DNA of 64,000 nucleotides. Source: a virus. Shown piece by piece: positions 1-64,000 of this stretch. The DNA lies in the IMG/VR virus record IMGVR_UViG_3300027659_000009, positions 64,001-128,000 of that record. The stretch is one strand, 5' to 3'. A program made the position numbers and the translations under genes. Positions within the stretch are counted from its first letter, which is position 1. Every line of letters starts with the position of its first letter. The notes below the pieces were generated by a model. That model had not been told where the DNA came from. It was given only the letters and a program-made list of their open reading frames with translations, and made no database searches.

Positions 1-2
1 GT

Positions 3-788
3 ATATTATTTTTCTACAATGACGTTTGGGTTATGGCAACTAGAGGTTCCTTCACTTCTGATCAGGCGGTTAAAGGATTTGAGATGTTGAAGAACTATGA
101 CTATGAGAAACTACATAAAGATTATACATATCTGTTTGAGATAATATATGATGAGAATCGTATTGTGGTAAAATACTCATTCGAAGATTTAGTATTACTT
201 GGGGTTATTGAAACCAAAACTGGTTATGAAGTTGATTTATGTGGTGTAGAAAACGATATCAGATTAAAAAATTTAATAACTAATATTGGTTTTAAGGTAG
301 TAAAACAATATGATGGCATAAAAGACTATTCATTATTGAAGGGAATGATAGGGGATGATGAAGAAGGTTTCGTTGTTCAGTTCTCTAACGGTGATAGGAT
401 GAAAGTTAAGGGTGAGGAGTACCTTCGTCTACATAAGATAATGACTAACGTATCTACCACTGCGATATGGGAAATGGTGAGTGAGGGTAAAGATGTGTTG
501 GAGTTATTAAAAGATGTTCCAGATGAATTCTACGATAAAATTAAATTATATGTTAGTTCTTTAAACTATGGGTATTACCAATACTGGAATCAATTAGGTA
601 AAACATATGATTACTTTAGGTTTGGTAAATATGGTGTCATAGAAGTGGAACCGACTAAGAAAGAGTTTGCGGAATTCATTAAAGATAATCATCCAGTTGC
701 GAAGGCAATTATGTTTGCGATGTGGGATGGAAAAGACTATGATAAAATTATTTGGAAAGCACTCAAACCAGAATTTAAAAAGTTATGA
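3..788 (+). CDS. RNA ligase, T4 Rnl1-like (5' end outside the window)
   Basis: Motifs ATRGSF, FEII, EGFVV, RMKVK. The frame is open from base 3 (ILFFYNDVWVM), so the true start and the KxDG motif lie upstream. Confidence 0.85.
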   Translation: MLFFYNDVWVMATRGSFTSDQAVKGFEMLKNYDYEKLHKDYTYLFEIIYDENRIVVKYSFEDLVLLGVIETKTGYEVDLCGVENDIRLKNLITNIGFKVVKQYDGIKDYSLLKGMIGDDEEGFVVQFSNGDRMKVKGEEYLRLHKIMTNVSTTAIWEMVSEGKDVLELLKDVPDEFYDKIKLYVSSLNYGYYQYWNQLGKTYDYFRFGKYGVIEVEPTKKEFAEFIKDNHPVAKAIMFAMWDGKDYDKIIWKALKPEFKKL

Positions 789-1435
789 TAGATAATATAG
801 AATTAATTAAACCATTATTAAATTTCACAGAAAAGGGTGACTTTTATATGTTATATGTGTTTAAAAGAAAAAAAGATCAACCAGAAGGTGAGAGAGATAA
901 CCACCAATCAGTTAGAACTATTAAAACTTATTGTATTGATTCGATAGAACATTTAGAAAGAAGATATGATGAGGTAAAACAATTATGTGAGATGTTTAAG
1001 GCTAGGGCATACATTCATGTTCAGAAACAAAACCATAAAGATGTTTCTTTAAATATGTTGACAATACTTGCGGAACGTATTAGAGACGGTGTGTCTAATC
1101 AGAAAGGTTTGTTTGACTCTGTTGTTGGACAAATAAAAACAATGGAGAAAAGATGGATCATCGATGTGGATGATATGATGCAAGCCAGTCCCATAATGAT
1201 GGCATATATTGAATATGAATGTACACCAATTACTAAAGTTAAATTTGACGAGGCTGGATTTCCGATTGGTTATGAAGTTGGACCAAAGATTGAGACAATA
1301 ATTCCTACAAAGAATGGACACCATTTAATCACAAAAAAATTCGATGTAAATAAGTTTAAAGATAAGTATCCTGACGTAGACGTACAAAAAAAGAACCCTA
1401 CATTACTTTTTTTACCTGAAAGTTTGTCTAATTAA
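785..1435 (+). CDS. AEP-superfamily (primase/polymerase-like) protein in RNA-repair cluster
   Basis: WIIDVDD (DxD) and PTKNGHHLI (GxH) match AEP motifs I and II; ATGA overlap with the ligase. Confidence 0.55.
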   Translation: MIDNIELIKPLLNFTEKGDFYMLYVFKRKKDQPEGERDNHQSVRTIKTYCIDSIEHLERRYDEVKQLCEMFKARAYIHVQKQNHKDVSLNMLTILAERIRDGVSNQKGLFDSVVGQIKTMEKRWIIDVDDMMQASPIMMAYIEYECTPITKVKFDEAGFPIGYEVGPKIETIIPTKNGHHLITKKFDVNKFKDKYPDVDVQKKNPTLLFLPESLSN

Positions 1436-1454
1436 TAAATTTTTAATATATTTG
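1423..1454 (+). promoter_or_regulatory. Bacteroidota housekeeping-type promoter
   Basis: TTTG-N20-TATATTTG just upstream of the ATG at 1459. Confidence 0.7.
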
Positions 1455-1458
1455 TAAA

Positions 1459-2115
1459 ATGAAATTAGTTTTAGAAAAAGATCAACGACTATACTTTACG
1501 AGTGATACACATTATAATCACGCAAATATTTGTACTGCAACTACAACTTGGGTTGGCGCGGAAAACCTAACCCGTAAGTTTAATACACTTAACCATATGA
1601 ATGATACATTGGTTAACAGTATTAATGAGGTGGTTGGTGAAAATGATGTCTTAATACATTTAGGGGATTGGAGTTTTGGTGGGTTTGAAAAAATTTCTGA
1701 ATTCCGTAATCGTATTATTTGTAAGAACATTCATTTAACCTATGGTAATCACGATCACCATATTCGTAATAATAAGGAAGACATACAGGAGATATTCTCT
1801 ACCACACAAGATTATTTATTTTTAGATATTCGTCGCCCATCTATTGTTGGTAAAGGTGTTATGGATAAATACTCTTTTGTATGTATGCATTATCCTATTG
1901 CATCTTGGGACAGTATGAATGATGGTACGATACATTTACACGGTCACGTTCATTTACCACCTAATTTACGATTGGGAGAGGGTAAATCATTAGATGTAGG
2001 TGTTGATGGTAATAACTTACACCCTATGACTTTAGATGAGGTATTATCGATTGTAAAAAATCAACCGATTAGAAAATTATCCCTACCAAAGGATCATCAC
2101 GAAAAAAGAATTTAA
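1459..2115 (+). CDS. Calcineurin-like metallophosphoesterase
   Basis: SDTHYNH, LGDW, GNHD, MHYP and HGHVH motifs. Confidence 0.9.
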   Translation: MKLVLEKDQRLYFTSDTHYNHANICTATTTWVGAENLTRKFNTLNHMNDTLVNSINEVVGENDVLIHLGDWSFGGFEKISEFRNRIICKNIHLTYGNHDHHIRNNKEDIQEIFSTTQDYLFLDIRRPSIVGKGVMDKYSFVCMHYPIASWDSMNDGTIHLHGHVHLPPNLRLGEGKSLDVGVDGNNLHPMTLDEVLSIVKNQPIRKLSLPKDHHEKRI

Positions 2116-2130
2116 TTTAAATTAATATAT

Positions 2131-2313
2131 ATGAGTGGAGAAAATAGTCATAGAGGAATTGGAATCGGGACGATTCTTTTCCTTATTTTTATGGTTTTAA
2201 AATTGACAAACCATATCGATTGGAGTTGGTGGTGGATCACAAGTCCTCTATGGATACCAGTTTCACTTCTAATTTTATTTTTAGTGATAGGGTATATAGT
2301 TTTAAAACGATGA
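2131..2313 (+). CDS. Small two-TM membrane protein (IDWSWWW family)
   Basis: Two hydrophobic segments around the IDWSWWWITSPLW motif common in phage ORFs. Confidence 0.7.
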   Translation: MSGENSHRGIGIGTILFLIFMVLKLTNHIDWSWWWITSPLWIPVSLLILFLVIGYIVLKR

Positions 2314-2732
2314 GTGAAAAAGTTCTATACATTGTAAGAGGAGTACCTGGTTCAGGTAAATCTACATTCGCTAAAAGATTAGTGGGAGACGATTTCTTAG
2401 TTTGTGAGGCAGACAAATATTTTGTCGATAAAGAGACTGGAGAATATAATTTTGATTTTACTAAAATCAAAGATGCACATAAATTCTGTCAAGATACAGT
2501 TGAAACTTATATGAAGGATTCATTGGTTAATGATAACTTCTACAGAGAGATTGCAGTCTCAAATACATTCACACAGGAATGGGAAATGGATCGTTATTAT
2601 GAATTGGCAAAACAATATGGGTATAAAGTGTTCTCAATAATCGTAGAGAATAGACACAAAGGTATAAATGAACACGGTGTACCTGAAGACAAAATTCAGA
2701 TAATGAAAGATAGATTTGAAATAAGTCTATAA
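2310..2732 (+). CDS. P-loop polynucleotide kinase-like (AAA_33/N4BP2-like)
   Basis: GVPGSGKST Walker A, EADKYF, SNTFTQEWE, HGVP. Start moved to the ATGA overlap at 2310. Confidence 0.85.
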   Translation: MSEKVLYIVRGVPGSGKSTFAKRLVGDDFLVCEADKYFVDKETGEYNFDFTKIKDAHKFCQDTVETYMKDSLVNDNFYREIAVSNTFTQEWEMDRYYELAKQYGYKVFSIIVENRHKGINEHGVPEDKIQIMKDRFEISL

Positions 2733-2781
2733 AATACTTTACTATGTGGTGGAGTGTTATATAATTAAATAAAAAAATATT

Positions 2782-3207
2782 ATGAGTAAAGTTGAACTAA
2801 ATAAGAATGTAACAGTCCATTACACAGGAAGATTAGAGGACGGAACAGTATTCGATTCTTCACTAGATGAAGGAAGAGAACCATTAAGAACTATTTTAGG
2901 ACAAGGTAATTTAATTCCTGGTTTTGAAAAAGGTATTTTAGATAAGAGTGTTGGTGATAAAGTCACTGTAGAGATCGAACCATCTGATGCGTATGGGGAA
3001 TACTTAGATGGTTTAGTAACCACTTTAGAGAAAGGTAGATTCCCTATGGGTGTCAGCGTCGGTGACGTTTTACAATCTGAAAGTGAAAGAGGTACTATGG
3101 TGGTAACTGTTACTGAAATTACGGATGATAGTGTCACTATTGATGCTAACCATCCTATGGCAGGTAAAAAATTAATATTTGATATTGAGATTCTTAACGT
3201 AGATTAA
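2782..3207 (+). CDS. slyD: FKBP-type peptidyl-prolyl isomerase (SlyD/FkpB-like, no His tail)
   Basis: VHYTGRLEDGTVFDSS, LIPGFE, AYGE, DANHPMAGKKLIF. Confidence 0.9.
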   Translation: MSKVELNKNVTVHYTGRLEDGTVFDSSLDEGREPLRTILGQGNLIPGFEKGILDKSVGDKVTVEIEPSDAYGEYLDGLVTTLEKGRFPMGVSVGDVLQSESERGTMVVTVTEITDDSVTIDANHPMAGKKLIFDIEILNVD

Positions 3208-3273
3208 TTTTTTTTAGGGTATTGACATTGTAGATTTTTTTCATTAATATTATAAAAAATAAATATATACATT

Positions 3274-3474
3274 ATGAAAAACGTTAAAAAAGTGTCTGTA
3301 AAGGCAGTTAAAAACAGAGAAGAGGAATTACTTTCTCTATTCGGGCCCTCTAAAACAAATGTCCCTACAGAATCATTAAGTTACATCAGAAAAAATCCTA
3401 AAAGATTTGTTCAGAAAATCACTGAAATTTATGGACTTAATTCTGTAGTTAAGTGGGTCGGAGAGAAAGCCTAA
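3274..3474 (+). CDS. Hypothetical protein
   Basis: Intact ORF between a TTGACATTGT promoter-like site and a terminator. Confidence 0.6.
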   Translation: MKNVKKVSVKAVKNREEELLSLFGPSKTNVPTESLSYIRKNPKRFVQKITEIYGLNSVVKWVGEKA

Positions 3475-3492
3475 TTCTCTAAAATTTTTATT

Positions 3493-3524
3493 TAAAGGGG
3501 GGGTACAAATTGTATTCCCCCTTT
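3493..3524 (+). terminator. Hairpin terminator
   Basis: AAAGGGGG...CCCCCTTT inverted repeat. Confidence 0.6.
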
Positions 3525-3561
3525 ATATTTATATAATAATAAAAAGATAAAAAATAAAAAA

Positions 3562-3852
3562 ATGAATTTAGAAGAAATTTTGAAATCTGACAAACCAGTT
3601 TTGGTGGATTTTTGGGCGGCTTGGTGTGGTCCTTGTAAAATGATGAACCCTGTGATTGAACAAGTTAAGAGTAATAATGAAAACTTAGAAGTTGTTAAAG
3701 TTAATGTGGATGAAGAAAGAGATTTGGCGGTTAAATACCAAATAAGAAGTATCCCTACATTAGTACTATTTAAAGAAGGTGTACCAGTATGGAGAAATAG
3801 TGGTGTACTTACCGAACAAAAAATAAGTGATAAGATAAAAGAAGTACTTTAA
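3562..3852 (+). CDS. trxA: Thioredoxin
   Basis: VLVDFWAAWCGPCK and IRSIPTL; TATTTAT at 3526. Confidence 0.95.
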   Translation: MNLEEILKSDKPVLVDFWAAWCGPCKMMNPVIEQVKSNNENLEVVKVNVDEERDLAVKYQIRSIPTLVLFKEGVPVWRNSGVLTEQKISDKIKEVL

Positions 3853-3855
3853 AAT

Positions 3856-3880
3856 AAAACCCACATCAGTGGGTTTTTTT
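3856..3880 (+). terminator. Rho-independent terminator
   Basis: AAAACCCAC-ATCA-GTGGGTTTT followed by a T run. Confidence 0.8.
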
Positions 3881-3952
3881 ATTTTATAGAATATTTATAG
3901 ATATATAACAATAATAAAGTTTTTTTGTGTGAGAAAATTAATACAAAAAATT

Positions 3953-4243
3953 ATGAAAATTTTTAAAGACATTCTAACAGAAAATGGAATGTTCTCTCAA
4001 AGTAGAATTTATTTATTATGGGCTATTATTGCATACTATGTTACATTAGGTGTATTAATGGTTGCTGGTATGAATAAGACTACTCAGTTAGACATTGTAA
4101 AATTTAAAATTATTATTGATGCACTTGAATATGCAATGGTTCTTTTTGCAGGTTACACCTTTGGTGGTAAATTCTTAGGGGTTATTAAAACTATAGGTAC
4201 ACATAGAAAAGACGATAAAAAAGAAGAAGTAGAAAGTAACTAA
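3953..4243 (+). CDS. Two-TM membrane protein, holin-like topology
   Basis: Two hydrophobic helices and a charged C-tail; TATTTAT at 3892; ATG 3953 preferred over GTG 3929. Confidence 0.5.
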   Translation: MKIFKDILTENGMFSQSRIYLLWAIIAYYVTLGVLMVAGMNKTTQLDIVKFKIIIDALEYAMVLFAGYTFGGKFLGVIKTIGTHRKDDKKEEVESN

Positions 4244-4244
4244 A

Positions 4245-4859
4245 ATGAAGATTAGGTTAACAGAAAGTCAATATAAAAGATTACTAAATGAAGATGATAA
4301 GTCATTTTTAGATGGCGATGTGGATTTTACTAACATAGATAACAAAGTTACACCTGTCATTGCAAAAATATTTATGGTTTTGAAAAATAAACACTTTGAA
4401 CCTAGTAGTGAATACCTCAAACTAAAAATACCTTTAGAATCTCCATACTTTGTAAAAATTGCTGAAGAAATAAGAACCTTAACGGGGTACGAAAATGATG
4501 AAGTTATGTTGTTAACGCACAACTATAGTACTATTTTAACGGAAGTTATTAAAAATTCGGAAGATTGGAAGTCTTTGGTAGGGTTACCTTTAGAATACTA
4601 TGGTAAGATGAATCTACCTACTTCAGTAAACTGGACTGGATACTTAAGTGGTTGGGGTGATGGTACAGTATCGGCTTATGCCACTAATTACGATGATTTC
4701 CAAAGAAAGATTGAGGACGGTGAAGTTGTGATAGATTATGATAATAGTGAAATAGAATATGACAGTGGTGATATACAATGGGAAAGAAATTACGACGCTG
4801 ACTACGATAATTTAAGTGATATAGAAATCGATTTAAATAATATTTCTTTTAACGGATAA
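4245..4859 (+). CDS. Class A leader protein with acidic C-terminal domain
   Basis: Starts MKIRLTESQYKRLLNE; paralog of 4861. Confidence 0.75.
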   Translation: MKIRLTESQYKRLLNEDDKSFLDGDVDFTNIDNKVTPVIAKIFMVLKNKHFEPSSEYLKLKIPLESPYFVKIAEEIRTLTGYENDEVMLLTHNYSTILTEVIKNSEDWKSLVGLPLEYYGKMNLPTSVNWTGYLSGWGDGTVSAYATNYDDFQRKIEDGEVVIDYDNSEIEYDSGDIQWERNYDADYDNLSDIEIDLNNISFNG

Positions 4860-4860
4860 T

Positions 4861-5433
4861 ATGAAAATAAAATTGACAGAAACTCAATACAATAGATTAC
4901 TTACTGAAGATAAAAACTACGGTAGGTTAGGTGATACCTTCCAACAATATATGGTTAGGGTATTTAAATTGTTAGGTAAGAAAAACTCATCTGATGAGGA
5001 AATAAAAAAAACAATTATAGAGGATTTAGGTTTGTCTGATCATGAAACTAAAATACTTTTATATAACTATAAAAATAAATTCTTACCTATACCTATTTCA
5101 GAGTATGATAGTTTAATAGGAGAACCAATAGATTTTGTTGGTACATATAAAATTGCAGTTGATATGCCAACAGTAGTATCTTGTAGAACATATATTGCTG
5201 GGTTTGTTGAAGTTACTGCCAATTCAAAAGAAGAAGCAATAAATAAGGTAGAAAATGGTATTTATGAAAGAATGTATTTAGATTCGAATTCTCTTGATTT
5301 TATGAATCCTGATTTAGATTATGATTTACCTTCAGACGCAGAAATAATGGAGGAGATGACATTAGATAATTTTAGAGATGTAGATTGGAGTGATGAAGAT
5401 GAGGTTGAGTCGAGAGTAAATTTAAAAATATGA
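4861..5433 (+). CDS. Class A leader protein, paralog of 4245
   Basis: Starts MKIKLTETQYNRLLTE; shares SL[IV]GxP[IL] motif with 4245. Confidence 0.75.
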   Translation: MKIKLTETQYNRLLTEDKNYGRLGDTFQQYMVRVFKLLGKKNSSDEEIKKTIIEDLGLSDHETKILLYNYKNKFLPIPISEYDSLIGEPIDFVGTYKIAVDMPTVVSCRTYIAGFVEVTANSKEEAINKVENGIYERMYLDSNSLDFMNPDLDYDLPSDAEIMEEMTLDNFRDVDWSDEDEVESRVNLKI

Positions 5434-5852
5434 AAATAATAATAACTGAAAGTCAATATAAAAAAGTTTTACTAAGAGAATTTGGTGAAACCGTTGATGA
5501 CCCTAAGAGATGGTATAAGATGATACTTAAGTGGGTAGATAATAATCCTAAGAGACTTAGTTTTGATAGTAAGGAATATGAAACTATTGCCTACGATGAT
5601 AAAGGTATATACTTAGGTTATTACGATAAAGAAGGTAACTACGGTTTTGTTGTTACAGAATATGGTATAGGTTTAGATGACTATACTGAAGAAATATTAG
5701 ATGAGGTAGATGCGGCTGGAGGAGATGCACCTGCTGGTGGTTCTTCTACTGTTTGGCCTCTTGCCGATGTTGGTAGAGGACCTGCGAACCCTATAGATAA
5801 CACACCGTGGGGTGTAAGTCCGACTAGAGGGCCCGCAAATCAATTAACGTAA
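5430..5852 (+). CDS. Class A leader protein with RGPAN repeat tail
   Basis: Starts MKIIITESQYKKVLLRE; tail has W..RGPANP / W..RGPANQ after an LDE site. Confidence 0.75.
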   Translation: MKIIITESQYKKVLLREFGETVDDPKRWYKMILKWVDNNPKRLSFDSKEYETIAYDDKGIYLGYYDKEGNYGFVVTEYGIGLDDYTEEILDEVDAAGGDAPAGGSSTVWPLADVGRGPANPIDNTPWGVSPTRGPANQLT

Positions 5853-5859
5853 TTAAACG

Positions 5860-5964
5860 TTATTTACCGTTATTATTTTGTGTGTTCGGTTGTGTAGTGG
5901 TTTGAGTACTACTTTGAGTCACTGGTTTCGCAACTGGTTTTTTGCTTTTACATCCGCATCCCAT
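5860..5964 (-). CDS. 34-aa microprotein MGCGCKSKKPVAKP... (not in ORF track)
   Basis: Translated by hand; minus-strand TATTTAT at 5998-6004. Confidence 0.7.
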   Translation of the reverse strand: MGCGCKSKKPVAKPVTQSSTQTTTQPNTQNNNGK

Positions 5965-6044
5965 AATTTCTAATGTTTTTTGTAGTGTTATTATATTATA
6001 AATATCCTCTATTTTTTTTAATTGTAAACATTTTTCAATAAAAA

Positions 6045-6076
6045 TTTGGTAGTTTGAGAAACATTACCTATATTTG
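6045..6076 (+). promoter_or_regulatory. Bacteroidota housekeeping-type promoter
   Basis: TTTG-N20-TATATTTG. Confidence 0.75.
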
Positions 6077-6091
6077 TAGAAAATATAACAT

Positions 6092-7087
6092 ATGAATTTA
6101 GATTTTTTGAAAGAAGTTTTGTCCTTACCATCGATATCAGGTGATGAAAGTATGGTTAGAGATTACATTATAGAATATGCAAAAACTAACGGTATAGAGT
6201 ATTACACCGATAAAAAAGGTAATCTCTATCTCACTAAGGGTATGTTAGATTCTACGGACGAATATTTCCCTTGTGTTGTTTCCCATATGGACACCGTACA
6301 CAGATCACATAGAAACCTAATTGAAAATAAAGTTAGGTTAACCATCAAAGAAGATAATTTAGGTTGGTTAACTGCTCACCATCCAGAAACGGATAAACAA
6401 ACTGGTATTGGTGGTGATGATAAATGTGGTGTCTATGTTTGTTTAGAGTTATTCAATAACTTTGATAAATTAAAGGGTGCCTTTTTTGTTGAGGAAGAAA
6501 TAGGTATGTTAGGTTCTAAAGAATCGGATGATAGATTCTTTGAGAATGTGGGATACGCAATTCAATTCGACGCACCCTCATCCAATTGGATTACAGAAGT
6601 TTGTAGTGGGGTAAAATTGTTCGATGAAGATTTCAAAACTGAGATTAAAGGTGTGTTGAATGAATCAGGTTACAATAAATTTAGTATCGATCCATTTACG
6701 GATGTTAATCAGTTGGCTAAAAAATATGACTTTAACTGTTTGAATTTAGGTTGTGGTTATTACAGACAACACAGTGATTCCGAATATGTGGTTATGAGTG
6801 AGGTTGGGGATTCTTTAAAGGCAGGTGTGGAACTAATTAACAAATTAGGTGTTACTAAGTATGTTCACAAAAAAACTGTGGTGAAACCAATTGTGAATGA
6901 GACATATAAAAACGGATTGTCTTCACAGTTTGATGAGTTTGATGAAGATCCATTTGTAGATGAGTTTGATGAGATAGGTGCTGAGGTTACTGAAATGGTT
7001 ATAACTATGTTCATTGGTGGTATTGGTGAGAAAGATATTTGTGAAGAAGTTTCAAAATATCTAAGAGACTATTACACTAATTATTAA
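6092..7087 (+). CDS. Zn-dependent peptidase, M20/M28/M42 clan
   Basis: SHMDTV, GGDDKCG, EEEIG, QFD and a C-terminal His. Confidence 0.85.
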   Translation: MNLDFLKEVLSLPSISGDESMVRDYIIEYAKTNGIEYYTDKKGNLYLTKGMLDSTDEYFPCVVSHMDTVHRSHRNLIENKVRLTIKEDNLGWLTAHHPETDKQTGIGGDDKCGVYVCLELFNNFDKLKGAFFVEEEIGMLGSKESDDRFFENVGYAIQFDAPSSNWITEVCSGVKLFDEDFKTEIKGVLNESGYNKFSIDPFTDVNQLAKKYDFNCLNLGCGYYRQHSDSEYVVMSEVGDSLKAGVELINKLGVTKYVHKKTVVKPIVNETYKNGLSSQFDEFDEDPFVDEFDEIGAEVTEMVITMFIGGIGEKDICEEVSKYLRDYYTNY

Positions 7088-7091
7088 TATT

Positions 7092-7277
7092 ATGTTTAAT
7101 TTTGATTTTGATGAATTAGATAGAAACCAAATTAGAACATTTGCATTAATTGCAGTTTTAGTTTTTTTTATTATTGTTGCAATACTTTTGATTTTCCCAA
7201 TAATTTTTTATATAATTGTATTCTTAGGTATAGTAATACCATCTTATTTCCTTTATAAAAACTATAAAAATAAATAA
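7092..7277 (+). CDS. Small membrane protein
   Basis: Long hydrophobic hairpin. Confidence 0.65.
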   Translation: MFNFDFDELDRNQIRTFALIAVLVFFIIVAILLIFPIIFYIIVFLGIVIPSYFLYKNYKNK

Positions 7278-7278
7278 T

Positions 7279-9354
7279 ATGAATAGTGACATCTTAAAAG
7301 AAAAAAACATTGTAGATAGAATCCTTAATGATTTATCTAAGTACGGTGAAATTCCTAATAAAGGATTTTTATCTGGTGGTGCAGTTGCTAATACACTAAT
7401 GGGTTATGTATGGGACGGAGAATACCCTATCAATGATTTAGATATTTTTATTGACGATACTGATAATATGGTATTCCGTAACGTAACTACACCATTAAGA
7501 TCAAATAATTTAATCATTGAGGGTGATGGTTATATGGTTACTAAATTATCTTATGATCACGGAAGTAACTATCAAATAGTATCTGTGGAAAGAGAAGGTT
7601 TTTTGAATACAATTTTTATAAGTTCAGTTCAACAAAAAGTTGGATATGCTTTTATCCTTAACGGATTCGATTTTAATTGTTGTCAAGTTGGGATTGATTT
7701 AGAAAATAACACTATATGTTATACGGACTCTTTTGAGAATTTTCTTAATAACAAACAATTAGAGGTTACTGCAATTTATACTCCTGCACACACTGCCATT
7801 AGATTGTTTAAAAAATTAGATGAACTTAAATGTTTTTGTAATGTTGAGGAGTCTATGAATTTGTTATCCCAACCGTTATTGATGGAAAACCTAATCAATC
7901 TAAGTCCTAGACATTTTGGTTTATATTTTAGTACAAAGTATAAAGAAATGTATTTCACATACTATAGTAAAATAAAAGAATATTTTAAATTAACTAAATT
8001 CTTTGAACATAAGAAAAGTATGTGGAATTTAAGAAACGGTGTTAGTCAGATTGAGAACTCTAATCATGTGGCTAATTGGTTGAACCCAAATGTAAATATA
8101 CCTACAGAGGTATTAAGTATGTGGGCTAAGAACAACGATATAATGTGGACACTCACACCCAAAAAATATGTTGATTTAGATTTAGAAATCAGAAAAGTTT
8201 TATTCGGTGTTAGTTTTAACCCATTAACATTTATGAACGCCTATAATATAGTTAAAGGTAAAACTAATAAAAAGTTAAAGGCTAAGGCAGAGAAAGTGGT
8301 TATGGGTGATTACTACCTATGTAAGGTTATTTCTTTGGTAGATAATAATTTCTATAACTGTGATTTTGATTCTTCACACGTTAAAGAATTGGAATCTTTT
8401 ATGGATAAGGATAGGTGGGTAGTACCATATATTGCAAAGAATAGATTAAACCTACAAGAATCATTAATTTTAAGTAGAGAGATTAAACGGGTTTACAACA
8501 ACGAAGGTGAGTGGGTTTCAGAATTAGTTTCGAACTACCTAAATACCGTTAATAAGTTCTATAAAGTTACATATGAAAGTATTGTTGAGGGCATTAGGAA
8601 AGATAAAGAAAAATTCAGTCACAACCTTTTTGAACCATTAGATTTTAGCGATTTACCTTTACCTAAAGGTGTAAAAATAAAAGAGTTGATTACTGAGTTA
8701 GATTTACAATGGGCGAGTAAAAAACTAAAAAATTGTATGAACAATCCCGGACAAAATTATAAAGGTTCAATAGAGGGTGGTAATACTAAACTCTTTGTAA
8801 TTATAACACCAAACAATATGTCAGGTTTAGAACTAAGGTTAGTCGAAGACTCAGTTTTTAAAGAAACACAATTATTGTCATATTGTAATAGAGTGAGTAG
8901 TGAATATCATAAAATAATTTCTACTATTTTTACAAATTACCTCAATATGTTACATTTGAAAAAAACTTATGAAAGTAAGATTAATAATTTTGTGACTATT
9001 GATATGATGAATAGAGGTATTCTCGTTAATGTAAAAGATGAAGACACCTCAAAAAATAGTAAGTTGTTTGGTTTGGTGGATGAATTTGATGGGTTTGGAG
9101 AACCAGTACCAATGGATCAACCTGTAATGGAACAGGAACCAGTATATAATGTAACACCTGTTATGGTACGTGATCATCAAAATGGATTTCGTAGAAGGAT
9201 ACGTAATCAAAATAATACAGTTATATTAGGGGAAATACAGGATCATTTAACAGCGGAAATAAATCGTATTGGACAAACTTTAGATACAGATAATGAAGTA
9301 AGTGATAATGAGGTAGATGGGTATGATTACGATTATCCGGATCACAGGGCTTAG
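7279..9354 (+). CDS. Nucleotidyltransferase (CCA/polyA-polymerase head-like) fused to a PcfJ-like domain
   Basis: LSGGAVAN..NDLDIF and FDFNCCQVG at the N-terminus; ELITELDL..KKLKNCM..Y and QLLSYCN near the C-terminus. Confidence 0.6.
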   Translation: MNSDILKEKNIVDRILNDLSKYGEIPNKGFLSGGAVANTLMGYVWDGEYPINDLDIFIDDTDNMVFRNVTTPLRSNNLIIEGDGYMVTKLSYDHGSNYQIVSVEREGFLNTIFISSVQQKVGYAFILNGFDFNCCQVGIDLENNTICYTDSFENFLNNKQLEVTAIYTPAHTAIRLFKKLDELKCFCNVEESMNLLSQPLLMENLINLSPRHFGLYFSTKYKEMYFTYYSKIKEYFKLTKFFEHKKSMWNLRNGVSQIENSNHVANWLNPNVNIPTEVLSMWAKNNDIMWTLTPKKYVDLDLEIRKVLFGVSFNPLTFMNAYNIVKGKTNKKLKAKAEKVVMGDYYLCKVISLVDNNFYNCDFDSSHVKELESFMDKDRWVVPYIAKNRLNLQESLILSREIKRVYNNEGEWVSELVSNYLNTVNKFYKVTYESIVEGIRKDKEKFSHNLFEPLDFSDLPLPKGVKIKELITELDLQWASKKLKNCMNNPGQNYKGSIEGGNTKLFVIITPNNMSGLELRLVEDSVFKETQLLSYCNRVSSEYHKIISTIFTNYLNMLHLKKTYESKINNFVTIDMMNRGILVNVKDEDTSKNSKLFGLVDEFDGFGEPVPMDQPVMEQEPVYNVTPVMVRDHQNGFRRRIRNQNNTVILGEIQDHLTAEINRIGQTLDTDNEVSDNEVDGYDYDYPDHRA

Positions 9355-9420
9355 AAATTTATATATAAAATGTATCAATAATCCCATACTCTCCGATATT
9401 TATTATTAAAATATGGGGAG

Positions 9421-9609
9421 ATGGGAACTAACGAAAAAAAGGGGTGTGTTCTATTCTATCTTGGTAAAACCAAAGAGGAAGAACTTATGTTAAATTTCGA
9501 TCGAATTTATGACAACCACAAATTTTTGGCATTAAAAAAGGGATTCTTAGGTGAAATTAAATTCGTAGAATCCCTTGAAACTATATACATTTACGTTAAA
9601 ATATCTTAA
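9421..9609 (+). CDS. Hypothetical protein
   Basis: TATTTAT at 9397; ends convergently with ferritin. Confidence 0.5.
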   Translation: MGTNEKKGCVLFYLGKTKEEELMLNFDRIYDNHKFLALKKGFLGEIKFVESLETIYIYVKIS

Positions 9610-10103
9610 ACTGTTTTAGTGACGTTTAATGATTTGTTTATCTCGTACAACCCAACTTTATCGTCACCAACAATCTTTAAGTTGTCAATAATTTCTTTAA
9701 ATTTATTTTCTTCTTCTCTTTGTTCAATAACGAACCACTGTAAGAAATTTTCTGTCGTATAATCCCCAACTTCTTTACACTTACTAATAATCTTATTAAT
9801 AGAATTAGTAACCTTTCTTTCGTTGGATAATGACATCTGAAAAAGTTGGAGTATGTTAAACTCTAATTCCCCTTCATCCATAAAATTATAATTTGGTACT
9901 ATTGGATTTCCCTCTTGTTCTAAAACATACTCAAACAATTTAACCATATGTTCTCTTTCTTCATTTGATTGATTGAGAAAAAATTTAGATATACCGTAAT
10001 AATGATTTTCACTAAATTTTTTAGATAGGTTTAGGTAAAAATACGATGCCGTATTCTCTAACCATATTTGTTCGTTTAATAACGATAAAACTTCTTCATT
10101 CAT
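9606..10103 (-). CDS. ftnA: Non-heme ferritin
   Basis: LNEQI..E..ASYFY, EEREH, ERKVT, FLQWFVIEQREEE; ferroxidase ligands present. Confidence 0.95.
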   Translation of the reverse strand: MNEEVLSLLNEQIWLENTASYFYLNLSKKFSENHYYGISKFFLNQSNEEREHMVKLFEYVLEQEGNPIVPNYNFMDEGELEFNILQLFQMSLSNERKVTNSINKIISKCKEVGDYTTENFLQWFVIEQREEENKFKEIIDNLKIVGDDKVGLYEINKSLNVTKTV

Positions 10104-10104
10104 G

Positions 10105-10293
10105 TTAATTGTTTTGTTCTTTTTTTTTCTGATTATATATTGCCTTAATTTTCTCTTCTCTTTTTCTGACAGATTCTTTTAAATATTCCTCTCTGTCTTT
10201 ACATTCTTTCACAATTTTGGTTTTTACGAATTTACCTTTCAACTCCTTTAAACCTCTTTCGATGTTACCGTTTTTAATTTGTACTATTAACAT
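10105..10293 (-). CDS. rpsU: Ribosomal protein bS21, Bacteroidota type
   Basis: MLIV..K.GNIERGLK..K.KF.KT, RE.Y.K.SV.KR, KAIYNQ. Confidence 0.9.
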   Translation of the reverse strand: MLIVQIKNGNIERGLKELKGKFVKTKIVKECKDREEYLKESVRKREEKIKAIYNQKKKEQNN

Positions 10294-10367
10294 TTATTTA
10301 TTTTTATTATTAAATATGGTTATTTACTCAAAAATTAATATTTATTAGTAAAATGTAAAGGTTAATA

Positions 10368-11369
10368 ATGAAATTTAGTGAAATATTAAGTGAGGAGTTA
10401 GATAGAAACGGAATTAGGAGAGTACTCAATACAATTCAGAGACGTTTTATAGATAAATTAGAAAAAAAACCTAATTCATTGTACCCGTTTGATGGATCTA
10501 TGGTAAAGGTAGATTCTGTATATATACCATTATTTGATTTTATCAAAGAATTCATAACGACAGAATATTCTGATATGATGAATATATTTTACACTTTCAT
10601 AGTAGAGTACAATACTGAAGGTAACTATGAAAATGTTGATTCATTAGTAAAAATAAGTGAAAGTGAAATGGAGTCTATGTTTTCCGATGAAGTTATTATC
10701 TTATCTAAATATTTTAGAACATCTCCATTTTTAATTAGTAAAGAATCTTCATTATATTATGGTTTGCCTATATATTATGTTTATGAAGAAGAAAATTTTT
10801 ATTGTATTGGTGACTATCGGAATATGGTTAATGCTACCAAAGAATATCTTCGTGATCGTTTTTCAGATAATACAGAAATTATTGCTAGTATAGGTACAGA
10901 AGAGTATATAAATTATTTGTTTATAGAAGACTACGACAAAGATAGATTGTCGGATGAGATGGCGACAGAGAGAGAATCTGAAATGTCTGATGATCAAATA
11001 TTGGGATACTTAAAAAGGTTTAGTAAACCACATATAGTCGATTTAGTTAATAGTTATGAAAATTCTTCGGAAGATGAAAAAGGTAAAATAATAGAAGAAT
11101 TGAGAAAATATAGTATTGAGTTTTTATCTAATCAATATTATGATGAATTAGATGATGTTTTTGAATATTTATTAGAAAGAGGATTCATTAACACAACTAA
11201 TGATGGTAAAATTGAAATAAATCATATACCATACTATATTAGGTTTGATTGGAATAGTTTTATAGATGATGAGTCAGGTAACGTACATTTTGAACAATTG
11301 AGTGTTTATGGGCAGGTGTATAGATACGGTGGAGATAATCCATATTATATGATTAAAATAGATTATTAA
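10368..11369 (+). CDS. Acidic protein with class C-like leader; paralog of 11370 and 15234
   Basis: Starts MKFSEILSEE; shared Y.IGD and C-terminal YY[MI] motifs; TATTTAT at 10339. Confidence 0.7.
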   Translation: MKFSEILSEELDRNGIRRVLNTIQRRFIDKLEKKPNSLYPFDGSMVKVDSVYIPLFDFIKEFITTEYSDMMNIFYTFIVEYNTEGNYENVDSLVKISESEMESMFSDEVIILSKYFRTSPFLISKESSLYYGLPIYYVYEEENFYCIGDYRNMVNATKEYLRDRFSDNTEIIASIGTEEYINYLFIEDYDKDRLSDEMATERESEMSDDQILGYLKRFSKPHIVDLVNSYENSSEDEKGKIIEELRKYSIEFLSNQYYDELDDVFEYLLERGFINTTNDGKIEINHIPYYIRFDWNSFIDDESGNVHFEQLSVYGQVYRYGGDNPYYMIKIDY

Positions 11370-12452
11370 ATGAGAAGATTAATATTAGAAAACGAAATAA
11401 CTCCCTTTTATAAAAGGGTTTTAAAGTTACTTAACAAAAAGTTGGGTGAAGGTGAAGATGCTAGCGTAGTTTGGGATTTATTAACCAAAGAATTATCTAT
11501 AGATGATACAGATTCTAAAATAGAAATACTTCATCTATATACAAATCATTATGATGAATTAGGTAATTACGATAATTTAACTGATGTAGATTTAGAAGGT
11601 GTAAGTGACACTTCTTCATATAATGATGAACAAATTGCATTGTCACTATTTTTAGCCATACCACCGATATTAATAGAAAGTGAATATAGTCATCATGGTT
11701 TAAATTCATATAAGGATTTAACTTCAGATGAGATATATGCGATAGGTGATGATGATGAGGTTAGTAATGCAATGGAAAACTATTTTGATGGGTACGTTGA
11801 TGAAGTTGGTGGGATAGAAAATATGGATAGATATACAATTGATGATTTTATAGAGTTAGATGATTATGGTGTACAACAATACGCAGAAGAAAGTGCGGAC
11901 AATAGAATAGATGACATGAGTGAAGAAGATGTAATATCAGATGCAGGGTACGATAGTAGAGAAGAATATGAAGATAAGTTGTCAACATTAGAGGAAAGAA
12001 TTGATGAGTTAAATAACCTTTTAGAAGAAAAAGAAGGTGAATTAGATGAGAGGGTAGATGATGATGAAGATTTTTTTGGTACTGAAGAATACGAAGAATT
12101 AAAAGAAGAGATTAATGACTTGGAAATAGAACTTTCGGACAAACAAACTATTTACGAAGGATTGGGTGATGAGTTAAGAGAACTATTTGACACTGCGAGA
12201 CAAGAGTTATATGATACAATTGTATCAGACATAATTAGTGAGATTGACAATGATGGAGTGGATTATTTTATAAATAATTTAGGGATAAGTTTTTCTGAGG
12301 CAGTAGATTATTACTGTACATTTGATGAGTCAGGTTTAGAGAAATATCTTGCAGAAAATGAAGACAGAGGTAATACACTATCTGGTTATGATGGTAATGA
12401 AAATGAAATAGAGTATAATGGGATAACTTATTATATTTATAGAACAGATTAA
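11370..12452 (+). CDS. Highly acidic coiled-coil protein (possible DNA mimic)
   Basis: Starts MRRLILE; D/E-rich; ends DRGNTLSGYDGNENEIEYNGITYYIYR. Confidence 0.7.
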   Translation: MRRLILENEITPFYKRVLKLLNKKLGEGEDASVVWDLLTKELSIDDTDSKIEILHLYTNHYDELGNYDNLTDVDLEGVSDTSSYNDEQIALSLFLAIPPILIESEYSHHGLNSYKDLTSDEIYAIGDDDEVSNAMENYFDGYVDEVGGIENMDRYTIDDFIELDDYGVQQYAEESADNRIDDMSEEDVISDAGYDSREEYEDKLSTLEERIDELNNLLEEKEGELDERVDDDEDFFGTEEYEELKEEINDLEIELSDKQTIYEGLGDELRELFDTARQELYDTIVSDIISEIDNDGVDYFINNLGISFSEAVDYYCTFDESGLEKYLAENEDRGNTLSGYDGNENEIEYNGITYYIYRTD

Positions 12453-12462
12453 ATATATAAAA

Positions 12463-13710
12463 ATGAAAATAAAATTAAACGTAAGTCAATATAAAAGGTT
12501 ACTAGAAATGAGACATGATGGTAAATCCACTGGTTTATTTGCTGATGAAGAACCTAAAAAGGAATTGGGTGATGAAGATAGTACAGAAGAAATCATCGAA
12601 GGTAAAAAAAAGAAAAAGAATACACTATGTGCTAGAGGTATAAGTGCGGCAAAATCTACATATGATGTTTATCCTTCTGCGTACGCTAACGGTTATGCAG
12701 TTCAAGTATGTAAAGGTAAGGTTAAAGGATTGGATGGAGAAAAAAGATGTAGTGGGAGTTACTGTAGAGGTAAAAGAAATGAAACATATAATTTTGATGA
12801 TATAGAAGTTGCGGAAAGATTAGATGAAGATTTGGCAGTTTGGTTTGGAACAAAGAAAAAACCAAAAGGTAGTAAACAACCTAATGGGCCTTGGGTTAAC
12901 ATCTGTAGAAAAAAAGAAGGTGGCGGACATCCTGAATGTGGTAGAGGTGATTCCGATAAAGGTGGTTATCCAGTTTGTAGGGCAAAAAGTGTTGCAGCGA
13001 ATATGAGTCAGGAGTCTAAAGATTCTGCGTGTAGACGTAAGAGAGAAAAAGAAAAAAATGATGGTAAATCAGGGAAAGGACAATCTCCAAGTCCTATTAA
13101 AGTTAAAAACTATAAATCTAAAAAGAATGAATCCTTAAACTACGATAGAATGTTAATTACTGAAAACAGAACTATTATTAGTGAAGGTTTAAGATATCAT
13201 ATAGATAATGAAATACCATTAACTGAATCAGTTTATAGATATGGTAGTGAATCTTTCTTTAACTTAATAAATGAAGTTAGAGAATTGTACACCAAAGGTA
13301 AAGTCGACTTATCATTTAGTGACGAAGAGATTATAAGAACCGACATTGGTAAACAAGGTATCTATGAGGGTAGAAAGGTTTGGTTGGACATACCAAATGA
13401 GTATATGGAAATAAATGAGGCAGAATATAAAGGTAAGACTGTTGAGTTGAGTAAACCTAAAAGAGGTGGAAGTAAAAAGTTTTATGTTTATGTGATGTGT
13501 AATGGTAAGGTTAAAAAAGTTTCCTTTGGCGCAAAATCTGGTGGGGCAAATTTGTCTGTAAAACTTAGAGACCCTAAGGCTAAAAAGGCGTTTTCTGATA
13601 GACACAATTGTCCGCAGAAAAATGATAAATGTAGTGCGGGTTATTGGAGTTGTAGATTACCTAGATATGCAAAACAATTAGGATTATCAGGTGGAGGTAC
13701 TTGGTGGTAA
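12463..13710 (+). CDS. Class A leader polyprotein of basic Cys-rich modules
   Basis: Modules YPSAYANG..C, WF..PWVNIC..CGR..YPVCR and KKVSFG..RHNC..YWSC separated by IIE/LDE/ITE/INE. Confidence 0.75.
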   Translation: MKIKLNVSQYKRLLEMRHDGKSTGLFADEEPKKELGDEDSTEEIIEGKKKKKNTLCARGISAAKSTYDVYPSAYANGYAVQVCKGKVKGLDGEKRCSGSYCRGKRNETYNFDDIEVAERLDEDLAVWFGTKKKPKGSKQPNGPWVNICRKKEGGGHPECGRGDSDKGGYPVCRAKSVAANMSQESKDSACRRKREKEKNDGKSGKGQSPSPIKVKNYKSKKNESLNYDRMLITENRTIISEGLRYHIDNEIPLTESVYRYGSESFFNLINEVRELYTKGKVDLSFSDEEIIRTDIGKQGIYEGRKVWLDIPNEYMEINEAEYKGKTVELSKPKRGGSKKFYVYVMCNGKVKKVSFGAKSGGANLSVKLRDPKAKKAFSDRHNCPQKNDKCSAGYWSCRLPRYAKQLGLSGGGTWW

Positions 13711-13733
13711 ATAAAAAATAAAAAATTAATATT

Positions 13734-14165
13734 ATGAATAGAATAGTTAAATTAACAGAAGAAGACATTAAAAACATGGTTAAAAAAACTATGAATCAAA
13801 TTAATGTACAAGGTGATGAACATCACGATAGAGGAAATAGATATATGTTTTTCTCAAACCTACAACAAATGAGAAGACAATGTGATATATTATTAGATAT
13901 GGATCCAGAAATGGTTGAGGGTGTTTTAGAAAATGGACACGATTGGGCACAAGATCACATTGCAGAGGCAAAAAACAATATTGATCAAGTATTTGATTTC
14001 TTAATGAATGAAACTAAAAAGTATGGTATGGAGTTATCTATGAATATAGATGATAATGATATGATGAATGAAAAGTGGAGTAAAGAATATAAAAATTCCA
14101 TAGATTGTAATAATCCAAAAGGATTCTCTCAGAGAGCACATTGTCAAGGTCGTAAGAAAAGATAG
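13734..14165 (+). CDS. Class A leader protein with C-terminal KWS..IDC.NPKGFSQ.AHC module
   Basis: Starts MNRIVKLTEEDIK; MNE precedes the basic module. Confidence 0.75.
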   Translation: MNRIVKLTEEDIKNMVKKTMNQINVQGDEHHDRGNRYMFFSNLQQMRRQCDILLDMDPEMVEGVLENGHDWAQDHIAEAKNNIDQVFDFLMNETKKYGMELSMNIDDNDMMNEKWSKEYKNSIDCNNPKGFSQRAHCQGRKKR

Positions 14166-14166
14166 T

Positions 14167-14433
14167 ATGGATTTCCCGTTTGAAGAAAATAAAATAAATG
14201 GTTTTTATGTTCGTAAATTTTCTGATAATGTAGAGAATAGTGAATTGGTTTGGCATAGAGATAAAGAAGATAGGATTGTTGAGAGTGTTGGACATACAGA
14301 TTGGATGGTACAATTAGATAACCAACTACCTATCCCATTAACAGAAACAGTACTTATCCCAAAAGAAGTATATCACAGAGTAATTAAAGGTACTGGTGAA
14401 TTAACAGTTAAAATAAAAAAATTAAATGATTAA
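14167..14433 (+). CDS. Cupin-like protein
   Basis: WHRDKEDR and IPKEVYHRVIKG cupin motifs. Confidence 0.65.
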   Translation: MDFPFEENKINGFYVRKFSDNVENSELVWHRDKEDRIVESVGHTDWMVQLDNQLPIPLTETVLIPKEVYHRVIKGTGELTVKIKKLND

Positions 14434-15232
14434 GTTAACTCAAATATTAAATGAATCTGAGGGTAATTTATCTTATTTAGATAATAAGGTTTATAGAAAA
14501 TACTTAAACGTTCTTAATAAAAAATATCCTGAACTTCAAAATGAGGTAAGGCAGTATATTTACCCTAAGATAGAGTTGGGGCAACAATTTAATGAAAGCA
14601 AACCCTATAACAAAATGTTTAATTTTTTTGGTACGGGTTTTTTCAATTTAGATGTTGACGATAAATGTGATTTAATTTTTCTTTTTATTTTAAATTTAGA
14701 CGTTAAAGATTTTTTAACTGAGGAATTAAATGTTGCTAATGGGTTATATTTTGTGACAATGGAAATGGCTCAGGAGGGTTATGATTATTACAGTGAAACT
14801 GAAAATCTTACGTGTGACGAATGTAACGGAAGGGGATCTGAACCTGTAACATGTTCAGATTGTGATGGGAAAGGCAAAATTGAGGATTCTGATGGTGAAA
14901 CAGAATCGTGTTATGAATGTGATGGTAGTGGTGAGAAAGAGGAAGAGTGTGATTATTGTGGTGGTGATGGTGAATACGAAGAGGAAATTCATAGTGTAAC
15001 TAAGATAATACATAAATGGTTTATGGTTATGACAGAGAATCCTGACTTCCCACAAGTTGAAGATGGTTTTGATTTTATTGAAAAATACGCTGATAAAGTG
15101 TATGTAATTACGGCAATCAAAGGTGATGAAGAAGTTGCCAGAGATGAGTCAAATTTACCTGACGACTTAGAGATTACGGATTATGATGTTGATGAACCAA
15201 ATAAATTCGGAATAAGATATATTATGCTTTGA
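14426..15232 (+). CDS. Leader-bearing protein with DnaJ-type Zn finger
   Basis: Starts MIKLTQILNE; four CxxCxGxG repeats; no J-domain HPD. Confidence 0.75.
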   Translation: MIKLTQILNESEGNLSYLDNKVYRKYLNVLNKKYPELQNEVRQYIYPKIELGQQFNESKPYNKMFNFFGTGFFNLDVDDKCDLIFLFILNLDVKDFLTEELNVANGLYFVTMEMAQEGYDYYSETENLTCDECNGRGSEPVTCSDCDGKGKIEDSDGETESCYECDGSGEKEEECDYCGGDGEYEEEIHSVTKIIHKWFMVMTENPDFPQVEDGFDFIEKYADKVYVITAIKGDEEVARDESNLPDDLEITDYDVDEPNKFGIRYIML

Positions 15233-15233
15233 T

Positions 15234-16457
15234 ATGGAAATAGATTTTAATGATATAACACCTTTAGATTTAAGAATTTTAAACCATTTAAGAAAGAATT
15301 CTATAACAGATGAGTGGGAACCACTTTATGACTATTTAGTTAACAATTTTAATAGTGATCCTGAAGATATACAAAAAATCATCTTAATTTATAGTGATAA
15401 AGAAAATAAAAATATAGATTTTAAAGACGTTAACAATATATCCATACCAAATTTTGATTATTCATCGTATGATACTAAAAGATTGGCGTTTGCAGAATTT
15501 ATTGACGTACATCCTGTTTTTGTTAAACCATTTGAAACATATCTTTCTAATCTTACTTCTTTTAAAGTATTGATACCCTCTATTGGTTATAGTATTAGGT
15601 ATGTTTATTATGTTGGAGACATTGATGCGGTACATAAAGAGGCGGATATGAAAATTCGTGAAAAAATAGATGAGGAGGGATGGGATTTTTTTAGTAATAG
15701 TTTTTTAATAGATTATGTTGAAATTAATCAAGAATATTTAGATTATAATGTAACTGAAATTGCTAAAAACGAATATGAATATGGAATAAGTAAATTTAAA
15801 TCTAAAATTGATGTGGAATTAAAGGAAAATCTTTTAAAAAATATTGATAAATATGATGAATACGAAGATTTGAAGTATACATTTGATGAATTGACTGAAA
15901 CTAAAAAAGAAATAGATAAAACTTTTTTAGGGTTAGATAATAACATCAATAAACTAGAGAAAGAAAAAAAAATTATTGAGATAGAAATAGAAAGGTTAGG
16001 TGATATTACAGATTATGGTGATGATGAAGATAGTTACTCAACAGAGTTTGATGATGAATTAGAAGATTTAGAAAATAAATTAAATAAAATTGAAAACAGA
16101 TTAGAAGAGGCGGAGTATGAATATAATCAATATTATAAGGATTATGATTCATTAGTAGACGAATTAGAAGTTGTAACCGAAAAATTAACCAAATATGAGG
16201 GTGTGAATTTCGAAAAGTTATATATGACTATTAGGAAAGAAAAGTTAAAAGAAAATTATAGTTATGATATTGAAAATTATGTTGATGAACTAAGTTTAAC
16301 TATGGGTGAGGCAATAGCCGACAACGTTTTAAAGATAGGTGATGTAGATTACCTAATAGATGAGGCAATAAAAAGAGATGGTCCTGAATATTTCATTGGT
16401 GACTTAACAAAAGATGTTTTTATTTATAACGGTGAGGAATATTACATTCTTTGGTAA
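15234..16457 (+). CDS. Acidic coiled-coil protein, paralog of 11370
   Basis: ITP..RIL..L N-module, coiled coil, YNGEEYYI end. Confidence 0.7.
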   Translation: MEIDFNDITPLDLRILNHLRKNSITDEWEPLYDYLVNNFNSDPEDIQKIILIYSDKENKNIDFKDVNNISIPNFDYSSYDTKRLAFAEFIDVHPVFVKPFETYLSNLTSFKVLIPSIGYSIRYVYYVGDIDAVHKEADMKIREKIDEEGWDFFSNSFLIDYVEINQEYLDYNVTEIAKNEYEYGISKFKSKIDVELKENLLKNIDKYDEYEDLKYTFDELTETKKEIDKTFLGLDNNINKLEKEKKIIEIEIERLGDITDYGDDEDSYSTEFDDELEDLENKLNKIENRLEEAEYEYNQYYKDYDSLVDELEVVTEKLTKYEGVNFEKLYMTIRKEKLKENYSYDIENYVDELSLTMGEAIADNVLKIGDVDYLIDEAIKRDGPEYFIGDLTKDVFIYNGEEYYILW

Positions 16458-16501
16458 TATTGACATTTTAAGAAAAAATCCTTATTTTTGTAAAAAAAGA
16501 T

Positions 16502-16729
16502 ATGGAGAAACCAATTAACCCAAATGAAAGGGTAGTCCACCCAACCCACTACAACAAAGGTATTGAAATGTGGGATTATGCACATTCACATAATTTAGAT
16601 TTTTTTGAGGGTAATATTGTTAAATATGTTACTAGATGGAAACAAAAAAATGGGATTGAGGATTTAAAGAAGGCAAAACAATATTTAGATAAACTTATCG
16701 AATTAAATGAGAGTAATAATTGCAGGTAG
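16502..16729 (+). CDS. DUF3310 (T7 gp1.7/SaV-like) protein
   Basis: VHPTHY, GNIVKYVTRW..KNGIEDLKKA..YL. Confidence 0.85.
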   Translation: MEKPINPNERVVHPTHYNKGIEMWDYAHSHNLDFFEGNIVKYVTRWKQKNGIEDLKKAKQYLDKLIELNESNNCR

Positions 16730-17054
16730 TAGAAATTTTAATGACTACGAAATACTAAAGAAAAAATTAAATGCAATTCTCAAAAATCAAAAAGAAGTAA
16801 CTATAATATCTGGTACCGCAAATGGTGCAGATAAGATGGGTGAATGGTATGCAAATGAAAATCACCTTAAGTTAGAACAGTATCCTGCGATGTGGGATTT
16901 ATTCGGTAAGAAGGCTGGGTATATGAGAAACGAAGAGATGGCTAAAATCGCAGATGCCTCCATAATATTTTGGGACGGTAAGAGTAAAGGATCCAAACAT
17001 ATGATAGATATTTCAAAAAAATATAATTTAAAACTGCGCATTGTGATGTTTTAA
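16707..17054 (+). CDS. SLOG family (DUF2493/YspA-like) protein
   Basis: IIAGSR, ISGTANGAD, AGYMRN, FWDGKSKGS. Confidence 0.85.
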   Translation: MRVIIAGSRNFNDYEILKKKLNAILKNQKEVTIISGTANGADKMGEWYANENHLKLEQYPAMWDLFGKKAGYMRNEEMAKIADASIIFWDGKSKGSKHMIDISKKYNLKLRIVMF

Positions 17055-17078
17055 CATATTTATTTTCAAAAATATGTT

Positions 17079-17405
17079 ATGGATTATATTATAGATGAAA
17101 TTTACGAAATTTTTTGTGACACTGACAAACTACTTACAGTAACCTTTAAGGTTGAGGGAGACATTGAAGATTCTTATAGAGAATTGATTGACAGTGAATA
17201 TTACAATTGGTGTAACGAACATTATATTACCGAAGGTGAAAACTTAGTAGACTATGGTTATTATGATGATGAAGATGAGAACATACCAGACTTCTTTAAT
17301 CACAACAAATGGAATATGTACTACTCCAATGAAGATATGATTATAGAATACCTTTACGAGAACTATTCAGATTTGAGAACTTTACCTTCACCAAAGGTAG
17401 ATTAA
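17079..17405 (+). CDS. Acidic hypothetical protein
   Basis: TATTTAT at 17057. Confidence 0.6.
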   Translation: MDYIIDEIYEIFCDTDKLLTVTFKVEGDIEDSYRELIDSEYYNWCNEHYITEGENLVDYGYYDDEDENIPDFFNHNKWNMYYSNEDMIIEYLYENYSDLRTLPSPKVD

Positions 17406-19786
17406 TCTCTCCAATCCTGAAAGTACCCATCGGCAAACTCTACATAAATAACATCATCATTGTTAGTTTGAACCCTCCATTCCGTTGCACTACTAACAGA
17501 ATTATCGAGACTATAATGATGACTATCATCATAAATGTATACGTGGAAACCAAATAGTTTAGATAATATTAATTCAGAATCTGAATAATCAAACCCCATA
17601 GAAAATAAATTGTATATATATGGTGGTTTTAATTTAGATGATACTTTATCAATTAAGTCTTCAGTAACTGATTCGTTTATATCACCCATCGTATGAATCT
17701 GTAGATTCTCAACACCTTTATCGAAATCTGCCCAATCACCATTAGTCCATTCTCTATAAACTAATTCACTATTGTTTTTATTTATAAGTGCAGTACAAGT
17801 TTGTGTTTCACCATCTACCATTAAATCTTTACCGAAAACAATATTGAGTATTGGTACCCATTCAGATACAGATATACCTAAAGATTTTAAGTCAGAAAAA
17901 TATGGTGGGTTAATTATATTTGAAATTTTTTGGTAAAATGTTTTTTTTTTATCGATAGACTCGTTAACTAACTCATTATCACCACCTACCAAATTAACTT
18001 TTAAATTGACACCATTTTCTTCTCCCCACTGTTTAAATTCAATGGCGTGTGGTTCTCTATCTTCCCACATTTCGATCTGATTAACATTAGGGAATCTATT
18101 CAGTAGACTTTTAATAGTATTAATTTTACTAGACAAAGTATCACCATTACCCTTATAGTGGTATTCGTCAAACGATATATTATGTAATAATAATAATTCC
18201 TCTATTTGTTCTGCCTGATGTGGTATTCTACCCGTTAACATTATTACTAAAGTATCTGGATTAGATTTCTCTCTTAGGTAATCTGTAACAGTAGTTTCTA
18301 TAGGTTGTATATCGAATACCGCATCGTCCAAAGATTCAGGTTTACTCCACCATCCTATATGTGGGTATTCTTTACCAGTAAATTCCTCCCATTGTTTCTT
18401 ACCTTCTTCGGGGTGTGGTGTCTTCATTAATGTACCGTCAAAATCGAATATTGAAATCTTATTAATTAGGTTGTAATTTTCTTTTAAAAGTTTTATTTTC
18501 TTATTGTATCTTACACTTTCGTTTAAGTCTAATACACTACCCGAAACCCAATTAGATAATTCATCAATAGGGACAATATGTGTTTGATCATCGTATGTGA
18601 ATTTAACTTTATTGTTTTTAAAGTCGATATCGTTACTGTATAATGATATTATACCATTTCTAGCCATATAATATTCACCTTGTGAAGTAGTATCAGATAT
18701 TTTTTTAAAACCTAACTTATTAAGTAAATCTAAAACATACTTTCTATTTATTATTAACTCCTCTAAGTCTATATCTTCTGATTCAGTAATTTTTTCTATT
18801 GTGGATTTTAATGATCTGTTTAGTTCCGTAATTACATCATTTACACCATCACTATCCATCCATTCACCATAGTAGGCATCCTCCAAACCAACCTCAGGTT
18901 GTATTTCCGCATCTTTTAATTCAGAAAGATTAAGTAGATTCTTTTCTTTTACTATTTCTATTAATTCATCGTATGGTATGTTAATACAATAATTACCGTA
19001 CCTACAACTACTTTTATTGGTGTCGTATTTAATTTCTTCACTATAGGTTTTTCTTACACTATCTTGTCTAGCCCTAGTTACTACAATACTCATCTCACCT
19101 ATGTAATCATCAACCACCCTTTCGTAATATTCTTTAGGTAATACTTTCTCTAAAAAATCGCTAACCTCTGTTTCTACAATACTTTTACCGTCTTTACCTG
19201 GCCATTCAGACAACCCTGACATTATTGCCAAAGTTTCTAAGTGTTCTACTGTTTCATCATTAGTACTGACATAATCGAACTCGGATGTTTCTATATCTTC
19301 ATATGAATCACTGTAAGAACTAAACGCATCGTAATACTTCCATAAGTCATCATCACCTAACCCTGAGAAATAATTTTCCCAGTCATCCCTTTCTAAACTT
19401 ATTGAGATTTTTCCATCCTCAAAATCTAAACATGGGACATCACCAGAATTCGAACATAATTTAAACCACCCTCCGATTAGTGAATCTAATTTATTACGAT
19501 TTTCATCATATAATGTATCAATATAATTATTTAATTCTTGACTATTTAATAAAGATATATTATTCAAAAAATTGAGAAGAGGACCTTCTCTATCTACTTC
19601 CATAGTATCGTAATCGCCAATACCTTTATTATAGTACCAAAGTCTATATAAATCTAATACCTCAGATTTATCCAACCCAAATTCATCTTTAAGTATTTTA
19701 AACACTTGATCCTTATTGGAGGTATCGTCAATTTTTTTATCCAAATAGGAAAGTATTTTTACCTCAAATTTTGTAAGTTTGTCCAT
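17402..19786 (-). CDS. Polyprotein: acidic N-region, HAD phosphatase (RNA-repair HAD-like) and two PPY modules
   Basis: IFDFDGTL, MLTGR, WEDR; domains joined by LNES/LKE/VNES/INES; minus-strand TATTTAT at 19791-19797. Confidence 0.8.
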   Translation of the reverse strand: MDKLTKFEVKILSYLDKKIDDTSNKDQVFKILKDEFGLDKSEVLDLYRLWYYNKGIGDYDTMEVDREGPLLNFLNNISLLNSQELNNYIDTLYDENRNKLDSLIGGWFKLCSNSGDVPCLDFEDGKISISLERDDWENYFSGLGDDDLWKYYDAFSSYSDSYEDIETSEFDYVSTNDETVEHLETLAIMSGLSEWPGKDGKSIVETEVSDFLEKVLPKEYYERVVDDYIGEMSIVVTRARQDSVRKTYSEEIKYDTNKSSCRYGNYCINIPYDELIEIVKEKNLLNLSELKDAEIQPEVGLEDAYYGEWMDSDGVNDVITELNRSLKSTIEKITESEDIDLEELIINRKYVLDLLNKLGFKKISDTTSQGEYYMARNGIISLYSNDIDFKNNKVKFTYDDQTHIVPIDELSNWVSGSVLDLNESVRYNKKIKLLKENYNLINKISIFDFDGTLMKTPHPEEGKKQWEEFTGKEYPHIGWWSKPESLDDAVFDIQPIETTVTDYLREKSNPDTLVIMLTGRIPHQAEQIEELLLLHNISFDEYHYKGNGDTLSSKINTIKSLLNRFPNVNQIEMWEDREPHAIEFKQWGEENGVNLKVNLVGGDNELVNESIDKKKTFYQKISNIINPPYFSDLKSLGISVSEWVPILNIVFGKDLMVDGETQTCTALINKNNSELVYREWTNGDWADFDKGVENLQIHTMGDINESVTEDLIDKVSSKLKPPYIYNLFSMGFDYSDSELILSKLFGFHVYIYDDSHHYSLDNSVSSATEWRVQTNNDDVIYVEFADGYFQDWRD

Positions 19787-19831
19787 ATTAATAAATATAT
19801 GAAATAAATATTAAAAAAAAAGTATAAAATG

Positions 19832-19863
19832 TTTGGTAGATTGAAAAAAGGTCCTTATATTTG
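19832..19863 (+). promoter_or_regulatory. Bacteroidota housekeeping-type promoter
   Basis: TTTG-N20-TATATTTG. Confidence 0.75.
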
Positions 19864-19883
19864 TAGAAATAAAACTAAAAGAT

Positions 19884-20678
19884 ATGAGTTACTTAAATTT
19901 TAATGAGATTGGACAACGTTGTCCTTCGGCTTTGACACAAGAACCGTCAAACCATTTGTCGAACATTTATCGTTTCATTCCTACTACGGAAGTGATCGAT
20001 TTGTTAGGTGAGCAGGGTTGGTTACCCACACAGGCAATGCAAACTCGTTCTCGTAAGGGATATGAGTCAAAGATGCCATTTAAAAAACATATGTTACGTT
20101 TCAGAAATGAAAATAACATTAACATCGCCAGAGAGATTGGGGACACACACCCAGAAATCCTTTTGACGAATTCACACGATGGTTCATCATCGTTTAAGTT
20201 TCACGTTGGTTTATTCCGTTTGGTGTGTTCTAATGGATTGGTTATTGCCGATAAGACTTTTGATGAGTTTCGTGTAATGCACAAAGGGTTTCAAAAAGAA
20301 GACATCCTTAAAGTTGTTAATATGACAACAGAAAAAATTCCTATGGTAGTAGGTAGAGTTCAAGATATGATGTCTAAAGAAATGTCTATGACACAACAGT
20401 ACGACTTCGCTAAGATGGTTGCTGACAACTATTGGGGTGAAGATAAAATGATTGATGTGAATCAGATGCTTAAGGTTCGTAGAATTGAGGACTCTGGATC
20501 CGATTTGTGGAGTGTATTCAATAGAGTACAGGAGAATGTCTTACAAGGTGGTATTATTACAATCACACCGAAAGATAATGGTAATCTTCGTAGATCACGA
20601 AGTAGAGCAATTCGATCAATCGATCAGAACATTGAGGTTAATAAAATGTTATGGGGAATGTCAGAGTTAGTTTTGTAA
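19884..20678 (+). CDS. DUF932/DUF945 phage-plasmid protein
   Basis: NSHDGSSSF, GLFRLVCSNGL, LWSVFNRVQE. Confidence 0.9.
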   Translation: MSYLNFNEIGQRCPSALTQEPSNHLSNIYRFIPTTEVIDLLGEQGWLPTQAMQTRSRKGYESKMPFKKHMLRFRNENNINIAREIGDTHPEILLTNSHDGSSSFKFHVGLFRLVCSNGLVIADKTFDEFRVMHKGFQKEDILKVVNMTTEKIPMVVGRVQDMMSKEMSMTQQYDFAKMVADNYWGEDKMIDVNQMLKVRRIEDSGSDLWSVFNRVQENVLQGGIITITPKDNGNLRRSRSRAIRSIDQNIEVNKMLWGMSELVL

Positions 20679-20703
20679 TAGGTAGTTGTTTTTTTGTTAA
20701 AGG

Positions 20704-20730
20704 TGGGGGACTTATCCCCCATTTTTTTTT
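20704..20730 (+). terminator. Rho-independent terminator
   Basis: TGGGGGA-CTTA-TCCCCCA followed by T9. Confidence 0.85.
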
Positions 20731-20787
20731 AATATAATACTGACTTTTACAAAGAAACATATATTTATAATAAAAAAGTTTGGAATT

Positions 20788-21387
20788 ATGATAGAGTTAA
20801 TTATTGCTTTCATAACAGGTGTTATCAGCCCAATCACTATACTGTTATTTAAAAATTGGTTAGATAAGAAAAAGAAACCTGATATGGTGGCGGATACACT
20901 AGAATTAGGTGAGGTTGTGACACATAAAATAGAAGAAATTAGAGAAGAAATAGGTGCAGATAGAGTTTGGTTGATACAGTTCCACAATGGAGGACATTTT
21001 TACCCAACAGGTAAATCGATGGCAAAATTCTCAATGATATATGAAACAGTTAATATCAAAGTAAATTCTATACAAAATAATTTTCAAAATATACCTGTTA
21101 GTTTATTCTCAAAATCGATAAATGAACTATTAAAGAATGACATAATAGAGATAACCGATTTTAAAGACGAAACAGTATTGACATTTGGGTTAAAGCACAT
21201 TGGAGAAGAATATGGATGTAAATCGGGATATTTATTCTCAATAAAAACTATCGATGACAAGTTTATTGGTATATTAGGTGTAGACTATACGGGAGAGAGA
21301 AGGACACTTAGTGATGACATCATCAATAGGTTATCGGTTAAAGCAACATCAATTGGAGGTGTGTTGATGAATCATCTGAAATCGTAA
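20788..21387 (+). CDS. Single-TM plus GAF-like domain protein (T4 T-holin-like architecture)
   Basis: N-terminal TM; GADRVWLIQFHNG, SMIYE, IGILGVDY; TATTTAT at 20762. Confidence 0.6.
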   Translation: MIELIIAFITGVISPITILLFKNWLDKKKKPDMVADTLELGEVVTHKIEEIREEIGADRVWLIQFHNGGHFYPTGKSMAKFSMIYETVNIKVNSIQNNFQNIPVSLFSKSINELLKNDIIEITDFKDETVLTFGLKHIGEEYGCKSGYLFSIKTIDDKFIGILGVDYTGERRTLSDDIINRLSVKATSIGGVLMNHLKS

Positions 21388-21853
21388 ACCAGTTAGGAAC
21401 ATCTCTATTTTTCCACTTAGCAAAATCCTTTTTAAAATCAATGTAATACTTCCTATATGAAAGAATAGGGTTATTATCTATTTTACATTCATCTGGCATC
21501 GCCAATTTAAAATCTGTAACACTACCATTCTCTTTGATATTAGGTATGTTTAGAAGACACCATTCGATTATCTCTTGTGACTTATGTTTCTTACCATAAC
21601 GGTAAGTATATTCCTCACACAACTCTAAACCTAAATCACACAACCAAACATAGTTTTCAACACACTCTCTAGCCCAAATGGAACAAGGGTGATTTTTATG
21701 TGATAGTTTATATGAGATCATACGTTGACTATCAGTCATATGGTGTACACCACATAAAAGTTGTGCCGTCTCTAAAATCATTTTTACTACGTGTTTATCA
21801 CAGTGCATCTGCGCACACGACTTAGGGTCGTAATCCAAAACAAAAATATTCAT
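21338..21853 (-). CDS. Pyrimidine-dimer DNA glycosylase / endonuclease V-like
   Basis: MNIF.LD, HCDKHVVKMILETAQLL, HKNHPCSIW, EY.YRYGK.H. Confidence 0.85.
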   Translation of the reverse strand: MNIFVLDYDPKSCAQMHCDKHVVKMILETAQLLCGVHHMTDSQRMISYKLSHKNHPCSIWARECVENYVWLCDLGLELCEEYTYRYGKKHKSQEIIEWCLLNIPNIKENGSVTDFKLAMPDECKIDNNPILSYRKYYIDFKKDFAKWKNRDVPNWFTISDDSSTHLQLMLL

Positions 21854-21855
21854 AG

Positions 21856-22065
21856 TTACAAATTTACAATTTCTTCTTCCACTACACCATCGTTGATTCT
21901 GTAGTAACTTCCAGTTTTCCTAACTTCACCTTCTTTAATACCAATTAATCCTTCCCATTTTCCATCAGGAAATTTGCATAGGTAAAATTTTGTAAATTGA
22001 TCACCGTGTGTTTTTTCTAAAACAGTCTTTAATTCTAATATTAACTCACTTACAGTCTTTTCCAT
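21856..22065 (-). CDS. Hypothetical protein
   Basis: Minus-strand promoter-like motifs at 22080-22121. Confidence 0.6.
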   Translation of the reverse strand: MEKTVSELILELKTVLEKTHGDQFTKFYLCKFPDGKWEGLIGIKEGEVRKTGSYYRINDGVVEEEIVNL

Positions 22066-22162
22066 AAAACATTTATTTTATAAATATCAACAAATATACT
22101 ATTAATTTTTAAAAATACAAACGATTATTGATTTTTTTAATAAAAATCCATATAATTGTAAT

Positions 22163-22582
22163 ATGGAAAATGAAGGAGTAACAAACTCAGTGATTAGATT
22201 CATTAATAAAAATGGTGAACTAACTCCACAATACTTATCCGATATGAAAGATAAAATATCTGTGTTAAGGGATTTAAGGGAAAAGATTGATAGTGCGTTG
22301 GATAGACTAAAAATTAATATCATAAAAAGTAGTACACACTTATTAATTGATAAGATACATAGAGGTGATATTGAAACCAGTTTAAAAATTTTAGAGAACA
22401 CTAGAGATAGATCAGTATTTTATGATTTCATCACATTATTTGATGAGTTAGTAGTATTAAATGAACAGTATCTACAAAAGTATGAGAATGAATATTCAGA
22501 TATTAAAGACATTAAAGATAATTTGGGGTTGAATGATTATAAATTGTACAAAATAATTAATGAGATAAGTTTGGATAAGTAA
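22163..22582 (+). CDS. Hypothetical protein
   Basis: ORF only. Confidence 0.6.
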   Translation: MENEGVTNSVIRFINKNGELTPQYLSDMKDKISVLRDLREKIDSALDRLKINIIKSSTHLLIDKIHRGDIETSLKILENTRDRSVFYDFITLFDELVVLNEQYLQKYENEYSDIKDIKDNLGLNDYKLYKIINEISLDK

Positions 22583-22601
22583 AATATTATTTCTATATTT
22601 G
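22570..22601 (+). promoter_or_regulatory. Bacteroidota housekeeping-type promoter
   Basis: TTTG-N20-TATATTTG heading the operon that ends in IMPDH. Confidence 0.7.
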
Positions 22602-22618
22602 TTTCAAATAACACAATT

Positions 22619-22894
22619 ATGGAAAATAATCCTTTGAAAAGTGAAAGAGTGAAAAAGTTTTTAGAGAAGTTTTATCCATCCAAAACAGATAAATTAGGAT
22701 TACCTTCTTTAATTACAGTAAATGATAGAGATCATACATTGACTTGTTCTATCGATAGATCTTATTTGAAAAGAATTATAATTGTAGAACTAATAAAAAA
22801 TTTTGGTTATGATAAGGAACAATCCAATACCATTGCGGAGTTCTATTGTGACGAAAAATATGAAATTTATAAAAAAATAATATTATCGTTATGA
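22619..22894 (+). CDS. Hypothetical protein
   Basis: First ORF of an overlapping operon. Confidence 0.6.
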   Translation: MENNPLKSERVKKFLEKFYPSKTDKLGLPSLITVNDRDHTLTCSIDRSYLKRIIIVELIKNFGYDKEQSNTIAEFYCDEKYEIYKKIILSL

Positions 22895-23214
22895 AAGATT
22901 TTTATTTTTCAGATGAAGAAGATGAAAAAAATTTTTTAAAAAATCAAAAATGGTTAATACATAGTTTGATTATTGAAGGAGTGAAACAGTCAATCAAAGA
23001 AAGGTTAGATGAAATAGTTTTATTTAGGATTATCAACCCAATCAGTAACTTTATTATGGTTTCAGAATTAAAGAAGGATGATTGGGAATCTAGTCTTAGT
23101 AAAAGTTTAGAGTATTTTGAATCTGTTGAGGAGTATGAGAAGTGTGCGGACATTAAAAAACTTTTAAAAAAAATAAAAAATGGGAATAATAGAATTATTG
23201 AAGGCAAAAAATAA
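22891..23214 (+). CDS. Protein with C-terminal UVR-like motif
   Basis: YFESVEEYEKCADIKKLL. Confidence 0.6.
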   Translation: MKDFYFSDEEDEKNFLKNQKWLIHSLIIEGVKQSIKERLDEIVLFRIINPISNFIMVSELKKDDWESSLSKSLEYFESVEEYEKCADIKKLLKKIKNGNNRIIEGKK

Positions 23215-23371
23215 ATGTGTTAGAGTTATTGAAAGTTGTATTACATTAGAACAACTTAAGGTTGCCAAAAAATATGCAGAACTTTACAATAAAAAGTATG
23301 AAGACTTTTTGGGTTATAATATGTTAATAAGAAAAATAAATAAAAATGAAGAGAGCCTTAACTTACGATGA
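23180..23371 (+). CDS. Hypothetical protein
   Basis: VIESCITLEQL..AKKY motif; overlapping operon. Confidence 0.6.
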   Translation: MGIIELLKAKNKCVRVIESCITLEQLKVAKKYAELYNKKYEDFLGYNMLIRKINKNEESLNLR

Positions 23372-24416
23372 TATTCTATTAGTACCTAAGTACTCAGAAA
23401 TAGAAACCAGAGGTAGTATTAATTTAACCACATTGGTTAGTAGAAGATATGGAATCCTACAACCATATGTCGCATCTTGTATGGATACAGTATGTGGGTA
23501 TGAGATGGCAATTAAAATGGTTGAATTAGGTGGTGTTGGTTGTATACATAGATTTATGACTGTTGACAAACAATGTGAACAAGTATCTAAAGTTTTGGAA
23601 TATATAACTAATAACCATATGTACGAAGAATGGGGAGTTATGTACGATGATTGGCACTCAGAAATTCCCAATATCCCAGTTATGGCTGCGGTAGGTATTA
23701 GTGAGTCTGACATTGAACGTGCTAAACGATTGGTAAGTTGTGGGGTTAATATCATTCTGATTGATGTGGCTCACGGACATCATATAAATGTTAAAAAGAT
23801 GATAAAGTCTTTAAGGGAATCACTACCTTCTAAAGTTGATATCATTGCGGGTAACATTTCTACTGAAGAATCGGCAATTGATTTATGTGAGTGGGGTGTC
23901 GATGGATTAAGAGTTGGTATTGGCGGTGGTAGTTTGTGTACCACCAGAATTCAAACAGGTCACGGTGTACCCAATATAACATCTATAATTGATTGTGTTA
24001 AGGGATCTAAAGTACCTGTTATGGCGGATGGTGGTATCAGAAGTAGTGGTGACATTGCAAAGGCATTATCAATTGGTGCAGATTGTGTAATGTTAGGTTC
24101 ACTATTGGCTGGCACCAAAGAATCACCAGGTAAAATTATTACGAATGGTGATGGAATTCTATGTAAAAAATATAGAGGTTCCGCTAGTTTAGAAACTAAA
24201 TCATCTCACGGTCAATCAACAAAACACGTAGAGGGTGAGTCTACATTAATACCTTATAAAGGTAGTGTTGATATTGTTATAGAGAAATTAACAGATGGTG
24301 TTAAGTCAGCACTTTCTTATAGTGGATCAAACACTATCAAAACTTTCCAATTAAAATCTGAGATAGTTGAGATTACACCATCTGGTATGGTAGAGTCTAA
24401 ACCACACTTGCTTTGA
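23346..24416 (+). CDS. guaB: IMP dehydrogenase / GMP reductase (no CBS domains)
   Basis: LTYDDILLVP, MDTV, IDVAHGH, GIGGGSLCTTR, ADGGI, VEG. GuaB versus GuaC cannot be resolved by eye. Confidence 0.85.
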   Translation: MKRALTYDDILLVPKYSEIETRGSINLTTLVSRRYGILQPYVASCMDTVCGYEMAIKMVELGGVGCIHRFMTVDKQCEQVSKVLEYITNNHMYEEWGVMYDDWHSEIPNIPVMAAVGISESDIERAKRLVSCGVNIILIDVAHGHHINVKKMIKSLRESLPSKVDIIAGNISTEESAIDLCEWGVDGLRVGIGGGSLCTTRIQTGHGVPNITSIIDCVKGSKVPVMADGGIRSSGDIAKALSIGADCVMLGSLLAGTKESPGKIITNGDGILCKKYRGSASLETKSSHGQSTKHVEGESTLIPYKGSVDIVIEKLTDGVKSALSYSGSNTIKTFQLKSEIVEITPSGMVESKPHLL

Positions 24417-24435
24417 AAAATGGGACTTAAGGAAG

Positions 24436-25227
24436 TTATAGTTCTTCTAAATTAATAATTTTAGAACCCAAACCCTTATTCTTTAACGTAATTTCTTCTT
24501 CGTGTGGGAATAGAATGTTATTAGATAACGTTTCTAAAACATCCATATTAGTTTTGTCGACATCTACAGTCACTAAAAATACTTTATCACCCATACAACT
24601 ACCTTGTATGGATCCTCTACCGTAGTGATTTTTAACTAAATTATTTTTGTTAAGTGAATAGTGTGAACCAACATATTCCTTATCTATGTTGACTATATCA
24701 TCACTACATACTATTCTATATAATCTTAGAGTTTTTGGTAAACTATTTAAATACGAAACTAAGTCAATTAAATCATCCTTTGCACTTTCTTCATCATAAC
24801 CCATATTTTCATAATCTGAAAGTAAATCATTAATCTCTGTTTTACTTAGTTTATATTTTTTACTATTATCTACATTTTCATTTATAGTATCATTTGGAAG
24901 TAATGGTTCGTAATATTTTTTATAGATTTCAGGCATCAAAAAATATAAAACAAATTCTAATGGTGAATCAGAATTTTCAGTAACTTTAAAATCGTCATAT
25001 GCTATACCAATTAATATAGAGAAAACACTTCCAATCTGCCCAAAATTGAGGTGTTTAAACTTTAATACGTTTTCTAAAAAATTATAATCAACCTTTAAGG
25101 GAGTCCTAACACATTTACTTTTAGTATTACATATGTTAATGAGATTATCCTCATCTAAATAGGTATATTTATTTACTATAAATTTACTTAGTTTTTTGTA
25201 GTATTTTGGATAGTTTTTTTCGTTCAT
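24436..25227 (-). CDS. Two-domain protein with C-terminal ADP-ribosyltransferase-like (R-S-E) domain
   Basis: After INE: LRLYR, GSHYS, EEEITL; minus-strand TATTTAT at 25256-25262. Confidence 0.55.
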   Translation of the reverse strand: MNEKNYPKYYKKLSKFIVNKYTYLDEDNLINICNTKSKCVRTPLKVDYNFLENVLKFKHLNFGQIGSVFSILIGIAYDDFKVTENSDSPLEFVLYFLMPEIYKKYYEPLLPNDTINENVDNSKKYKLSKTEINDLLSDYENMGYDEESAKDDLIDLVSYLNSLPKTLRLYRIVCSDDIVNIDKEYVGSHYSLNKNNLVKNHYGRGSIQGSCMGDKVFLVTVDVDKTNMDVLETLSNNILFPHEEEITLKNKGLGSKIINLEEL

Positions 25228-25292
25228 TTCGTTTAAAAATACTTTATATATTAAAATAAATATCTATAATTGTAATAAAATGGTGTATAAAT

Positions 25293-25706
25293 ATGGAGAT
25301 TCTTAACACTCACCCAATTAAAAAATCCGACTTAGGGTTTCACGGAAATTTATTTGGTGGGAAATTGTTGGCTTGGATAGATGCCTCTGCTGCAGGTTAT
25401 GCGATGCAACTATGTGATACACCCAGAATGGTTACCGTCAGTATTGATCAATGTAATTTTGAGAAACCAGTCAAAGAAAGTCAATTACTTAAGATATATG
25501 CTAAACCGACTAAAGTTGGTACTACATCGGTGACTATTTATATGGAGGCTAGGGCACATAATGTTTATACAGGTAAACAAGATTTAGTACTTAAAACTAA
25601 CATCACTTTTGTTCAAATAGACGAGGGTGCTAACCCAATACCTTTAGGTGAAAAGGCTAAAAAACGTATAAAAAATATGTTTGATACAGAAACATCTGAA
25701 AAGTAA
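25293..25706 (+). CDS. Acyl-CoA thioesterase (hotdog fold, YciA-like)
   Basis: HGNLFGGKLLAWID, MVTV, VGTTS, TFVQID. Confidence 0.9.
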   Translation: MEILNTHPIKKSDLGFHGNLFGGKLLAWIDASAAGYAMQLCDTPRMVTVSIDQCNFEKPVKESQLLKIYAKPTKVGTTSVTIYMEARAHNVYTGKQDLVLKTNITFVQIDEGANPIPLGEKAKKRIKNMFDTETSEK

Positions 25707-25715
25707 TTTATATTA

Positions 25716-25747
25716 TTTGTTTTTCATAAAAAAATATACTATATTTG
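25716..25747 (+). promoter_or_regulatory. Bacteroidota housekeeping-type promoter
   Basis: TTTG-N20-TATATTTG upstream of the ECF sigma. Confidence 0.7.
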
Positions 25748-25769
25748 TCTAAATAATAAAAAAATAAAA

Positions 25770-26279
25770 ATGGATGTAGAGGAAATTAATTTTAGTAGTC
25801 GTTCTCAGTTAAAATTTTATGACGAACATAAAGATTTGGCTTATCAGACTGTTAAGAAATATCTTAAGGATGACTTTGACATTGACGATGTAGTACAATC
25901 TGGATTTATGAAAATATTCACCAAACCTGAACACATAAATAATAGAAAAAATTTAAGAGGTTATCTTTATGTAATGTTTAAGAATCGTTCAATAGATTTT
26001 ATCAGAAATAAAAAATATAATGTCGAATATGTTGATAGTATAACTGGTGATATTATTGAAGGTGTTGAATATAAAGAAGAGATGTTATCTGATATTGAGA
26101 TTGAGATGTATAAACTTAGTCCTACGTACCATTTAGTTTTTAAATGTTATCATATAGAAAATATGTCACATAAAGATATATCAGAAAAATTAGGTATATG
26201 TGAAGGTACTTCTAAATCTAATTTACATAGGGCTACTAAAAAAATACAAAAAAAATTAAAAGATAAAATATATGAATAA
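25770..26279 (+). CDS. ECF-type RNA polymerase sigma factor
   Basis: Region 2 DDVVQ..F.KI..N.SID.IR; region 4 MSHKDISEKLGICEGTSKSNLHRA. Confidence 0.9.
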   Translation: MDVEEINFSSRSQLKFYDEHKDLAYQTVKKYLKDDFDIDDVVQSGFMKIFTKPEHINNRKNLRGYLYVMFKNRSIDFIRNKKYNVEYVDSITGDIIEGVEYKEEMLSDIEIEMYKLSPTYHLVFKCYHIENMSHKDISEKLGICEGTSKSNLHRATKKIQKKLKDKIYE

Positions 26280-26397
26280 AATGTTAATTATCGTAGGGAT
26301 ACTTTTATTAAGTTCTTGCGCATCTACAAAAAAAACCGAATGTGAAGCATACGGTAAAAGTACTGAAACAAAAATAGAATCTAATAAGTCAAAATAA
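26272..26397 (+). CDS. 41-aa lipoprotein MNKMLIIVGILLLSSCASTKKTECEAY... (not in ORF track)
   Basis: Signal peptide with LSSC lipobox; overlaps the sigma stop codon. Confidence 0.7.
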   Translation: MNKMLIIVGILLLSSCASTKKTECEAYGKSTETKIESNKSK

Positions 26398-26401
26398 AAA
26401 T

Positions 26402-26641
26402 ATGATAGATAAAATTTTAGAATGGTTTCCTGAAGAAGATATTCTTAAGGCAGATGGTTTCGATGAGGCAATCATAGGTATTGAAACTAATGAAATGAGG
26501 TTAATTTACTCAGTCAGTAAGTGTATACAAATACTATGTAGAGATATGAACGAAGAGGAGGCAGTAGAATTCTTCGACTTCAATGTAAGAGGTAGTTACG
26601 TTGGTGATAAAACACCAATATGGTGTGTAGATGATCTTTAA
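26402..26641 (+). CDS. Conserved phage hypothetical protein
   Basis: ADGFDEAIIG, EEAVEFFDFN..GSYVG..TPI. Confidence 0.75.
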   Translation: MIDKILEWFPEEDILKADGFDEAIIGIETNEMRLIYSVSKCIQILCRDMNEEEAVEFFDFNVRGSYVGDKTPIWCVDDL

Positions 26642-26760
26642 ATAAACGTTAGACTTTGATTCAGTTTGGGTTAATAGTTGTAAATTTTTTAGTATTAAAT
26701 AATTATTTTACGATTTTAAGATATTTATAGGATAATAATATACAACTAAAAAAAACTATT

Positions 26761-26931
26761 ATGAGTAAAGAACAAATTTTGGGACTTATTAGACACATCT
26801 TAACTTCTGTTGGTGGTGCGATATTAATGTTAGGTTATTTTGATGAGACATTGGTTACTGAGGTAACAGGTGGATTGATGACTGCGATTGGTTTCGTATG
26901 GTCAGTTATAGACAAGCATAAAGCGTCTTAA
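26761..26931 (+). CDS. 56-aa two-TM putative holin (Pam3 gp28-like; not in ORF track)
   Basis: MSKEQILGLIRHILTSVGG...IGFVWSVIDK; TATTTAT at 26722; terminator follows. Confidence 0.7.
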   Translation: MSKEQILGLIRHILTSVGGAILMLGYFDETLVTEVTGGLMTAIGFVWSVIDKHKAS

Positions 26932-27018
26932 GAATAAAAAAGTCATATTTTTTAAATCCATATGAAAGTGTGGATTTTTTATTTTTATGTGGTATTTATA
27001 TGTATTAACTTATTATAA

Positions 27019-27498
27019 ATGGAAAATTTAAATGAAGAACTGAAAAGAATCAAAAAATTAATGTTATTTGAGTCTTCTGAAGTTAAAGATGATACTGAAA
27101 CAGATACTGAGGAAACTGAAGACGTTACTAACGATTCTGATCCAGGTGATAAAAATTTTATAATTCATGATGATACTACTATAAAAGTTTCTGGTGGTTG
27201 GTTAAAGGATAATAAAAACAGAATTGGTTGTGTTAAAGTTGATGCTGGTTGGTTGGGTGGTACTTTTGCACAAGGCATAAAAAAATTAATCCAAAGGTTG
27301 AAAGGTAATGTTGTTGCAATGCCACAGAATGCAATTGATTTATACGATGAAATTGAATTAAGTAAGTCTGAGAAAGAAATTTTAATAAAAAAATGGAAAG
27401 ATAATGAGGTTTTTGTTAAAAAACAGAATGGTGCGGAAATTCATATAGGTAGATCAAAGGAATTAACAAACTTCTGTAAAAAAGAGTGGGCTAAATAA
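27019..27498 (+). CDS. Class B leader protein
   Basis: Starts MENLNEELKRIKKLMLFE; TATTTAT at 26993. Confidence 0.75.
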   Translation: MENLNEELKRIKKLMLFESSEVKDDTETDTEETEDVTNDSDPGDKNFIIHDDTTIKVSGGWLKDNKNRIGCVKVDAGWLGGTFAQGIKKLIQRLKGNVVAMPQNAIDLYDEIELSKSEKEILIKKWKDNEVFVKKQNGAEIHIGRSKELTNFCKKEWAK

Positions 27499-27513
27499 CA
27501 TATTACAACATTT

Positions 27514-28044
27514 ATGAAAGATATAATAAAAAAAATATTAAAAGAAGAGGTTGACCCTAAAAAAGATAAATTTGATAGATATATTATCAACACCCTTAAA
27601 AAGGAAGGTTTTAACCCATCAACAGACTACATTAAAGTTGTACAATTTTTAAAAAATAATTTTGCCTTAAGTGGTATGGATGCATTTGAGATGTTTCAAT
27701 TATACCTTAACAATTTCAAAAGTGATATTGAATATGGTGATTTAAATAGAACTGTCAATTATAGTAAAAAAATTAAATCCGCTAATAATAGTGCTAAAGA
27801 TTTAGTTTCTAGTAAAATACCGTTTAAAGGTAGTAATACACATGCGGAATACGTTGGTAACACATATGTAGTATATTCATATAATTGGTACCCTATATTT
27901 GTATTTAAGGATGGGCAATGGTTTGAGAATGAAAATAGATATTCAAGTTCAACCGCCAAACAAATGAGTCAACTGAGACCAAATGGGCAAGGTGAAATAC
28001 TTTACGCACCTAAGTCTAAATTAAGTGATATAATAAATAGTTAA
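27514..28044 (+). CDS. Class C leader protein
   Basis: Starts MKDIIKKILKEE; C-domain YVVYSY..PI...WFEN..YS.ST.KQ. Confidence 0.75.
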   Translation: MKDIIKKILKEEVDPKKDKFDRYIINTLKKEGFNPSTDYIKVVQFLKNNFALSGMDAFEMFQLYLNNFKSDIEYGDLNRTVNYSKKIKSANNSAKDLVSSKIPFKGSNTHAEYVGNTYVVYSYNWYPIFVFKDGQWFENENRYSSSTAKQMSQLRPNGQGEILYAPKSKLSDIINS

Positions 28045-28045
28045 T

Positions 28046-28864
28046 ATGGAAAACTTAAATGAAGAAATAAGTCGTATTAAATCTATTATGGGTGTGATTA
28101 CTGAATCGGAAAAATTTGGTATGAGTGACACATTTAAGAAGTTAAAAAAGACCGTTAAGGTTTTAAAAGAAAAGAATAAAGTATTAATATTATCTTGTTC
28201 TAATAGATATCAGTTTGATTCTAAAAATTTAGATATACCTAAATCTAAATTGTTGGCAATGTACATACAAGAAGAATTAGGGGATAAGGCAACTTTTATT
28301 GATATTACGGAATTAAAAATTTTACCTTGTGAAGGTAATGTTTCCAGATCAGAAGGTAACTCTTGTGGACTATTAAAGGCATTACTTAAAGATAAAACAA
28401 AAAACCCATCAGGAAATCACAGATGTTGGGTTAATATTAACGAACCGTCTGATGAACTTTGGAAAATCAGTAAGGAATTGTTTGAGTCTGACGCAGTTGT
28501 ATTCTTTTCATCTGTTAGATGGGGACAAACAAATATGTATTACCAAAACCTAATCGAAAGATTAACTTGGATTCAAAATAGACATACTACCTTAGGTGAA
28601 TCAAATCTTATTAAAGACATTGAGTCTGGATATATATGTGTTGGACAGAATTGGAATGGTGCAAATGTAATTGAAACACAAAAGGGTGTTCACCATTATT
28701 ATGGTTTTAAAGTGAATGAAGACTTATATTGGAACTGGCAATATACACAAGATGCTGATGATGAAACACAAAAATCTTATAAGGCATCACATAACAAATT
28801 TTTAAAGGACACTAAGATACCTGAAGAATTTGTCGAAGAGAATGAAAGCCCAAAGAAAAAATAA
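28046..28864 (+). CDS. Class B leader fused to flavodoxin-like (NADPH-dependent FMN reductase-like) domain
   Basis: MENLNEEISRIKSIMGVITE, then ILSCSNR, PCEG, SDAVVF.S.VRWG, LIERL. Confidence 0.75.
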   Translation: MENLNEEISRIKSIMGVITESEKFGMSDTFKKLKKTVKVLKEKNKVLILSCSNRYQFDSKNLDIPKSKLLAMYIQEELGDKATFIDITELKILPCEGNVSRSEGNSCGLLKALLKDKTKNPSGNHRCWVNINEPSDELWKISKELFESDAVVFFSSVRWGQTNMYYQNLIERLTWIQNRHTTLGESNLIKDIESGYICVGQNWNGANVIETQKGVHHYYGFKVNEDLYWNWQYTQDADDETQKSYKASHNKFLKDTKIPEEFVEENESPKKK

Positions 28865-28871
28865 TTACAAC

Positions 28872-28895
28872 AAACCCACTTAGTTGGGTTTTTTT
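28872..28895 (+). terminator. Rho-independent terminator
   Basis: AAACCCA..TGGGTTT followed by a T run. Confidence 0.7.
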
Positions 28896-28896
28896 A

Positions 28897-28928
28897 TTTG
28901 ACATTGTTAAATATAATCAATATATTTG
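28897..28928 (+). promoter_or_regulatory. Bacteroidota-type promoter with TTGACATTGT extension
   Basis: TTTG(ACATTGT)-N20-TATATTTG. Confidence 0.7.
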
Positions 28929-28932
28929 ACAT

Positions 28933-29160
28933 ATGGAAAACAATGAGGTATACGAAGAATTAGAAAATTTTGAGAATGTTAGATACAGAATGAAAAATGA
29001 AGGTATCGATTACTGTTTTAAACATTACTCTAATTTTGAAGAGATTAAAGACGAAAAGTTTCATGAACTTAGGAATAAATTCTTAACATCAATAGATGGG
29101 ATCCAAAATTATGTGGATGGTAAAATAAACGAATTAAATGATAAGATAAATGAAATATAA
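28933..29160 (+). CDS. Hypothetical protein
   Basis: EGIDYCF..YS.FEEI.D.KFH motif. Confidence 0.65.
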   Translation: MENNEVYEELENFENVRYRMKNEGIDYCFKHYSNFEEIKDEKFHELRNKFLTSIDGIQNYVDGKINELNDKINEI

Positions 29161-29704
29161 AAAAAAACCTGTAGTAATTGACGCAGTCCAATGGACTGGT
29201 GAGAATCCTGAAGAAATGATTGATTTCCTAACATCTGATAAGTTTGTTAATGAAACTATGTCATTTTTAGATGGTAAACCTTTTTATATTGATCATAGTA
29301 GAGTTAATGGTGGGTTAGTCATTAAAACAATGGAAGGTGAACACGTTGCCACTATTGGGGATTACATTATAAAAGGTGTGAAAGGTGAGTATTACCCTTG
29401 TAAAGAAGATGTGTTTATCCAAACATATGAAAAGGTAATTGAGTCAGAAACACCAGAGTATCCTTTTGGTGATATATCATCAATACCGTGTGGTACGAAA
29501 CCTATTGAGGATCATTTGAGTATGTTACCTAACGAAGTGTCATATGGGACTATTTGTTCGTGTAACCCATTAAATGGTGGTAGTGGTATATGTGGGTGTG
29601 TTATGGATGACAGAATGGTTCCTGACCCTAAAAAAACTGGTACAGGTAATAATAACAATTACGTTACCACATATTCTTGGGATACCTCAAAACCATATAA
29701 ATGA
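29150..29704 (+). CDS. Conserved phage protein (KKPVVI.AVQW family) with Cys-rich tail
   Basis: GDYIIKGVKGEYYPCK; CSCNP.NGGSGICGC. Confidence 0.8.
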   Translation: MKYKKKPVVIDAVQWTGENPEEMIDFLTSDKFVNETMSFLDGKPFYIDHSRVNGGLVIKTMEGEHVATIGDYIIKGVKGEYYPCKEDVFIQTYEKVIESETPEYPFGDISSIPCGTKPIEDHLSMLPNEVSYGTICSCNPLNGGSGICGCVMDDRMVPDPKKTGTGNNNNYVTTYSWDTSKPYK

Positions 29705-29783
29705 GAAATACAATAAAGTGGGGTGATTTTGGTTCATCAGAGTTTATTATAAAAAGTTTTAAATATACCAAATTAAATAAATT

Positions 29784-30059
29784 ATGAATTTTTTACTCGG
29801 ATTAGCCCTATTAATTCTATTAATCCCTTTTAATAGATTTGCATTAAAGATGGTACCAAAGATGTCACCACTAGCAAGTCAAGCAATTTTATTCTTTATG
29901 TTATTTGGTAATTTGATTATTGCTTTAGGTTGGGGATATGGATTAAGAGAGGAAGTTACCAGCATGAATTCATTTATAATGGGGATTGGATTAGCGTGTG
30001 TCCTTAATATGGGGTATAAAATAATATATCTATTAGTGTTTAATGAAGATAATAAATAA
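29784..30059 (+). CDS. Three-TM membrane protein
   Basis: Three hydrophobic segments. Confidence 0.65.
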   Translation: MNFLLGLALLILLIPFNRFALKMVPKMSPLASQAILFFMLFGNLIIALGWGYGLREEVTSMNSFIMGIGLACVLNMGYKIIYLLVFNEDNK

Positions 30060-30079
30060 AATAACAAAAAACTAAAAAA

Positions 30080-30370
30080 ATGAAAGAAATCTTAAGTGGA
30101 ACATTACCAAATAAAAAAGATGTTCTTAGACCTACAAAAACACCAAAAGTTAAAATCAAAAAAAAACCTATAATAGAACCATTAGTAGATTCTACTGAAC
30201 CCACACTAGTAGAAACAATGAAGACAATAAGTCGAAACGGTTTTATCAAAGAGAAATCTTCATTCTCTGTTTTACATATAATATCATTTGTACTATTAAT
30301 TCCTGCGGCAATTGTAGCAATTCCTGGGTTTCTCATTCTACTCTTATCGGATTATTTGAAAGAAGATTAA
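30080..30370 (+). CDS. C-terminally anchored membrane protein
   Basis: Basic N-region and hydrophobic C-terminus. Confidence 0.6.
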   Translation: MKEILSGTLPNKKDVLRPTKTPKVKIKKKPIIEPLVDSTEPTLVETMKTISRNGFIKEKSSFSVLHIISFVLLIPAAIVAIPGFLILLLSDYLKED

Positions 30371-30630
30371 ATTTATTTAAACAAAAAAAAATGGTTAAAC
30401 ATAAAGAAATGAAAGTGACAACTCACATTATGAATGAGATTACAAAATATACTAAAAAGTTGATTGAAAAAAAAAGGGACAACCCTAAATTGGTTGTAAA
30501 GGACAAACATATTATTATTAATCCTTATGTAAATTCGAAATATTAGTTTATTAGTATGTTGAAACAAACAATCCGTATGAGAAACATACGGATTTTTATG
30601 TTTAATGGCATATTTATATATAAAATAAAT

Positions 30631-31350
30631 ATGAAACGTAATATAGAACAACAAATTGATAAAATTAAATACCTTTTCGAATATGAAATGGGTGTAACTA
30701 AAAGTGAACAGAAAACATTACTTAGAGAATTTGATATTTACGATGACAAATTTGACACATTGATTGACGAACTTAAATCTGATGGTGGTGATAATATTAT
30801 GGCTGAAATTGGAATATCAAATGATAGTTTGAGTAGTACTGAGAATTTAACAAAAGAATTATCTGGTAAAAATATGTTGGAAGTTTGTGATATTAATGGA
30901 TATATTGAAAATAAAATTGGATCATCAATTAAAAACAAATTTTCCGGAAAGGTTGGTGAGGTTATTAACTTAATTAAAGAGTATATAGATAAATTTATGG
31001 TGTTTTTGAGTACATTAACTATTGAGGAACTAAAACAATTATTTAAAAATATAAAATCTAAAAAATCTGAGGCAGATGAACTAATGTTGTCAAATGGTAC
31101 CTCATCTGAAGTAGTTAGTGAAGGAATGATTAATGAATTTTTTGGTACTAGCATGACAGTTATCACTCTTTTTGGAGGATTTGCTATGCCGGCATTGGTA
31201 TTATCAATATTTACTATTGGTTTAGTAACATTAATTGGTTTATACTTACTTAAAATGATATTTTGTAAATTTAATATAGTTCTTCCATATCGCGGTAGAG
31301 CCTCATGTGGAAAAATGAGTTGGGGTAAAATGATAATTTCGTGTAATTGA
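30631..31350 (+). CDS. Class B leader protein with C-terminal hydrophobic hairpin after INE
   Basis: Start re-set to MKRNIEQQIDKIKYLFEYE, after TATTTAT at 30611. Confidence 0.7.
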   Translation: MKRNIEQQIDKIKYLFEYEMGVTKSEQKTLLREFDIYDDKFDTLIDELKSDGGDNIMAEIGISNDSLSSTENLTKELSGKNMLEVCDINGYIENKIGSSIKNKFSGKVGEVINLIKEYIDKFMVFLSTLTIEELKQLFKNIKSKKSEADELMLSNGTSSEVVSEGMINEFFGTSMTVITLFGGFAMPALVLSIFTIGLVTLIGLYLLKMIFCKFNIVLPYRGRASCGKMSWGKMIISCN

Positions 31351-31507
31351 AAATAATAATTATTGAGGAATTAATATATGAATCCCCACCTCATTCGTGA
31401 GTTGGATATATGGTTACTTAAATATTTATTATGTGCATTTAATATAAACATCGCCAGAACAAAGGGAGTTGGAGTTAGAAGTTTATTTTAGGGACAATGT
31501 AAATAAT

Positions 31508-31891
31508 ATGAATAGAATACTAATAAAAAATATAGTTAAAAAAATACTTAAAGAAGATGTAGAGAATAATCTTTATAAAAAGATTGCTACCATAGTAAAA
31601 CCACCATACGTCACAGATATGTATAAAATGGGTTTAACTAATAGTGAGATTAAAAAAGTACTCGAAGTTATATTTGGTATGGAGTTAAAAATCTTTGGAA
31701 TTGACAATGGTGGCGATGTGTTTGTTCACCATAACAAACCCGGTGGACCATGGATTTATTACGAAATGTTTGATGGTAGCGGTTGGGAAATTGTGGAAAG
31801 AAACAAACAAGGTATGATAATTAGAAAATACGGTTTCGATGGTGATGATTATTATGATCAAAAATTAAAACCAACCAAATATTCCACATAG
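31508..31891 (+). CDS. Class C leader plus PPY module
   Basis: IKNIVKKILKED, IVKPPY..D..MGL, IYYE..DG. Confidence 0.7.
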   Translation: MNRILIKNIVKKILKEDVENNLYKKIATIVKPPYVTDMYKMGLTNSEIKKVLEVIFGMELKIFGIDNGGDVFVHHNKPGGPWIYYEMFDGSGWEIVERNKQGMIIRKYGFDGDDYYDQKLKPTKYST

Positions 31892-31910
31892 ATTAAAGTA
31901 ATGTAAGATT

Positions 31911-33323
31911 ATGAATGGGAAAAAAATAATTAAATTAACTGAATCTGATTTACTTAGAATAGTAAAGAGGGTTATTAATGAAAGTCAATTACTTGTTGAA
32001 GAGGTTAGTGCAACGACTAACAGATGTTGGTATTATAAACAAATCGCAGCCCAAAACTATTACAATGATAAAAGGGTGCCTAACCCGTTTGAAGGTGCGG
32101 GAGGAGTACAAGACTTTTTAATTGTATTAGGTTGGGATATTACTAAAGATTGGGATTTTGGTAATGAAACCGCAAAAGCGTTGGCGTTTTGGAAATATGG
32201 TAAAAATTCTGGTATAGATACAGTTAATAAGTTATGGATACAGTTAAAAAAAGATGGTTATAATGTGGGTGAAACTACTGGATATGGATCAAAAATGAAA
32301 GAAGCGGTCGCCACTATGATTTTAAAAACTTGTGAGGAAATATCTAAGACATGTAAAGTTGATTCACAGACACGTTTTGATATGGATTATAAATCGTCGC
32401 CCAAAGAAGATGTGGGGGTAAAACAAGTATTAATACCTAATGCATTGAATGGTAGTTTTAAATATGCGATAAGTTATTGGAGGAAATATCTAAAAAACCC
32501 TAAAGTTCAACAAAAAATATGGGATAATATGTCATTTTTTGACTTTCTATCAAATTTTACTCTAAGTAATTTAATGGATAAATATTTTAACGCATTAAAT
32601 AACATTGAGAAAAAGGGTTGGGTAGTTAAAAACTCTGAGGGGATTACAATGTATATTAACGGAGATTGTCCAAAATATACTGTATGTGTTAATATAAACT
32701 ATTATTTTAGTGTGTTTAAAGATTACAATATTAAAAAAGTTGAGGCTAAATCTGAAGATACATTTGTACATGAAATACAACATATATTGTGGGACCAAGT
32801 TCAAAAACTTAATTCAACAATAAGTATAGAACAAGCATTTCCTTCATCATATGATTATTACGGTTCAGAAGGAGAAGGACAAAAAATTAAAAATTTGTCT
32901 TTAAGTGAAAAAATTCCTGAAGAAACAAAAAAAGAATTAAAGAGTAAGGGTATTGACTCTGATAGATTAAAGGAATATTTTAGGCATCCTCAATACACTG
33001 ATGGTTATAACTGTGATTGGAATGAAAAGTTATCAAATTTGGCTGGTTATAGAAGTTATTTAACAGATAAAGGTACCATAAAAATTGGTGCTGATATACC
33101 ACTACAAGTCATCTCCGCAACTATAAATGATATGATAAGTACTACTACAAAAAAAGTACCCCTCGATTTTACACGTATGATAGCATGTTGGGTATTAGGA
33201 GGCATGAAACCAAAGTTAAGTGTGTTTGTAAATGAACTTAATGATTTGGCACAAAAAGAAATAAAACCTGAGGATAAGGATTATAATAATACTTCTCAGA
33301 TTGATAGTTATAACGTTACGTAA
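31911..33323 (+). CDS. Class A leader, PG-binding-like segment and zincin metallopeptidase
   Basis: KKIIKLTESDLLRIVKRVINE; VQDFL..DWDFG.ET..AL; FVHEIQH with downstream Glu. Confidence 0.65.
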   Translation: MNGKKIIKLTESDLLRIVKRVINESQLLVEEVSATTNRCWYYKQIAAQNYYNDKRVPNPFEGAGGVQDFLIVLGWDITKDWDFGNETAKALAFWKYGKNSGIDTVNKLWIQLKKDGYNVGETTGYGSKMKEAVATMILKTCEEISKTCKVDSQTRFDMDYKSSPKEDVGVKQVLIPNALNGSFKYAISYWRKYLKNPKVQQKIWDNMSFFDFLSNFTLSNLMDKYFNALNNIEKKGWVVKNSEGITMYINGDCPKYTVCVNINYYFSVFKDYNIKKVEAKSEDTFVHEIQHILWDQVQKLNSTISIEQAFPSSYDYYGSEGEGQKIKNLSLSEKIPEETKKELKSKGIDSDRLKEYFRHPQYTDGYNCDWNEKLSNLAGYRSYLTDKGTIKIGADIPLQVISATINDMISTTTKKVPLDFTRMIACWVLGGMKPKLSVFVNELNDLAQKEIKPEDKDYNNTSQIDSYNVT

Positions 33324-33334
33324 ACATAAAAAAT

Positions 33335-33556
33335 ATGAAAAAAATAGATATTAAAGTAGTGGCGGAACAAGAAACCGTTTTTGTTGTTGAATCTAGGAAA
33401 AGTGATACTAACAGTAAAGGTAAAATACAGAGGTACGCAATGGAAAAACCTTCTGAGGAATCTGTTGATGAAAACAATACGGAAGCAATTAATACTTTGA
33501 AAGACGAAGAAGTTGTTAAATATGGTAAAAAATACCTTAAAGAAAATAAGTGGTAA
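33335..33556 (+). CDS. Hypothetical protein
   Basis: ORF within the operon. Confidence 0.6.
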   Translation: MKKIDIKVVAEQETVFVVESRKSDTNSKGKIQRYAMEKPSEESVDENNTEAINTLKDEEVVKYGKKYLKENKW

Positions 33557-33557
33557 T

Positions 33558-33962
33558 ATGAATTTACGAGAAAATATAAGACGAGTATTAATGGTTATTA
33601 GTGAATCAAAGGATTGGGGTGACTCTAAAGAAAAATTGGAAAAAACCTTCAAATTCGAAGATTTTAATGACTCAATTGATTTTGTTAATAAAGTTGCTAA
33701 GATTGCAGAACAACAAAACCATCATCCCGACATCACGATAAAATATGATAAGGTTAAAATATCAATAACTGATCATGAAAAGGGTGGTGTTACCGAAAAA
33801 TGTCGTAAACTTGTAAAATCTATTAACAAAATAGAAGAACCCATCAAAGAAGAACATAATAAAATTGAATTAACTGAAAGGTGTTGGAGAGGATATACCC
33901 AAAAAGGAATGAAAACAATGTTTGGAAAGAGATACCCTAACTGTGTAAAGAAAACAAAATAA
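33558..33962 (+). CDS. Leader, pterin-4a-carbinolamine dehydratase (PhhB-like) and CWxGY module
   Basis: MNLRENIRRVL; F.DF..S.DFVNKVA.IAE..NHHPDI..TDH..GGVT; LTE-RCWRGY..PNCVK. Confidence 0.8.
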   Translation: MNLRENIRRVLMVISESKDWGDSKEKLEKTFKFEDFNDSIDFVNKVAKIAEQQNHHPDITIKYDKVKISITDHEKGGVTEKCRKLVKSINKIEEPIKEEHNKIELTERCWRGYTQKGMKTMFGKRYPNCVKKTK

Positions 33963-33963
33963 T

Positions 33964-34485
33964 ATGAATATACAAGAATCAATAAGAAGAATATTAAGGG
34001 AGGAATTAGATACCACACCAACTAAAGAAAAAGGAGAAAAAATGGGTACAGGCGACTGGGCCTTACCTTACAAAAATCCTATGGCACTTATTCAAAAATC
34101 ACCTGATGATTGGGATGGATTAGATGGTCATGACAATGGAAGACTTAAATTTAAAGAAATGAAATATGGTGTAAGGGCTGGTGTGAAAAATTTAAAAAAT
34201 ACATATTTCTTAAAGGGTAAAGGGGATACAACTTTAATTGACTTATTCAAAAAATACGCACCAAGTGGACATGGGGCTAACAACCCATCAAATTATGCAG
34301 ATTTTGTTGCAAATAAGATTGGTGTAAAAGTTACAGACAAATTATCGTGGGACAAATACGGTAAAAAAATATCCAGATCAATTATAAACTTCGAAACGGG
34401 AATACCAATAGGTGGATCAAAAAATAAAGTAACTGGTGTTACGGAAGATGAATTCGAAACGGGATACGCTTTAGTGAATAGTTAG
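33964..34485 (+). CDS. Leader plus lysozyme-like virion protein (NNPGNI / P5-like family)
   Basis: MNIQESIRRILREE; NPMAL, F...YGVRA, YAP...NNP.NY.DFVA, IINFETG. Confidence 0.55.
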   Translation: MNIQESIRRILREELDTTPTKEKGEKMGTGDWALPYKNPMALIQKSPDDWDGLDGHDNGRLKFKEMKYGVRAGVKNLKNTYFLKGKGDTTLIDLFKKYAPSGHGANNPSNYADFVANKIGVKVTDKLSWDKYGKKISRSIINFETGIPIGGSKNKVTGVTEDEFETGYALVNS

Positions 34486-34538
34486 TATATACTATCCCTA
34501 AAAAACCTAACAACTAAAAAACACATGTATTTATTAAT

Positions 34539-35237
34539 ATGATATCAAGTTTTATAACAGTAATAATACCTTGTAAGGATGAGGAGAATTATATAGGTGA
34601 TACACTATTATCACTAAACAATCAAAAAAACATAGAGGGTACAAAAGTTATTATATTAGACGGTGATTCCACTGATAATACCATTGATGTAATACATAAC
34701 ATTAAAAAAAAAGTTAATTATGAAATCCTTATTGAGAAAGGTGGTAAAGTTTCGTATGCACGTAATAAAGGTGCAACTATGGTTAATACAAAATATGTAT
34801 TATTTTTGGATGCTGATGTAACATTTACTGATAATGATACCATATTGTCAACCCTAAATGAATTAGAAAATGGATACGATTTAATTACGTGTAAGTTAAA
34901 AAGTAGATCGGGGTTCCCACTTAACTTAGGATTTTATTTATTCAACATAATACATTCAAAACTAAAAACTTCTTTTTCTATGGGTGCATACTTTATGACA
35001 TCTATAGAATCATTTAATGGTTATGGTGGATTCGATGAGACGATAAAACAAAGTGAAGATTTTATCTTAAGTAAAAAATACCCAATAGATAAATTTAAAA
35101 TCATAAACAGATATGTCACACAAGATGACAGAAGGTTTAAAAAGATGGGATATTGGTTCTACGTTAAATTTTTAATTAAGAATTATAAAAAAAGAAATGA
35201 TGAAAATCATTTTAGAAAAGAAATAAATTATTTTTAA
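34539..35237 (+). CDS. Glycosyltransferase family 2
   Basis: VIIPCKDEE, DGDSTDNT, ARNKGA, FLDAD, GGFDE, SED. Confidence 0.9.
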   Translation: MISSFITVIIPCKDEENYIGDTLLSLNNQKNIEGTKVIILDGDSTDNTIDVIHNIKKKVNYEILIEKGGKVSYARNKGATMVNTKYVLFLDADVTFTDNDTILSTLNELENGYDLITCKLKSRSGFPLNLGFYLFNIIHSKLKTSFSMGAYFMTSIESFNGYGGFDETIKQSEDFILSKKYPIDKFKIINRYVTQDDRRFKKMGYWFYVKFLIKNYKKRNDENHFRKEINYF

Positions 35238-35936
35238 ATGAAAGTAGATGCATTATTTATATCGGATGTACATTTAGGTAGTAAGGGATCTAATGCCGAA
35301 TTACTATTGGAGATGTTAAAAGAATATGAACCTAAAGAATTGATTATAGTGGGAGATTTCATTGATGGTTGGTTATTAAAGAAGAGACATTATTGGACAC
35401 AGGACTTCTCCAACGTTATCCGTAAGATTTTGTCATATACAAAGAAGGGAACTAAGGTAACTTATATCACTGGCAATCATGACGATTTTTTAAGAAGTTA
35501 CATCCCTATATACTTTGGTGATAATATAAATGTGGTAAATGAGATGGTATGGGAAGATTACTTTATAACACATGGAGACTTATATGATGGCATAGTACAA
35601 ATGAAATGGTTGGGTAAATTGGGATCATTTGGTTATGAACTGGCGATTAGTTTAGATATGTTAATGAAGAAGTTTGGTTATAAGAAATCATTAAGTAAAT
35701 TTTTAAAAAAGAAAGTAAAGGATGCGGTTAAGTTCATAACTAACTTTGAAGAACAATTGGTGTACCAATCTAAGAAAAGAAACTGTAAGGGAGTTATTTG
35801 TGGTCATATACATACACCAGAAAATAAATTCGTAGATGGTATACATTATCTAAACTGTGGTGATTGGATTGAGAACAATAGTTATATTATCTACGATGAT
35901 GGTAGATGGGAATTAAAAGAAATGATTAAATCATAA
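35238..35936 (+). CDS. LpxH2/PlcP-like metallophosphoesterase
   Basis: ISDVHLG, VGDFIDGW, GNHD, HGD, ICGHIH, YLNCGDWIE. Confidence 0.85.
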   Translation: MKVDALFISDVHLGSKGSNAELLLEMLKEYEPKELIIVGDFIDGWLLKKRHYWTQDFSNVIRKILSYTKKGTKVTYITGNHDDFLRSYIPIYFGDNINVVNEMVWEDYFITHGDLYDGIVQMKWLGKLGSFGYELAISLDMLMKKFGYKKSLSKFLKKKVKDAVKFITNFEEQLVYQSKKRNCKGVICGHIHTPENKFVDGIHYLNCGDWIENNSYIIYDDGRWELKEMIKS

Positions 35937-36137
35937 CAATTTCATAATATATAAAGGTTACACAATATAGTTTATCTTAGTATATATACCATATGATTAT
36001 ATTAACTATAGTGAGTATAACGTTTCTGATAGTAACGGTACATAAAGACAGAAAAGACTATTTCGAATATTACGGAAGAAGATAAATTCTTACCTCATTA
36101 ATGGGGATTTTTATTATATATGGTATATTTATATCAT

Positions 36138-37193
36138 ATGAAAACTTTAAACGAAGAAGTTAATAGAATAAGAGAAATGATGGGACTTCTTACTGAAGAA
36201 AGCGATGAAGGTTGTAAAGTTAAAAACGTAAATCAAAATGAGTTAGATGAATATTGGGGGGAACTTAAAAAGTTAAGCGGGGTTAATTTACAAACCGATA
36301 GACCTGAATTATATGAATTAGAAAAAGAAAAATTAAAAGAAGTTGAATCTTTTGTTAATCCAATACTTAATACTGCAAAAAATTATTATTTGGATTATAT
36401 CCAAAAAGATTGGTTTAACAAAAAAGTTGAAGAAAAAATAAATAATACACCTAATAATAATAAAAAGATTATTAAAAGTTGGGGTGAAACCGAAAAAACG
36501 GACTTAAAAAATTTTATAAATTCCGTTAAATTATCATTTATTTCAGAACAATGTAATAATACTTTAGGTAGAGTTTATCCAGATAAGTATGACACCATTT
36601 ATTTTTTTACTAAATGTACATACCCAAACGAAAAGAATAAAAAAGAAATTGAGATGATTTTAATTCACGAATTTGATCATTGTGTTTCCTTTTTTTTTAA
36701 GACAAGTAAAGGAATAGATTTCATACCTAAGGATGCAAAAGGACCTGATTATCCAAACATATTTAAACCAAATTATGGTAATGATTCAATTGAAAACTCC
36801 GCTAGAATTAAAAATTTAAAAAGAGAATTAGGTGTAGATTTTTTTGAATCAACAGATAATTTAAAAAACTTATTAGTTAAAAAGAATATAAATTTTATGG
36901 ACAAAGAAGGTAATTTATGTAAAATTATTTATGAAAATAATAAAATGGTTATATACAAAACTGAAAATATGTCTGAAAAAATTAATGATTTAGGTTATTT
37001 TGGTTTTTTAGTAAATAATAGTAAATTTTATGACATTGCAGTTTTATTTAGAACGTTTTCAGAACCAATATACAAACAAAATTCGGAAGATAAAAAGACA
37101 ATAATTGGTTGGGATATAGATTTAAATAAATTATTTAATTATCAACAAAAATTCGCCCAAAATAAAATAAATAATAGTCAACAGACGGCATGA
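36138..37193 (+). CDS. Class B leader plus zincin metallopeptidase
   Basis: MKTLNEEVNRIREMMGLLTE; LIHEFDH and ENSAR; TATTTAT at 36126. Confidence 0.7.
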   Translation: MKTLNEEVNRIREMMGLLTEESDEGCKVKNVNQNELDEYWGELKKLSGVNLQTDRPELYELEKEKLKEVESFVNPILNTAKNYYLDYIQKDWFNKKVEEKINNTPNNNKKIIKSWGETEKTDLKNFINSVKLSFISEQCNNTLGRVYPDKYDTIYFFTKCTYPNEKNKKEIEMILIHEFDHCVSFFFKTSKGIDFIPKDAKGPDYPNIFKPNYGNDSIENSARIKNLKRELGVDFFESTDNLKNLLVKKNINFMDKEGNLCKIIYENNKMVIYKTENMSEKINDLGYFGFLVNNSKFYDIAVLFRTFSEPIYKQNSEDKKTIIGWDIDLNKLFNYQQKFAQNKINNSQQTA

Positions 37194-37630
37194 ACCTACA
37201 AGAGGAAATACAAAGGATTAGAGAAATGATGGGGGTTATTAATGAAGGATTACACGACACATCATGGGAAAATGATGAGGGCGATAAAGTTACTTTAATA
37301 GACTTACTAAAAGCAACCAAAGACATACCCGTTAAGAAAATTTCTGTGAACAAGATTAAGTCCAAGTTATTAACGTGGGGTGATGATGAAAAAGAAATTG
37401 CCAAAATAGAAAAGTCTAACTTAAAATATCCGATATTAATATTTGTTGATGACAATAATAAATTCATTTCAATTATAGATGGTCATCATAGAGGGCAAAA
37501 AGCCGTAAAACACAAATTAAAAACAATCAAAGCAAAGTTAATACCAATTAACTCTTTGCCCAAAGATATAAAAAAAGTATTTAATCACATGAATCAAAAT
37601 GAACCTACAAGAAAACATACAAAGGATTAG
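37190..37630 (+). CDS. Class B leader plus ParB/Srx-like domain
   Basis: MNLQEEIQRIREMMGVINE; YPILI, IIDGHHR..KA. Confidence 0.75.
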   Translation: MNLQEEIQRIREMMGVINEGLHDTSWENDEGDKVTLIDLLKATKDIPVKKISVNKIKSKLLTWGDDEKEIAKIEKSNLKYPILIFVDDNNKFISIIDGHHRGQKAVKHKLKTIKAKLIPINSLPKDIKKVFNHMNQNEPTRKHTKD

Positions 37631-38753
37631 AGAAATGATGGGGATTAATGAAGTAACCAATCCCTATAGTGTTGATTGGATTACTCCTACAGAAGAATAT
37701 TTCACACAAGAGTTAGATGAACTATTGGGTAATGAGATGAGGTTCAGTAAAGACGAATTCTTCCACCCACAAAACTATGATACGTTATATTCATTATTTC
37801 CTCACACATTTAAAATGATCGCGGAACATTCCAAAGGGGATAACATAGAATCTGAAGAAGAAATAAAAGAAATATTAGTGGGTAAAGAGATTTCTGAATT
37901 AATGGATGATTGGAATGAATTTAGAAGTACATTAATGAGTGATAAAGAATCACAGATGGAGGCGTTCAATTTATTTAGAATGGGAACTATGGAACATTGG
38001 GATGATGAGAAAATTAATACCACATACTATATGGGTAATTTTAGTAAGAACTTTCCAGATATGTTTAAAGATACCACATCATCAGGTTTAATAAAACAAA
38101 TGGGTGACGATGTAAATTTACAAGGGTATAGTAAAAACATAAAGAACTTTAGAAACGATAGGAATTTAGAATTACCACCACCTTTTGTAATGACTTTACC
38201 GAGTGGAGGAAGAGAAGGTAATATGTATACATTAATAGGTGGAAATAAGAGATCCACAGTTGCCAGACAGTTAAATGTTCCAGTGGATGTATGGTTTATA
38301 GATTTGGGTAAGAATAAAAATATGAATGAATCAGATAATAAAGAAAAACCATCATTCTTATCTGCCATTAAAAAGTTTGGTTTATATTATTTTATGGAAA
38401 CAACACAAATTCCATTTACTGATATAATATTAAAAATAGGTGAACCGACAAGAGATATAGTAGAACGATACATTATAGATTTCATAATGGATGAAGGTTC
38501 AATAGATTATCCTGGTGATGGAGAGGGATTTTATGTTGATATTGATTTATATTTGACAGGTTTAAAAGTTATAGATAAAGTAATCAGTGATGGTAATTTA
38601 CTAGAGATTGAGGTAACAGAATATGAGAGAGGGCGGTACGGTTATAATGAAGAAGTTGCCAATTATATAAATGAATCAAAGGAATTTGATGACAGTGTTA
38701 TATACGAAATATTTAATACCGTTAGAAAAAGAAAAGAATTTCGAAGACAATAA
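37599..38753 (+). CDS. Class B leader, divergent ParB-like domain and an extra module
   Basis: MNLQENIQRIREMMGINE; LPPPFV..LIGGNKR; MNES linker. Confidence 0.65.
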   Translation: MNLQENIQRIREMMGINEVTNPYSVDWITPTEEYFTQELDELLGNEMRFSKDEFFHPQNYDTLYSLFPHTFKMIAEHSKGDNIESEEEIKEILVGKEISELMDDWNEFRSTLMSDKESQMEAFNLFRMGTMEHWDDEKINTTYYMGNFSKNFPDMFKDTTSSGLIKQMGDDVNLQGYSKNIKNFRNDRNLELPPPFVMTLPSGGREGNMYTLIGGNKRSTVARQLNVPVDVWFIDLGKNKNMNESDNKEKPSFLSAIKKFGLYYFMETTQIPFTDIILKIGEPTRDIVERYIIDFIMDEGSIDYPGDGEGFYVDIDLYLTGLKVIDKVISDGNLLEIEVTEYERGRYGYNEEVANYINESKEFDDSVIYEIFNTVRKRKEFRRQ

Positions 38754-38763
38754 GAATTAATAT

Positions 38764-39204
38764 ATGAACCTACAAGAATCCATAAGAAGAATATTAAGGG
38801 AAGATGAATATACTCCTGCAGGTAAAGAAATAACGCCAAACAAAATTGTTATACACAAATCTAATCCAATGTTTAGGGACAATATATTAATGGATGGGTT
38901 AAGGGTTAAATCAGGAGAATGTTATAAAATATATGTTGGTTATGGTATCAAGTGTAAACCCGCAATCTTTGCTACCAACTCAACAAATAAAAGAGCGTGG
39001 TTTGATTCAACTTATGATGATGATATATGGGAAATAAATACAGAAATGATTCCCGATGTTATGTGGTATAAAGATAGACATTATGATACAAGATCAAAAC
39101 ATATTGTAACATTTCAAGACATACCTTTAAATGCTTTAACTTTAAAATACAAAGGTGAAAGTATTGGTGATAGTACTTTACAAGAATCTATAAGAAGTTA
39201 TTGA
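38764..39204 (+). CDS. Leader plus ART-fold-like (H-type) domain
   Basis: MNLQESIRRILRE; VIHKS..NILMDGL, AIFAT, IP..AL; ends in a leader remnant LQESIR. Confidence 0.5.
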   Translation: MNLQESIRRILREDEYTPAGKEITPNKIVIHKSNPMFRDNILMDGLRVKSGECYKIYVGYGIKCKPAIFATNSTNKRAWFDSTYDDDIWEINTEMIPDVMWYKDRHYDTRSKHIVTFQDIPLNALTLKYKGESIGDSTLQESIRSY

Positions 39205-39245
39205 ACGATATATACATAGGGATTGAACGATATATACATAGGGAT
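39202..39245 (+). repeat. Tandem duplication of a 22-mer
   Basis: TGAACGATATATACATAGGGAT x2. Confidence 0.95.
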
Positions 39246-39284
39246 AACGAAGTAAGTATATAAGAAGAATATTTGAACCTCTAT
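39224..39284 (+). repeat. 61-bp intergenic direct repeat, copy 1
   Basis: Identical to 40912-40972; partial copy near 42811. Confidence 0.95.
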
Positions 39285-39330
39285 GTTGATATAGGGGTTT
39301 TTATGTTTTTGTCGATATTTATTTAATAGT

Positions 39331-40911
39331 ATGAAGATAATTGTCACAGAAGAACAAATAAAAAAAATCATAAATAATGTTTATGGTAATATATTATTTG
39401 AGGAAACTAAACCAAAACCTAAAAATCAAACTTATACTACAGTTCAAGATCGGTTGTTAACAAAAAATACTTTGACGGGAGGGGAATTAAAAATACCAAA
39501 GGGTACTAGATTTACCGCACACCAAAGTGGTGATAGAAAAGAAACTGGTGGTGCGGATTTTACGGCATCTGTAGATAGAATTACAAATGGTAAAAATAAA
39601 CCTTCTACTACTTTTTATTGTAATGGAACAAATGCTGGTAAATTTTGGAACGTAGCGTCAAAATCTTGGTACTACGATAAAACAAAAGTACTTTCAGGAT
39701 ATCTATCCAAAAATTTGTGTACTAAATCATACGGAGATCAATATTATTGGGAAAATATGGTCAAATGGAGTGAACAAAAACAAGAGAAAGAAGAAGATGC
39801 TTGGGCACTTGAAAATAGTCCGTATGTTGACGCAACTGGTAAAAAAGTTATGTACGATAAAAGTACTGAATTTAAAAAGAATTACGATTTCTTAAAAAGT
39901 CAAGGATTAAATGTTGATGGTCTTATGAGTTCATCAATGCCGCGTCCACTAAGTGCAAACCATCATTTTAACTTGTGTGCATTATTTAGTATAAAAGATA
40001 TTACAAATTTTCAAGCCAACAAGATCGGTTGGAATAATAAAGAATGTATGTCAATTGGTTTGTCTAGTTTAGGTAATGTTAAAATGAAGTCAAAATTATT
40101 AAATACTTATGACTCATCGGTGGGGACTCTTATTGATAACCGAAAATCACCACTATATACTCAATTTAGTAATACTGTATCTCCATCTTACGCAAATTTC
40201 TTCCTATCTGACTTTTATTTCCAATGGGGTAAATTACTTAATGATATTAATGATAGTGAGTCTTCCGCTGCTACGGTTTATTTCCCTGATGGTGTTTATA
40301 ATTTTATGTCAACATATTATGGAACACCAAATGTTAGTAAAATAAAAAAGACGATAGAATCAGTAAATGCGGGATGTCAAGGAGGAGGATTAACTCCAGA
40401 ACAAGGTCATAAAATACTTTCTACACTAACATTTATTAGTACATTTATTCCTGTTGTTGGACCATTTATTGCCGCTGGATTGGGCACGGTTGATGCTGCA
40501 ATACTTTATAGTGAAGGTAAAAAAACTGAGGCAGCACTTACTGTTGCTCTAAGTATAATACCTTTTGTTGGTGAGATTCCTGCGTTAAAAGGTATTGGAC
40601 AAGAGGTATTTAAAAGTGCTGCTACTAAATTAGCCACTAAAGTCCCATTAAATGCTGAGGAAATTTCTGCGTTTGGGAAACTTACAGGAGCCAAAGAGGA
40701 ATTTGATATTTTAGTAAAACAATGGGTTGCCAGTAAAGTGTCAAGTCCTGCGGTTCAACAAATTGTTCAAGTTGTAAAGAAAAAAGGTGAGGGGTACTTA
40801 GTCGATAAAATGTCGGAAAAAATTGGTGTTCCACTTAAGAAACCCACTGACATTGTAAAAAATGTTACAAAAGATGCGGCAAAATATTTGGCAAAGAAAA
40901 TTGATTCTTAA
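39331..40911 (+). CDS. Class A leader protein with pre-toxin (PT-TG-like) hydrophobic hairpin
   Basis: MKIIVTEEQIKKII; FIPVVGPFIAAGLGTVDAAILYSEGK..EAAL..ALSIIPFVG. Confidence 0.6.
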   Translation: MKIIVTEEQIKKIINNVYGNILFEETKPKPKNQTYTTVQDRLLTKNTLTGGELKIPKGTRFTAHQSGDRKETGGADFTASVDRITNGKNKPSTTFYCNGTNAGKFWNVASKSWYYDKTKVLSGYLSKNLCTKSYGDQYYWENMVKWSEQKQEKEEDAWALENSPYVDATGKKVMYDKSTEFKKNYDFLKSQGLNVDGLMSSSMPRPLSANHHFNLCALFSIKDITNFQANKIGWNNKECMSIGLSSLGNVKMKSKLLNTYDSSVGTLIDNRKSPLYTQFSNTVSPSYANFFLSDFYFQWGKLLNDINDSESSAATVYFPDGVYNFMSTYYGTPNVSKIKKTIESVNAGCQGGGLTPEQGHKILSTLTFISTFIPVVGPFIAAGLGTVDAAILYSEGKKTEAALTVALSIIPFVGEIPALKGIGQEVFKSAATKLATKVPLNAEEISAFGKLTGAKEEFDILVKQWVASKVSSPAVQQIVQVVKKKGEGYLVDKMSEKIGVPLKKPTDIVKNVTKDAAKYLAKKIDS

Positions 40912-40972
40912 TGAACGATATATACATAGGGATAACGAAGTAAGTATATAAGAAGAATATTTGAACCTCTAT
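40912..40972 (+). repeat. 61-bp intergenic direct repeat, copy 2
   Basis: Identical to 39224-39284. Confidence 0.95.
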
Positions 40973-41021
40973 AGTAAGAGGTTTTTGTTTTTGTCGATAT
41001 TTATTAATAAATTAAAATATT

Positions 41022-41558
41022 ATGGCAAGAATTATAAGATTAACAGAAAGAGATTTAACAAGATTGGTTAGACGAGTTATAAGAGAACAATTAACGGGTG
41101 AGGGTAACCAACCCGTAAGTAACGGTAAAAAAAATACAATTATTGAGATAACCAACCAATCTCAAGTTCCACAATCTTTGGTTGACAATGCTCCCCCCGT
41201 TGGGTATTATGATGCTAATAGGGGTTCTCATGATGAGAAAGGCCAATATATTGATATTACAGATGAAAATGGTGTAACATACCGATTAAGGAATTTTGAT
41301 TTCAACTTGGCAGCACATAGTACAAAAGGGATTATCGAAGCGGAATATAATAGTAACTTATTTCAAGGGGGTAAAGATTCTTCGGGTAGAGAATTGATAG
41401 CATATTTTAATGGTGTTCCAGGTTCTGAAGTTGTTCTTAATAACAAAGATAAATGGATTGGTTTTACGTCTGACGATAGTTCAATAAAGTTTGCATGTTT
41501 TTCAGACAAGACAGGAACCTTCTCTTGTAAAAAATATAAATGGGATATACCAAAATAA
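41022..41558 (+). CDS. Class A leader plus unknown cargo
   Basis: MARIIRLTERDLTRLVRRVIREQ; leader DNA nearly identical to 41691. Confidence 0.8.
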   Translation: MARIIRLTERDLTRLVRRVIREQLTGEGNQPVSNGKKNTIIEITNQSQVPQSLVDNAPPVGYYDANRGSHDEKGQYIDITDENGVTYRLRNFDFNLAAHSTKGIIEAEYNSNLFQGGKDSSGRELIAYFNGVPGSEVVLNNKDKWIGFTSDDSSIKFACFSDKTGTFSCKKYKWDIPK

Positions 41559-41690
41559 TAATAAAACAGTATTTCAAATTAAATCAGTTTTTTTTTTGAA
41601 CATAGAAGTATTTATAATAAATTAAAATATTTGGGGGGTTTTTTGTTTTTTTTTATATATCGAAGTATTTATTAATAAACAAAAAATATT

Positions 41691-42056
41691 ATGGGAAGAA
41701 TTATAAGATTAACAGAAAGAGATTTAACAAGATTGGTTAGACGAGTTATAAGAGAACAATCAGAGTCTGCCGTTTTTAACAAACAATATTTTATGGGTAA
41801 AAAAACAGGTAAAGTTAATTTTGACAATTCTGGATTCCCCACAACTGTTGATGGTGTTGAGATAACTGATTACGATACTCAGTGGAAAAATAATTTTACC
41901 GTTAGAAATATTGGGGGTAGAGGTTTCCGTGGAGGGGACTACAATTGGACTTATAGTGAAACTGTAGATTCAGGGATAATGGGACCTAACCAGAAAAAAC
42001 CTGGAATCTCAATTACAGACGCTCAAAATCAAGAAGTCGGCACATTACTATTTTAA
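41691..42056 (+). CDS. Class A leader plus unrelated cargo
   Basis: MGRIIRLTERDLTRLVRRVIREQ. Confidence 0.8.
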   Translation: MGRIIRLTERDLTRLVRRVIREQSESAVFNKQYFMGKKTGKVNFDNSGFPTTVDGVEITDYDTQWKNNFTVRNIGGRGFRGGDYNWTYSETVDSGIMGPNQKKPGISITDAQNQEVGTLLF

Positions 42057-42076
42057 AAAAATACTTTATAGAATAA

Positions 42077-42111
42077 AAAACCCCATTCCTAATAAGAGTG
42101 GGGGGTTTTTT
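42077..42111 (+). terminator. Terminator hairpin
   Basis: CCCCATTC..GAGTGGGG plus T run; similar element at 57248-57278. Confidence 0.75.
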
Positions 42112-42135
42112 GTTTATAACATATATTTATAATAT

Positions 42136-42771
42136 ATGAACATACAAGAAGAAATAAAAAGAATGAGACAAATGATGGGATTGAATGAACAAAAAGGTTC
42201 AATCACGTTAAGACTTGAAGGCCCTGTACAAACAGATTATACATATAATGGTCAAGAAGAACAAATATCATATCATATATATTCGGAGTTAAAAAAACTT
42301 AATGATGCAACGCAAATAACTAACGAAGATAAAACATATGCTGATTATGAAATGCAAGGTTATACAAATACTAAAAACGTTGAAGACACAATCAAAAAAG
42401 TAATACCATCGGTCACTTGTACAGTTAACGGTATGGATATAACGTGCACATTCACATTGAGTAAATCCTTAAACGAACAGGTTGGGTCAGAATATAATTT
42501 TAATACTGATGGAATGAAATCCGAAACACACGTATATACAATTACTGACATACAAGATTCTTCAAAAAAACAACGAGATCCTGCGGACCCTAAAAATAAT
42601 ACAAGAACAATACCTACAAAAAAAATAACATTGCAATGGACAAATCCACCACAAGGATTACCGTCTGAAACTATTGTAATCACTAAAGAGTGTGGAAACA
42701 ACACAATTACACCTCCGCGTGGGTATACATTAGACAATAAATTTATTGAATATGTAAACGGATTGTGTTAA
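42136..42771 (+). CDS. Class B leader plus two modules joined by LNEQ
   Basis: MNIQEEIKRMRQMMGLNEQ; internal SLNEQ. Confidence 0.75.
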   Translation: MNIQEEIKRMRQMMGLNEQKGSITLRLEGPVQTDYTYNGQEEQISYHIYSELKKLNDATQITNEDKTYADYEMQGYTNTKNVEDTIKKVIPSVTCTVNGMDITCTFTLSKSLNEQVGSEYNFNTDGMKSETHVYTITDIQDSSKKQRDPADPKNNTRTIPTKKITLQWTNPPQGLPSETIVITKECGNNTITPPRGYTLDNKFIEYVNGLC

Positions 42772-42917
42772 GATTCTCAAAGTCGGCAATAAAATCAAAC
42801 TACAATAACTAATATTTGAACCTTTATAGTGATATAGGGGTTTTTTTATGATATGTAAAATGAAATCCTTATAATATGTAAAGTAATATCCATCAAGAAG
42901 GGTTGGGATGATCGGAC

Positions 42918-42970
42918 AAAAGGGGTATCATTCGTTTTTGACATTGTAGTATGAAATTATTATAATTGTG
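42918..42970 (+). repeat. Promoter-containing degenerate direct repeat, left of HNH gene
   Basis: AAAAGGGGTATCATTCGTTTTTGACATTGTAG..ATTATAATTGTG; second copy at 43497-43549. Confidence 0.8.
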
Positions 42971-42972
42971 GA

Positions 42973-43533
42973 ATGGAAAAGAAAGTATGTAATACATGTG
43001 ATGTAAATAAATCCATTAATGAATATAGGGATAGGAATCAGTGTAAACAATGTGAAAATAAAATAAGATACCAACGTAATAAAGAACGTAGATTAAATGA
43101 TTCTGAATACAACGATAGATGGAAAAAGTATGATGTATACAGAAAAAGAAAAAAAGAGAATGAAGACCCTTATACTATGTTTATACAAATAGTAAGACAA
43201 ACAATTCGTAGAGGAATAAAAAGAAAAGGGTATACAAAGAAATCTAATGCGTATAAGATATTAGATTGTACATACGAAGAATTTAAAACACATATAGAAT
43301 CACAATTTAAAGAATGGATGAATTGGGATAACTATGGTAAGTATAACGGAGAAGAAAGATATGGATGGGATTTGGATCACATTATACCGTTATCATCTGG
43401 TAAGTGTGAAGAAGATATCATTAGATTAAATCACCATAGTAATATACAACCACTATGTTCGTATATAAACAGATGTGTGAAGAAAGATAAAATAGAAAAA
43501 GGGATATCAAACGTATTTGACATTGTAGAATAA
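42973..43533 (+). CDS. HNH endonuclease (free-standing, homing-like)
   Basis: N-terminal CxxC..CxxC; MNWDNYG, WDLDHIIP, NIQPL..N..K. Confidence 0.85.
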   Translation: MEKKVCNTCDVNKSINEYRDRNQCKQCENKIRYQRNKERRLNDSEYNDRWKKYDVYRKRKKENEDPYTMFIQIVRQTIRRGIKRKGYTKKSNAYKILDCTYEEFKTHIESQFKEWMNWDNYGKYNGEERYGWDLDHIIPLSSGKCEEDIIRLNHHSNIQPLCSYINRCVKKDKIEKGISNVFDIVE

Positions 43534-43549
43534 AGTCATTATAATTGTG
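43497..43549 (+). repeat. Promoter-containing degenerate direct repeat, right of HNH gene
   Basis: AAAAGGGATATCAAACGTATTTGACATTGTAG..ATTATAATTGTG. Confidence 0.8.
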
Positions 43550-43641
43550 ATAGTATATAAGATAAAATAAAATAAGAATGATATATAGATTAAGATATAA
43601 GTTGTTAAAATATATTCTAAGAAAATTAGTAATAAAATAAT

Positions 43642-44103
43642 ATGTATAATAAAAAAGGAAAAATAGGTTTTACTGCGGGTAACTTTGATTTGTTACATCC
43701 GGGTTATATATACACATTTGAGACTGCGAAAGAAAACTGTGATTACTTTATAGTATTCTTACAAAGAGATCCATCTGAAACAAGATTCACTAAATATAAA
43801 CCAGTCGTACCTTTGTATGAAAGATATAAAATTTTAATGTCTATTAAATACGTTGATGAAGTAGTAACATATCAGACAGAAGAAGATCTTATTAAGTTAA
43901 TTGAATTCTATAAACCAGATGTGAGAATTTTAGGTGATGATTATATAGGTAAAAGATTTACTGGAGATCACTTACCTATTGATGTAATATACACAACAAG
44001 ATCACATAATTGGTCAACAACTAAATTAAAAGACCTTATTACTAAACAGACTTTAAAACAAAATCCTGATATACTAAAAAAATTGGAATCAGATGAAATA
44101 TAA
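43642..44103 (+). CDS. Cytidylyltransferase (TagD/RfaE-like)
   Basis: AGNFDLLHPGY, KPV..ER, YVDEV, LGDDY, STT. Confidence 0.85.
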   Translation: MYNKKGKIGFTAGNFDLLHPGYIYTFETAKENCDYFIVFLQRDPSETRFTKYKPVVPLYERYKILMSIKYVDEVVTYQTEEDLIKLIEFYKPDVRILGDDYIGKRFTGDHLPIDVIYTTRSHNWSTTKLKDLITKQTLKQNPDILKKLESDEI

Positions 44104-44208
44104 TAACGTAATACACATTATAAGTCTATAATCTTATAATCATTTTAAGACCGTCTAGACACTATCGATTACAGATATATTTAGTTGTTTACTTAAATTA
44201 AAATACAA

Positions 44209-44394
44209 ATGATAACAGAAGAAGATTACTTAAAAGCAAAGTGGATAGTTCAAGAATACGAAAAACAATTGAATATATCTGGTGTTATAAAATCGGTTTG
44301 TTCACACCCTAAAGATTGTTTACTTATTAGAGGCAAAAATAAACCATTTCGATGTACATTGTGCGGGAAGTTGATTGAACAAACTGTTTTATAA
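44209..44394 (+). CDS. Small Zn-ribbon protein
   Basis: CSHP..CTLCG. Confidence 0.55.
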   Translation: MITEEDYLKAKWIVQEYEKQLNISGVIKSVCSHPKDCLLIRGKNKPFRCTLCGKLIEQTVL

Positions 44395-44830
44395 CATATC
44401 ACTATGGTACACTATGATATATAATAAACGATCGTTTAATGTGGTGTACCAGAAACCACCACAATTAAATCTATAAACTGTACCTTTAGTATAAAATGTA
44501 TTTGCCTCATTAAAATAACACTAATTTAATAATCGATGTTTACGGTGGTAAATTGTGGGAATTTTATTAACGTTTAATCAGAAAGGTATAGAAAACATTG
44601 CGTTGACCGTAGATTTACCCTATTTTTTTTCTGAAAATTTTAAGAACTTATTACAAATATACTGAAAAAAACTGTAAAAATCAACTTTTTAGAATAAAAG
44701 TTATTAACAAAAACTGAACTTTACCACTTTTTACCACAACCATATATTTAATAGTATGGGAGACGAAGAACAAGAGTGGGAACACGGGGATAATATCACA
44801 TTTTAATATGGTTCTCTATATTTATAATAA

Positions 44831-45883
44831 ATGAATAGAGAAACGTATTTAGTGAGAGTATTAGATATGATTATCAGAGATAGTCAGATAGAAGGAAAGA
44901 ATATTATATATCCTTTCTCTTTACCCTTGTATTCACTTCAGAACAATCAATCTTATTCACCGTTACATGATAATTTTATTAAATACTGTAAGGATCAGTA
45001 TGGATTGTCTGAGGAAGAGTCTAGGTATATGTGGTATGACTATAGTACTATTATGGGTAGGACTGTAAAAGATGAAGATACTGAAACACCTGAGGAGGAT
45101 TATATAGATGGGATGATTTACACACCTTTAGATGAAATATATTTATATGGTAATTTAGAACCACAAGAGAGGGATGTAAAAGAATCATTAAGGGTATATG
45201 GTTTCAATAGTGAGGGACACTATAAGTTCTTTATGAGAGTATATAATAGAATCATTGACTCGATAGAAATAAAACATTTAGGGAATGATAATCATTATGT
45301 TTTATTCATTAATGAATTCCGTAGAACTAGAGATGGTTTATTCGGGTTACGTTTATTAACAGATATTGGTAAATGTGATAAAGACTTTATAACATTTTCT
45401 TTAAGTTATACAGAATATATCTTCAGATGTTGTATAGATATATTAACAGAAGGGTTACCAGATGGTGGACAATATGTGGCGATTACTTTAAGTGATATGA
45501 TATTAGAATACATCTATAAAAATGTATTTCAAAATAAAATACTTCAAAGGGGAATTTCATTAAATGGAATTAATGAATCAGAGGTGAGAATGGATCGTTT
45601 TATGGAAAAGATATTACAGTTCTTAATTGATGATACATACTATATAGAAGATAATTTAATACAACTTCCATTCACTAATAAAACAGTGTCTATTCACTAT
45701 ACAAATACATACACTGAATGGAGTATATTAGATGTTATAACATATATACAAGAACCACCAAAATCATTTACTAATTACTGTGTAGATACATATGGGTTAG
45801 ATTCAGAATCCATTAGTTTAGTATGGGATAAGTATAGAGTATTCCTAATGGAGAACTTCCTTAGTCTAACAAAAAGATATTAA
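44831..45883 (+). CDS. YC..YGL repeat-domain polyprotein (two clear copies)
   Basis: YCKDQYGL and YCVDTYGL; INES linker; TATTTAT near 44819. Confidence 0.75.
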   Translation: MNRETYLVRVLDMIIRDSQIEGKNIIYPFSLPLYSLQNNQSYSPLHDNFIKYCKDQYGLSEEESRYMWYDYSTIMGRTVKDEDTETPEEDYIDGMIYTPLDEIYLYGNLEPQERDVKESLRVYGFNSEGHYKFFMRVYNRIIDSIEIKHLGNDNHYVLFINEFRRTRDGLFGLRLLTDIGKCDKDFITFSLSYTEYIFRCCIDILTEGLPDGGQYVAITLSDMILEYIYKNVFQNKILQRGISLNGINESEVRMDRFMEKILQFLIDDTYYIEDNLIQLPFTNKTVSIHYTNTYTEWSILDVITYIQEPPKSFTNYCVDTYGLDSESISLVWDKYRVFLMENFLSLTKRY

Positions 45884-45923
45884 TTTATTTGTGTATGTCA
45901 TTTATTATTACTACCTTTGGTAT

Positions 45924-46090
45924 GTTGGTGGTAGTACCGAAACAGGCGTACATCTGAAATAGATAGTGTGAAGGGATCAAAGGTCGGTTAGTCTAAGGTT
46001 TCCCTTATATAAAAATATAAGACAGGTCGGAGTATACCCTCTTAGAGAAGAACCTGTTTCTCTGACCCGTCTCGGTTATTAACCACTGAC
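45924..46090 (+). ncRNA. Candidate structured ncRNA between convergent host-type promoters
   Basis: Terminal stem GTTGGTGGTAGTACCGA / TCGGTTATTAACCACTGAC with internal hairpins; promoters at 45888-45919 (+) and 46095-46126 (-). Confidence 0.55.
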
Positions 46091-46151
46091 AATATAAAGG
46101 TACGAATAATTTTCGACATTACCAAATATTTATTAATATATTATTAAAGAA

Positions 46152-46568
46152 ATGAAGGTAACCATTAAAGGAATCATTAAGGAATCGAATGATAATAAAC
46201 AAAGGTATTACGATAAAGTATCTAAGGTAATACATCTACCATATTTAAGGGATCTTATATCATTAGGTGTACCACCAGATGAATGGAAACCTATATTATC
46301 TATTGTTTTTAAACAACCTGTGGCGATATCTGTTCACTCTATGGGTGATGAAATTAAAAGTGGGTATGTAATAGATAAATTTACACAAATCATTTATGAT
46401 GAAGATTCAAATGGTTATTATATAATAAGAGAATATGATAAGTTCCATAATAAAACATATCAATATAGAAGTATGGATAATTTTTGGGAGAAATCATTAT
46501 TTAATGATAAGGGAGACTGTGTATATAAATCAAACTCTAAAGGTATTATATTTGATTTAAGGTATTGA
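46152..46568 (+). CDS. Leader plus PPY module with YD-like repeats
   Basis: IKGIIKES; IHLPYLRDLISLGVP..EW.PIL; TATTTAT at 46127. Confidence 0.7.
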   Translation: MKVTIKGIIKESNDNKQRYYDKVSKVIHLPYLRDLISLGVPPDEWKPILSIVFKQPVAISVHSMGDEIKSGYVIDKFTQIIYDEDSNGYYIIREYDKFHNKTYQYRSMDNFWEKSLFNDKGDCVYKSNSKGIIFDLRY

Positions 46569-46617
46569 CTTTTTAATTTATTATAGTTAATATTGTATCA
46601 TAGTTGTTTGATATATT

Positions 46618-46758
46618 AGTCTACGGGGTTCGTTCCTTCCTCCCCACCCTATGGAAGGGAAAGGTGATTCTGGATGAACGAAAGTTTGTCATCACTGAAC
46701 AACGTAGACTCGATGGGATCAGTAACATATCGTACAAAGGTATGAATACAATCCCATC
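46618..46758 (+). ncRNA. Candidate three-way-junction ncRNA plus 3' hairpin
   Basis: AGTCTACG/CGTAGACT, CCTTCC/GGAAGG, GTGAT/ATCAC, GATGAAC-GAAA-GTTTGTC, GATGGGAT/ATCCCATC. Confidence 0.55.
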
Positions 46759-46836
46759 ACTATTAAAGGGATAATTTAATCATCGGATACTGTTAAAAGA
46801 TTCGTAAAAAATTATCCCTTTTTTTATTGTATTAAA

Positions 46837-46868
46837 TTTGACATTGTAATATATAATCACTATATTTG
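46837..46868 (+). promoter_or_regulatory. Bacteroidota-type promoter firing into a noncoding GC-rich region
   Basis: TTTG(ACATTGT)-N20-TATATTTG. Confidence 0.65.
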
Positions 46869-46899
46869 TAGTATGAAAAACATCTAAACCATATATATA

Positions 46900-47223
46900 G
46901 TCCGTAGGGGGAGAGGGGTACTTTGTGTACATTAATATACAATACCTCTCCCCTAGAGGGGAGTCCCCCTCAGGTACCCCTACATCACCCCCCTTCCCTC
47001 TGGGGGTGTTTTGACACAAAGGGGGTAGGTGATGTTGTCCACAAATTTTCCAGGAAATTTTAAGGTTTAGAAACAAAGTCTTTTTCCGTTCAGTTTATTT
47101 TAATTTATATGAGTGAACTTTGGGTTCATCTATAGTGTCTATAATAAACAATTATATCCCCCACAAACAACACCCCTTTCTGGTGAGATAAGGGTACCCT
47201 TCAAAATTTTCCAGGAATTTTTT
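46900..47223. other. GC-tract/hairpin region with two AAATTTTCCAGGAA[A]TTTT quasi-palindromes
   Basis: G/C runs in an AT-rich genome; palindromes at 47043-47061 and 47203-47223. Confidence 0.6.
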
Positions 47224-47251
47224 CGTTTCCAAATATTTCAATATTTATAAT

Positions 47252-47866
47252 ATGTATATGGAAGAAAATAGGAAAAGATTTTTAGATAAGATTTTAAAGT
47301 GGTTTGTTAACGATACTGAGGTTCATCCGTATGTTAGAACGTGGTTTCCAAAGTTCTTAGAAGAAATGGAGAATTATTCTGTCACACTACGTCCCTTAGA
47401 TATTAGTCTTCTATCCCTTTTTCCAATTACTCGTTTTTACGATTATTGTAGGATAACATATGATTTAAGTGTAGAGGAAATAGAATCTTTATGGAATGAG
47501 TATGTGATTATTATTATAGATAAATTTGATAATGAGAAACCTCTCAACGAATCGGAGGATAAGTTAGACAGATATTTCAACTACGTTGTAGAAGATTTAA
47601 TTAAGAGAACCAAACACTGGAGAAGATATCCAAGTAATCAGTTACGTGTAGGTATGGTTTTTCCAATGTATGTTGATGAGGTAGAATATTATTATACGGG
47701 AGATGAACTAAAGGGGTGGTTACAGTATGGATGGTTAGTCGGTACTGAAGATATCAAATACCTTACGAATCAATATGGGTTAACAGAAGATGAGTGTAGT
47801 AGTGTTATGGATATGTACGGAATAAAAATGGCAACTTTAGTATTATCAAAGTATGGAGAAGAATAG
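47252..47866 (+). CDS. YC..YGL repeat-domain polyprotein (two copies)
   Basis: KRFLDKIL..DT; LNES linker. Confidence 0.8.
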   Translation: MYMEENRKRFLDKILKWFVNDTEVHPYVRTWFPKFLEEMENYSVTLRPLDISLLSLFPITRFYDYCRITYDLSVEEIESLWNEYVIIIIDKFDNEKPLNESEDKLDRYFNYVVEDLIKRTKHWRRYPSNQLRVGMVFPMYVDEVEYYYTGDELKGWLQYGWLVGTEDIKYLTNQYGLTEDECSSVMDMYGIKMATLVLSKYGEE

Positions 47867-49700
47867 AAAAAGATTTTTAGATAAGGTTGTAGAGTTTCTT
47901 ATTAAGGACACTATTATAGACTATGGGGATAACCATATAGATTTTCCTTTTTTTCCTGAATATGGATTATATATTAATGACGCCAATTTAGATTATTTTT
48001 TCCATATGAGTAGATACACTCAATACTGTAAAGACAACTATGGTTTATCTCATCATGAGTCACTTTATGTTTGGGGTATTTATATTAAAATAATTAAGGA
48101 AAAGATTAAAACCAACGGTGAATCACTCAATGAGTCTGATGATAGAAGAAAAAACTTTTTAGATAAGGTTGTAGATTTTTTAGTTAAGGATACTAAAGTA
48201 GATTATGAGGATAGACAATTATTTTTTCCTTTTACTCAAAAGAGGTCGACTAGACGAAATACTGATAATTCTACACCGTTCCATAAAATTATTTTTGATA
48301 AGGATAGTATTATTCCTTTAGGTGGTTTTATGGAATACATTGAGGAGATGTATGGTATAACTGATATAAAAGATGTTTCATATGTATGGGGGAAATATAA
48401 GGATGTTATGAGATATACCGTATTTGGTAATGATCCTACCAATGAACCCATATATGAATCCATAGAAGGTAAAGAAAGAATATTGTTGGATAGGATTTTG
48501 AAATACCTTATTGATGATACCATTGTGGATCATGATAAGGGTAAGGTAACATTTCCTTTTTTCCTACAAGTACTACCATCTATGCCTAAACATTGTTTTA
48601 ATGTTAATAGTACATCTAGTTTAAGTTTCTCTCAGTATTGTAAATATACATATGGATTAAATGATGATGAGGTGATATACCTATATTCTAAATATAAGAA
48701 ACTGTTTTCTGATAAGGTACATGAAAGAAATAGTATTAATGAATCTGATGATAGGAAACAAAAATATTTAGATAAGATTCTTAAGTGGTTTGTTGATGAT
48801 ACTATAATTAATTATAAAACTGGTATCATATATTATCCATTTTCTTCCATAGGACCAACGGGTAATCGGTTACCTAGTTTCTTTGATAATATAAAAAATA
48901 AACTTTCGATGACTTACCCATCAGATATTCATATATACTGTAGGGATACTTATGGGTTAACCCGTGATGAAACAAAATATATTTGGGATAAGTATAAAAA
49001 AATTATTAGGGATAGATACGATAAAGAATCGATGATGTATCATCGAGGTGAACCCATAAATGAATCTGATGATAAGAAACAAGTTTATTTAGATAAGGTT
49101 GTTGATTGGTTGGTTGGTGATACTATAATTGACTTTGTCTGGGAGGGAGGAACGGTAAGATTTCCTTACCTTCCCGTTAATTTTACATTATCTCAGTTAT
49201 TGAATCACAAGAATACTTTTTTTGGTAAAACCCCTATATATGCATTCACTGAATATTGTGATACCTACGGACTCACAAAAGATGAAATAGATTATGTATG
49301 GAAAATTTATGTAGATATAATTTGGGATAAATATAATAAAGAATCTGAGATAAATGATCTTAAACCCATAAATGAATCTGACGATAAGAAACAGGTTTAT
49401 TTGGACAGGGTTGTTGATTGGTTGTTTAAGGATACCGAAGTTGGTAATAGTTGGTTTAACCCACCTTATTATTATCCTGGTAGTACCGCAGGTAGAACTG
49501 GATTTAGGTCGGTTTATGAACACACATTTGGTTTATTAAAAAATACTTCTTACAGGCCTCCTCATAGTGGGTTGGATACTCAGTTAATTTATTTTAATGA
49601 TTACTGTAAGAATAATTATGGACTTACAGGTGAGGAGACTAAAATTGTTTGGTACGACTATATGAAGAAATTAAAGGAGTCTTACGATTGGGGATTTTAA
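47853..49700 (+). CDS. YC..YGL repeat-domain polyprotein (six copies)
   Basis: Six ~100-aa units LD[KR][VI][VL]..L..DT..FP[FY]..YC..YGL..E..VW..Y joined by LNES/IYES/INES. Confidence 0.9.
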   Translation: MEKNRKRFLDKVVEFLIKDTIIDYGDNHIDFPFFPEYGLYINDANLDYFFHMSRYTQYCKDNYGLSHHESLYVWGIYIKIIKEKIKTNGESLNESDDRRKNFLDKVVDFLVKDTKVDYEDRQLFFPFTQKRSTRRNTDNSTPFHKIIFDKDSIIPLGGFMEYIEEMYGITDIKDVSYVWGKYKDVMRYTVFGNDPTNEPIYESIEGKERILLDRILKYLIDDTIVDHDKGKVTFPFFLQVLPSMPKHCFNVNSTSSLSFSQYCKYTYGLNDDEVIYLYSKYKKLFSDKVHERNSINESDDRKQKYLDKILKWFVDDTIINYKTGIIYYPFSSIGPTGNRLPSFFDNIKNKLSMTYPSDIHIYCRDTYGLTRDETKYIWDKYKKIIRDRYDKESMMYHRGEPINESDDKKQVYLDKVVDWLVGDTIIDFVWEGGTVRFPYLPVNFTLSQLLNHKNTFFGKTPIYAFTEYCDTYGLTKDEIDYVWKIYVDIIWDKYNKESEINDLKPINESDDKKQVYLDRVVDWLFKDTEVGNSWFNPPYYYPGSTAGRTGFRSVYEHTFGLLKNTSYRPPHSGLDTQLIYFNDYCKNNYGLTGEETKIVWYDYMKKLKESYDWGF

Positions 49701-49755
49701 TCGGTTGTACGACCGAACTGTCCCATCACCCCAGCCCCTCTTGATGGGGTTTTTT
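49699..49755 (+). repeat. Hairpin plus terminator element, copy 1
   Basis: Near-identical to 51171-51228. Confidence 0.85.
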
Positions 49756-49790
49756 CATTTTTCGCAATATTTATAAATAAAAATATAATT

Positions 49791-50081
49791 ATGAAAAAAA
49801 TTGTAAGATTAACTGAATCAGATTTACAAAGAATTGTAAAACGTGTGATTAAAGAAAACGAAGTAATGGGTAATTATGACGATTTTAACTATGATATAAA
49901 TCCTTTTGATTGTGGTGATAAGGTTGTATCTGGTACGGTAGACATTGATGGTGATGGGACTATTATGATAAATTATTGTAGTGGTAATGAGGGGGATTTA
50001 GAATACCTTAAAGAAAAAGGGCGTGAATTAGTCAAAAAAATGAGATCTGATTTTAATAAAATCGGAGGAAACCTATACTAA
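49791..50081 (+). CDS. Class A leader protein
   Basis: MKKIVRLTESDLQRIVKRVIKE. Confidence 0.8.
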   Translation: MKKIVRLTESDLQRIVKRVIKENEVMGNYDDFNYDINPFDCGDKVVSGTVDIDGDGTIMINYCSGNEGDLEYLKEKGRELVKKMRSDFNKIGGNLY

Positions 50082-50566
50082 TGAAAATAATTGTAACAGA
50101 AAATCAGGTTAATCGTTTATTCATTAATGAGAATGAGGAATTACTAAATAAGATTCTCGATAAGATTGGTGAATACGGTATGGAGTCGTTGACGGACAAC
50201 GAAAGAAAATTCTTAGACGATATGTCTAAAGATAAGGTTGATCCACATATCGAAAATTTACTCAGTATGGACTCAGGTTATGAGTTTGATGGTGAAGTGG
50301 ATGAAGTACCCGTAAAGTTCACCTATGAGTCCACAGAGGAGTGGGATGACAATCCTAAAGAATATAAACACATAGGTACTTTTAATTTTATGAATGGTGA
50401 TGACGAAATAGATTATTACGTTGAGATATATACTGACGCAGATTATAATTTTATGCATTTCGATATACACGATGGTAATGACTACGTTAATTTAAATGAG
50501 AATCTGGAAGATGAGTTAACACATTTCTTTTTGGATGTGAGTAATAAGTTGGCACAGTCGATGTAA
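50081..50566 (+). CDS. Class A leader plus DUF6576-like motif
   Basis: MKIIVTENQVNRLFINE; LNKILDKIGEYGMESLT.NERKFL. Confidence 0.7.
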   Translation: MKIIVTENQVNRLFINENEELLNKILDKIGEYGMESLTDNERKFLDDMSKDKVDPHIENLLSMDSGYEFDGEVDEVPVKFTYESTEEWDDNPKEYKHIGTFNFMNGDDEIDYYVEIYTDADYNFMHFDIHDGNDYVNLNENLEDELTHFFLDVSNKLAQSM

Positions 50567-50572
50567 TTCTAT

Positions 50573-51172
50573 ATGGACGAAGGTAGATATATCTTATTAA
50601 ATAAAATCGTTAATCGTTTGGTTATGGATAGTACCGTTACATATGATAAATATGAAGGGGACAATGTGGTAATTACACCTTTTCGTGTTATGGTTGGTTA
50701 TCTCACAAAAAGTTGGTTTGGTAATAATGCGGTAGGTAGTAGGATGCCATCTTTTAAATCTTATATAGAATATACCTATGGTATAAAAGATACCGAAGAA
50801 ATTAATTTTATATACAGTTCTTATGAAAGTATAATCTCAGATAAATTATATGGTGATACGATAAATGAGAATATCTATCACGATATGTTTGGTGAGAAGG
50901 TTTCTAACTATATGGATAAGGTTCTTAAGTATTTGGTGGACGATACCATTGTTAAGGAAATGTCGGATGGTGAGGTTATGTTAATGGTACCATTTACAGA
51001 TTCATCGTTTAGTAGAATTCGACATTTTAATGTAGGATTTTTTATTGACTATTGTATGAACAATTATGGTTTAACTCGTAAGGAATCTGAATACTTATGG
51101 GGAGATTATCTGAATGAGATGAATGGTATTCTTAGATCCGAATATGGTGTCAGTAATCCTGAGTATAGATAA
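50573..51172 (+). CDS. YC..YGL repeat-domain polyprotein (two copies)
   Basis: YIEYTYGI and YCMNNYGL; INE linker. Confidence 0.8.
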   Translation: MDEGRYILLNKIVNRLVMDSTVTYDKYEGDNVVITPFRVMVGYLTKSWFGNNAVGSRMPSFKSYIEYTYGIKDTEEINFIYSSYESIISDKLYGDTINENIYHDMFGEKVSNYMDKVLKYLVDDTIVKEMSDGEVMLMVPFTDSSFSRIRHFNVGFFIDYCMNNYGLTRKESEYLWGDYLNEMNGILRSEYGVSNPEYR

Positions 51173-51228
51173 TCTGTTGTACGACCGAACTGTTCCATCA
51201 CCCCAACCCCTCTTGATGGGGTATTTTT
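51171..51228 (+). repeat. Hairpin plus terminator element, copy 2
   Basis: Near-identical to 49699-49755. Confidence 0.85.
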
Positions 51229-51261
51229 GTTAAATCTATTATATTTATATAAAAACTAAAA

Positions 51262-51891
51262 ATGGGAAAAAATGATAAAAATTTTAATGAGACTATTGAA
51301 AGGATGAAATCTCTTTTTACGGAAGAGAGGATGTTTGGTAATTTAGTTGTGGAAGAAAAATCTTCTGAGGAAGATAAGGGTGAAGATGAGGGTAGTGAAG
51401 AGTCTACATCCACAAAACCTGAATGTTGTACAAGTTGTAACTGTTGGGAAGATTGTGGTGGATCATCACATTTCAACGGAACCAACGGTAGACCTAAAAT
51501 TGTTGTATCTAAGAGTAAAACTTATTTTTCGATATCATACGATGGTCCAAAATCAGGTTACTTAATTAAACACGCTAAATGTGGTTCTGGTGATTCTTTA
51601 CATCAGTTATGTAATGTTTTAACATATGAGATAAACAAATACCTTAAAGGTAAAAAATTAAAACCAAATATTAAAGATATTGAGTTTGAAAGGGAGGGTG
51701 GTGAGTTTACCATTGGAGTTCCTTTAACATCTTCTGAAAAAAGTTATAAGTTGGAAAGAAGAGGGGGAATGGGTCATGATCCTGGACCATCAACAGTTAA
51801 GGGAGTCTATGGTGATAGAAGTGGTTTTGAGGGACCAGTAAAACATTCTTCTGGTGGTATCACAGAATACTTTGTAACATTTTACGAATAA
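51262..51891 (+). CDS. Class B leader protein with Cys cluster
   Basis: NFNETIERMKSLFTEE; CCTSCNCWEDC. Confidence 0.75.
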   Translation: MGKNDKNFNETIERMKSLFTEERMFGNLVVEEKSSEEDKGEDEGSEESTSTKPECCTSCNCWEDCGGSSHFNGTNGRPKIVVSKSKTYFSISYDGPKSGYLIKHAKCGSGDSLHQLCNVLTYEINKYLKGKKLKPNIKDIEFEREGGEFTIGVPLTSSEKSYKLERRGGMGHDPGPSTVKGVYGDRSGFEGPVKHSSGGITEYFVTFYE

Positions 51892-51918
51892 AATTAAAAA
51901 AATTAATAAAAAAACACA

Positions 51919-52254
51919 ATGGATAAATTGACAAATAAAGACATTAAAAGGATTGTTGAAAACTTAATGAAGGAAGGTATGGATAATGATGAGTCTGCCC
52001 ACCTATATAGAAGAATACAAAGAAATGGGGAAGAGATAGACTCAATTATAACGAAGTTTAGAGGTGCAAAAAATGAGTTAGACGATAAAATTAAAACACA
52101 TATTAGAAGAGATACTGGTGGCACTATTTTTGATCCAAATCAAAGAACACCGAATGATGTTTTAGATAGTGTCGCAAATTTAAATAGAGTTTTAAATAAT
52201 TTAGAAACTTTATTAAACGATTACAAAAATATAATAAGAAAATCAATCTACTAG
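51919..52254 (+). CDS. Class A-like leader plus coiled-coil protein
   Basis: MDKLTNKDIKRIVENLMKE. Confidence 0.7.
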   Translation: MDKLTNKDIKRIVENLMKEGMDNDESAHLYRRIQRNGEEIDSIITKFRGAKNELDDKIKTHIRRDTGGTIFDPNQRTPNDVLDSVANLNRVLNNLETLLNDYKNIIRKSIY

Positions 52255-52257
52255 AAA

Positions 52258-52803
52258 ATGAAAAAAAGAATTAACGAAAAAAATGAATTAATGAAAAAAA
52301 GATCTCTCATTGTTGAGGGTGAAAGAGAGGATTTTAAAATCCCTAAATTTTATTTAACAGAAGAAGAAGAAGAATGGAAAAAAGATGTTAACATAGGTAT
52401 AATTAAATTACTTACAAAATATAGGGCTGGGTTAGAAGGTATAATACAACAACTTAGTAGTAATTTAGAAAATGTAGAAGAGTTCTGTAAAAATCCTAAG
52501 GTGGCTGGTGAAGAAGCGTCTAAAAAAATTAAAGATTTTTTAGAAAGATTGGCTGCAGATTCGAAATCTACACCTGCCGCAGTATTAGAAGACTTATATG
52601 GAAAATTTGATGGAGGTTTAGGTAAGGCAATTATTAATATTGCATCACCTATAGTAAAAAAAATGGATGGTGCGGAAGTTTCTAAAGAAATTATTGACTC
52701 TATTGAAGAATTAATGAGGGGTGAATATGGTCAAGGTAAAATAAACTCATTGCTATCAGAAATATTTCAAAAATTAGGGGTAGAGGTTGTCCCAATATGT
52801 TAA
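52258..52803 (+). CDS. Helical hypothetical protein with INE/LTE sites
   Basis: MKKRINE..LIVE..LTEE. Confidence 0.65.
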   Translation: MKKRINEKNELMKKRSLIVEGEREDFKIPKFYLTEEEEEWKKDVNIGIIKLLTKYRAGLEGIIQQLSSNLENVEEFCKNPKVAGEEASKKIKDFLERLAADSKSTPAAVLEDLYGKFDGGLGKAIINIASPIVKKMDGAEVSKEIIDSIEELMRGEYGQGKINSLLSEIFQKLGVEVVPIC

Positions 52804-52815
52804 TAATTTTGATAG

Positions 52816-53502
52816 GTGGACAAATCATTAATTGATAGAATATCTAAGGTAATAAAAAAACCGTATGTCTCTGATTTATTGAGTTTGGCGGTGCCTCAGG
52901 AATATTGGGACACAATATTTAAAAAAATATATGGTGATGTTACTACTACAGAAATTGAGACTGACTACGCAGATGGGGTAGTTAAACCAGATGAATACTA
53001 TTTCTTTACAATTAGAAAAATTTTCCCTAATGTCGGAAGTGTAATGTTATATTATGAAGCATGGGATGGAGACTGGGTTGAGATGATACTTGATGACAGG
53101 GGATATAAAATAGGGTACGAAGACGCAAATGGTTTTGTAGATACAACAGAAAAAACGGATATAACTGAAAGTAGTGATAAAAAAATAGATGTATATTTAG
53201 ATAAGGTTGTAGATTTCTTATTGAAAGACACTGAGTTTCGTTTAGAAATGAGAACATTCGGATTTACACCACATAGAGAAATTAACGTTTTCATTGAATT
53301 TCCACAAACGAATGGTTTGGAAGGTAAGTATGAAAAATATGAGGTCGAAAGTTGGGATTCTGCCGAAGTTAGGGAACACGAGTTTAAATACTTTTACGAT
53401 ACTTACGGTTTAGATTGGGATGAAGCCCAAATTGTGTTTAAAAACTATATATTGAAATTAAGGGATGTTATTTTAGATGAAATGAAATTAGCGTATGGGT
53501 AA
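52816..53502 (+). CDS. PPY module plus YGL module joined by ITES
   Basis: IKKPYVSDLLSL; ITESSDKK..YLDKVVDFLLKDT..DTYGL. Confidence 0.8.
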   Translation: MDKSLIDRISKVIKKPYVSDLLSLAVPQEYWDTIFKKIYGDVTTTEIETDYADGVVKPDEYYFFTIRKIFPNVGSVMLYYEAWDGDWVEMILDDRGYKIGYEDANGFVDTTEKTDITESSDKKIDVYLDKVVDFLLKDTEFRLEMRTFGFTPHREINVFIEFPQTNGLEGKYEKYEVESWDSAEVREHEFKYFYDTYGLDWDEAQIVFKNYILKLRDVILDEMKLAYG

Positions 53503-53550
53503 AAATAAAAAAATAAAACTTTTTAAAGAAAGAATATATTTATATATAAA

Positions 53551-53590
53551 ATAATAAAATAATAAAATAATAAAATAATAAAATAATAAA
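53551..53590 (+). repeat. 8-bp tandem repeat (ATAATAAA)x5 in a 5' UTR
   Basis: Lies between TATTTAT (53537) and the ATG at 53602. Confidence 0.85.
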
Positions 53591-53601
53591 ATAAAAAAAA
53601 A

Positions 53602-54189
53602 ATGAAAAAAATAATTAGACTAAATGAATCAGATTTACGAAGAATTGTAAATAGAGTAGTTAGAGAAACTACCAATACTAAGAGAGGACGTAGATTATAT
53701 GAAGGATTAGAGGGAGATGAGACTCTGACTCTTCACTATATTACTATCAATGAGGGGATGAGAGGTAAATGGGAAGTATCTGATAATACTTTATATGTAA
53801 CTTTTGATGAAGCCGAAAGAAGTATTGATTCTATGGGTAACCCTGCCTCAAGTATAACAAACAATAACTATGGTAATACTGATATGATGTGGGAAGTCCT
53901 GTGTTCATCAGAAGATGTCAAAAGAACAAGATCGTGGGCGGACGATATTGAGGAATTATATCCAAATGGAAGGGGAGTGGATGAGTCTAGACGTATTAGA
54001 AATAAACGTAGACTATATGAAACATTAGATCAGGAACGATATTCGTTGGGGGATGTTAGAGAAATATTTAATGGTTCGAAAGGTAATTATGAAGTTAAAC
54101 ACAATAGTTTATTACTTACTGAGAATAGTAATCGTAATAATGTGATACAGGTTTTTTGTGATGAAGTTGACCCTGGAAGTTATCGGTAA
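53602..54189 (+). CDS. Class A leader plus two related modules
   Basis: MKKIIRLNESDLRRIVNRVVRE; RRLYE occurs twice, each followed by a G.[KR]G.[WY]EV..N.L module. Confidence 0.8.
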   Translation: MKKIIRLNESDLRRIVNRVVRETTNTKRGRRLYEGLEGDETLTLHYITINEGMRGKWEVSDNTLYVTFDEAERSIDSMGNPASSITNNNYGNTDMMWEVLCSSEDVKRTRSWADDIEELYPNGRGVDESRRIRNKRRLYETLDQERYSLGDVREIFNGSKGNYEVKHNSLLLTENSNRNNVIQVFCDEVDPGSYR

Positions 54190-54242
54190 TGATTAATTTC
54201 TTCTAACATTACAAATTAATGTAAAAAAATAATAAAATTAAG

Positions 54243-54629
54243 ATGAAAAAGATTATAAAATTAACAGAATCAGATTTACAAAGAATTGTAAATAGAGTAA
54301 TTAGAGAAAGTATGATAAGTGAATTGGGTGGTATGGATGACGGACACCCGTTTTCTGGTAATTTGAACTTTAATGATTTATCATCTGATGACAGAAAAAA
54401 AGTTAATAAATATTACCGATTTGATGATGAGGAAGTAGATGATTCTTTTTCTGAATTAGATAATGATGAAGATGAAAATGAAGATGAGGGATTCCCTGAA
54501 TGGGAAAAATTAAAAAAGTATATGGATGATCGAGATAAAAAACAAATTGATGATCGAAATGAAAAAATGGACAATTTGATGCGTCAAATAAAAAAAGATA
54601 ATAGTGAACGTCCATTTAATAGAGATTAA
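54243..54629 (+). CDS. Class A leader protein, acidic
   Basis: MKKIIKLTESDLQRIVNRVIRE. Confidence 0.8.
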   Translation: MKKIIKLTESDLQRIVNRVIRESMISELGGMDDGHPFSGNLNFNDLSSDDRKKVNKYYRFDDEEVDDSFSELDNDEDENEDEGFPEWEKLKKYMDDRDKKQIDDRNEKMDNLMRQIKKDNSERPFNRD

Positions 54630-54633
54630 TAGT

Positions 54634-54897
54634 ATGAAAAATTTAATCAGAAGAATATTAAAAGAAGAAGTCGAAGAGACATCTGGGGAAAAACACCCTA
54701 ACGCAAAAGAAATAAAAAAAGGGAATTTAACTGGTTGTTATACAGTTAATTCTGGTGATCAGGCATTGGCGATTGCAAAGGCATTTGGTATTACTTTGGA
54801 TGATATTAAATCTCTTAATGGGTTAAGAAACGCCAACTCAATACAACCAGAACAAAAGTTGAGGGTTAAAAATAGAGTAAAATTTGATGGTTGTTAA
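54634..54897 (+). CDS. Class C leader plus LysM domain
   Basis: MKNLIRRILKEE; YTVNSGD..IAKAFGIT...LN.L...I.P.Q.L.V. Confidence 0.85.
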   Translation: MKNLIRRILKEEVEETSGEKHPNAKEIKKGNLTGCYTVNSGDQALAIAKAFGITLDDIKSLNGLRNANSIQPEQKLRVKNRVKFDGC

Positions 54898-54917
54898 AAA
54901 AAATTTAAGATAAACGG

Positions 54918-54983
54918 ATTAGGACCGTTGTTGTCTACGGACAATTTTAAACCCACTAGGTTCGCTGCCATAGTGGGTTTTTT
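54918..54983 (+). terminator. Double-hairpin / terminator element
   Basis: CCGT..ACGG hairpin, then AAACCCACTA..TAGTGGGTTT plus T run. Confidence 0.6.
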
Positions 54984-55264
54984 TATCTTAGACGAATTCC
55001 CCTAACATCTTCAACCCGTATGTTTTTTAAATTTAAAGAACCGTAACTGTTGTTTTTAAATACCCCTTGATTGAATAGGTTTAACATAACATAGTAGAGG
55101 TATTCTGGTAGAAGTACATCAGTATCAGTCACCTTAATACCAATATGTTCTGAACTATAATCTTTCACAGGATAACCTACAGTATCTTCACTACCCTTTC
55201 TAACTAACCAAAAATCCGCCTCAGGAAAATTAGTTTTAATCTCACACAAATCACTTAATTTCAT
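54983..55264 (-). CDS. Conserved phage protein, weakly like a type I RM S-subunit fragment
   Basis: MKLSDLCEIK, ADFWL.RKG, LLPEYLYY, I...DV..I. Confidence 0.55.
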   Translation of the reverse strand: MKLSDLCEIKTNFPEADFWLVRKGSEDTVGYPVKDYSSEHIGIKVTDTDVLLPEYLYYVMLNLFNQGVFKNNSYGSLNLKNIRVEDVRGIRLR

Positions 55265-55265
55265 A

Positions 55266-55421
55266 TTACCCAATTTTAATCCATTTATTATTAACAAAAT
55301 CTTCTCTAAAGGTTACAGTTTGTAACCATTTCCAACCACCACTAATTTTAGTAGGGATTAGTAAAAATTTAGTAACCATTCTGTCGGTACCATTAAGATT
55401 TCTTAGAACAATTGTTTTCAT
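55266..55421 (-). CDS. 51-aa protein MKTIVLRNLNGTDRMVTKFLLIP..WKWLQ (not in ORF track)
   Basis: Translated by hand; minus-strand TTTG-N20-TATATTTG at 55438-55469. Confidence 0.65.
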   Translation of the reverse strand: MKTIVLRNLNGTDRMVTKFLLIPTKISGGWKWLQTVTFREDFVNNKWIKIG

Positions 55422-55498
55422 ATCTCTTTGTTTTATACAAATATATAAATATTATTTAGAATACACAAATTTTATAAAAAAAATAATATTTATAATAT

Positions 55499-55795
55499 AT
55501 GAAAAACTTAATTAAGAGGATTTTAAAAGAGGAATACAATAAAAAGGAACATGACATTTGTAACATGATGACTGTCGACACTTATGAGGAGGGTATAAAA
55601 CTTTTAGAAAAATACTTAGGTACTATAAAAGAAAATCCTGTTGATTGGGGTAAAATAAAACAACCTTTAAAAATGTGGAAAGAGTCGATTATTGAGATTC
55701 GAAAGGAGATTGATAGGGACGGTATGTCTGGAGACTCTGAGGTTGACGAATCTGATACGTGGTGGGCAACTATACAAGGTTCTTTTTGTAAATAA
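55499..55795 (+). CDS. Class C leader protein
   Basis: MKNLIKRILKEE. Confidence 0.75.
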   Translation: MKNLIKRILKEEYNKKEHDICNMMTVDTYEEGIKLLEKYLGTIKENPVDWGKIKQPLKMWKESIIEIRKEIDRDGMSGDSEVDESDTWWATIQGSFCK

Positions 55796-55803
55796 TAAAA
55801 AAA

Positions 55804-56217
55804 ATGATTAATATCTCTAATCGTAATACGGTGTTATCTCACTATAATAATTCGTTAACGATTATTGATATTAACACCGATGAGGTTATGGCGTTTGTAG
55901 AATTGATTGAGGGTGAAGATTCGTTTTTTTTAAATATGATTACCACAGAAGAGGGTTACGATACGTCAATATTAGAGGCAGTACTAATGTTCACACACCC
56001 AAAAGGGGTTATAGTTAGTAGTGAAGGTGATTTAGGTATATGGGAAAAAATTAACCATAAAGATGGTATTATAAAAGAAAAATTAGGTTACGAAACCAAA
56101 GTAATGATGGTACCTACGGATCAATACGAAAAATTAATTAATCTTACACTTTTGTTAAATCATGAAGAAATATATAAACAGGGTAAAGATTATTTTAATT
56201 TAAAAAATAATAATTGA
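55804..56217 (+). CDS. Hypothetical protein (possible degenerate GNAT fold)
   Basis: Beta-rich start, EEGY, IWEK; weak. Confidence 0.5.
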   Translation: MINISNRNTVLSHYNNSLTIIDINTDEVMAFVELIEGEDSFFLNMITTEEGYDTSILEAVLMFTHPKGVIVSSEGDLGIWEKINHKDGIIKEKLGYETKVMMVPTDQYEKLINLTLLLNHEEIYKQGKDYFNLKNNN

Positions 56218-56272
56218 ACTTATATACTACTTTTTTAAGAATAAACACATATTTATATAACATAAAAATACT

Positions 56273-56662
56273 ATGAGAAGAATCACAAGATTAAATGAAA
56301 ACGATTTGAATCGTATCGTTAGAAGAGTTATTAGGGAAGAAGAAGATAGGTCTATGACAACACAAATGTTTAACACTGCGAAACAAAAGTATGACAACGG
56401 ACAAAGAAACCCTAGTCTAGAGAAAAAAATTAAAAACTGTATTACCAAAAACAGGTTGAAAAGTTTGTTCTGGTTAACAACCGCTCGAGGGGCTTATATA
56501 TTAGGACTTATCGCAGTGGGTTTTTTAATTCCAGGCCTGGATGGGGTAGAAGTAGCGGCGCTTGCAGCAATATATATAATCTATGTAATTGCCTCAGAAA
56601 GAAACATAATAGAAAACAATATTTCCAACGATGTTAAAAAATTATGTGATTGTCTTTTTTAA
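56273..56662 (+). CDS. Class A leader plus hydrophobic hairpin
   Basis: MRRITRLNENDLNRIVRRVIRE; two TM-like segments around IPGLD. Confidence 0.75.
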   Translation: MRRITRLNENDLNRIVRRVIREEEDRSMTTQMFNTAKQKYDNGQRNPSLEKKIKNCITKNRLKSLFWLTTARGAYILGLIAVGFLIPGLDGVEVAALAAIYIIYVIASERNIIENNISNDVKKLCDCLF

Positions 56663-56703
56663 TGGTATTTATAACTAAATAAAATATCTAAATAAAAAAA
56701 ATT

Positions 56704-56925
56704 ATGAGAAGAATAGAAAGATTAAGAGAAAACGATTTGGATCGTATCGTTAGAAGAGTTATTAGAGAAGATAATAAACAAACCCCAAAGGTTGGTGATA
56801 CTGATACTTTAAAAAAACTACAAACCTATTTAAAGGAACTTGTTGATGAAAGCGTTATAGACAATGATGTAAAGTCCCATATAATGTTTTTAGTAAAAAA
56901 GTTAGTTAAGGAAATAAACAAATAA
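56704..56925 (+). CDS. Class A leader protein
   Basis: MRRIERLRENDLDRIVRRVIRE. Confidence 0.75.
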   Translation: MRRIERLRENDLDRIVRRVIREDNKQTPKVGDTDTLKKLQTYLKELVDESVIDNDVKSHIMFLVKKLVKEINK

Positions 56926-56929
56926 AATT

Positions 56930-57229
56930 ATGAGAAAAGTTATAAGATTAACAGAATCAGATTTAACTCGTATTGTTAAACAATTGTTAAATGAACAAAA
57001 TATTAAGGATATTCGTAAGGGTAAAGGAACCGATATTGCAGGTGGAGATAATAATGAGTATGGTGCCGAGTATGGTAAATGTACAAAATTTTATTCAAGA
57101 AAAAAAGGAACTACAAAATGGGTTTTAGGTGATTATTATAATCAATACGCGATATGGAAATATTACTTCAGTGATAAAGTCAGTGATAAAGGATGGTCAA
57201 AAAGTTGTGCCGATCAAGGTATAAAGTAA
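56930..57229 (+). CDS. Class A leader protein
   Basis: MRKVIRLTESDLTRIVKQLLNE. Confidence 0.75.
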   Translation: MRKVIRLTESDLTRIVKQLLNEQNIKDIRKGKGTDIAGGDNNEYGAEYGKCTKFYSRKKGTTKWVLGDYYNQYAIWKYYFSDKVSDKGWSKSCADQGIK

Positions 57230-57313
57230 ACTTGACGTATTAATTAATCCTCCCATTCCAAAAGAGTGGGATTTTTTTGTTTTATCTGATATTTATTAAT
57301 AAATTAAAATATT

Positions 57314-57586
57314 ATGGGAAGACTATCAATACAAAAAAGATTATCCATTGAAGGGGCAAATAAAAAGTTATTGGGTGAATCAATAATTGATATTGACAAT
57401 GTACTCCATATAATGAATTTTAAATTCGGATGGGGTGATTTAACTACCGATAGAGTGGAGGAATTTGAGAATTGGATTGGTGAAATAAAAGATAGTATGT
57501 CCGATGAGGAATATTCGACTTTATTAAACGATTGGTTGCGTAGTGACGATATGGGTGAAAATTATGAAGAATACAAACAAAATTAA
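57314..57586 (+). CDS. Leader-like protein
   Basis: K..SIE.ANK.LLGE; about 30 bp of promoter/UTR identical to that of 41022. Confidence 0.7.
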   Translation: MGRLSIQKRLSIEGANKKLLGESIIDIDNVLHIMNFKFGWGDLTTDRVEEFENWIGEIKDSMSDEEYSTLLNDWLRSDDMGENYEEYKQN

Positions 57587-57587
57587 T

Positions 57588-58373
57588 ATGAAAAAAAGAG
57601 TGTTTAGACTTACTGAGAGTCAAATAGAACGTTTAAGTAAAAGATTTTTAAATGAATCGTATGGTTTAATAACTTATCAAGACACAATATGTGAAATTGT
57701 TTGTAAGGAAAAAGTTGCCAAATACGGATCCAGAGGAGACGTTGTTCAAATGATACAACACTTATTATATGCTAATAAATATAATACAAAATACTCAGGT
57801 GGTGGAATGAAAGGTGATTACTGTTACAGTGATTTTAGAGAATGTGACGGCATATTTAAAGATCAAACCAAAATTGCGGTGGAGGAGTTCCAAAGATTCG
57901 TACGTATAAACGTTGACGGTGTAGTTGGTTATGAAACATGGAAGGCTATGTGTAGTAAGTTAACGTTTACCAAATCATTACCAAAAAATAAATTTTGTGT
58001 GGAATGTTTTTGTGAAGATTTTCAGGATGATTTTAAAGACGATTTTAAAGATATAGATGTTTTTGATCCAATTAAGGGAATTGACTCTATTGATTGTGAG
58101 AAATTAAAAAAATGTGTTAAAGATCATATCTTAATACCAGGACCAAATTATTTAGGTTTTGAAAAATGTATCGGTGGAGAGGTAAATGGAAAAAGTAGTT
58201 GGTCTTGTATGGTGTGTAAAGATACATTTAAATCGGGTTACATTGATAAACAACCTAAGATTATTAATGATCCAAACTATAAAAATACTCCCGCATATTT
58301 AGAATTTTTACGAAAATCGGAATTAGGTGATTGGTGTCTGTCTCACTGTGACGGTTTTGAACAATTAATGTAA
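57588..58373 (+). CDS. Class A leader plus peptidoglycan-binding domain, Cys-rich
   Basis: RVFRLTESQIERL..FLNE; GSRGDVV..IQ..L, DGIF...T..AV..FQ, VDGVVG..TW. Confidence 0.8.
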   Translation: MKKRVFRLTESQIERLSKRFLNESYGLITYQDTICEIVCKEKVAKYGSRGDVVQMIQHLLYANKYNTKYSGGGMKGDYCYSDFRECDGIFKDQTKIAVEEFQRFVRINVDGVVGYETWKAMCSKLTFTKSLPKNKFCVECFCEDFQDDFKDDFKDIDVFDPIKGIDSIDCEKLKKCVKDHILIPGPNYLGFEKCIGGEVNGKSSWSCMVCKDTFKSGYIDKQPKIINDPNYKNTPAYLEFLRKSELGDWCLSHCDGFEQLM

Positions 58374-58627
58374 TGAAAAAAGTAATTATAACTGAGAAAC
58401 AATTAATAGGTATAATAGAAGAGTCTTATTATGAAGAGTCATATTATGATTCTCAAAAATTATATAGTAAACAGTATATAGAGGAAATAACCAGAACTGC
58501 ACCTTTTAATATTAAAAACATCGCAAGAGGATTAGAGGTTCTTGGGTGTACAGATAGTAATGGTAATACTATACAGTGTGTAAGAATTCCTGAAGTATTA
58601 TTTGTTTACATCAGTGGTAGATATTAA
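58373..58627 (+). CDS. Class A leader protein
   Basis: MKKVIITEKQL..IIEE. Confidence 0.7.
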   Translation: MKKVIITEKQLIGIIEESYYEESYYDSQKLYSKQYIEEITRTAPFNIKNIARGLEVLGCTDSNGNTIQCVRIPEVLFVYISGRY

Positions 58628-58807
58628 TTGAGTTGTTATTTTAGAACCATAACACTCTAATTTCTTATTCACCACATTCCATAAATCTTTTTTTCCTTCT
58701 GTCATATGACAGTTGTGTTTTTTACCAGTCCTAACACCGAACTCCACAATCATATCATTATGTCGATTACGGATAAAGTGTGGACACTCTTTACAGGATT
58801 TCTTCAT
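58598..58807 (-). CDS. Small Cys/His protein
   Basis: CKECP, HNCH, CYG; ATG overlaps the stop of the upstream gene. Confidence 0.6.
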   Translation of the reverse strand: MKKSCKECPHFIRNRHNDMIVEFGVRTGKKHNCHMTEGKKDLWNVVNKKLECYGSKITTQLISTTDVNK

Positions 58808-59202
58808 TTTATTTTCCATACAAAGTAAACACATTTATCTGAACAATCCCAAGTATCTAAAAGTGTACCACCATCTAACACTGAAACGTGTTTAGATACT
58901 CTTATAATATATTTACCTTTAGGATCGATTTTAGATAATGTTTTTGCAGTCATCCTACGTTCTCCTTTTACGCCAGGGAATGAAATTCTCTCATAACTGA
59001 AACCTAAGTCAACTAAAGTATTTGTTATTTGACTCTCCCAATCTTTGTCAGTTCTTTTAGATGCCCTCCACCCATTATCGTACATAAGTTTATGTACTTT
59101 ACCGTATTCGGAATTTGTAATTATGGTTACCGCCCTAACCATACAATCCCCATTACTTTTAATGTCGTTTTCTGTCTTTGGTTGTGTGTGTCTAAAAATC
59201 AT
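58804..59202 (-). CDS. Conserved phage protein with papain/C39-like Cys-His pattern
   Basis: GDCMVRA, KHV...G...DTWD; host-type promoter at 59222-59252 (-). Confidence 0.65.
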   Translation of the reverse strand: MIFRHTQPKTENDIKSNGDCMVRAVTIITNSEYGKVHKLMYDNGWRASKRTDKDWESQITNTLVDLGFSYERISFPGVKGERRMTAKTLSKIDPKGKYIIRVSKHVSVLDGGTLLDTWDCSDKCVYFVWKIK

Positions 59203-59347
59203 AATTGTAAGTTTTATAATACAAAGATACGAAAAATTTTCCAAACCACAAAAAAAAGTTTTTACATTTGTGTAGAATTTTTTAAAAATTATTGATTTTT
59301 AAACTATTTTTTATGATAGTCTACATATTTATATGTAAAATATAGTT

Positions 59348-59785
59348 ATGAAAATTAGAAAAAACGGAAAAGTTATAGAACTAACTGAAAATGAACTTAA
59401 AAAGATTATAGATAAATCCCCTAATAATGTAGAGGAGGGTATCATCTCAACATTTAAAGGGCTGGGTGGTATGTTAAAAGGTACTGGTTTTAGTTATACT
59501 AAGTACGCATACGAAATGAGTGGAAAACTTAAAGAACTTAATGAGAATTTAGAGGAGGCAGTCGTTGAACTTGAAAGAATTTTAGATAAATCCAACCAAT
59601 CTAAAATGTCGAATATATCTTTTGATAGGTTGACTACACATATAACTGACGCATTAGATGCCTACAGAATGACTATTGGTACTAACGAAATAATCATTCA
59701 GGATTTAGAAAATTCTGTTTCTAATAATAGAAATCAAGGTAGGTCACAACAAAACCCTAATTCACAGTTTAATAATACCCCTTAA
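59348..59785 (+). CDS. Class A leader plus coiled-coil protein
   Basis: KVIELTENELKKII; VEEG. Confidence 0.75.
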   Translation: MKIRKNGKVIELTENELKKIIDKSPNNVEEGIISTFKGLGGMLKGTGFSYTKYAYEMSGKLKELNENLEEAVVELERILDKSNQSKMSNISFDRLTTHITDALDAYRMTIGTNEIIIQDLENSVSNNRNQGRSQQNPNSQFNNTP

Positions 59786-60048
59786 TCTAAGATTTCATAA
59801 TAAAAATATAAATCATTACCGTCAATCCCTACATAGAGTTGACGGTATTTTTTTTGTGAAAGAAATTCCTTCCTTTCTTTATCGTCTGTTTTGAATCTAA
59901 CGATTTTACCATTAACACCTTTAACTTTATCCCATCTATAATTAGTATCAGAAGAGGATTTAATAATAGGGCCCTTAGTTTCTTTTACCTCTTCTCTTTT
60001 TTTAGGTGAAGAGTCTTTTGGTAAATTACTATCTACTTTTTTTCTCAT
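59782..60048 (-). CDS. Hypothetical basic protein
   Basis: Minus-strand TATATTTG at 60056-60063. Confidence 0.6.
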   Translation of the reverse strand: MRKKVDSNLPKDSSPKKREEVKETKGPIIKSSSDTNYRWDKVKGVNGKIVRFKTDDKERKEFLSQKKYRQLYVGIDGNDLYFYYEILD

Positions 60049-60095
60049 ATTAAGGCAAATATACAAATTTTTAATTTAAAAACCAATATTTATAT

Positions 60096-60656
60096 ATGAA
60101 TATCTTAAATGAACTGATTATGAATGGTGAAAGTGTAAATAGAGTATTGTTGAATAAAATATTTATTATTTTAAAAAAAGACATAAGGTTTGAGGATGGT
60201 AAAATAGTTTTTAGTATTTACGATGACAGACAAGGTGAATTAACCATCCATAAAGGATCTGGAATAAATGTACTATTAAAAAATGGGGGATATGTAAACG
60301 ATTATTTAATCAGTTATTTAACGTATCAATATGGACTTAATATGGAAGAGTGTGAGATATTATGGCGTGAAATATCTTTATACCTTAAAAAAGAAAATTA
60401 TGTTTATAATTTAGGTCCAGTTCTCTATGAAGATTATATTGAGTATCAAGAGGATCCTTATCGTGTTGAAGGTTATGATGGTAAGAAATATAATATGAGG
60501 AATTTTGAAACCTTTAAAAAATTTGTAAATTACCACTCACACAGTTTTCATGATCCGTACAATGATGAAAGAGTAAATTATTTATCTATGATGGATGAAG
60601 AAGATTATAGAGGTGTCTATAATTATATAATGACTACAATAGAACAAAATTTATAA
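60096..60656 (+). CDS. YGL module plus second domain
   Basis: LLNKIF..L..D..YLTYQYGL..E...LW; LYE linker. Confidence 0.7.
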   Translation: MNILNELIMNGESVNRVLLNKIFIILKKDIRFEDGKIVFSIYDDRQGELTIHKGSGINVLLKNGGYVNDYLISYLTYQYGLNMEECEILWREISLYLKKENYVYNLGPVLYEDYIEYQEDPYRVEGYDGKKYNMRNFETFKKFVNYHSHSFHDPYNDERVNYLSMMDEEDYRGVYNYIMTTIEQNL

Positions 60657-60657
60657 T

Positions 60658-61599
60658 ATGCCTACAAGTAGATTATTTAAATATATCTTAAATGAGAATT
60701 CGGAAGATAATGAAGATTTAGATTATACTAAGGACAATATTTTTCCTGAAAAATTTTATGAGAGGGTTTTTAAGTTTTTAGATAAAAACCCTGAAAGAAT
60801 GTTTAAAACAATTGAGGACTTACAATTTGCCGGAAACTTTGACGGTGATTACGATCAATTTCAAAAAGAATATAATATTGCCTACAAATATTTGTCAGAA
60901 TATGAAAATAGGACACCGTTTTACATAACATTTGAATACGACAAAAACACTTTATCTGAATTTTTTAAAGAGGATAGAGATTATGATATACAAAAAATGG
61001 TAGGTGATTATTTTGGTAATGACTATGACTATGGTAGTGATTATGATTGTGTGGATACAGATTCTTGGTTGATTGATAAAATTAATCAAGAAAATATGGA
61101 AACACTAAAAAGTAAATATTTACAGGATTTACAAGGAGAAGAGAGTGAAGAAGATTTTCAAGAATACATTATATCAGAGTATGGTTCAGAAATAGGTTGT
61201 TCCGCATCTGAGGCACAATACAGTGCAGATATCGAATACTTACATTCAGATTTTGAAGAAGGGGTAATGGAGTACCTATCCAACCTTAATGGAAAATTAG
61301 TTAGAGACGATAAAGGGGAGATTAAGTTTGTAGGTAGTTTAGAGATAGGTGAGTTAACAAACAGTGAATGGTTTCAAGATGTAGTAGAAGATGCACTATA
61401 TAGTTATTATCCAGATTTAATTGATATATTTGCAGGTATAAAAGAAAAAGAACAGGATGGTTGGAGTGGACAATATAATTACTTTTTTCCTGACGACTTA
61501 ATACAAATTAATACGGATAAACATTTTAGATATGGTGGGGCAGGTGACATTGATTGGGGATATTTCAATGAAATACTAACGGATAGATTAAATTATTGA
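60658..61599 (+). CDS. Acidic leader protein, possibly related to the N-region of 17402-19786
   Basis: LFKYILNE; D/E-rich; weak similarity by eye. Confidence 0.65.
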   Translation: MPTSRLFKYILNENSEDNEDLDYTKDNIFPEKFYERVFKFLDKNPERMFKTIEDLQFAGNFDGDYDQFQKEYNIAYKYLSEYENRTPFYITFEYDKNTLSEFFKEDRDYDIQKMVGDYFGNDYDYGSDYDCVDTDSWLIDKINQENMETLKSKYLQDLQGEESEEDFQEYIISEYGSEIGCSASEAQYSADIEYLHSDFEEGVMEYLSNLNGKLVRDDKGEIKFVGSLEIGELTNSEWFQDVVEDALYSYYPDLIDIFAGIKEKEQDGWSGQYNYFFPDDLIQINTDKHFRYGGAGDIDWGYFNEILTDRLNY

Positions 61600-61622
61600 G
61601 GTTAAAGTTATATTTATAATAT

Positions 61623-62264
61623 ATGAGAACAAAAGATAAGGTAAGTAATATTAGAAAAGTTAATCTTCTTATGGAAATGAGAGATAGATTATTAAACGAA
61701 ACCCCTCCGTATCATCTTAATATGGATGAACCAGTTACCGCACCAAAGGCACAAAACGCATATTTAGAGGGTGACTCACCAAAATTGATAGGTAAAGAAG
61801 TTTGGTTTCACACAAATAGACACAATATTAAACACAATAAAAACGGTGCGTTTGGTGTTTATGGGAGAACTAAAAGGGGTAGAAAAAATTCTACACCTGG
61901 GATTATCGGTTATACCAATGATATACTATTAGGTGGTGATATAAACTTTGATATAAGTCTTGGGTACCATAACATTATGAGAACAACAAAAGACGCTGGA
62001 GAGATGTCTAAAAGAGAACAAGTAGTTGGTGTAGGTGGTGTTGTTCAAGATTTACCAGATGATCCAATTAACTTAAAAAATATGGCAGAAGAGATAAAAT
62101 ATAATCCATTTTTATCTGATTATTTCTACACTGCCGATGGTGAAAATAAAGTATTAGGGGCAGAATTTGTTTACGCAGAATACCGTCCAGATGGTAGTTA
62201 TTCATTACACGCGATAAACCCATTATTAGAACCATTTAAAATGGGTGAATATAATCCTTTTTAA
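61623..62264 (+). CDS. Leader-like protein of unknown function
   Basis: K..NIRKVNLLME.R..LLNE; IKYNPF..YF motif. Confidence 0.7.
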   Translation: MRTKDKVSNIRKVNLLMEMRDRLLNETPPYHLNMDEPVTAPKAQNAYLEGDSPKLIGKEVWFHTNRHNIKHNKNGAFGVYGRTKRGRKNSTPGIIGYTNDILLGGDINFDISLGYHNIMRTTKDAGEMSKREQVVGVGGVVQDLPDDPINLKNMAEEIKYNPFLSDYFYTADGENKVLGAEFVYAEYRPDGSYSLHAINPLLEPFKMGEYNPF

Positions 62265-62265
62265 T

Positions 62266-62697
62266 ATGACAAAATTTCAGGAGAGAATAATAAATTTGTT
62301 AAATAAGGATTATAATAAAAATACATTAGGTCGTAATTTTAATTTCAATTCTTTTGGGGATATTATGTTAATCGCTAGAAATGATATTTATAATGATTTA
62401 ATTAATCATTATGGTGTCGATGTAAATAGTCCAGAATATACTTTTATAGTGAGAAACTGGTGTAGACAAAATTATGGTGATGGTAAATATGCGATAGCAG
62501 GGGACACTATACGACTAATAAATATGCCCGATGATCCAAACCCTATTGAACCAGGTACAGTTGGTGTTGTTAAAGAAGTATCTTCCAATTCCGCGTTTAA
62601 TGAAGATTATTTAACTGTAAATTGGGAAAATGGGAGAAGTTTAAAGTTGATTGTTGGTTTGGATAAGTTTGAAAGAATTAAAGATAGTGTAAAATGA
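62266..62697 (+). CDS. Helical N-module plus DUF4314-like domain
   Basis: GDTIRLINMPDDPNPI.PGT.G.V, VNWENGRSL.LI..D. Confidence 0.75.
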   Translation: MTKFQERIINLLNKDYNKNTLGRNFNFNSFGDIMLIARNDIYNDLINHYGVDVNSPEYTFIVRNWCRQNYGDGKYAIAGDTIRLINMPDDPNPIEPGTVGVVKEVSSNSAFNEDYLTVNWENGRSLKLIVGLDKFERIKDSVK

Positions 62698-63734
62698 AAA
62701 AACTAATTAAACATATATTAAAAGAAGAGGTTGACAATAAGGTTAAGAAATATCTAGATTATATTGTAAATTCTTTGTTAAAAGACGTTTATCTAAAGGA
62801 AAATTCAGGTGAAACTAGATTTGGTAGTGCAGGTGAACTTACGGATATGAATCTATTCGGAGATGAGATATATGATTTAGTAAATAATCCTTTAGAATTT
62901 AGAAAATTGGGTTGGGATTTTTTAGTAGATGAAGAAGATCCTAACGATATGGGGTATTTTTTTAGGACAAATAAACCTGATTATGATTATGACTATGATG
63001 AATTTTATTATGAGGTTATATATGATTGGTTACACGATTTAACTGACAAAGGGTTATTAATTTATCATGAGGATTCTGGTGAACACGGTGAATGGGTAGT
63101 ACCAACAAAGGATTTAATAATTAAATCAAATTCAAATTTATCTTTTAATATACCATTATATTATGATATAAATAAACAAAGTTATTATATACCTGATATT
63201 GCAAGTACAAGTTTAAGAGTTCAAATAATGACTGATATAGATAAAGTGTACAGTATTAGTGATACATCTGAAATGGAATATGTTATAGATACTTTTTTAG
63301 AATTATTACCACAAAAATTAACTAATCTGGGTATTAATTTTTACATTAAAAATGATAGAATATTTAGTAAAGTTAGAAATAATATAAACGAAGGTATTGT
63401 CGAAGATTTTATTGAGTTTGGTAAAAGTGAATTGTCATTAGGTGACGATTTCAAAGTAAATTTAACAGACAATACTGATAGTGTTCAGACATTAGGTAAT
63501 TATGATATTGACGGTAAAGTGATTACCGTAGTTAAAAAGAATAGGGCAATACCAGATATAATTAGATCCATCGCACACGAAATGGTACACCATAATCAAA
63601 ATGTTAGAGGCGATCTGAGAGGAAGAGGAGACGAAGGTGAGGAGGGTTCTCCTTGGGAAGATGAGGCTAATTCGAGGGCAGGTAGATTAGTTAGAAGATT
63701 TGGGGATAAGAATCCTGAAATTTATGACTTATAG
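62694..63734 (+). CDS. Class C leader polyprotein with C-terminal zincin
   Basis: MKKLIKHILKEE; after INE: TLGNY, IAHEMVHH, EDEAN. Confidence 0.75.
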   Translation: MKKLIKHILKEEVDNKVKKYLDYIVNSLLKDVYLKENSGETRFGSAGELTDMNLFGDEIYDLVNNPLEFRKLGWDFLVDEEDPNDMGYFFRTNKPDYDYDYDEFYYEVIYDWLHDLTDKGLLIYHEDSGEHGEWVVPTKDLIIKSNSNLSFNIPLYYDINKQSYYIPDIASTSLRVQIMTDIDKVYSISDTSEMEYVIDTFLELLPQKLTNLGINFYIKNDRIFSKVRNNINEGIVEDFIEFGKSELSLGDDFKVNLTDNTDSVQTLGNYDIDGKVITVVKKNRAIPDIIRSIAHEMVHHNQNVRGDLRGRGDEGEEGSPWEDEANSRAGRLVRRFGDKNPEIYDL

Positions 63735-64000
63735 AATGTATTTCCTATAGAGATATCATTATCTTCACAAAATCCTACATTAACTTCTATATTTCCGTCA
63801 GAAAATTCTGAAGGTTTAATTATTGTTTCGTCATTAGGATACGCAGTGATAATATCTACAATAGTATCTTTATTGACAAATATCATATCGATAGGAAAAT
63901 TAACATTTTTCATCCAGAAACCACTACCAACGTAATCGTAATACATACCACAGTTTTGACATAGATTATCTCTATACATTAAACCAGTGACTTTTTCTTC
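63722..64000 (-). CDS. DUF192 family protein (5' end outside the window)
   Basis: GLMYR, FWMKNVNFPIDMIFV, IEVN.G. Confidence 0.85.
   Translation of the reverse strand, partial: EEKVTGLMYRDNLCQNCGMYYDYVGSGFWMKNVNFPIDMIFVNKDTIVDIITAYPNDETIIKPSEFSDGNIEVNVGFCEDNDISIGNTFYKS

Follow-up and report, generated by a model that had tools for sequence, protein, structure and literature searches.

About a fifth (~20%) of the genes on a 166,352-bp contig from a T4-related jumbo phage of Bacteroidota, known only as an uncultured virus, encode one of three short N-terminal leaders (classes A, B and C) of about 12–25 residues. What such leaders do on unrelated proteins is the question raised by the window, i.e. 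the 64,000-nucleotide stretch of this contig analysed here. The sequence-only reading had taken the leader for a portable tag that packages a large and variable arsenal of proteins into the phage head. With moderate confidence we favour the view that the three leaders represent removable capsid-address propeptides of a T4-like capsid-targeting system.

Leader classes, position and conservation boundary

The class A, B and C leader genes listed earlier proved to be real, as 36/36 of the listed gene starts in the window translate into the leaders reported for them. HMMs built from these genes were run on a six-frame translation of the full contig (2,019 open segments) with a cut-off of at least 8 bits; the scores obtained for the seed genes are circular, and the control is the absence of matches elsewhere. 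Of 45 matches obtained, 43 lie within 0–6 residues of an initiating Met (42 of these on the + strand), while the two remaining ones are weak (8.5 bits). Between 8 and 11 further leader genes are found elsewhere on the contig, beyond the window.

All leader genes of the window described here and below are encoded on the + strand; a slash denotes the leader end or, in other proteins, the candidate cut position. Class A occurs in a short form at 4245..4859 (MKIRLTESQYKRLLNE/D, 26.6 bits), 4861..5433 (MKIKLTETQYNRLLTE/D, 22.4 bits) and 5430..5852 (MKIIITESQYKKVL, 22.0 bits), and further at 13734..14165 (MNRIVKLTEEDIKNMVKK, 25.1 bits), 49791..50081 (RVIKE/N, 30.7 bits), 53602..54189 (RVVRE/T, 26.3 bits), 54243..54629 (RVIRE/S, 32.1 bits; the homologs are all metagenomic and named ‘hypothetical’), 56273..56662 (25.2 bits), 56704..56925 (a protein of 73 aa, 22.9 bits) and 56930..57229 (QLLNE/Q, 29.0 bits). 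Class A variants comprise a short one at 58373..58627 (21.9 bits), one with the leader offset by 6 residues at 59348..59785 (24.5 bits) and a weak one at 51919..52254 (MDKLTNKDIKRIVENLMKE/G, 11.5 bits). Class B is present at 28046..28864 (MENLNEEISRIKSIMGVITE/S, 26.5 bits) and 37599..38753 (MMGINE/V, 23.8 bits) and, as variants, at 51262..51891 (18.4 bits) and 30631..31350 (19.4 bits), where the start compatible with the leader is 30631 and not the upstream ATG at 30556. Class C leaders are located at 27514..28044 (MKDIIKKILKE/E, 21.7 bits) and 31508..31891 (...IVKKILKE/D, 20.9 bits), and class B/C hybrids at 33964..34485 (MNIQESIRRILRE/E, 21.2 bits) and 38764..39204 (MNLQESIRRILRE/D, 23.6 bits).

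The leader has the character of an amphipathic helix that is basic and striped with hydrophobic residues. A Sec/Tat signal peptide was ruled out, as the leaders are charged along their whole length and the corresponding hydrophobic core (at least 10 uncharged residues after a basic N-region) is absent from them; true signal peptides are found on other genes of the contig, which are devoid of leaders. Across a dereplicated set of 182 class A leaders taken from other IMG/VR contigs, the information content drops from 3.4 bits at the final Glu to 1.0, to 0.5 and then to background, which bears out the claim that the similarity ends at the last Glu. The leaders terminate in VINE/S, VIKE/Q, VITE/S or ILKE/E, and the motif [LI]xE occurs within the first 30 residues of 42/44 leader proteins (mean 1.68) compared with 75/179 other proteins (mean 0.54), whereby the three leader classes rather than the 44 genes constitute the independent units. 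The background frequency of [LI]xE is 0.017 per residue in a proteome rich in K, E, I and L.

The leader might also be an uncleaved helix that serves in docking to, or oligomerisation with, a late non-capsid partner. The membrane, a ClpC/ClpB-like unfoldase of the phage or a different late assembly are candidates, and [LI]-x-E would then reflect an amphipathic K/E/I/L helix. The basic, amphipathic and striped nature of the leader and the abundance of [LI]xE in the proteome are in line with this explanation, as is the presence on the contig of a gene for a Clp_N-containing double AAA+ protein of ClpC/ClpB-like type. However, three unrelated leader classes end in [LI]-x-E exactly where conservation stops, and we regard a docking helix as unlikely, albeit deserving serious consideration.

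Peptide-level conservation and modularity

Synonymous codon identity among the leaders is 0.63 versus 0.50 expected from codon usage, and selection acts on the leader peptide and not on the DNA. A conservation at the nucleic acid level, with the leader as a cassette for recombination or a region for translation initiation (perhaps by a bS21-modified ribosome) and the peptide as a by-product, appears highly improbable. It would fit that cargo modules are shuffled between genomes, that the phage encodes bS21 and that Bacteroidota lack Shine-Dalgarno-led initiation (PMC9723584), and leader DNA is nearly identical in two pairs, 41022/41691 and 56273/56704. Nevertheless, synonymous sites vary almost as codon usage predicts, the residues are near-invariant over the 182 leaders from many contigs, internal in-frame copies preserve the peptide sequence, and the other five frames gave 0 matches. 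The near-identical leader DNA of the class A genes 41022..41558 (RVIRE/Q, 28.9 bits) and 41691..42056 (29.8 bits) indicates a recent duplication or conversion.

The class B leader of 37190..37630 (MMGVINE/G, 29.6 bits) precedes a DGHHR (ParB-like) cargo, the L053 ortholog of which carries a class A leader; both proteins share 73.5% identity over 117 residues, and the homology begins immediately after the leader Glu. Correspondingly, pterin-4a-carbinolamine dehydratase (PCD) is attached to a class B variant in the window phage (33558..33962, 12.9 bits, with a shared C-terminal tail ELTE/RCWRGYTQKGMKTMFGKRYPNCVKK) and to a short class A leader in L053. The multi-module protein 12463..13710 combines a short class A leader, an internalised leader-like stretch at about residues 225–241 and a C-terminal GYWSCR module, which in other proteins follows leaders of class A, B or C. 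By these comparisons the leader is modular and its classes are interchangeable on orthologous cargo, which argues against a docking helix.

Many fusion proteins retain intact leader copies at internal positions and without a Met. They would fit a linker with cut sites and argue against functions that depend on a free N-terminus, but are likewise expected of a binding module and to that extent speak for a docking helix. Such copies also bear on a further reading, in which the leader signals stability or timing as a degron or anti-degron recognised by host or phage proteases and would set the lifetime of late accessory proteins without any link to the capsid. The N-terminal position of nearly all leaders and the Clp-type unfoldase gene on the contig are compatible with this possibility, yet an N-degron could not act from within a fusion protein where the leader is fully conserved. 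Moreover, known short N-degrons need fewer than the 22 conserved residues found here together with an invariant Leu-x-Glu, and matching motifs in the capsid and scaffold proteins (see below) would be left unexplained. We consider a degron-type function quite improbable.

Promoter motif, head module and candidate cleavage sites

The motif ATATTTAT[AT] is promoter-like, judging from its placement, because 57/91 of its forward copies reside in intergenic DNA (7.4% of the contig), mostly 20–30 nt before an ATG. It heads leader units and is likewise found in front of the genes for the portal, the protease, the scaffold and the tail; ‘late’ is used here for genes inferred to be so from this shared motif, which also precedes non-structural genes including that of a sigma-70-type factor. 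In the window the late motif precedes the class B leader genes 27019..27498 (21.7 bits), 36138..37193 (22.0 bits) and 42136..42771 (MMGLNE/Q, 24.1 bits), the class A genes 39331..40911 (short leader, 21.5 bits) and 41022, and the class C gene 55499..55795 (27.4 bits). Directly upstream of 36138 it has the form gtatatttatat and lies within a longer ORF called from 36120. At the gene level leader genes are distributed 38 late to 0 host-type compared with 60/57 for non-leader genes (Fisher p = 1e-9), and at the unit level 19/0 compared with 30/28 (p = 5e-5). None of the 43 leader genes on the + strand belongs to a unit headed by a host-type promoter, in agreement with the earlier statement that genes behind such promoters lack the leader.

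The contig encodes a T4-type head module with TerL, the gp20 portal (PF07230, 2e-76) and gp23 (PF07068, 3e-72). A gp21-type prohead protease, which the sequence-only reading had proposed to look for, is present as a Peptidase_S77 (PF03420, 9e-25) that aligns to T4 gp21 (5JBL, 9e-19) and retains the catalytic His (ADHP) and Ser (SSRG). Between the protease and capsid genes resides an acidic protein of 477 aa, conserved in at least 12 relatives, which we call the scaffold by position and composition alone. The leader-type motif, likewise suggested for a search in both structural proteins, was detected in each and is conserved in relatives. In the capsid protein it reads ...ASALLNE/STSAD...FPIVRRVF, with L[IL]NE/[AS] in 16 freshwater relatives and LIYE/A in five 412-kb-type relatives; the C-terminus of the scaffold contains PINE/S and NLNE/S, with conservation in relatives as [IFVM][NT]E/S and LIE/[ST], the second site being summarised as NL[IN]E/S. 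The capsid motif probably corresponds in position to the maturation cut of T4 gp23, and on this match the capsid and scaffold motifs are candidate cut sites. L[IL]NE/S and PINE/S resemble the leader ends VINE/S and VIKE/Q. Frequent residues after the final leader Glu are Q, N, E and D; S, A or T occupy this position in the capsid and scaffold sites. Since [LI]xE is common in the K/E/I/L-rich proteome, the match between leader and capsid/scaffold sites is weak by itself. A docking helix for a non-capsid partner is nonetheless disfavoured by the tetrapeptide type that the capsid and scaffold sites share with the leaders and by the promoter motif common to leader and head genes, and the head module is the only partner singled out by any result.

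Among relatives, the class A profile matches 7,512 protein clusters, all of them metagenomic, and the collections searched contain no cultured phage that has the leader. S77 is present in 11/12 near-complete (at least 90% complete) leader-bearing contigs of 257–413 kb. In the five checked contigs without S77, among them the single near-complete exception, gp23 is missing too; these are therefore records with a missing head module rather than exceptions. The link between leader and S77 could reflect plain shared ancestry, because the leader is limited to one clade of T4-like jumbo phages.

Proposed function, cargo and comparison with known systems

As capsid-address propeptides, the leaders might operate as follows. 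Late in infection, dozens of non-core, fast-changing proteins would be produced, each docking with its N-terminal amphipathic helix of 12–25 residues onto the prohead scaffolding core. The gp21-type serine protease would then cut after the Glu of [LI]-x-E, for which the candidate positions are the leader ends VI[KN]E/, MGxxxE/ and ILKE/, joined in classes A and B by a further one close to the beginning (LTE/S, LNE/E). The mature cargo would remain in the head until the next infection, when it would exit along with the DNA. That the proteins dock to the core, are cleaved, stay in the virion and are ejected is what we infer. The testable predictions that a packaging tag makes at the sequence level each turned out as predicted; the S77 protease, the capsid and scaffold motifs, the promoter motif that leader genes share with head genes and the modular leader support this part of the earlier reading, and its ‘arsenal’ was substantiated to a lesser degree.

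Most of the cargo annotations proposed earlier were not reproduced and much of the cargo is unannotated. Pfam identified Pterin_4a (33558), LysM (54634..54897, class C, 27.2 bits) and PG_binding_1 (57588..58373, class A, RFLNE/S, 24.8 bits; weakly also in 31911..33323, class A, RVINE/S, 28.3 bits), and HExxH motifs are indeed present in 31911 (HEIQH), 36138 (HEFDH) and 62694..63734 (HEMVH; class C, 21.1 bits). The ParB-like match of 37190 is weak (E 0.8), and flavodoxin-like, ART-like and pre-toxin-like domains were not found in Pfam scans of 30 leader proteins. The cargo of 50081..50566 (short class A, 19.7 bits) gave a DUF6576 match. Among the few annotated cargos are PG_binding_1, LysM and, in a protein of 1006 aa, a glucosaminidase domain; these cell-wall modules lack signal peptides, which would fit proteins delivered by the virion. 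Some cargos are tiny (~30 residues) or metabolic (PCD), and with a median pI of 5.9 the cargo is not basic, in contrast to the internal proteins of T4. The non-basic cargo with its metabolic enzyme lends some support to a docking helix.

The capsid-targeting sequence (CTS) of T4, removed by gp21 from IPI, IPII, IPIII and Alt, shares with the leaders the design of a short N-terminal propeptide on unrelated, non-essential and variable proteins that ends in a hydrophobic-x-Glu site, and both phages possess gp20, gp21, gp22-like and gp23 homologs. The two sequences are presumably alike in pattern only (MK..., hydrophobic-x-Glu). The CTS is a propeptide of 10–19 residues that directs proteins to the core, with the targeting function in its N-terminal part and processing at residues 8 and 10 (PMC9026906, PMC5694885); other T-even phages likewise have variable proteins with CTS-like leaders (PMC9026906, PMC5694885). 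Class C (MKNLIKRILKE/E, 11–12 residues) corresponds in length and layout to the 10-residue T4 CTS (PMC9026906). In contrast to T4, however, there are three classes, two of which are about twice as long (18–25 residues) and have two candidate sites, the leader is present on ~20% of the contig genes instead of a handful, and the leader phages infect Bacteroidota and have genomes of 257–413 kb. Because the T4 principle, including its variation among T-even phages, is known (PMC9026906), the leader system is an extension of this principle and not a new one.

MuF polymorphic toxins of prophages and polyvalent proteins that are injected along with phage DNA, the conserved N-terminal part of which is thought to address variable C-terminal effectors to the capsid, share the N-terminal address and the shuffled modules with the leader proteins (PMC11699363, PMC7824862). 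MuF is, however, a folded domain of ~300 residues that stays on the protein, whereas the leader is a helix of 12–25 residues with protease-type sites. An assignment to capsid-addressed MuF toxins is not supported, as Pfam scans (E up to 0.01–0.1) revealed no N-terminal MuF domain in 30 leader proteins.

The phiKZ-like giant phages (phiKZ, 201phi2-1, SPN3US) contain ~50 head proteins and a gp21-related protease cutting after Glu, with propeptides that carry several sites and paralogs with conserved N-termini (PMC5694885). These features constitute the likeness to the proposed leader system. An assignment to phiKZ-type processed head proteins failed in the cleavage-motif test, as the phiKZ and SPN3US motif has S, A or G at the second residue ahead of the Glu (PMC5694885), whereas leaders, capsid and scaffold have I, L or V there. 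Furthermore, phiKZ-like propeptides often exceed 100 residues and do not include a single portable leader common to dozens of unrelated proteins, and these phages are devoid of a clear gp22-type scaffold, whereas the leader phage has a putative one.

Leader classes and their modular use

The sequence-only reading had proposed that short N-terminal peptides of three classes, carried by otherwise unrelated proteins and terminating at the Glu of an [LI]-x-E motif, act as virion packaging tags. Translation verified the leaders at all 36 gene starts listed there (bare gene numbers are window start positions). Class A leaders come in two lengths, the long MKKIIRLTESDLxRIVKRVIxE and the short MKIxLTESQYKRLLxE; class B reads MxNLxEEIxRIxxMMGxxxE, class C MKxLIKxILKEE, and B/C hybrids are also found (MNLQESIRRILRE). 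The profile scan suggested in that reading, conducted in six frames of the whole contig with three class profiles, 2,019 open segments and a threshold of 8 bits, placed 43 of 45 matches on an initiating Met, the other two being marginal; the profiles were built from the same genes that they score, and the informative part of the scan is that no matches occur elsewhere. Including genes outside the window, 44–47 of the 223 ORFs called by a simple longest-ATG script bear a leader. Two unlisted leader-like starts, MIKLTQILNE↓SEGN and MKFSEILSEE (window 14426-15232 and 10368-11369; ↓, candidate cut), lie under the profile thresholds.

The class A set from other contigs numbered 182 leaders after dereplication. 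Its columns free of the search pattern (R, I, V, K, R, V, I, x, E) show strong conservation, and the information content is 3.4 bits at the final Glu, 1.0 and 0.5 at the next two positions and at background level beyond. The conservation is that of a peptide and stops at the Glu. A nucleic-acid element, either a DNA cassette or an mRNA or translation-initiation element, is highly improbable as the basis of the leader. It is opposed by the synonymous codon identity at shared residues of this genome's leaders, 0.63 versus 0.50 expected from codon usage, an excess caused by two recently duplicated leader pairs; the initiation-region variant is further weakened by conserved internal leader copies devoid of Met.

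Such copies occur in leader-cargo-leader-cargo fusions, which make up roughly one in three of the 150 best class A profile matches and contain the second leader between two cargo modules, cargo being the remainder of the protein after the final Glu (e.g. proteins P0036-P0038, P0051, P0055, P0056 and P0071 from other metagenomes). Except for the missing Met, the internal copies are fully conserved (e.g. …NKKVVRLTESDLNRLVKRIIRE↓Q…), and the leader function therefore needs no free N-terminus. This also weakens the degron idea within the proposal that the leader is a stability signal, which we consider improbable. Stop-codon read-through was rejected as the source of the two-leader proteins, as the internal copies lack Met and are in frame.

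The same cargo is found behind different leaders. The DGHHR cargo of 37190 follows a class B leader (…MMGVINE↓GLHDTSW…), whereas its ortholog on another contig, L053, with 73.5% identity over 117 residues, follows a class A leader (…RVLLEEEMEE↓GLHDTSW…), the homology beginning directly after the leader. Likewise, pterin dehydratase follows a class B leader here and a short class A leader in L053, and the C-terminal module of 12463 is elsewhere a single-module protein behind a class C, B or A leader. On these comparisons, the leader classes are interchangeable modules. The module of 12463-13710, the last one of a fusion protein, comprises ca. 100 residues, is Cys-rich with a GYW[AS]CR motif, belongs to phrog_7595 (unknown function) and recurs in ORFs of the contigs L098, L044 and L053. 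A second portable module without known function is the C-terminal tail [LIM]-T-E↓xCWxGYTQKGMKTMFGKRYPNCVKK, which forms the last 26 residues of 33558-33962 and is attached to unrelated proteins, including ORFs in L053, L104 and L106, with a protease-type site just before it.

Promoter context of the leader genes

The phage promoter-like late motif ATATTTAT[AT] is intergenic in 57 of its 91 forward copies, intergenic DNA accounting for 7.4% of the contig; its position peaks 20–30 nt 5' of start codons, and A occupies position -1 in 40 of 47 sites. It is situated upstream of the portal, protease and scaffold genes (in L013, another stretch of this genome), of the tail genes and of most leader units, with a spacing of 20–30 nt at, for example, these three head genes and the leader genes 41022, 41691, 49791, 55499 and 59348. 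Other units are headed by host-type TAnnTTTG and TTGAC-N16–19-TAnAAT motifs. When each plus-strand gene is assigned to the nearest upstream promoter type, in classes based on short motifs, 38 leader genes are late, none is host-type and four are unassigned, compared with 60 late and 57 host-type non-leader genes (Fisher p = 1e-9). At the level of units, the late/host-type ratio is 19/0 for leader and 30/28 for non-leader units (p = 5e-5). All four unassigned genes lie in a single cluster, with gtatatttatat ahead of its true start. The earlier observation that genes behind host-type promoters lack the leader was thus borne out, and no leader was found on early-type genes as classified by promoter motif, an occurrence named beforehand as evidence against a packaging tag. 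From the motif we infer that the leader genes are late in timing.

The late motif is found at the head of non-structural units as well, and one of these encodes a sigma-70 family factor with regions 1.2, 2 and 4 (plus strand, genome 24758-25555, corresponding to 4758-5555 of the stretch L009), a candidate reader of the ATATTTAT[AT] promoter. Tandem AATAAAAT-like units at window positions of about 53540-53601 are located directly upstream of the class A gene 53602 and 3' of its late motif. Four reverse-strand genes with classical signal peptides (MKNLILLFVLVMLSF...; genome 30992-31447, 128371-128865, 135264-135953 and 138564-139064) are devoid of a leader and, in at least three of the four cases, preceded by host-type TAnnTTTG; they likely represent secreted or lipoprotein morons.

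Genome, head module and distribution among phages

The record, of which the window covers bases 64,001-128,000, measures 166,352 bp with ca. 30% G+C and almost all genes on the plus strand; with completeness rated at 51%, the full genome would measure about 330 kb. At 154–163 kb, the contig carries a T4-type head module made up of the large terminase, the gp20 portal (PF07230, 2e-76), a pair of small genes that separate it from the protease, the Peptidase_S77 prohead protease itself (genome 159214-159903; PF03420, 9e-25), an acidic scaffold-like protein of 477 residues, assigned by position, composition and conservation only, and the gp23-type major capsid protein (PF07068, 3e-72). The gp21-type protease called for by the packaging proposal is accordingly present; it aligns with T4 gp21 (PDB 5JBL, 9e-19) and retains the catalytic His and Ser. 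The closest cultured capsid proteins, from Flavobacterium phage immuto and Microcystis phage Mel-JY01, are about 41% identical over roughly half the length, and a megablast search of cultured phages with 20 kb of the window yielded no matches. Like the “bS21 phages”, freshwater Bacteroidota phages that reach 331 kb (PMC9723584), the contig carries a ribosomal protein bS21 gene (window 10105-10293, minus strand; PF01165, 3e-12), but here the gene does not adjoin the head module.

Beyond this genome, the back-translated MKKIIRLTESDL pattern was encountered on more than 120 IMG/VR contigs among the matches listed, at a roughly estimated chance expectation below one match, and the class A profile on the fetched flanks of IMG/VR contigs yielded 247 N-terminal matches versus one internal. 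Against 1.84 billion cluster representatives, the profile retrieved 7,512 proteins at E ≤0.001; for 147 of the 150 highest-ranking ones, the best match begins within the first 12 residues. Chance or a compositional artefact as the origin of the leader was rejected on the basis of the six-frame scan, the pattern counts and the N-terminal placement elsewhere. The S77 protease is present on 27 of 49 leader-bearing contigs and on 11 of the 12 with at least 90% completeness (257–413 kb). The five S77-lacking contigs that were checked, among them the near-complete exception, have no gp23 either, so that their records do not include the head module. Complete relatives contain 7–12 long class A leaders each, compared with 15 in this half-genome.

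Among cultured phages, tblastn found no match for a 23-residue consensus leader and nothing useful for two leader proteins except a ParB annotation for the 37190 cargo (E 0.8); the class A profile detected no leader in phages immuto or Mel-JY01 and only two weak matches in the 484-kb uncultured phage LR756508. The homologs of one leader protein are all metagenomic and without names. Neither Pfam nor PHROGs has a model covering the leader, a full-text literature search for the motif strings returned nothing relevant, and such leaders go unmentioned in the Jug-phage and bS21-phage papers. Judged from this distribution, the leader is a hallmark of a phage clade.

Candidate processing sites, cargo and interpretation

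Sites resembling the leader ends, anticipated for capsid and scaffold proteins, were found in both. The capsid protein contains …ASALLNE↓STSADSSGSFETVVFPIVRRVF, at what would be the position of the T4 gp23 propeptide cut; the site reads L[IL]NE↓[AS] in 16 relatives and LIYE↓A in 412-kb-type relatives. Two sites lie in the scaffold C-terminus, PINE↓S and NLNE↓S, whose conserved forms are [IFVM][NT]E↓S and LIE↓[ST]. Leaders end in VINE↓S, VIKE↓Q, VITE↓S, MGLNE↓Q or ILKE↓E, and a second [LI]-x-E is located near the start of class A and B leaders (LTE↓S, LNE↓E). Within the first 30 residues, [LI]xE occurs in 42 of 44 leader proteins versus 75 of 179 others, the motif being frequent throughout the proteome, and the three classes, not the 44 genes, being the independent observations. 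The shared sites are suggestive of a link between the leaders and the head protease. A search for a clade in which a differing capsid cut motif goes with a matching leader-end change gave no information, since [LI]-x-E is used in both sub-clades. In T4, gp21 cleaves after Glu and removes propeptides of 10–19 residues that confer core affinity; the IPIII leader has its targeting function in the N-terminal part, and its processing depends on residues 8 and 10 (PMC9026906). In phiKZ-like phages, several sites lie within one propeptide (PMC5694885).

Most of the cargo is without a family match. Recognizable are Pterin_4a (33558), LysM (54634), PG_binding_1 (57588; weak in 31911), DUF6576 (50081) and HExxH motifs (31911, 36138 and 62694). 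Outside the window, a 1006-aa class A leader protein with a glucosaminidase (PF01832; genome 39087-42107; 19087-20000 onward in L009) is a candidate virion-associated cell-wall hydrolase; homologs of its glucosaminidase-region module on the contigs L066 and L089 have a Sec-type signal peptide in place of the leader. Cell-wall modules without signal peptides fit virion delivery of the cargo. Pterin dehydratase is an odd cargo to package, and, unlike the basic T4 internal proteins, the cargo has a median pI of 5.9.

We slightly favour the view that the leaders constitute a T4-like capsid-targeting propeptide system, expanded to three interchangeable classes and about one fifth of the genes. The main rival, a docking helix for another, non-capsid late partner, seems unlikely. 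The probability left over after these two explanations, the stability signal and the nucleic-acid element belongs to ones not thought of. The complex prediction for leader and scaffold-like protein (score 0.00, below the mark) speaks neither for nor against binding between the two. It is quite conceivable, at a little under even chances, that a large clade of T4-related Bacteroidota jumbo phages (257–413 kb; freshwater and apparently gut or rumen) uses a protease-removable code of three interchangeable classes to fill the capsid with a very large, fast-changing protein set that is delivered together with the DNA; class A by itself would account for at least 7,500 clusters (50% identity), and the set for up to one fifth of a genome's genes. 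The capsid-targeting principle is already known from T4; notable here are the scale and the complete lack of a description.

If this is correct, the T4 principle, which there serves a few proteins, would extend to a fifth of a genome, and the injected proteome of uncultured jumbo phages would be readable straight from sequence. The leaders would mark proteins entering the cell before any gene expression across a clade of abundant uncultured phages, likely including counter-defence factors, host-takeover factors and cell-wall enzymes, would merge thousands of “hypothetical” metagenomic proteins into one defined functional class and would offer a ready-made portable tag for loading large capsids. 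Should the capsid reading prove wrong, there would still be an N-terminal motif of 22 residues to explain, which is present in more than 7,500 protein clusters and undescribed in Pfam, PHROGs and the searched literature.

The genome also encodes an 821-aa ClpB/ClpC-like unfoldase that combines Clp_N, two AAA+ domains, a UVR motif and ClpB_D2-small (minus strand, genome 139121-141586, i.e. 11121-13586 of the stretch L012), which might handle leader-tagged proteins, a putative link.

Follow-up and report, generated by a model that had tools for sequence, protein, structure and literature searches.

The array of genes described here raises the question of how unrelated proteins come to begin with nearly the same short N-terminal leader. 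It lies in a 64,000-nt window (positions 64,001 to 128,000 of IMG/VR record IMGVR_UViG_3300027659_000009) of an uncultured T4-like giant phage, whose 166-kb record is about half (∼51%) complete and contains the head genes for a prohead protease (Peptidase_S77, E 9e-25), the portal (Portal_T4, E 2e-76) and Gp23 (E 3e-72). Dozens of genes are tagged in this way, with leaders of 14 to 25 residues that fall into at least four classes, and further arrays with the same leader repeats occur elsewhere in the record (e.g. 53602-58627). Leader DNA (30–80 nt) and terminator–promoter blocks (60–125 nt) are nearly the sole dispersed repeats in the genome; of 18 dispersed DNA repeats across the 166 kb, 12 are leaders or blocks. 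No Pfam family was found for the cargos, and some of them resemble lysins or nucleases. We compared the array with syntenic relatives and near-identical strains, all variant haplotypes being contigs from independent metagenomes. Because three independent assemblies (L091, L092, and L100) match window positions 37313-47558 at 100% identity, the repeats are real and not an assembly artefact. We consider it highly probable that the genes are leader-tagged cassettes, shuffled by recombination between leaders and between blocks in a hyperplastic array.

The leaders compared were:

33964..34005, + strand: leader (14 codons) of gene 33964
36138..36200, + strand: leader (21 codons) of gene 36120/36138
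37190..37237, + strand: leader of gene 37190; crossover zone in contigs L096 and L112
37599..37646, + strand: leader of gene 37599
38759..38805, + strand: start and leader of gene 38764; left end of a 4-kb segment missing in contig L010
41014..41091, + strand: 5' UTR and 23-codon leader of gene 41022, with 77 of 78 nt as in gene 41691
41683..41760, + strand: 5' UTR and leader of gene 41691

The preliminary description had paired the leaders of genes 41022 and 41691, 37190 and 37599, and 33964 and 38764, and all three pairings held. The first pair shares 8 nt of 5' UTR and 23 codons with a single mismatch (95 nt at 95.8% when the promoter is included), and similarity between the two proteins is undetectable past codon 23. 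The second pair is 92% identical over 49 nt in front of unrelated cargos, and the third is 80% identical over 69 nt (92.5% over 40 nt). Throughout, the bodies behind near-identical leaders differed in length and had no detectable similarity. Genes 41022 and 41691 use identical codons at 21 of 21 synonymous-capable positions, compared with 10.4 expected from codon usage, and a chance origin of the leader identity is thus excluded; another neighbouring pair agrees at 16 of 18 such positions (9.2 expected).

Between the genes stand terminators and promoters. Each unit opens with a late-type promoter box, continues with a short conserved leader at the N-terminus of an unrelated cargo, and in most cases closes with a terminator. 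The late-type box of the array also lies upstream of the portal, protease and tail genes, and the array blocks are without a sigma-70 −35/−10 pair; matches at 12 of 12 sigma-70 positions were found only at 42938 and 43517, around gene 42973. Terminator-like hairpins with T-runs occur at 36093, 39275, 40963, 42081, and 42811, and the 42811-type terminator also follows a truncated homologue of gene 37599 in contig L009. The packed part of the array has no intergenic block whatever, and there the leader coding sequence serves as the recombination site.

36093..36137, + strand: block ahead of gene 36138, made up of terminator hairpin, T-run and late-type promoter box
42081..42183, + strand: terminator, late box (42123) and leader of gene 42136
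42811..42845, + strand: terminator closing the array; right end of the segment missing in L010
42918..43549, + strand: gene 42973-43533 (endonuclease VII/HNH-type) between two 53-nt repeats, each with a perfect sigma-70 promoter

Gene 39331 was said to be bracketed by a repeat that contains a leader-like piece, and we found both to be so:

39202..39245, + strand: tandem duplication of 22 nt at the left edge of repeat copy 1
39224..39284, + strand: copy 1 of the 61-nt repeat (leader fragment and 5' arm of a terminator)
39331..40911, + strand: gene 39331 (526 aa, class C leader), between the repeat copies
40912..40972, + strand: copy 2 of the 61-nt repeat, followed by a hairpin (40963-40984) and a late box (40997-41005)

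The direct repeat is exact over its 61 nt, with homology extending to ∼105 nt at 89.5% and indels in the hairpin; copy 1 together with the hairpin at 39275-39300 and the late box at 39315-39323 forms the block upstream of gene 39331. The leader-like piece, 14 nt long, occurs four times in 166 kb, in two true leaders (33982 and 38782) and in the two repeat copies (39260 and 40948). A 12-nt motif marks unit boundaries at 38759, 39268, 40956, and 42811 and is found nowhere else in the 166 kb. A homologue of gene 39331 (54%) lies in an unrelated neighbourhood in contigs L007/L008, and the arrays of L009, L010, and L012 do not contain the gene. The suggested excision of 39224-40911 found no counterpart: the predicted junction was in no contig, and among the contigs searched there was no empty site, the repeat core being seen only in pairs around a 39331 homologue.

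The preliminary description had proposed that breakpoints in relatives would fall at leader ends and at the repeats, and that fixed gene content and order would speak against exchange. Instead of fixed content, the cargo sets of three syntenic relatives differ from one to the next while the anchors on either side are conserved, a pattern shown by IMG/VR relatives of 59–127 kb. The breakpoints also behaved as proposed: for the 28 block ends, the median distance to a leader end or to a start or stop codon was 7 nt, compared with ∼140 nt (139) for random positions, and 61% of them were within 12 nt of such a module boundary versus 8% expected (0 of 20,000 permutations as extreme; p<5e-5). Across relatives and co-occurring strains, breakpoints were found at the start, in the interior and at the end of leaders, as well as in intergenic blocks. 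Junctions inside a leader with flanks 97–99.9% identical were seen in L108, L105, and L112-L114, and exchange ends in terminator/late-promoter blocks were seen in L093/L104/L106 and L010.

The near-identical strains place individual crossovers. Contig L108 is 99.9% identical to the window over 4,487 nt, up to position 37642 inside the leader of gene 37599, past which it has another leader tail and another cargo; it comes from the same sample as a window-type contig (L094), and at its far end it has a 38764-type leader again, as a true allele of the locus would. In L105 the crossover follows codon 12 of the 41691 leader and leads into a different leader tail and cargo. This contig is a recombinant that joins the window and L093 haplotypes, and its crossover falls within 17 nt common to all leaders; the product is found in one contig only, and for that single case some residual chance of an assembly or read chimera has to be allowed. 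Behind another leader 5' half, L112-L114 and L117 carry the 36120 cargo at 97% identity, which begins at ∼36165-36195, and the junction after that coincides with the beginning of the 37190 leader; in L112, a different leader tail and cargo follow the first 11 nt of that leader. The gene upstream of 37190 is replaced in L096, and the 5' part of the 37190 leader there resembles that of 37599. The replacement in L093/L104/L105 has its right breakpoint within 42081..42183, identity being regained at 42102, and the 41022 cassette is missing in L093 and L104. A 109-aa replacement was seen again in three samples. A 274-aa cassette encoding an identical protein was found in six further samples and three neighbourhoods, in contexts that repeat across five to six samples, with identity running from its own ATG to 23–68 nt into the next leader.

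Contig L010 shows the same at greater distance. Its homology to the window stops at 34005, the end of the 33964 leader, and restarts at 34499, the 33964-type leader being followed by an unrelated cargo and 3 kb of extra genes; a whole extra gene with a class A leader stands between the 36093..36137 block and the ATG of gene 36138; and the 4-kb segment between 38759..38805 and 42811..42845 is missing. Some leader-end breakpoints in the more distant relatives could equally reflect whole-cassette replacement, with the leaders then alike at the family level; the L093 leader, for example, is only ∼75% identical. Observed directly are the repeats and the mosaic arrangement, the places where breakpoints lie, recombinant haplotypes, and the recurrence of one cassette in different contexts.

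Earlier exchanges have left scars:

38322..38336, + strand: leader scar inside gene 37599 (residues 242-246)
39175..39197, + strand: remnant of a leader, stranded as the C-terminus of gene 38764
41589..41645, + strand: stranded promoter–UTR copy abutting the 3' half of a terminator

The stranded leader claimed for the end of gene 38764 is there as a leader-like C-terminal peptide, and the L010 homologue lacks this tail, the leader of the next gene beginning at that point. Gene 37599 is two cassettes fused, the second leader having lost 33 nt in frame; the halves occur separately elsewhere, the N-terminal half as a stand-alone gene in L009 and the C-terminal half as a stand-alone gene with a leader in L010. 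At 41589..41645 no gene lies between promoter–UTR and terminator, which is a deletion scar, and its T-run matches that after the hairpin at 40963-40984; these direct repeats bound the 41022 cassette.

Other histories can be imagined for such an array. Tandem duplication and divergence would make the genes old paralogues whose leaders stay alike through purifying selection on the peptide, the leader DNA itself not recombining. The closest leader pairs are indeed mostly adjacent genes, and the modest excess of identical codons over all leader pairs (414 versus 328 expected) could be common descent; however, cargos of dissimilar sequence and length follow leaders identical even at synonymous sites, strains with 97–99.9% identical flanks have unrelated cargos, one cargo is found behind different leaders, and an identical cassette is found in different contexts, all of which leaves this account scarcely credible. 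An assembly artefact, in which metagenome contigs were wrongly joined at repeated leader k-mers and the variant haplotypes are chimeras, is in our view very unlikely. Leaders do have exact stretches of 17–45 nt in common, L105 is a single contig, and assemblers do break at leader boundaries, where several contigs end (e.g. L098 at 41091), but the shared stretches are shorter than the large k-mers implied by the 'k141' contig names, and the window arrangement is exact in three assemblies. The recurrence of the 109-aa replacement and of the 274-aa cassette contexts across samples, the return of L108 to a 38764-type leader and the agreement of the IMG/VR relatives likewise argue against chimerism.

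Two further accounts invoke an enzyme. Integron-like, site-specific exchange would require a recombinase of its own, the gene for which might lie in the half of the genome not recovered, acting at defined repeat sites, and we give it almost no credence: although unit boundaries carry a motif confined to four sites, gene 39331 lies between exact direct repeats and the record is ∼51% complete, no match to a tyrosine recombinase (Phage_integrase, PF00589) was found in the 166 kb, cassettes have promoters of their own, neither an empty site nor an excision junction was found, and crossovers are scattered over the T-run, the hairpin loop, the gap between promoter and ATG, the ATG, codons 10-15 and the leader end. 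The preliminary description thus survives in its proposal that recombination in leader DNA and blocks swaps, inserts and deletes cargo, but not in its integron-like label. Alternatively, the endonuclease VII/HNH-type product of gene 42973 might break DNA that is then repaired from co-infecting relatives, giving local gene conversion comparable to that by the free-standing homing endonucleases of T4 and acting alongside leader and block homology instead of replacing it. The gene matches phrog_1035 endonuclease VII (E 4e-17), is flanked by the repeated perfect sigma-70 promoters, and is kept beside the array in both L010 and L012, although its N-terminal part varies. Against this, no Pfam domain reached threshold, arrays such as 53602-58627 have the same leader repeats without an adjoining nuclease gene, and T4 endonuclease VII is a junction resolvase and is not known as a homing enzyme. 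We regard a contribution of this kind as improbable.

Shuffling of leader-tagged cassettes would proceed by general homologous and short-homology recombination between leader and block repeats, within concatemers or between co-infecting relatives, and cargos would be inserted, deleted, fused or replaced in consequence. Because crossing over within a leader preserves the reading frame automatically, each exchange would give a new gene, correctly tagged and expressed. We infer that the enzymology is that of phage recombination functions; as a point against, the 166 kb (roughly half of the genome) yielded no RecA/UvsX gene. As for the leaders, we lean slightly toward their being T4-style capsid-targeting propeptides cut by a gp21-type prohead protease, a reading favoured by the prohead protease, portal and Gp23 genes, by the virion-gene promoter box, by the lysin- or nuclease-like nature of some cargos and by the T-even internal proteins, which have only such a leader in common; against it, class B leaders do not all end directly in (I/L)-x-E. 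The array would then be a shifting collection of proteins that are packaged and probably injected. Of note, we tentatively postulate, with considerable doubt, that leader DNA is a selected dual-purpose element, a capsid address as peptide and a dispersed in-frame recombination site as DNA. If true, effector bodies could be exchanged whole, in plug-and-play fashion and at high frequency, among loci as well as among co-infecting relatives, perhaps with a boost from the adjoining endonuclease VII-type nuclease; this would be a phage counterpart of polymorphic-toxin tip switching.

Gene shuffling is already known in T4-type phages, and the array is closest to T-even internal-protein (IP) loci (Repoila et al. 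1994, EMBO J 13:4181) and PeSL (promoter-early stem-loop) cassettes. In IP loci, ORFs are alike only in a short N-terminal leader, and the loci are polymorphic in ORF number, order and identity (PMC12373910, PMC3012670). Here, too, a T4-type phage has a polymorphic locus of unrelated ORFs with a common leader, and a gp21-type prohead protease, which may cleave the leader, is present as a gene. Promoter and inverted-repeat sequences reportedly flank the IP ORFs and are said to have been proposed to mediate shuffling. The IP loci differ in having one motif of ∼10-11 residues, three to ten tagged genes and an early promoter, and crossovers inside the coding leader are directly documented in the present array. 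The leader-bearing proteins had no match in the cultured phages of the collection (tblastn, E up to 1), and motifs of this length are too short for homology to the T4 capsid-targeting motif to be judged.

PeSL are cassettes of T4-type phages (Arbiol et al. 2010, PMC2839356; Comeau et al. 2014, PMC4122927). As in PeSL, composite blocks of terminator stem-loop plus promoter, ∼100 nt long, lie upstream of ORFans in hyperplastic regions, bound indels or replacements between close relatives (here L093/L104, and L010 versus the window) and enclose genes between two copies, as with gene 39331; PeSL crossovers map between the −10 box and the ATG, which the L010 insertion upstream of gene 36138 resembles. 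PeSL blocks contain a sigma-70 early promoter, in contrast to the array blocks, and only the two blocks around gene 42973 are classically PeSL-like; the segment 42918..43549 is a true PeSL-type early block at the right border of the array. Mini-circles formed by recombination of flanking blocks are a further PeSL feature, and here no excision junction was present in the contigs. Integrons also are directional arrays of small, unrelated, exchangeable genes, but they have an adjacent IntI, promoterless cassettes under one common promoter and a fixed attC crossover, whereas the cassettes here have individual boxes and terminators, and exchange follows homology, with crossovers scattered along leaders and blocks and at no fixed site. 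In the CDI/Rhs polymorphic toxin loci, toxin tips are replaced by recombination at DNA for a conserved peptide motif, and orphan cassettes occur. These loci are alike in that conserved-peptide DNA doubles as homology for swapping an unrelated domain in frame, with old junction fragments as scars; they are bacterial, their motif precedes a C-terminal toxin, and they are unrelated in sequence and in the machinery served.

New here are the virion-gene promoter box in the blocks and the coding leader itself as crossover site. Natural haplotypes resolve, to the single nucleotide, how a large environmental phage renews its accessory proteins: leaders and blocks act as portable homology by which unrelated genes are swapped in frame, ready to be expressed and probably to be loaded into the capsid. 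Recovery of the cassette pool of such phages from metagenomes could be anchored on leader and block sequences. The principle of IP loci and PeSL thereby reaches a T4-like lineage that is distant and uncultured, and it comes to include promoters of late type and crossovers that fall inside coding sequence; the cargos are good candidates for injected host-takeover or anti-defence proteins.

The leaders, short conserved N-terminal coding stretches, recur nearly unchanged in front of unrelated protein bodies (cargos). Genes 41022 and 41691 (named, as throughout, by their start coordinates) share 78 nt of their start regions with one mismatch, and their proteins match at 22 of the first 23 residues with no similarity beyond. 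The leaders of 37190 and 37599 are 92% identical over 49 nt and those of 33964 and 38764 80% over 69 nt; pairwise protein comparison found the cargos behind the other shared-leader pairs likewise unrelated. The preliminary description had pointed to these shared sequences, to a 61-bp repeat around gene 39331, and to a stranded leader remnant ending 38764, and each of these observations was borne out: the repeat is an exact 61-nt direct repeat and the C-terminus of 38764 is a leader-like peptide (39175-39197). At the codon level, all 21 synonymous-capable codons are identical between the 41022 and 41691 leaders (10.4 expected from codon usage), as are 16 of 18 between those of 56273 and 56704 (9.2 expected). 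Selection on the peptide cannot account for this codon identity, and we conclude that leader DNA was recently copied or exchanged. Assembly artefact is ruled out for the window sequence, since three independent assemblies reproduce 37313-47558 with 100% identity.

When the whole record was compared with itself (same strand, at least 28 nt, at least 85% identity), only 18 dispersed repeats emerged, comprising 9 leader–leader pairs, 3 promoter/terminator blocks, and 6 internal domain repeats. Thus, leaders and blocks, which make up 12 of the 18, are practically the sole dispersed homology on offer in the record. Further repeats, cargos, and border elements were as follows.

49698-49755 and 51170-51227: a second intergenic direct-repeat pair (58 nt, 93%), bracketing genes 49791, 50081, and 50573; 49791 is absent at this site from L010, a relative
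40996-41030 and 57288-57322: a 35-nt promoter-UTR-start block (97%), before 41022 and, 16 kb off, before 57314, whose product has only its first three codons in common with the class A leader
36138-37193 and 31911-33323: cargos with an H-E-x-x-H motif, typical of zinc metalloproteases
33558-33962: pterin-4a-carbinolamine dehydratase (Pterin_4a, E 4e-23) with a class B leader
33964: cargo similar to a lysin domain seen in large virion proteins (phrog_873, E 1.5e-11)
37190: ParB-like nuclease signature (phrog_17560, E 6e-12)
42973-43533: endonuclease VII/HNH-type gene (phrog_1035, E 4e-17) flanking the array on its right side here and bordering it in all relatives
42918-42970 and 43497-43549: 53-nt repeats bracketing 42973-43533, each with a 12-of-12 sigma-70 promoter

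Pfam searches with ten array proteins yielded nothing except a sub-threshold PG_binding_1 match in 31911. The N-terminal part of the border nuclease varies between relatives (186, 240, and 484 aa).

Three IMG/VR relatives (L009, L010, and L012/L013) are syntenic with 31900-52000. As expected of the recombining cassettes that had been proposed, gene content differs between fixed anchors, and the differences end near leader or gene boundaries. The anchors kept in all three are 34539/35238 (79-98% protein identity), 42973, 44831, 46152, 47853, and 50081; the set of leader-bearing genes between them differs in each relative (8 in the window, 9 in L010, 5 in L009), and cargos in L010 are related to window genes in only three of its nine. 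L010 lacks the segment 38768-42810 (genes 39331, 41022, 41691, and 42136), and both ends of this gap fall in a 12-nt motif whose only four copies in 166 kb (38759, 39268, 40956, and 42811) are exactly the unit boundaries; in L010, moreover, an entire additional gene separates the promoter block from the ATG of 36138. In L009, the N-half of gene 37599 exists as a stand-alone gene with a terminator after it; in L010, the C-half stands alone with a leader of its own; and where the two halves meet in the window, 33 nt of this second leader have been lost in frame. On this comparison, 37599 is a fusion of two cassettes. Between the window, L010, and L055, the leader subtype in front of the 38764 cargo differs. 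When the 28 ends of homology blocks across the array were measured against the nearest start codon, stop codon, or leader end, the median distance was 7 nt, compared with 139 nt for random positions; 61% fell within 12 nt of such a boundary (8% expected), and none of 20,000 permutations was as extreme. In the more distant relatives, a breakpoint at a leader end cannot always be separated from replacement of a whole cassette with a similar leader. C-terminal tails seem to be shuffled too: a 37190-like gene of L012 (15471-15992) ends with the C-terminal ~38 residues of the 33558-33962 product at 71% identity.

Near-identical strains, retrieved by exact-protein look-ups and all of them metagenome contigs, place the junctions more closely. 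Contigs from three samples (L093, from ERZ27247900, L104, and L106), with flanks 97-99.7% identical to the window, are without the 41022 cassette and have a 109-aa gene in place of 41691; on the left they depart from the window in the T-run/promoter block that follows the hairpin 40963-40984, and on the right the breakpoint is within the terminator, about 42102. A blastn HSP had placed the left breakpoint of L093 at the leader end, which base-level alignment rules out because the L093 leader is a different allele. Contig L105 (sample 3300017784) follows the window exactly from the 41691 promoter to leader codon 12 and then has an L093-type leader tail and cargo, so that the window, the L093 type, and L105 form three haplotypes. 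L105 is the recombinant among them, and its crossover falls within 17 nt that every copy shares. This recombinant is supported by one contig only, while most other variants recur across samples. Contig L108 shares its sample (JGI 3300027608) with the window-type contig L094; it matches window 33156-37642 at 99.9% identity, diverges within the 37599 leader, and continues with four other leader genes before a 38764-type leader returns. Its 274-aa cassette encodes a protein found identically in six other samples and three different neighbourhoods, where identity to L108 runs from the ATG to 23-68 nt into the next leader. In L112-L114 and L117, the cargo of 36120 (the same gene as 36138) is kept at 97% nucleotide identity with a different leader 5' half, and identity reaches the start of the next leader, beyond which lie another leader tail and cargo; in L096, a 129-aa gene replaces 36120 and window identity starts exactly at the 37190 ATG. 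These junctions fall into two regimes: crossovers lie in leaders where stop and start codons overlap (36138-38764) and in terminator/promoter blocks where there is space between the genes (38764-42973). Separately, an 881-nt contig (L109), short and possibly chimeric, hints at a tandem second 37190 cargo (93.5%) behind a 37599-type leader.

The 61-nt repeat forms the left portion of a larger block (about 105-125 nt) that is present on both sides of gene 39331 and contains a leader fragment, a terminator 5' arm, a hairpin with variable loop, a T-run, and a late box. Such duplication is the architecture expected if the gene and one block had been inserted by recombination within a resident block, a scheme also drawn for PeSL-flanked ORFans in section 16 of PMC2839356 (PeSL being the promoter-early stem-loop cassette of T4-type phages). 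Mobility of 39331 is supported by its absence from the arrays of L009, L010, and L012 and by its sole IMG/VR homologues, at 54% identity, lying in an unrelated neighbourhood. The suggested excision of 39224-40911 did not find support: the single-repeat junction was not found in metagenome contigs with an exact-match pattern, which misses diverged variants, nor was any empty site for 39331, and the repeat core occurred in only two further contigs, each time as a pair around a 39331 homologue. In a 96%-identical strain, both repeat copies are unchanged, and the differences in 39331 are grouped in two patches, with 21 nt between the end of the second and the stop codon; this hints at patch exchange, but no breakpoint falls exactly at the repeat. 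Across 96-97% identical strains, differences in 39331 are confined to a short indel-rich loop (39582-39612) and the C-terminal ~100 codons (40619-40890). A hydrophobic, glycine-rich stretch in its protein hints at membrane insertion; adjoining the homologue in the IMG/VR relative L008 are a G+C-rich, apparently structured non-coding stretch and tRNA-like sequence (9400-9900 and 11900-12000). The most plausible reading of the stranded leader at 39175-39197, the leader fragment in the repeat, and a stranded promoter (41589-41645) that continues into half a terminator is that they are scars left by past deletions between short stretches of shared sequence.

The simplest reading would be that dispersed leaders and blocks recombine through general homology and short homology, either on concatemers during replication or when related phages infect the same cell. 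Recombination nuclease subunits of the gp46/gp47 type are encoded in the record; neither RecA/UvsX nor a tyrosine integrase was found in it, at a CheckV completeness of about 51%. A site-specific recombinase acting on the array is argued against by the crossovers, which are scattered along shared sequence. Thus, of the earlier proposal of homologous recombination in an integron-like array, the swapping of cargo at leaders and blocks stands in both relatives and strains, but the integron label does not, given scattered crossovers and no integrase found. The putative endonuclease VII/HNH-type nuclease at the border may stimulate exchange.

The record (single, 166,352 bp, 30% G+C, with the window as bases 64001-128000) has nearly all genes on one strand; among their products are a large terminase of T4 type, a portal protein (Portal_T4, E 2e-76), the major head protein Gp23 (E 3e-72), and a prohead serine protease of the gp21 type (Peptidase_S77, E 9e-25). 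Its nearest cultured phage is Flavobacterium phage 'immuto', and terminase identity of only 28%, together with no match to 36000-43000 in a DNA search of the cultured-phage collection, marks it as a distant, uncultured, T4-like giant phage. Codon usage and an absence of Shine-Dalgarno sequences point to Bacteroidota as a candidate host group. A protein search of that collection with one leader-bearing gene gave no match at E up to 1, IMG/VR gave no relative of the 41022 protein, and no Rfam family matched 33000-44000 at E up to 0.1. Leaders are not limited to 37190-42130: about 45 of the record's genes start with one of four related N-terminal peptides. Among 80 IMG/VR loci with anchor gene 35238, leader genes occur only in the closest five and one other, and the ~70 more distant loci have essentially none; by this survey, leaders are specific to this lineage. 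Each spaced array gene is preceded by a terminator hairpin with T-run and a short A/T box. The box is also found 10-35 nt before the portal, prohead-protease, and tail genes and, from this position, is a putative late-type promoter of this phage. We lean toward T4-style capsid targeting as the predicted purpose of the leaders because a T4-type prohead protease is present, leader genes and virion genes have their promoter box in common, (I/L)-x-E occurs at or shortly after most leader ends, and some cargos are lysin-like or nuclease-like. A leader of this kind is the sole feature shared by T4 internal proteins (PMC3012670, PMC12373910).

The array works like the two known systems nearest to it, the PeSL cassettes and the polymorphic internal-protein loci of T-even phages. 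It is not a formal PeSL member, since the defining early sigma-70 promoter is absent from blocks inside the array; it may belong with the T-even loci, which are also polymorphic and leader-tagged. The cassette-shuffling principle itself is not new. New here, as read from the genome, are a cassette array whose blocks carry putative late-type promoters, with dozens of tagged genes in several leader classes, and natural haplotypes that give direct evidence of in-frame crossovers within the coding leader.

Follow-up and report, generated by a model that had tools for sequence, protein, structure and literature searches.

Temperate phages contain face-to-face promoter/antisense units, such as Pant/Psar of P22, with its sar RNA, and pR/pL of coliphage 186. 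The locus described here lies in a 64,000-nt stretch of DNA (hereafter the window, always at its full length), consisting of bases 64001-128000 of the 166-kb IMG/VR record IMGVR_UViG_3300027659_000009, and it is similar to those units in having two host-type promoters that face each other over 60-180 bp and predicted complementary transcripts, one of which would serve a downstream gene as its leader, the other being a short non-coding RNA. It differs from them in that the overlap consists of a structured, conserved module, whose core is invariant and which in other phages stands alone behind a single promoter; moreover, the downstream gene is not conserved and no lysogeny switch is evident. 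The putL/putR sites of HK022 and the nut sites of lambda are promoter-proximal RNA modules. Here too a short stem-loop RNA is predicted just downstream of early promoters, in one or two copies per genome, and in the relatives that we call type D the module is likewise followed by terminators and co-directional genes; however, there is no sequence or model similarity to put or nut and, in the orientation shared by the whole family, the module of the window has no genes downstream.

As for the 6S RNAs (including 6S-Flavo and Bacteroidales-1), the unit in the window resembles them in its length of ~170 nt, in the long closing stem and in the promoter-like boxes at the stem base, and a 6S-like polymerase decoy had been proposed when the sequence was first read. 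This proposal is not supported: both the minimum-energy and the consensus fold are multi-branched, unlike the rod of 6S RNA with its large central bubble, at 90-150 nt most of the family is much shorter and lacks the closing stem, and no 6S model of Rfam matches either the window at gathering score or positions 45700-46300 at E <= 10. RNA anti-CRISPRs (Racr) are comparable as small, phage-only, promoter-driven RNAs with a strictly conserved hairpin and host-type promoters (expression being a prediction in our case), but the core of our family matches, as an exact 17-mer, no CRISPR repeat in 185,579 prokaryote genomes and is a single unit, not repeat-like. The 11 exact matches of the 17-mer in those genomes were nine chance matches and two phage contigs, none of them in an array, and both a CRISPR-repeat mimic and a copy or complement of a host RNA were discarded. 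Finally, RNA I and RNA II of ColE1 are structured sense and antisense RNAs from facing promoters, as predicted here, but no origin features were found at our locus, the unit is much shorter and its relatives often have one promoter only.

The record is 51% complete according to the CheckV estimate and has a G+C content of ~30%; its large proteins match only those of uncultured huge phages. The element is located between two plus-strand ORFs, 44831-45883 upstream and 46152-46568 downstream, neither of which matched any family, and the downstream ORF used as a query retrieved zero loci. No match was obtained by blastn of 3.1 kb against GenBank phage records, and ARAGORN predicted no tRNA or tmRNA in the window. 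We agree with the initial impression that there is no credible ORF inside the element, since none is longer than 31 aa and none has a frame conserved in L002, the relative used below for comparison.

Genes in the window are preceded by TTTG-N19-21-TAnnTTTG, the form that promoters take in Bacteroidota; the pattern was observed 25 times in the window, versus 11.4 expected. The two promoter-like sites that the sequence-only reading had placed at the borders of the element were found exactly there. The plus-strand site, TTTG-N20-TACCTTTG, spans 45888-45919 (-33 box TTTG at 45888-91, ATGTC at 45895-99, -7 box TACCTTTG at 45912-19), with a predicted start at ~45925-27, and the minus-strand site, TTTG-N20-TACCTTTA, spans 46126-46095 (TTTG at 46126-23, ATGTC at 46119-15, -7 box TACCTTTA at 46102-46095), with a predicted start at ~46087-89 and the -7 box 53 nt from the core described below. 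The two represent an unusual promoter subclass, TTTG-N3-ATGTC-N12-TACCTTTG: they have ATGTC and a TACCTTT box in common, and the latter is otherwise unique as a -7 box in the 166-kb record. Among the 25 strict promoter matches in that record, the usual -7 box is TATATTTG (18/25) and TACCTTTG is a single instance. At both sites the -33 and -7 boxes are kept across relatives while the spacers vary; precisely, the plus promoter is conserved, with a variable spacer, in the type A1 and A2 relatives. This promoter is also the only recognisable one for ORF 46152. We found no terminator-like site between 45888 and 46126, and canonical terminators are used by the phage nearby.

In L002, the protein upstream of the element is 56% identical to that of the window, and the corresponding ORF has a DNA identity of 69%. 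The plus promoter is instead 94% identical, the body of the element 86% and the minus promoter 88%, and the 51 nt surrounding the core are identical in the two. Promoters and body so similar in a relative whose flanking protein is so divergent show that the element is under selection.

Within the element, the hairpins ATCT/AGAT (45952-55 / 45961-64), GGGA/TCCC (45973-76 / 46001-04) and CTTATAT/ATATAAG (46004-10 / 46015-21), all of them recognised by the sequence-only reading, are present. The first, AUCU-GAAAU-AGAU (45952-45964), has one compensatory change, from C-G to A-U, in L002 and L016. The second, GGGA...UCCC (45973-46004), holds in its loop (45979-45994) AAAGGTCGGTTAGTCT, a degenerate direct copy of the core. 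The third, here called H1, is the central A/U hairpin CTTATAT-AAAA-ATATAAG (46004-46021), which adjoins the core; nearly all family members have a hairpin in this place, its sequence varies, and it is G+C-rich in L057 and L065. A fourth hairpin, ACAGGT/ACCTGT, had also been proposed: the two sequences exist, but their pairing is unsupported by the family alignment, in which the conserved hairpin at this site is AGAGAA/TTCTCT (46044-49 / 46058-63), with ACCTGT inside its loop. This hairpin, H2, reads AGAGAA-GAACCTGT-TTCTCT (46044-46063) and covaries across the family.

The near-invariant core of the family, GGTCGGAGTATACCCTCT, occupies 46025-46042, with a 17-mer common to the family members. 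Positions 46028-46043 can form a further hairpin, H0 (CGGAG-UAUACC-CUCU(U)), in which a G-U pair is replaced by G-C in L041. In the accessibility analysis the core was predicted to be mostly paired on both strands, with an open UAUA centre, hence it offers no obvious single-stranded seed. A long-range helix of 12 bp, P2, would join ACCGAAACAGGC on the plus strand (45936-45947) to ACCCGTCTCGGT (46065-46076), which begins with the conserved tail ACCC (46065-68); three of its pairs are G-U on the minus strand, the plus strand has three A-C mismatches, and one G-U is changed to A-U in L002. Fold z-scores versus shuffled sequences were modest, -2.55 for the plus and -2.80 for the minus strand. A three-way junction closed by GGU/ACC was considered and rejected, as the copy L087 has no AGGU; the H2 loops were also considered as anticodon loops or as TGT substrates, and rejected, as they are not conserved beyond one subtype.

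Comparison with related loci indicates that the element is not one isolated 167-nt RNA, and that its right half is a module of ~45 nt, made up of GGUCGGAGUAUACCCUCU, a covarying hairpin and ACCC. We searched for the family by scanning for GGTCGGAGTATACCCTC, with exact-pattern scans only. The core 17-mer was found in 16 viral and 47 metagenome stretches, which left ~30 distinct true members, on phage or metagenome contigs, once chance matches and duplicates were removed. Their layout is H1, (G)CA, GGUCGGAGUAUACCCUCU, H2, (A/G)ACC. In the window, positions 46025-46041 match the family core GGUCGGAGUAUACCCUC(U) exactly, H2 is AGAGAA/UUCUCU and GACCC comes after it. Other members have H2 stems such as CGAACC/GGUUCG, CGGGU/ACCCG, CGAUCC/GGAUCG and CAGGA/UCCUG; over 16 sequences, 100% of the cells were paired, and the third pair was GC in 9, AU in 4 and CG in 3. 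The covariance model R1 scored the window at 26.3 bits (E = 1e-5), a low value due to the longer H2 of the window. By this model, the record of the window has a single copy, and each of five further phage records, a complete 271-kb genome among them, has one or two; second copies are slightly altered, with the loop UCUACC or with loss of the AGGU prefix.

A promoter of strict pattern faces the module from the H2 side in 21 of the 31 true members, the window among them (the minus promoter, 46126-46095); ten fail the strict pattern, and a weaker form is visible by eye in most of the members outside it. The module is 26-100 nt downstream of the host-type promoter. A left, plus-side promoter is present in 8/31 members, all of types A and C. 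The members fall into five architectures. In type A1 (the window, L026, L038, L062, L002 and L016) the promoters face each other around ~175 bp; in type A2 (L036 and L061) the promoters and the right half are as in A1 and the left half is different, and the downstream ORFs of A1 and A2 are unrelated. In type B (L045 and others) the module begins 5 nt after a plus ORF and has the right-hand promoter only, with the -7 boxes TACCTTTG, TAACTTTG and TACCTTTG behind three different spacers. Type C (L008, L065 and others) has facing promoters. In type D (~12 loci, in jumbo phages of ~250-270 kb) the module has a terminator-plus-promoter block on either side and is surrounded by small genes, all directed leftward, and matching -7 boxes stand 23-32 nt upstream of leftward ORF starts, a distance which argues that the boxes act as promoters. 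Across the types, the flanking genes encode small uncharacterised proteins, which belong to different families from type to type.

Rfam gave chance matches only, in searches at gathering score for the 64 kb, at E <= 10 for the element (45700-46300) and at E <= 1 for 11 related loci. Full-text literature searches found nothing for the core sequence in either orientation and nothing relevant on structured RNAs of huge phages. The family is an undescribed one within a known kind, that of phage small RNAs with antisense partners, and the claim of a new conserved non-coding RNA locus is supported. The small RNAs of Bacteroidota phages are almost unexplored. The family is phage-only, and the large phages that carry it differ greatly, with a G+C content of 30% in our record and 38% in one relative of 271 kb and with unrelated proteins next to the module. 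Its conservation exceeds that of the surrounding proteins, and its 17-20-nt core has no match in host genomes. These properties together suggest a conserved partner that is worth finding.

The long terminal stem, on which the claim of a 167-nt element was based, does exist as complementarity: 45923-45932 (UGUUGGUGGU) pairs with 46082-46091 (ACCACUGACA), with a U-G and a G-U pair on the plus strand. We refer to it as P1. If it is read as an inverted duplication, its 5′ arm is equally the start of the left transcript, and its 3′ arm (ACCACTGACA) is equally the start of the minus-strand transcript. In type A2, in fact, the left half, read on the plus strand, aligns to the right half, read on the minus strand, with an alignment extending over promoter, RNA start and core (GUAGACUCCAACCUGCUU with GUAUACUCCGACCUGCUU), and the half-to-half alignment score of L036 is 59 versus a shuffle mean of 20 +/- 3.6. 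As its alignment indicates, L036 is an inverted duplication of promoter and RNA, i.e. two tail-to-tail genes, each with its own promoter. The same comparison in the window scores 44 versus 22.6 +/- 3.8 for shuffles, and the likeness is confined to the promoter and the ~35 nt after it, which is exactly the stem; hence the stem may be a historical relic and not a helix. In the clade of the window, two neighbouring transitions preserve wobble pairing on the plus strand, which counts toward a helix. As a caution for similar analyses, what looks like a long terminal stem between two facing promoters can have been left by an inverted gene duplication, without being an RNA helix.

The sequence-only reading held that G-U pairs favour the plus-strand RNA. 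This is correct for the outer stem and for several inner helices, but P2 fits the minus strand. In a hand count of G-U versus A-C events in the helices, ~11 favoured the window's plus strand and ~9 the minus strand, a rough balance. The wobble pairs of H1, H2, P1, GGGA/UUCC and the core hairpin (G-U on plus, an A-C mismatch on minus) fit the plus strand, and those of P2, of the A2 core/anti-core duplex and of H2 in L021 and A2 fit the minus strand. The consensus fold of each strand merely gathers that strand's own G-U pairs, and the folding energies of 43 instances gave no consistent sign for the choice of strand. In type D, only the minus sense of the module runs in the direction of the genes. 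The promoter evidence favours the minus strand of the window, with the structure evidence split, and on this basis we consider it slightly more likely than not that the minus RNA is the product of the family; the plus RNA is a plausible but less probable product, and a small remainder goes to both strands or neither.

The explanation that we prefer, with about an even chance of being right, is that the locus is a self-contained sense/antisense small-RNA cassette of a phage-only family, predicted to be transcribed from both ends. Of the three readings first offered (a polymerase decoy, a sense/antisense pair and a bidirectional origin), the pair agrees best with the data: each of the two facing promoters is conserved as a promoter and the stretch between them has no terminator, so that overlapping transcripts are predicted. 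Moreover, as ORF 46152 has the plus promoter as its only recognisable one, transcription of the same 165 bp is to be expected on both strands. The cassette would most likely be transcribed from both ends by the host RNA polymerase. The unit shared by the family would consist of a Bacteroidota-type promoter (in the window the minus one, with a start near 46088) and, 26-100 nt further on, the module, in which two or three covarying hairpins surround the near-invariant core, CAGAGGGUAUACUCCGACCUG when read on the minus strand. In the type of the window, a second facing promoter of the same subclass, with a start near 45925, would produce a plus transcript which is complementary to the minus RNA and continues as the 5′ leader of ORF 46152, and the result would be a sense/antisense pair. 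The terminal stem would then be a trace of the inverted duplication of promoter and RNA start, a duplication that in sister phages would still span the whole RNA and give two tail-to-tail genes. The neighbouring genes differ between types, which suggests that the cassette is autonomous. Against the pair, the minus transcripts predicted in the window have no downstream gene and no recognisable terminator.

In the sense/antisense cassette, the near-invariant hairpin could be the docking site of a conserved partner, for which a protein would be likelier than an RNA, and the facing transcript could limit the amount of free RNA. We found no complement of the core of at least 10 nt elsewhere in the complete 271-kb relative, where 9-10-mers were at or below chance. 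The search for a partner or target in the window's record likewise returned no complement of at least 10 nt except for 11-mers that are A+T-rich and attributable to chance and a single 11-mer within a coding region, and there was no complement of the 17 nt in the 185,579 prokaryote genomes. A long RNA target is therefore unlikely.

The main alternative is the one from which the analysis started, a single structured plus RNA of ~167 nt (45925 to ~46091), closed by the terminal stem, transcribed from the 45888 promoter and acting in trans, e.g. as a protein decoy, with a minus promoter that only trims or opposes it. Its features and its stem are present, and it is one of two live readings; we consider it unlikely, though deserving of attention. 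Conservation of the plus promoter extends over types A1, A2 and C, but types B and D are without it, and a plus transcript would be antisense to all the flanking genes of type D. The plus fold is slightly more stable (-52.7 versus -46.5 kcal/mol for the single sequence and -38.3 versus -33.4 for the consensus), the core hairpin is fully paired on this strand only, with its G-U to G-C change in L041, and wobble changes fit the plus strand in P1 (U-G and G-U), in GGGA/UUCC of L062 and in CGUAC/GUGUG; P2, however, fits the minus strand only, and the stem is accounted for by the inverted duplication. In addition, there is no terminator after the stem, so that such an RNA would be expected to run on into ORF 46152. 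A second, cis-acting alternative is that the module is a promoter-proximal RNA element that works on the transcribing polymerase, similarly to put/nut antitermination, or a regulatory leader of the downstream gene. The constant distance range from a host-type promoter (always 26-100 nt), the one or two copies per genome and the type D arrangement, where the module precedes terminator-plus-promoter blocks and co-directional genes, are all in line with it, as are types A and C, whose plus transcript carries the module ahead of an ORF; in the window, the plus strand has the module, ORF 46152 and then a terminator near 46767-46830. We regard it as quite improbable, given that in types A and B there is no gene downstream for the minus transcripts, that the downstream ORFs are non-homologous between types, that a separate promoter at 46837 serves the next plus genes and that the module has no likeness to any Rfam cis element.

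The last alternative places the function in the DNA, as a transcription-activated origin or a protein-binding site between the facing promoters, the RNAs being primers or by-products. The near balance of G-U and A-C departures between the strands is what is expected if neither RNA strand alone is selected, the core has a palindromic centre (GTATAC), an A+T-rich hairpin adjoins it in types A, B and C, and other conserved non-coding blocks are nearby. Nevertheless, H1, H2 and H3 covary so as to keep their pairing and are G+C-rich in some members, and no iterons were found, all of which weakens this explanation. In particular, covariation of the hairpin that adjoins the core, and its G+C-rich sequence in L057 and L065, show a structure as opposed to an A+T-rich unwinding element. 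The two half-sites of the core lack symmetry, as in a bulged hairpin and unlike an operator, and the type D promoters are unidirectional. The bidirectional R-loop origin primed by the two RNAs, suggested at the outset, is likewise disfavoured, with no iterons or direct-repeat family and with most relatives having one promoter facing the element. We judge a DNA-level function very improbable.

It is conceivable, though rather doubtful, that the invariant hairpin placed directly behind early host-type promoters represents an RNA of a new class in Bacteroidota phages, directed at polymerase or defence, which captures a conserved host protein. This protein would be either the RNA polymerase, with the RNA as a put-like modifier in a phylum with unusual promoters and translation signals, or an immunity protein, and the facing transcription would be a built-in timer. 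The cassette is ~240 bp in length with its own promoters and is hence clonable and directly testable in Flavobacterium or Bacteroides.

Some minor observations concern the element and its surroundings. The ATGTC of each promoter can be read as ATG TC., which gives small hydrophobic ORFs at 45895-45957 on the plus and 46119-46042 on the minus strand (MSFIITTFGMLVVVPKQAYI and MSKIIRTFILSVV..., i.e. MSFIITTF... and MSKIIRTF...); the plus-strand one has the same length and stop position in L002. We rejected them as genes, as their conservation tracks the promoter boxes and their lengths differ in type A2 relatives, and they probably arise as a by-product of the conserved promoters. An inverted repeat of 12 nt, with 92% complementarity, joins 45859-45870, at the end of ORF 44831-45883, to 45987-45998, in the loop of the GGGA/UCCC hairpin; it is not kept in L002.

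A second conserved non-coding block, 46569-46830, follows ORF 46152, has 80% identity to L002 and terminates in a canonical terminator (AAGGGATAAT...ATTATCCCTTTTTTT). It has no match in Rfam and is probably another structured RNA or a 3′ UTR. A third one, 46837-47251, with 78% identity to L002, is located behind a strong TTTG-N20-TATATTTG promoter and contains hairpins with G/C runs and the palindrome AAATTTTCCAGGAA twice. In type B relatives the module is directly followed by a block with G/C runs, of which only one short hairpin aligns with the block 46837-47251.

The type D phages (L003-L009, L012, L015, L054 and L057) have a near-identical block of ~70 nt before nearly every small leftward gene, GTAAATATAAAC..TTGACAgTAAAAAA..GAATTATTTT..AAAGTTATTAAC (for example L005, 2009-7452), often with a hairpin with an A6/U6 loop, and it looks like a combined terminator and promoter. 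The two phage contigs among the prokaryote genomes are L070 (DUKX01000146.1, in a Methanofastidiosum MAG) and L071 (CAZJDN010000279.1, in a Thiothrix MAG); their type D modules are nearly identical to those of the phage contigs L017 and L039, and both are probably mis-binned phage DNA. The same 18-nt core occurs in another scaffold, GAUUCGU...CCGACCC-AAA-GGGUCGGAGUAUACCCUCU-ACGAAUC, in L028, L032, L046, L052 and L063, four of which are ENA marine assemblies; this is either a relative or a coincidence. Elsewhere in the window, 17402-19786 on the minus strand encodes a 794-aa protein with the HAD domain of 'Swiss Army Knife' RNA-repair proteins, and 23346-24416 on the plus strand a protein with a full-length IMP dehydrogenase / GMP reductase domain.
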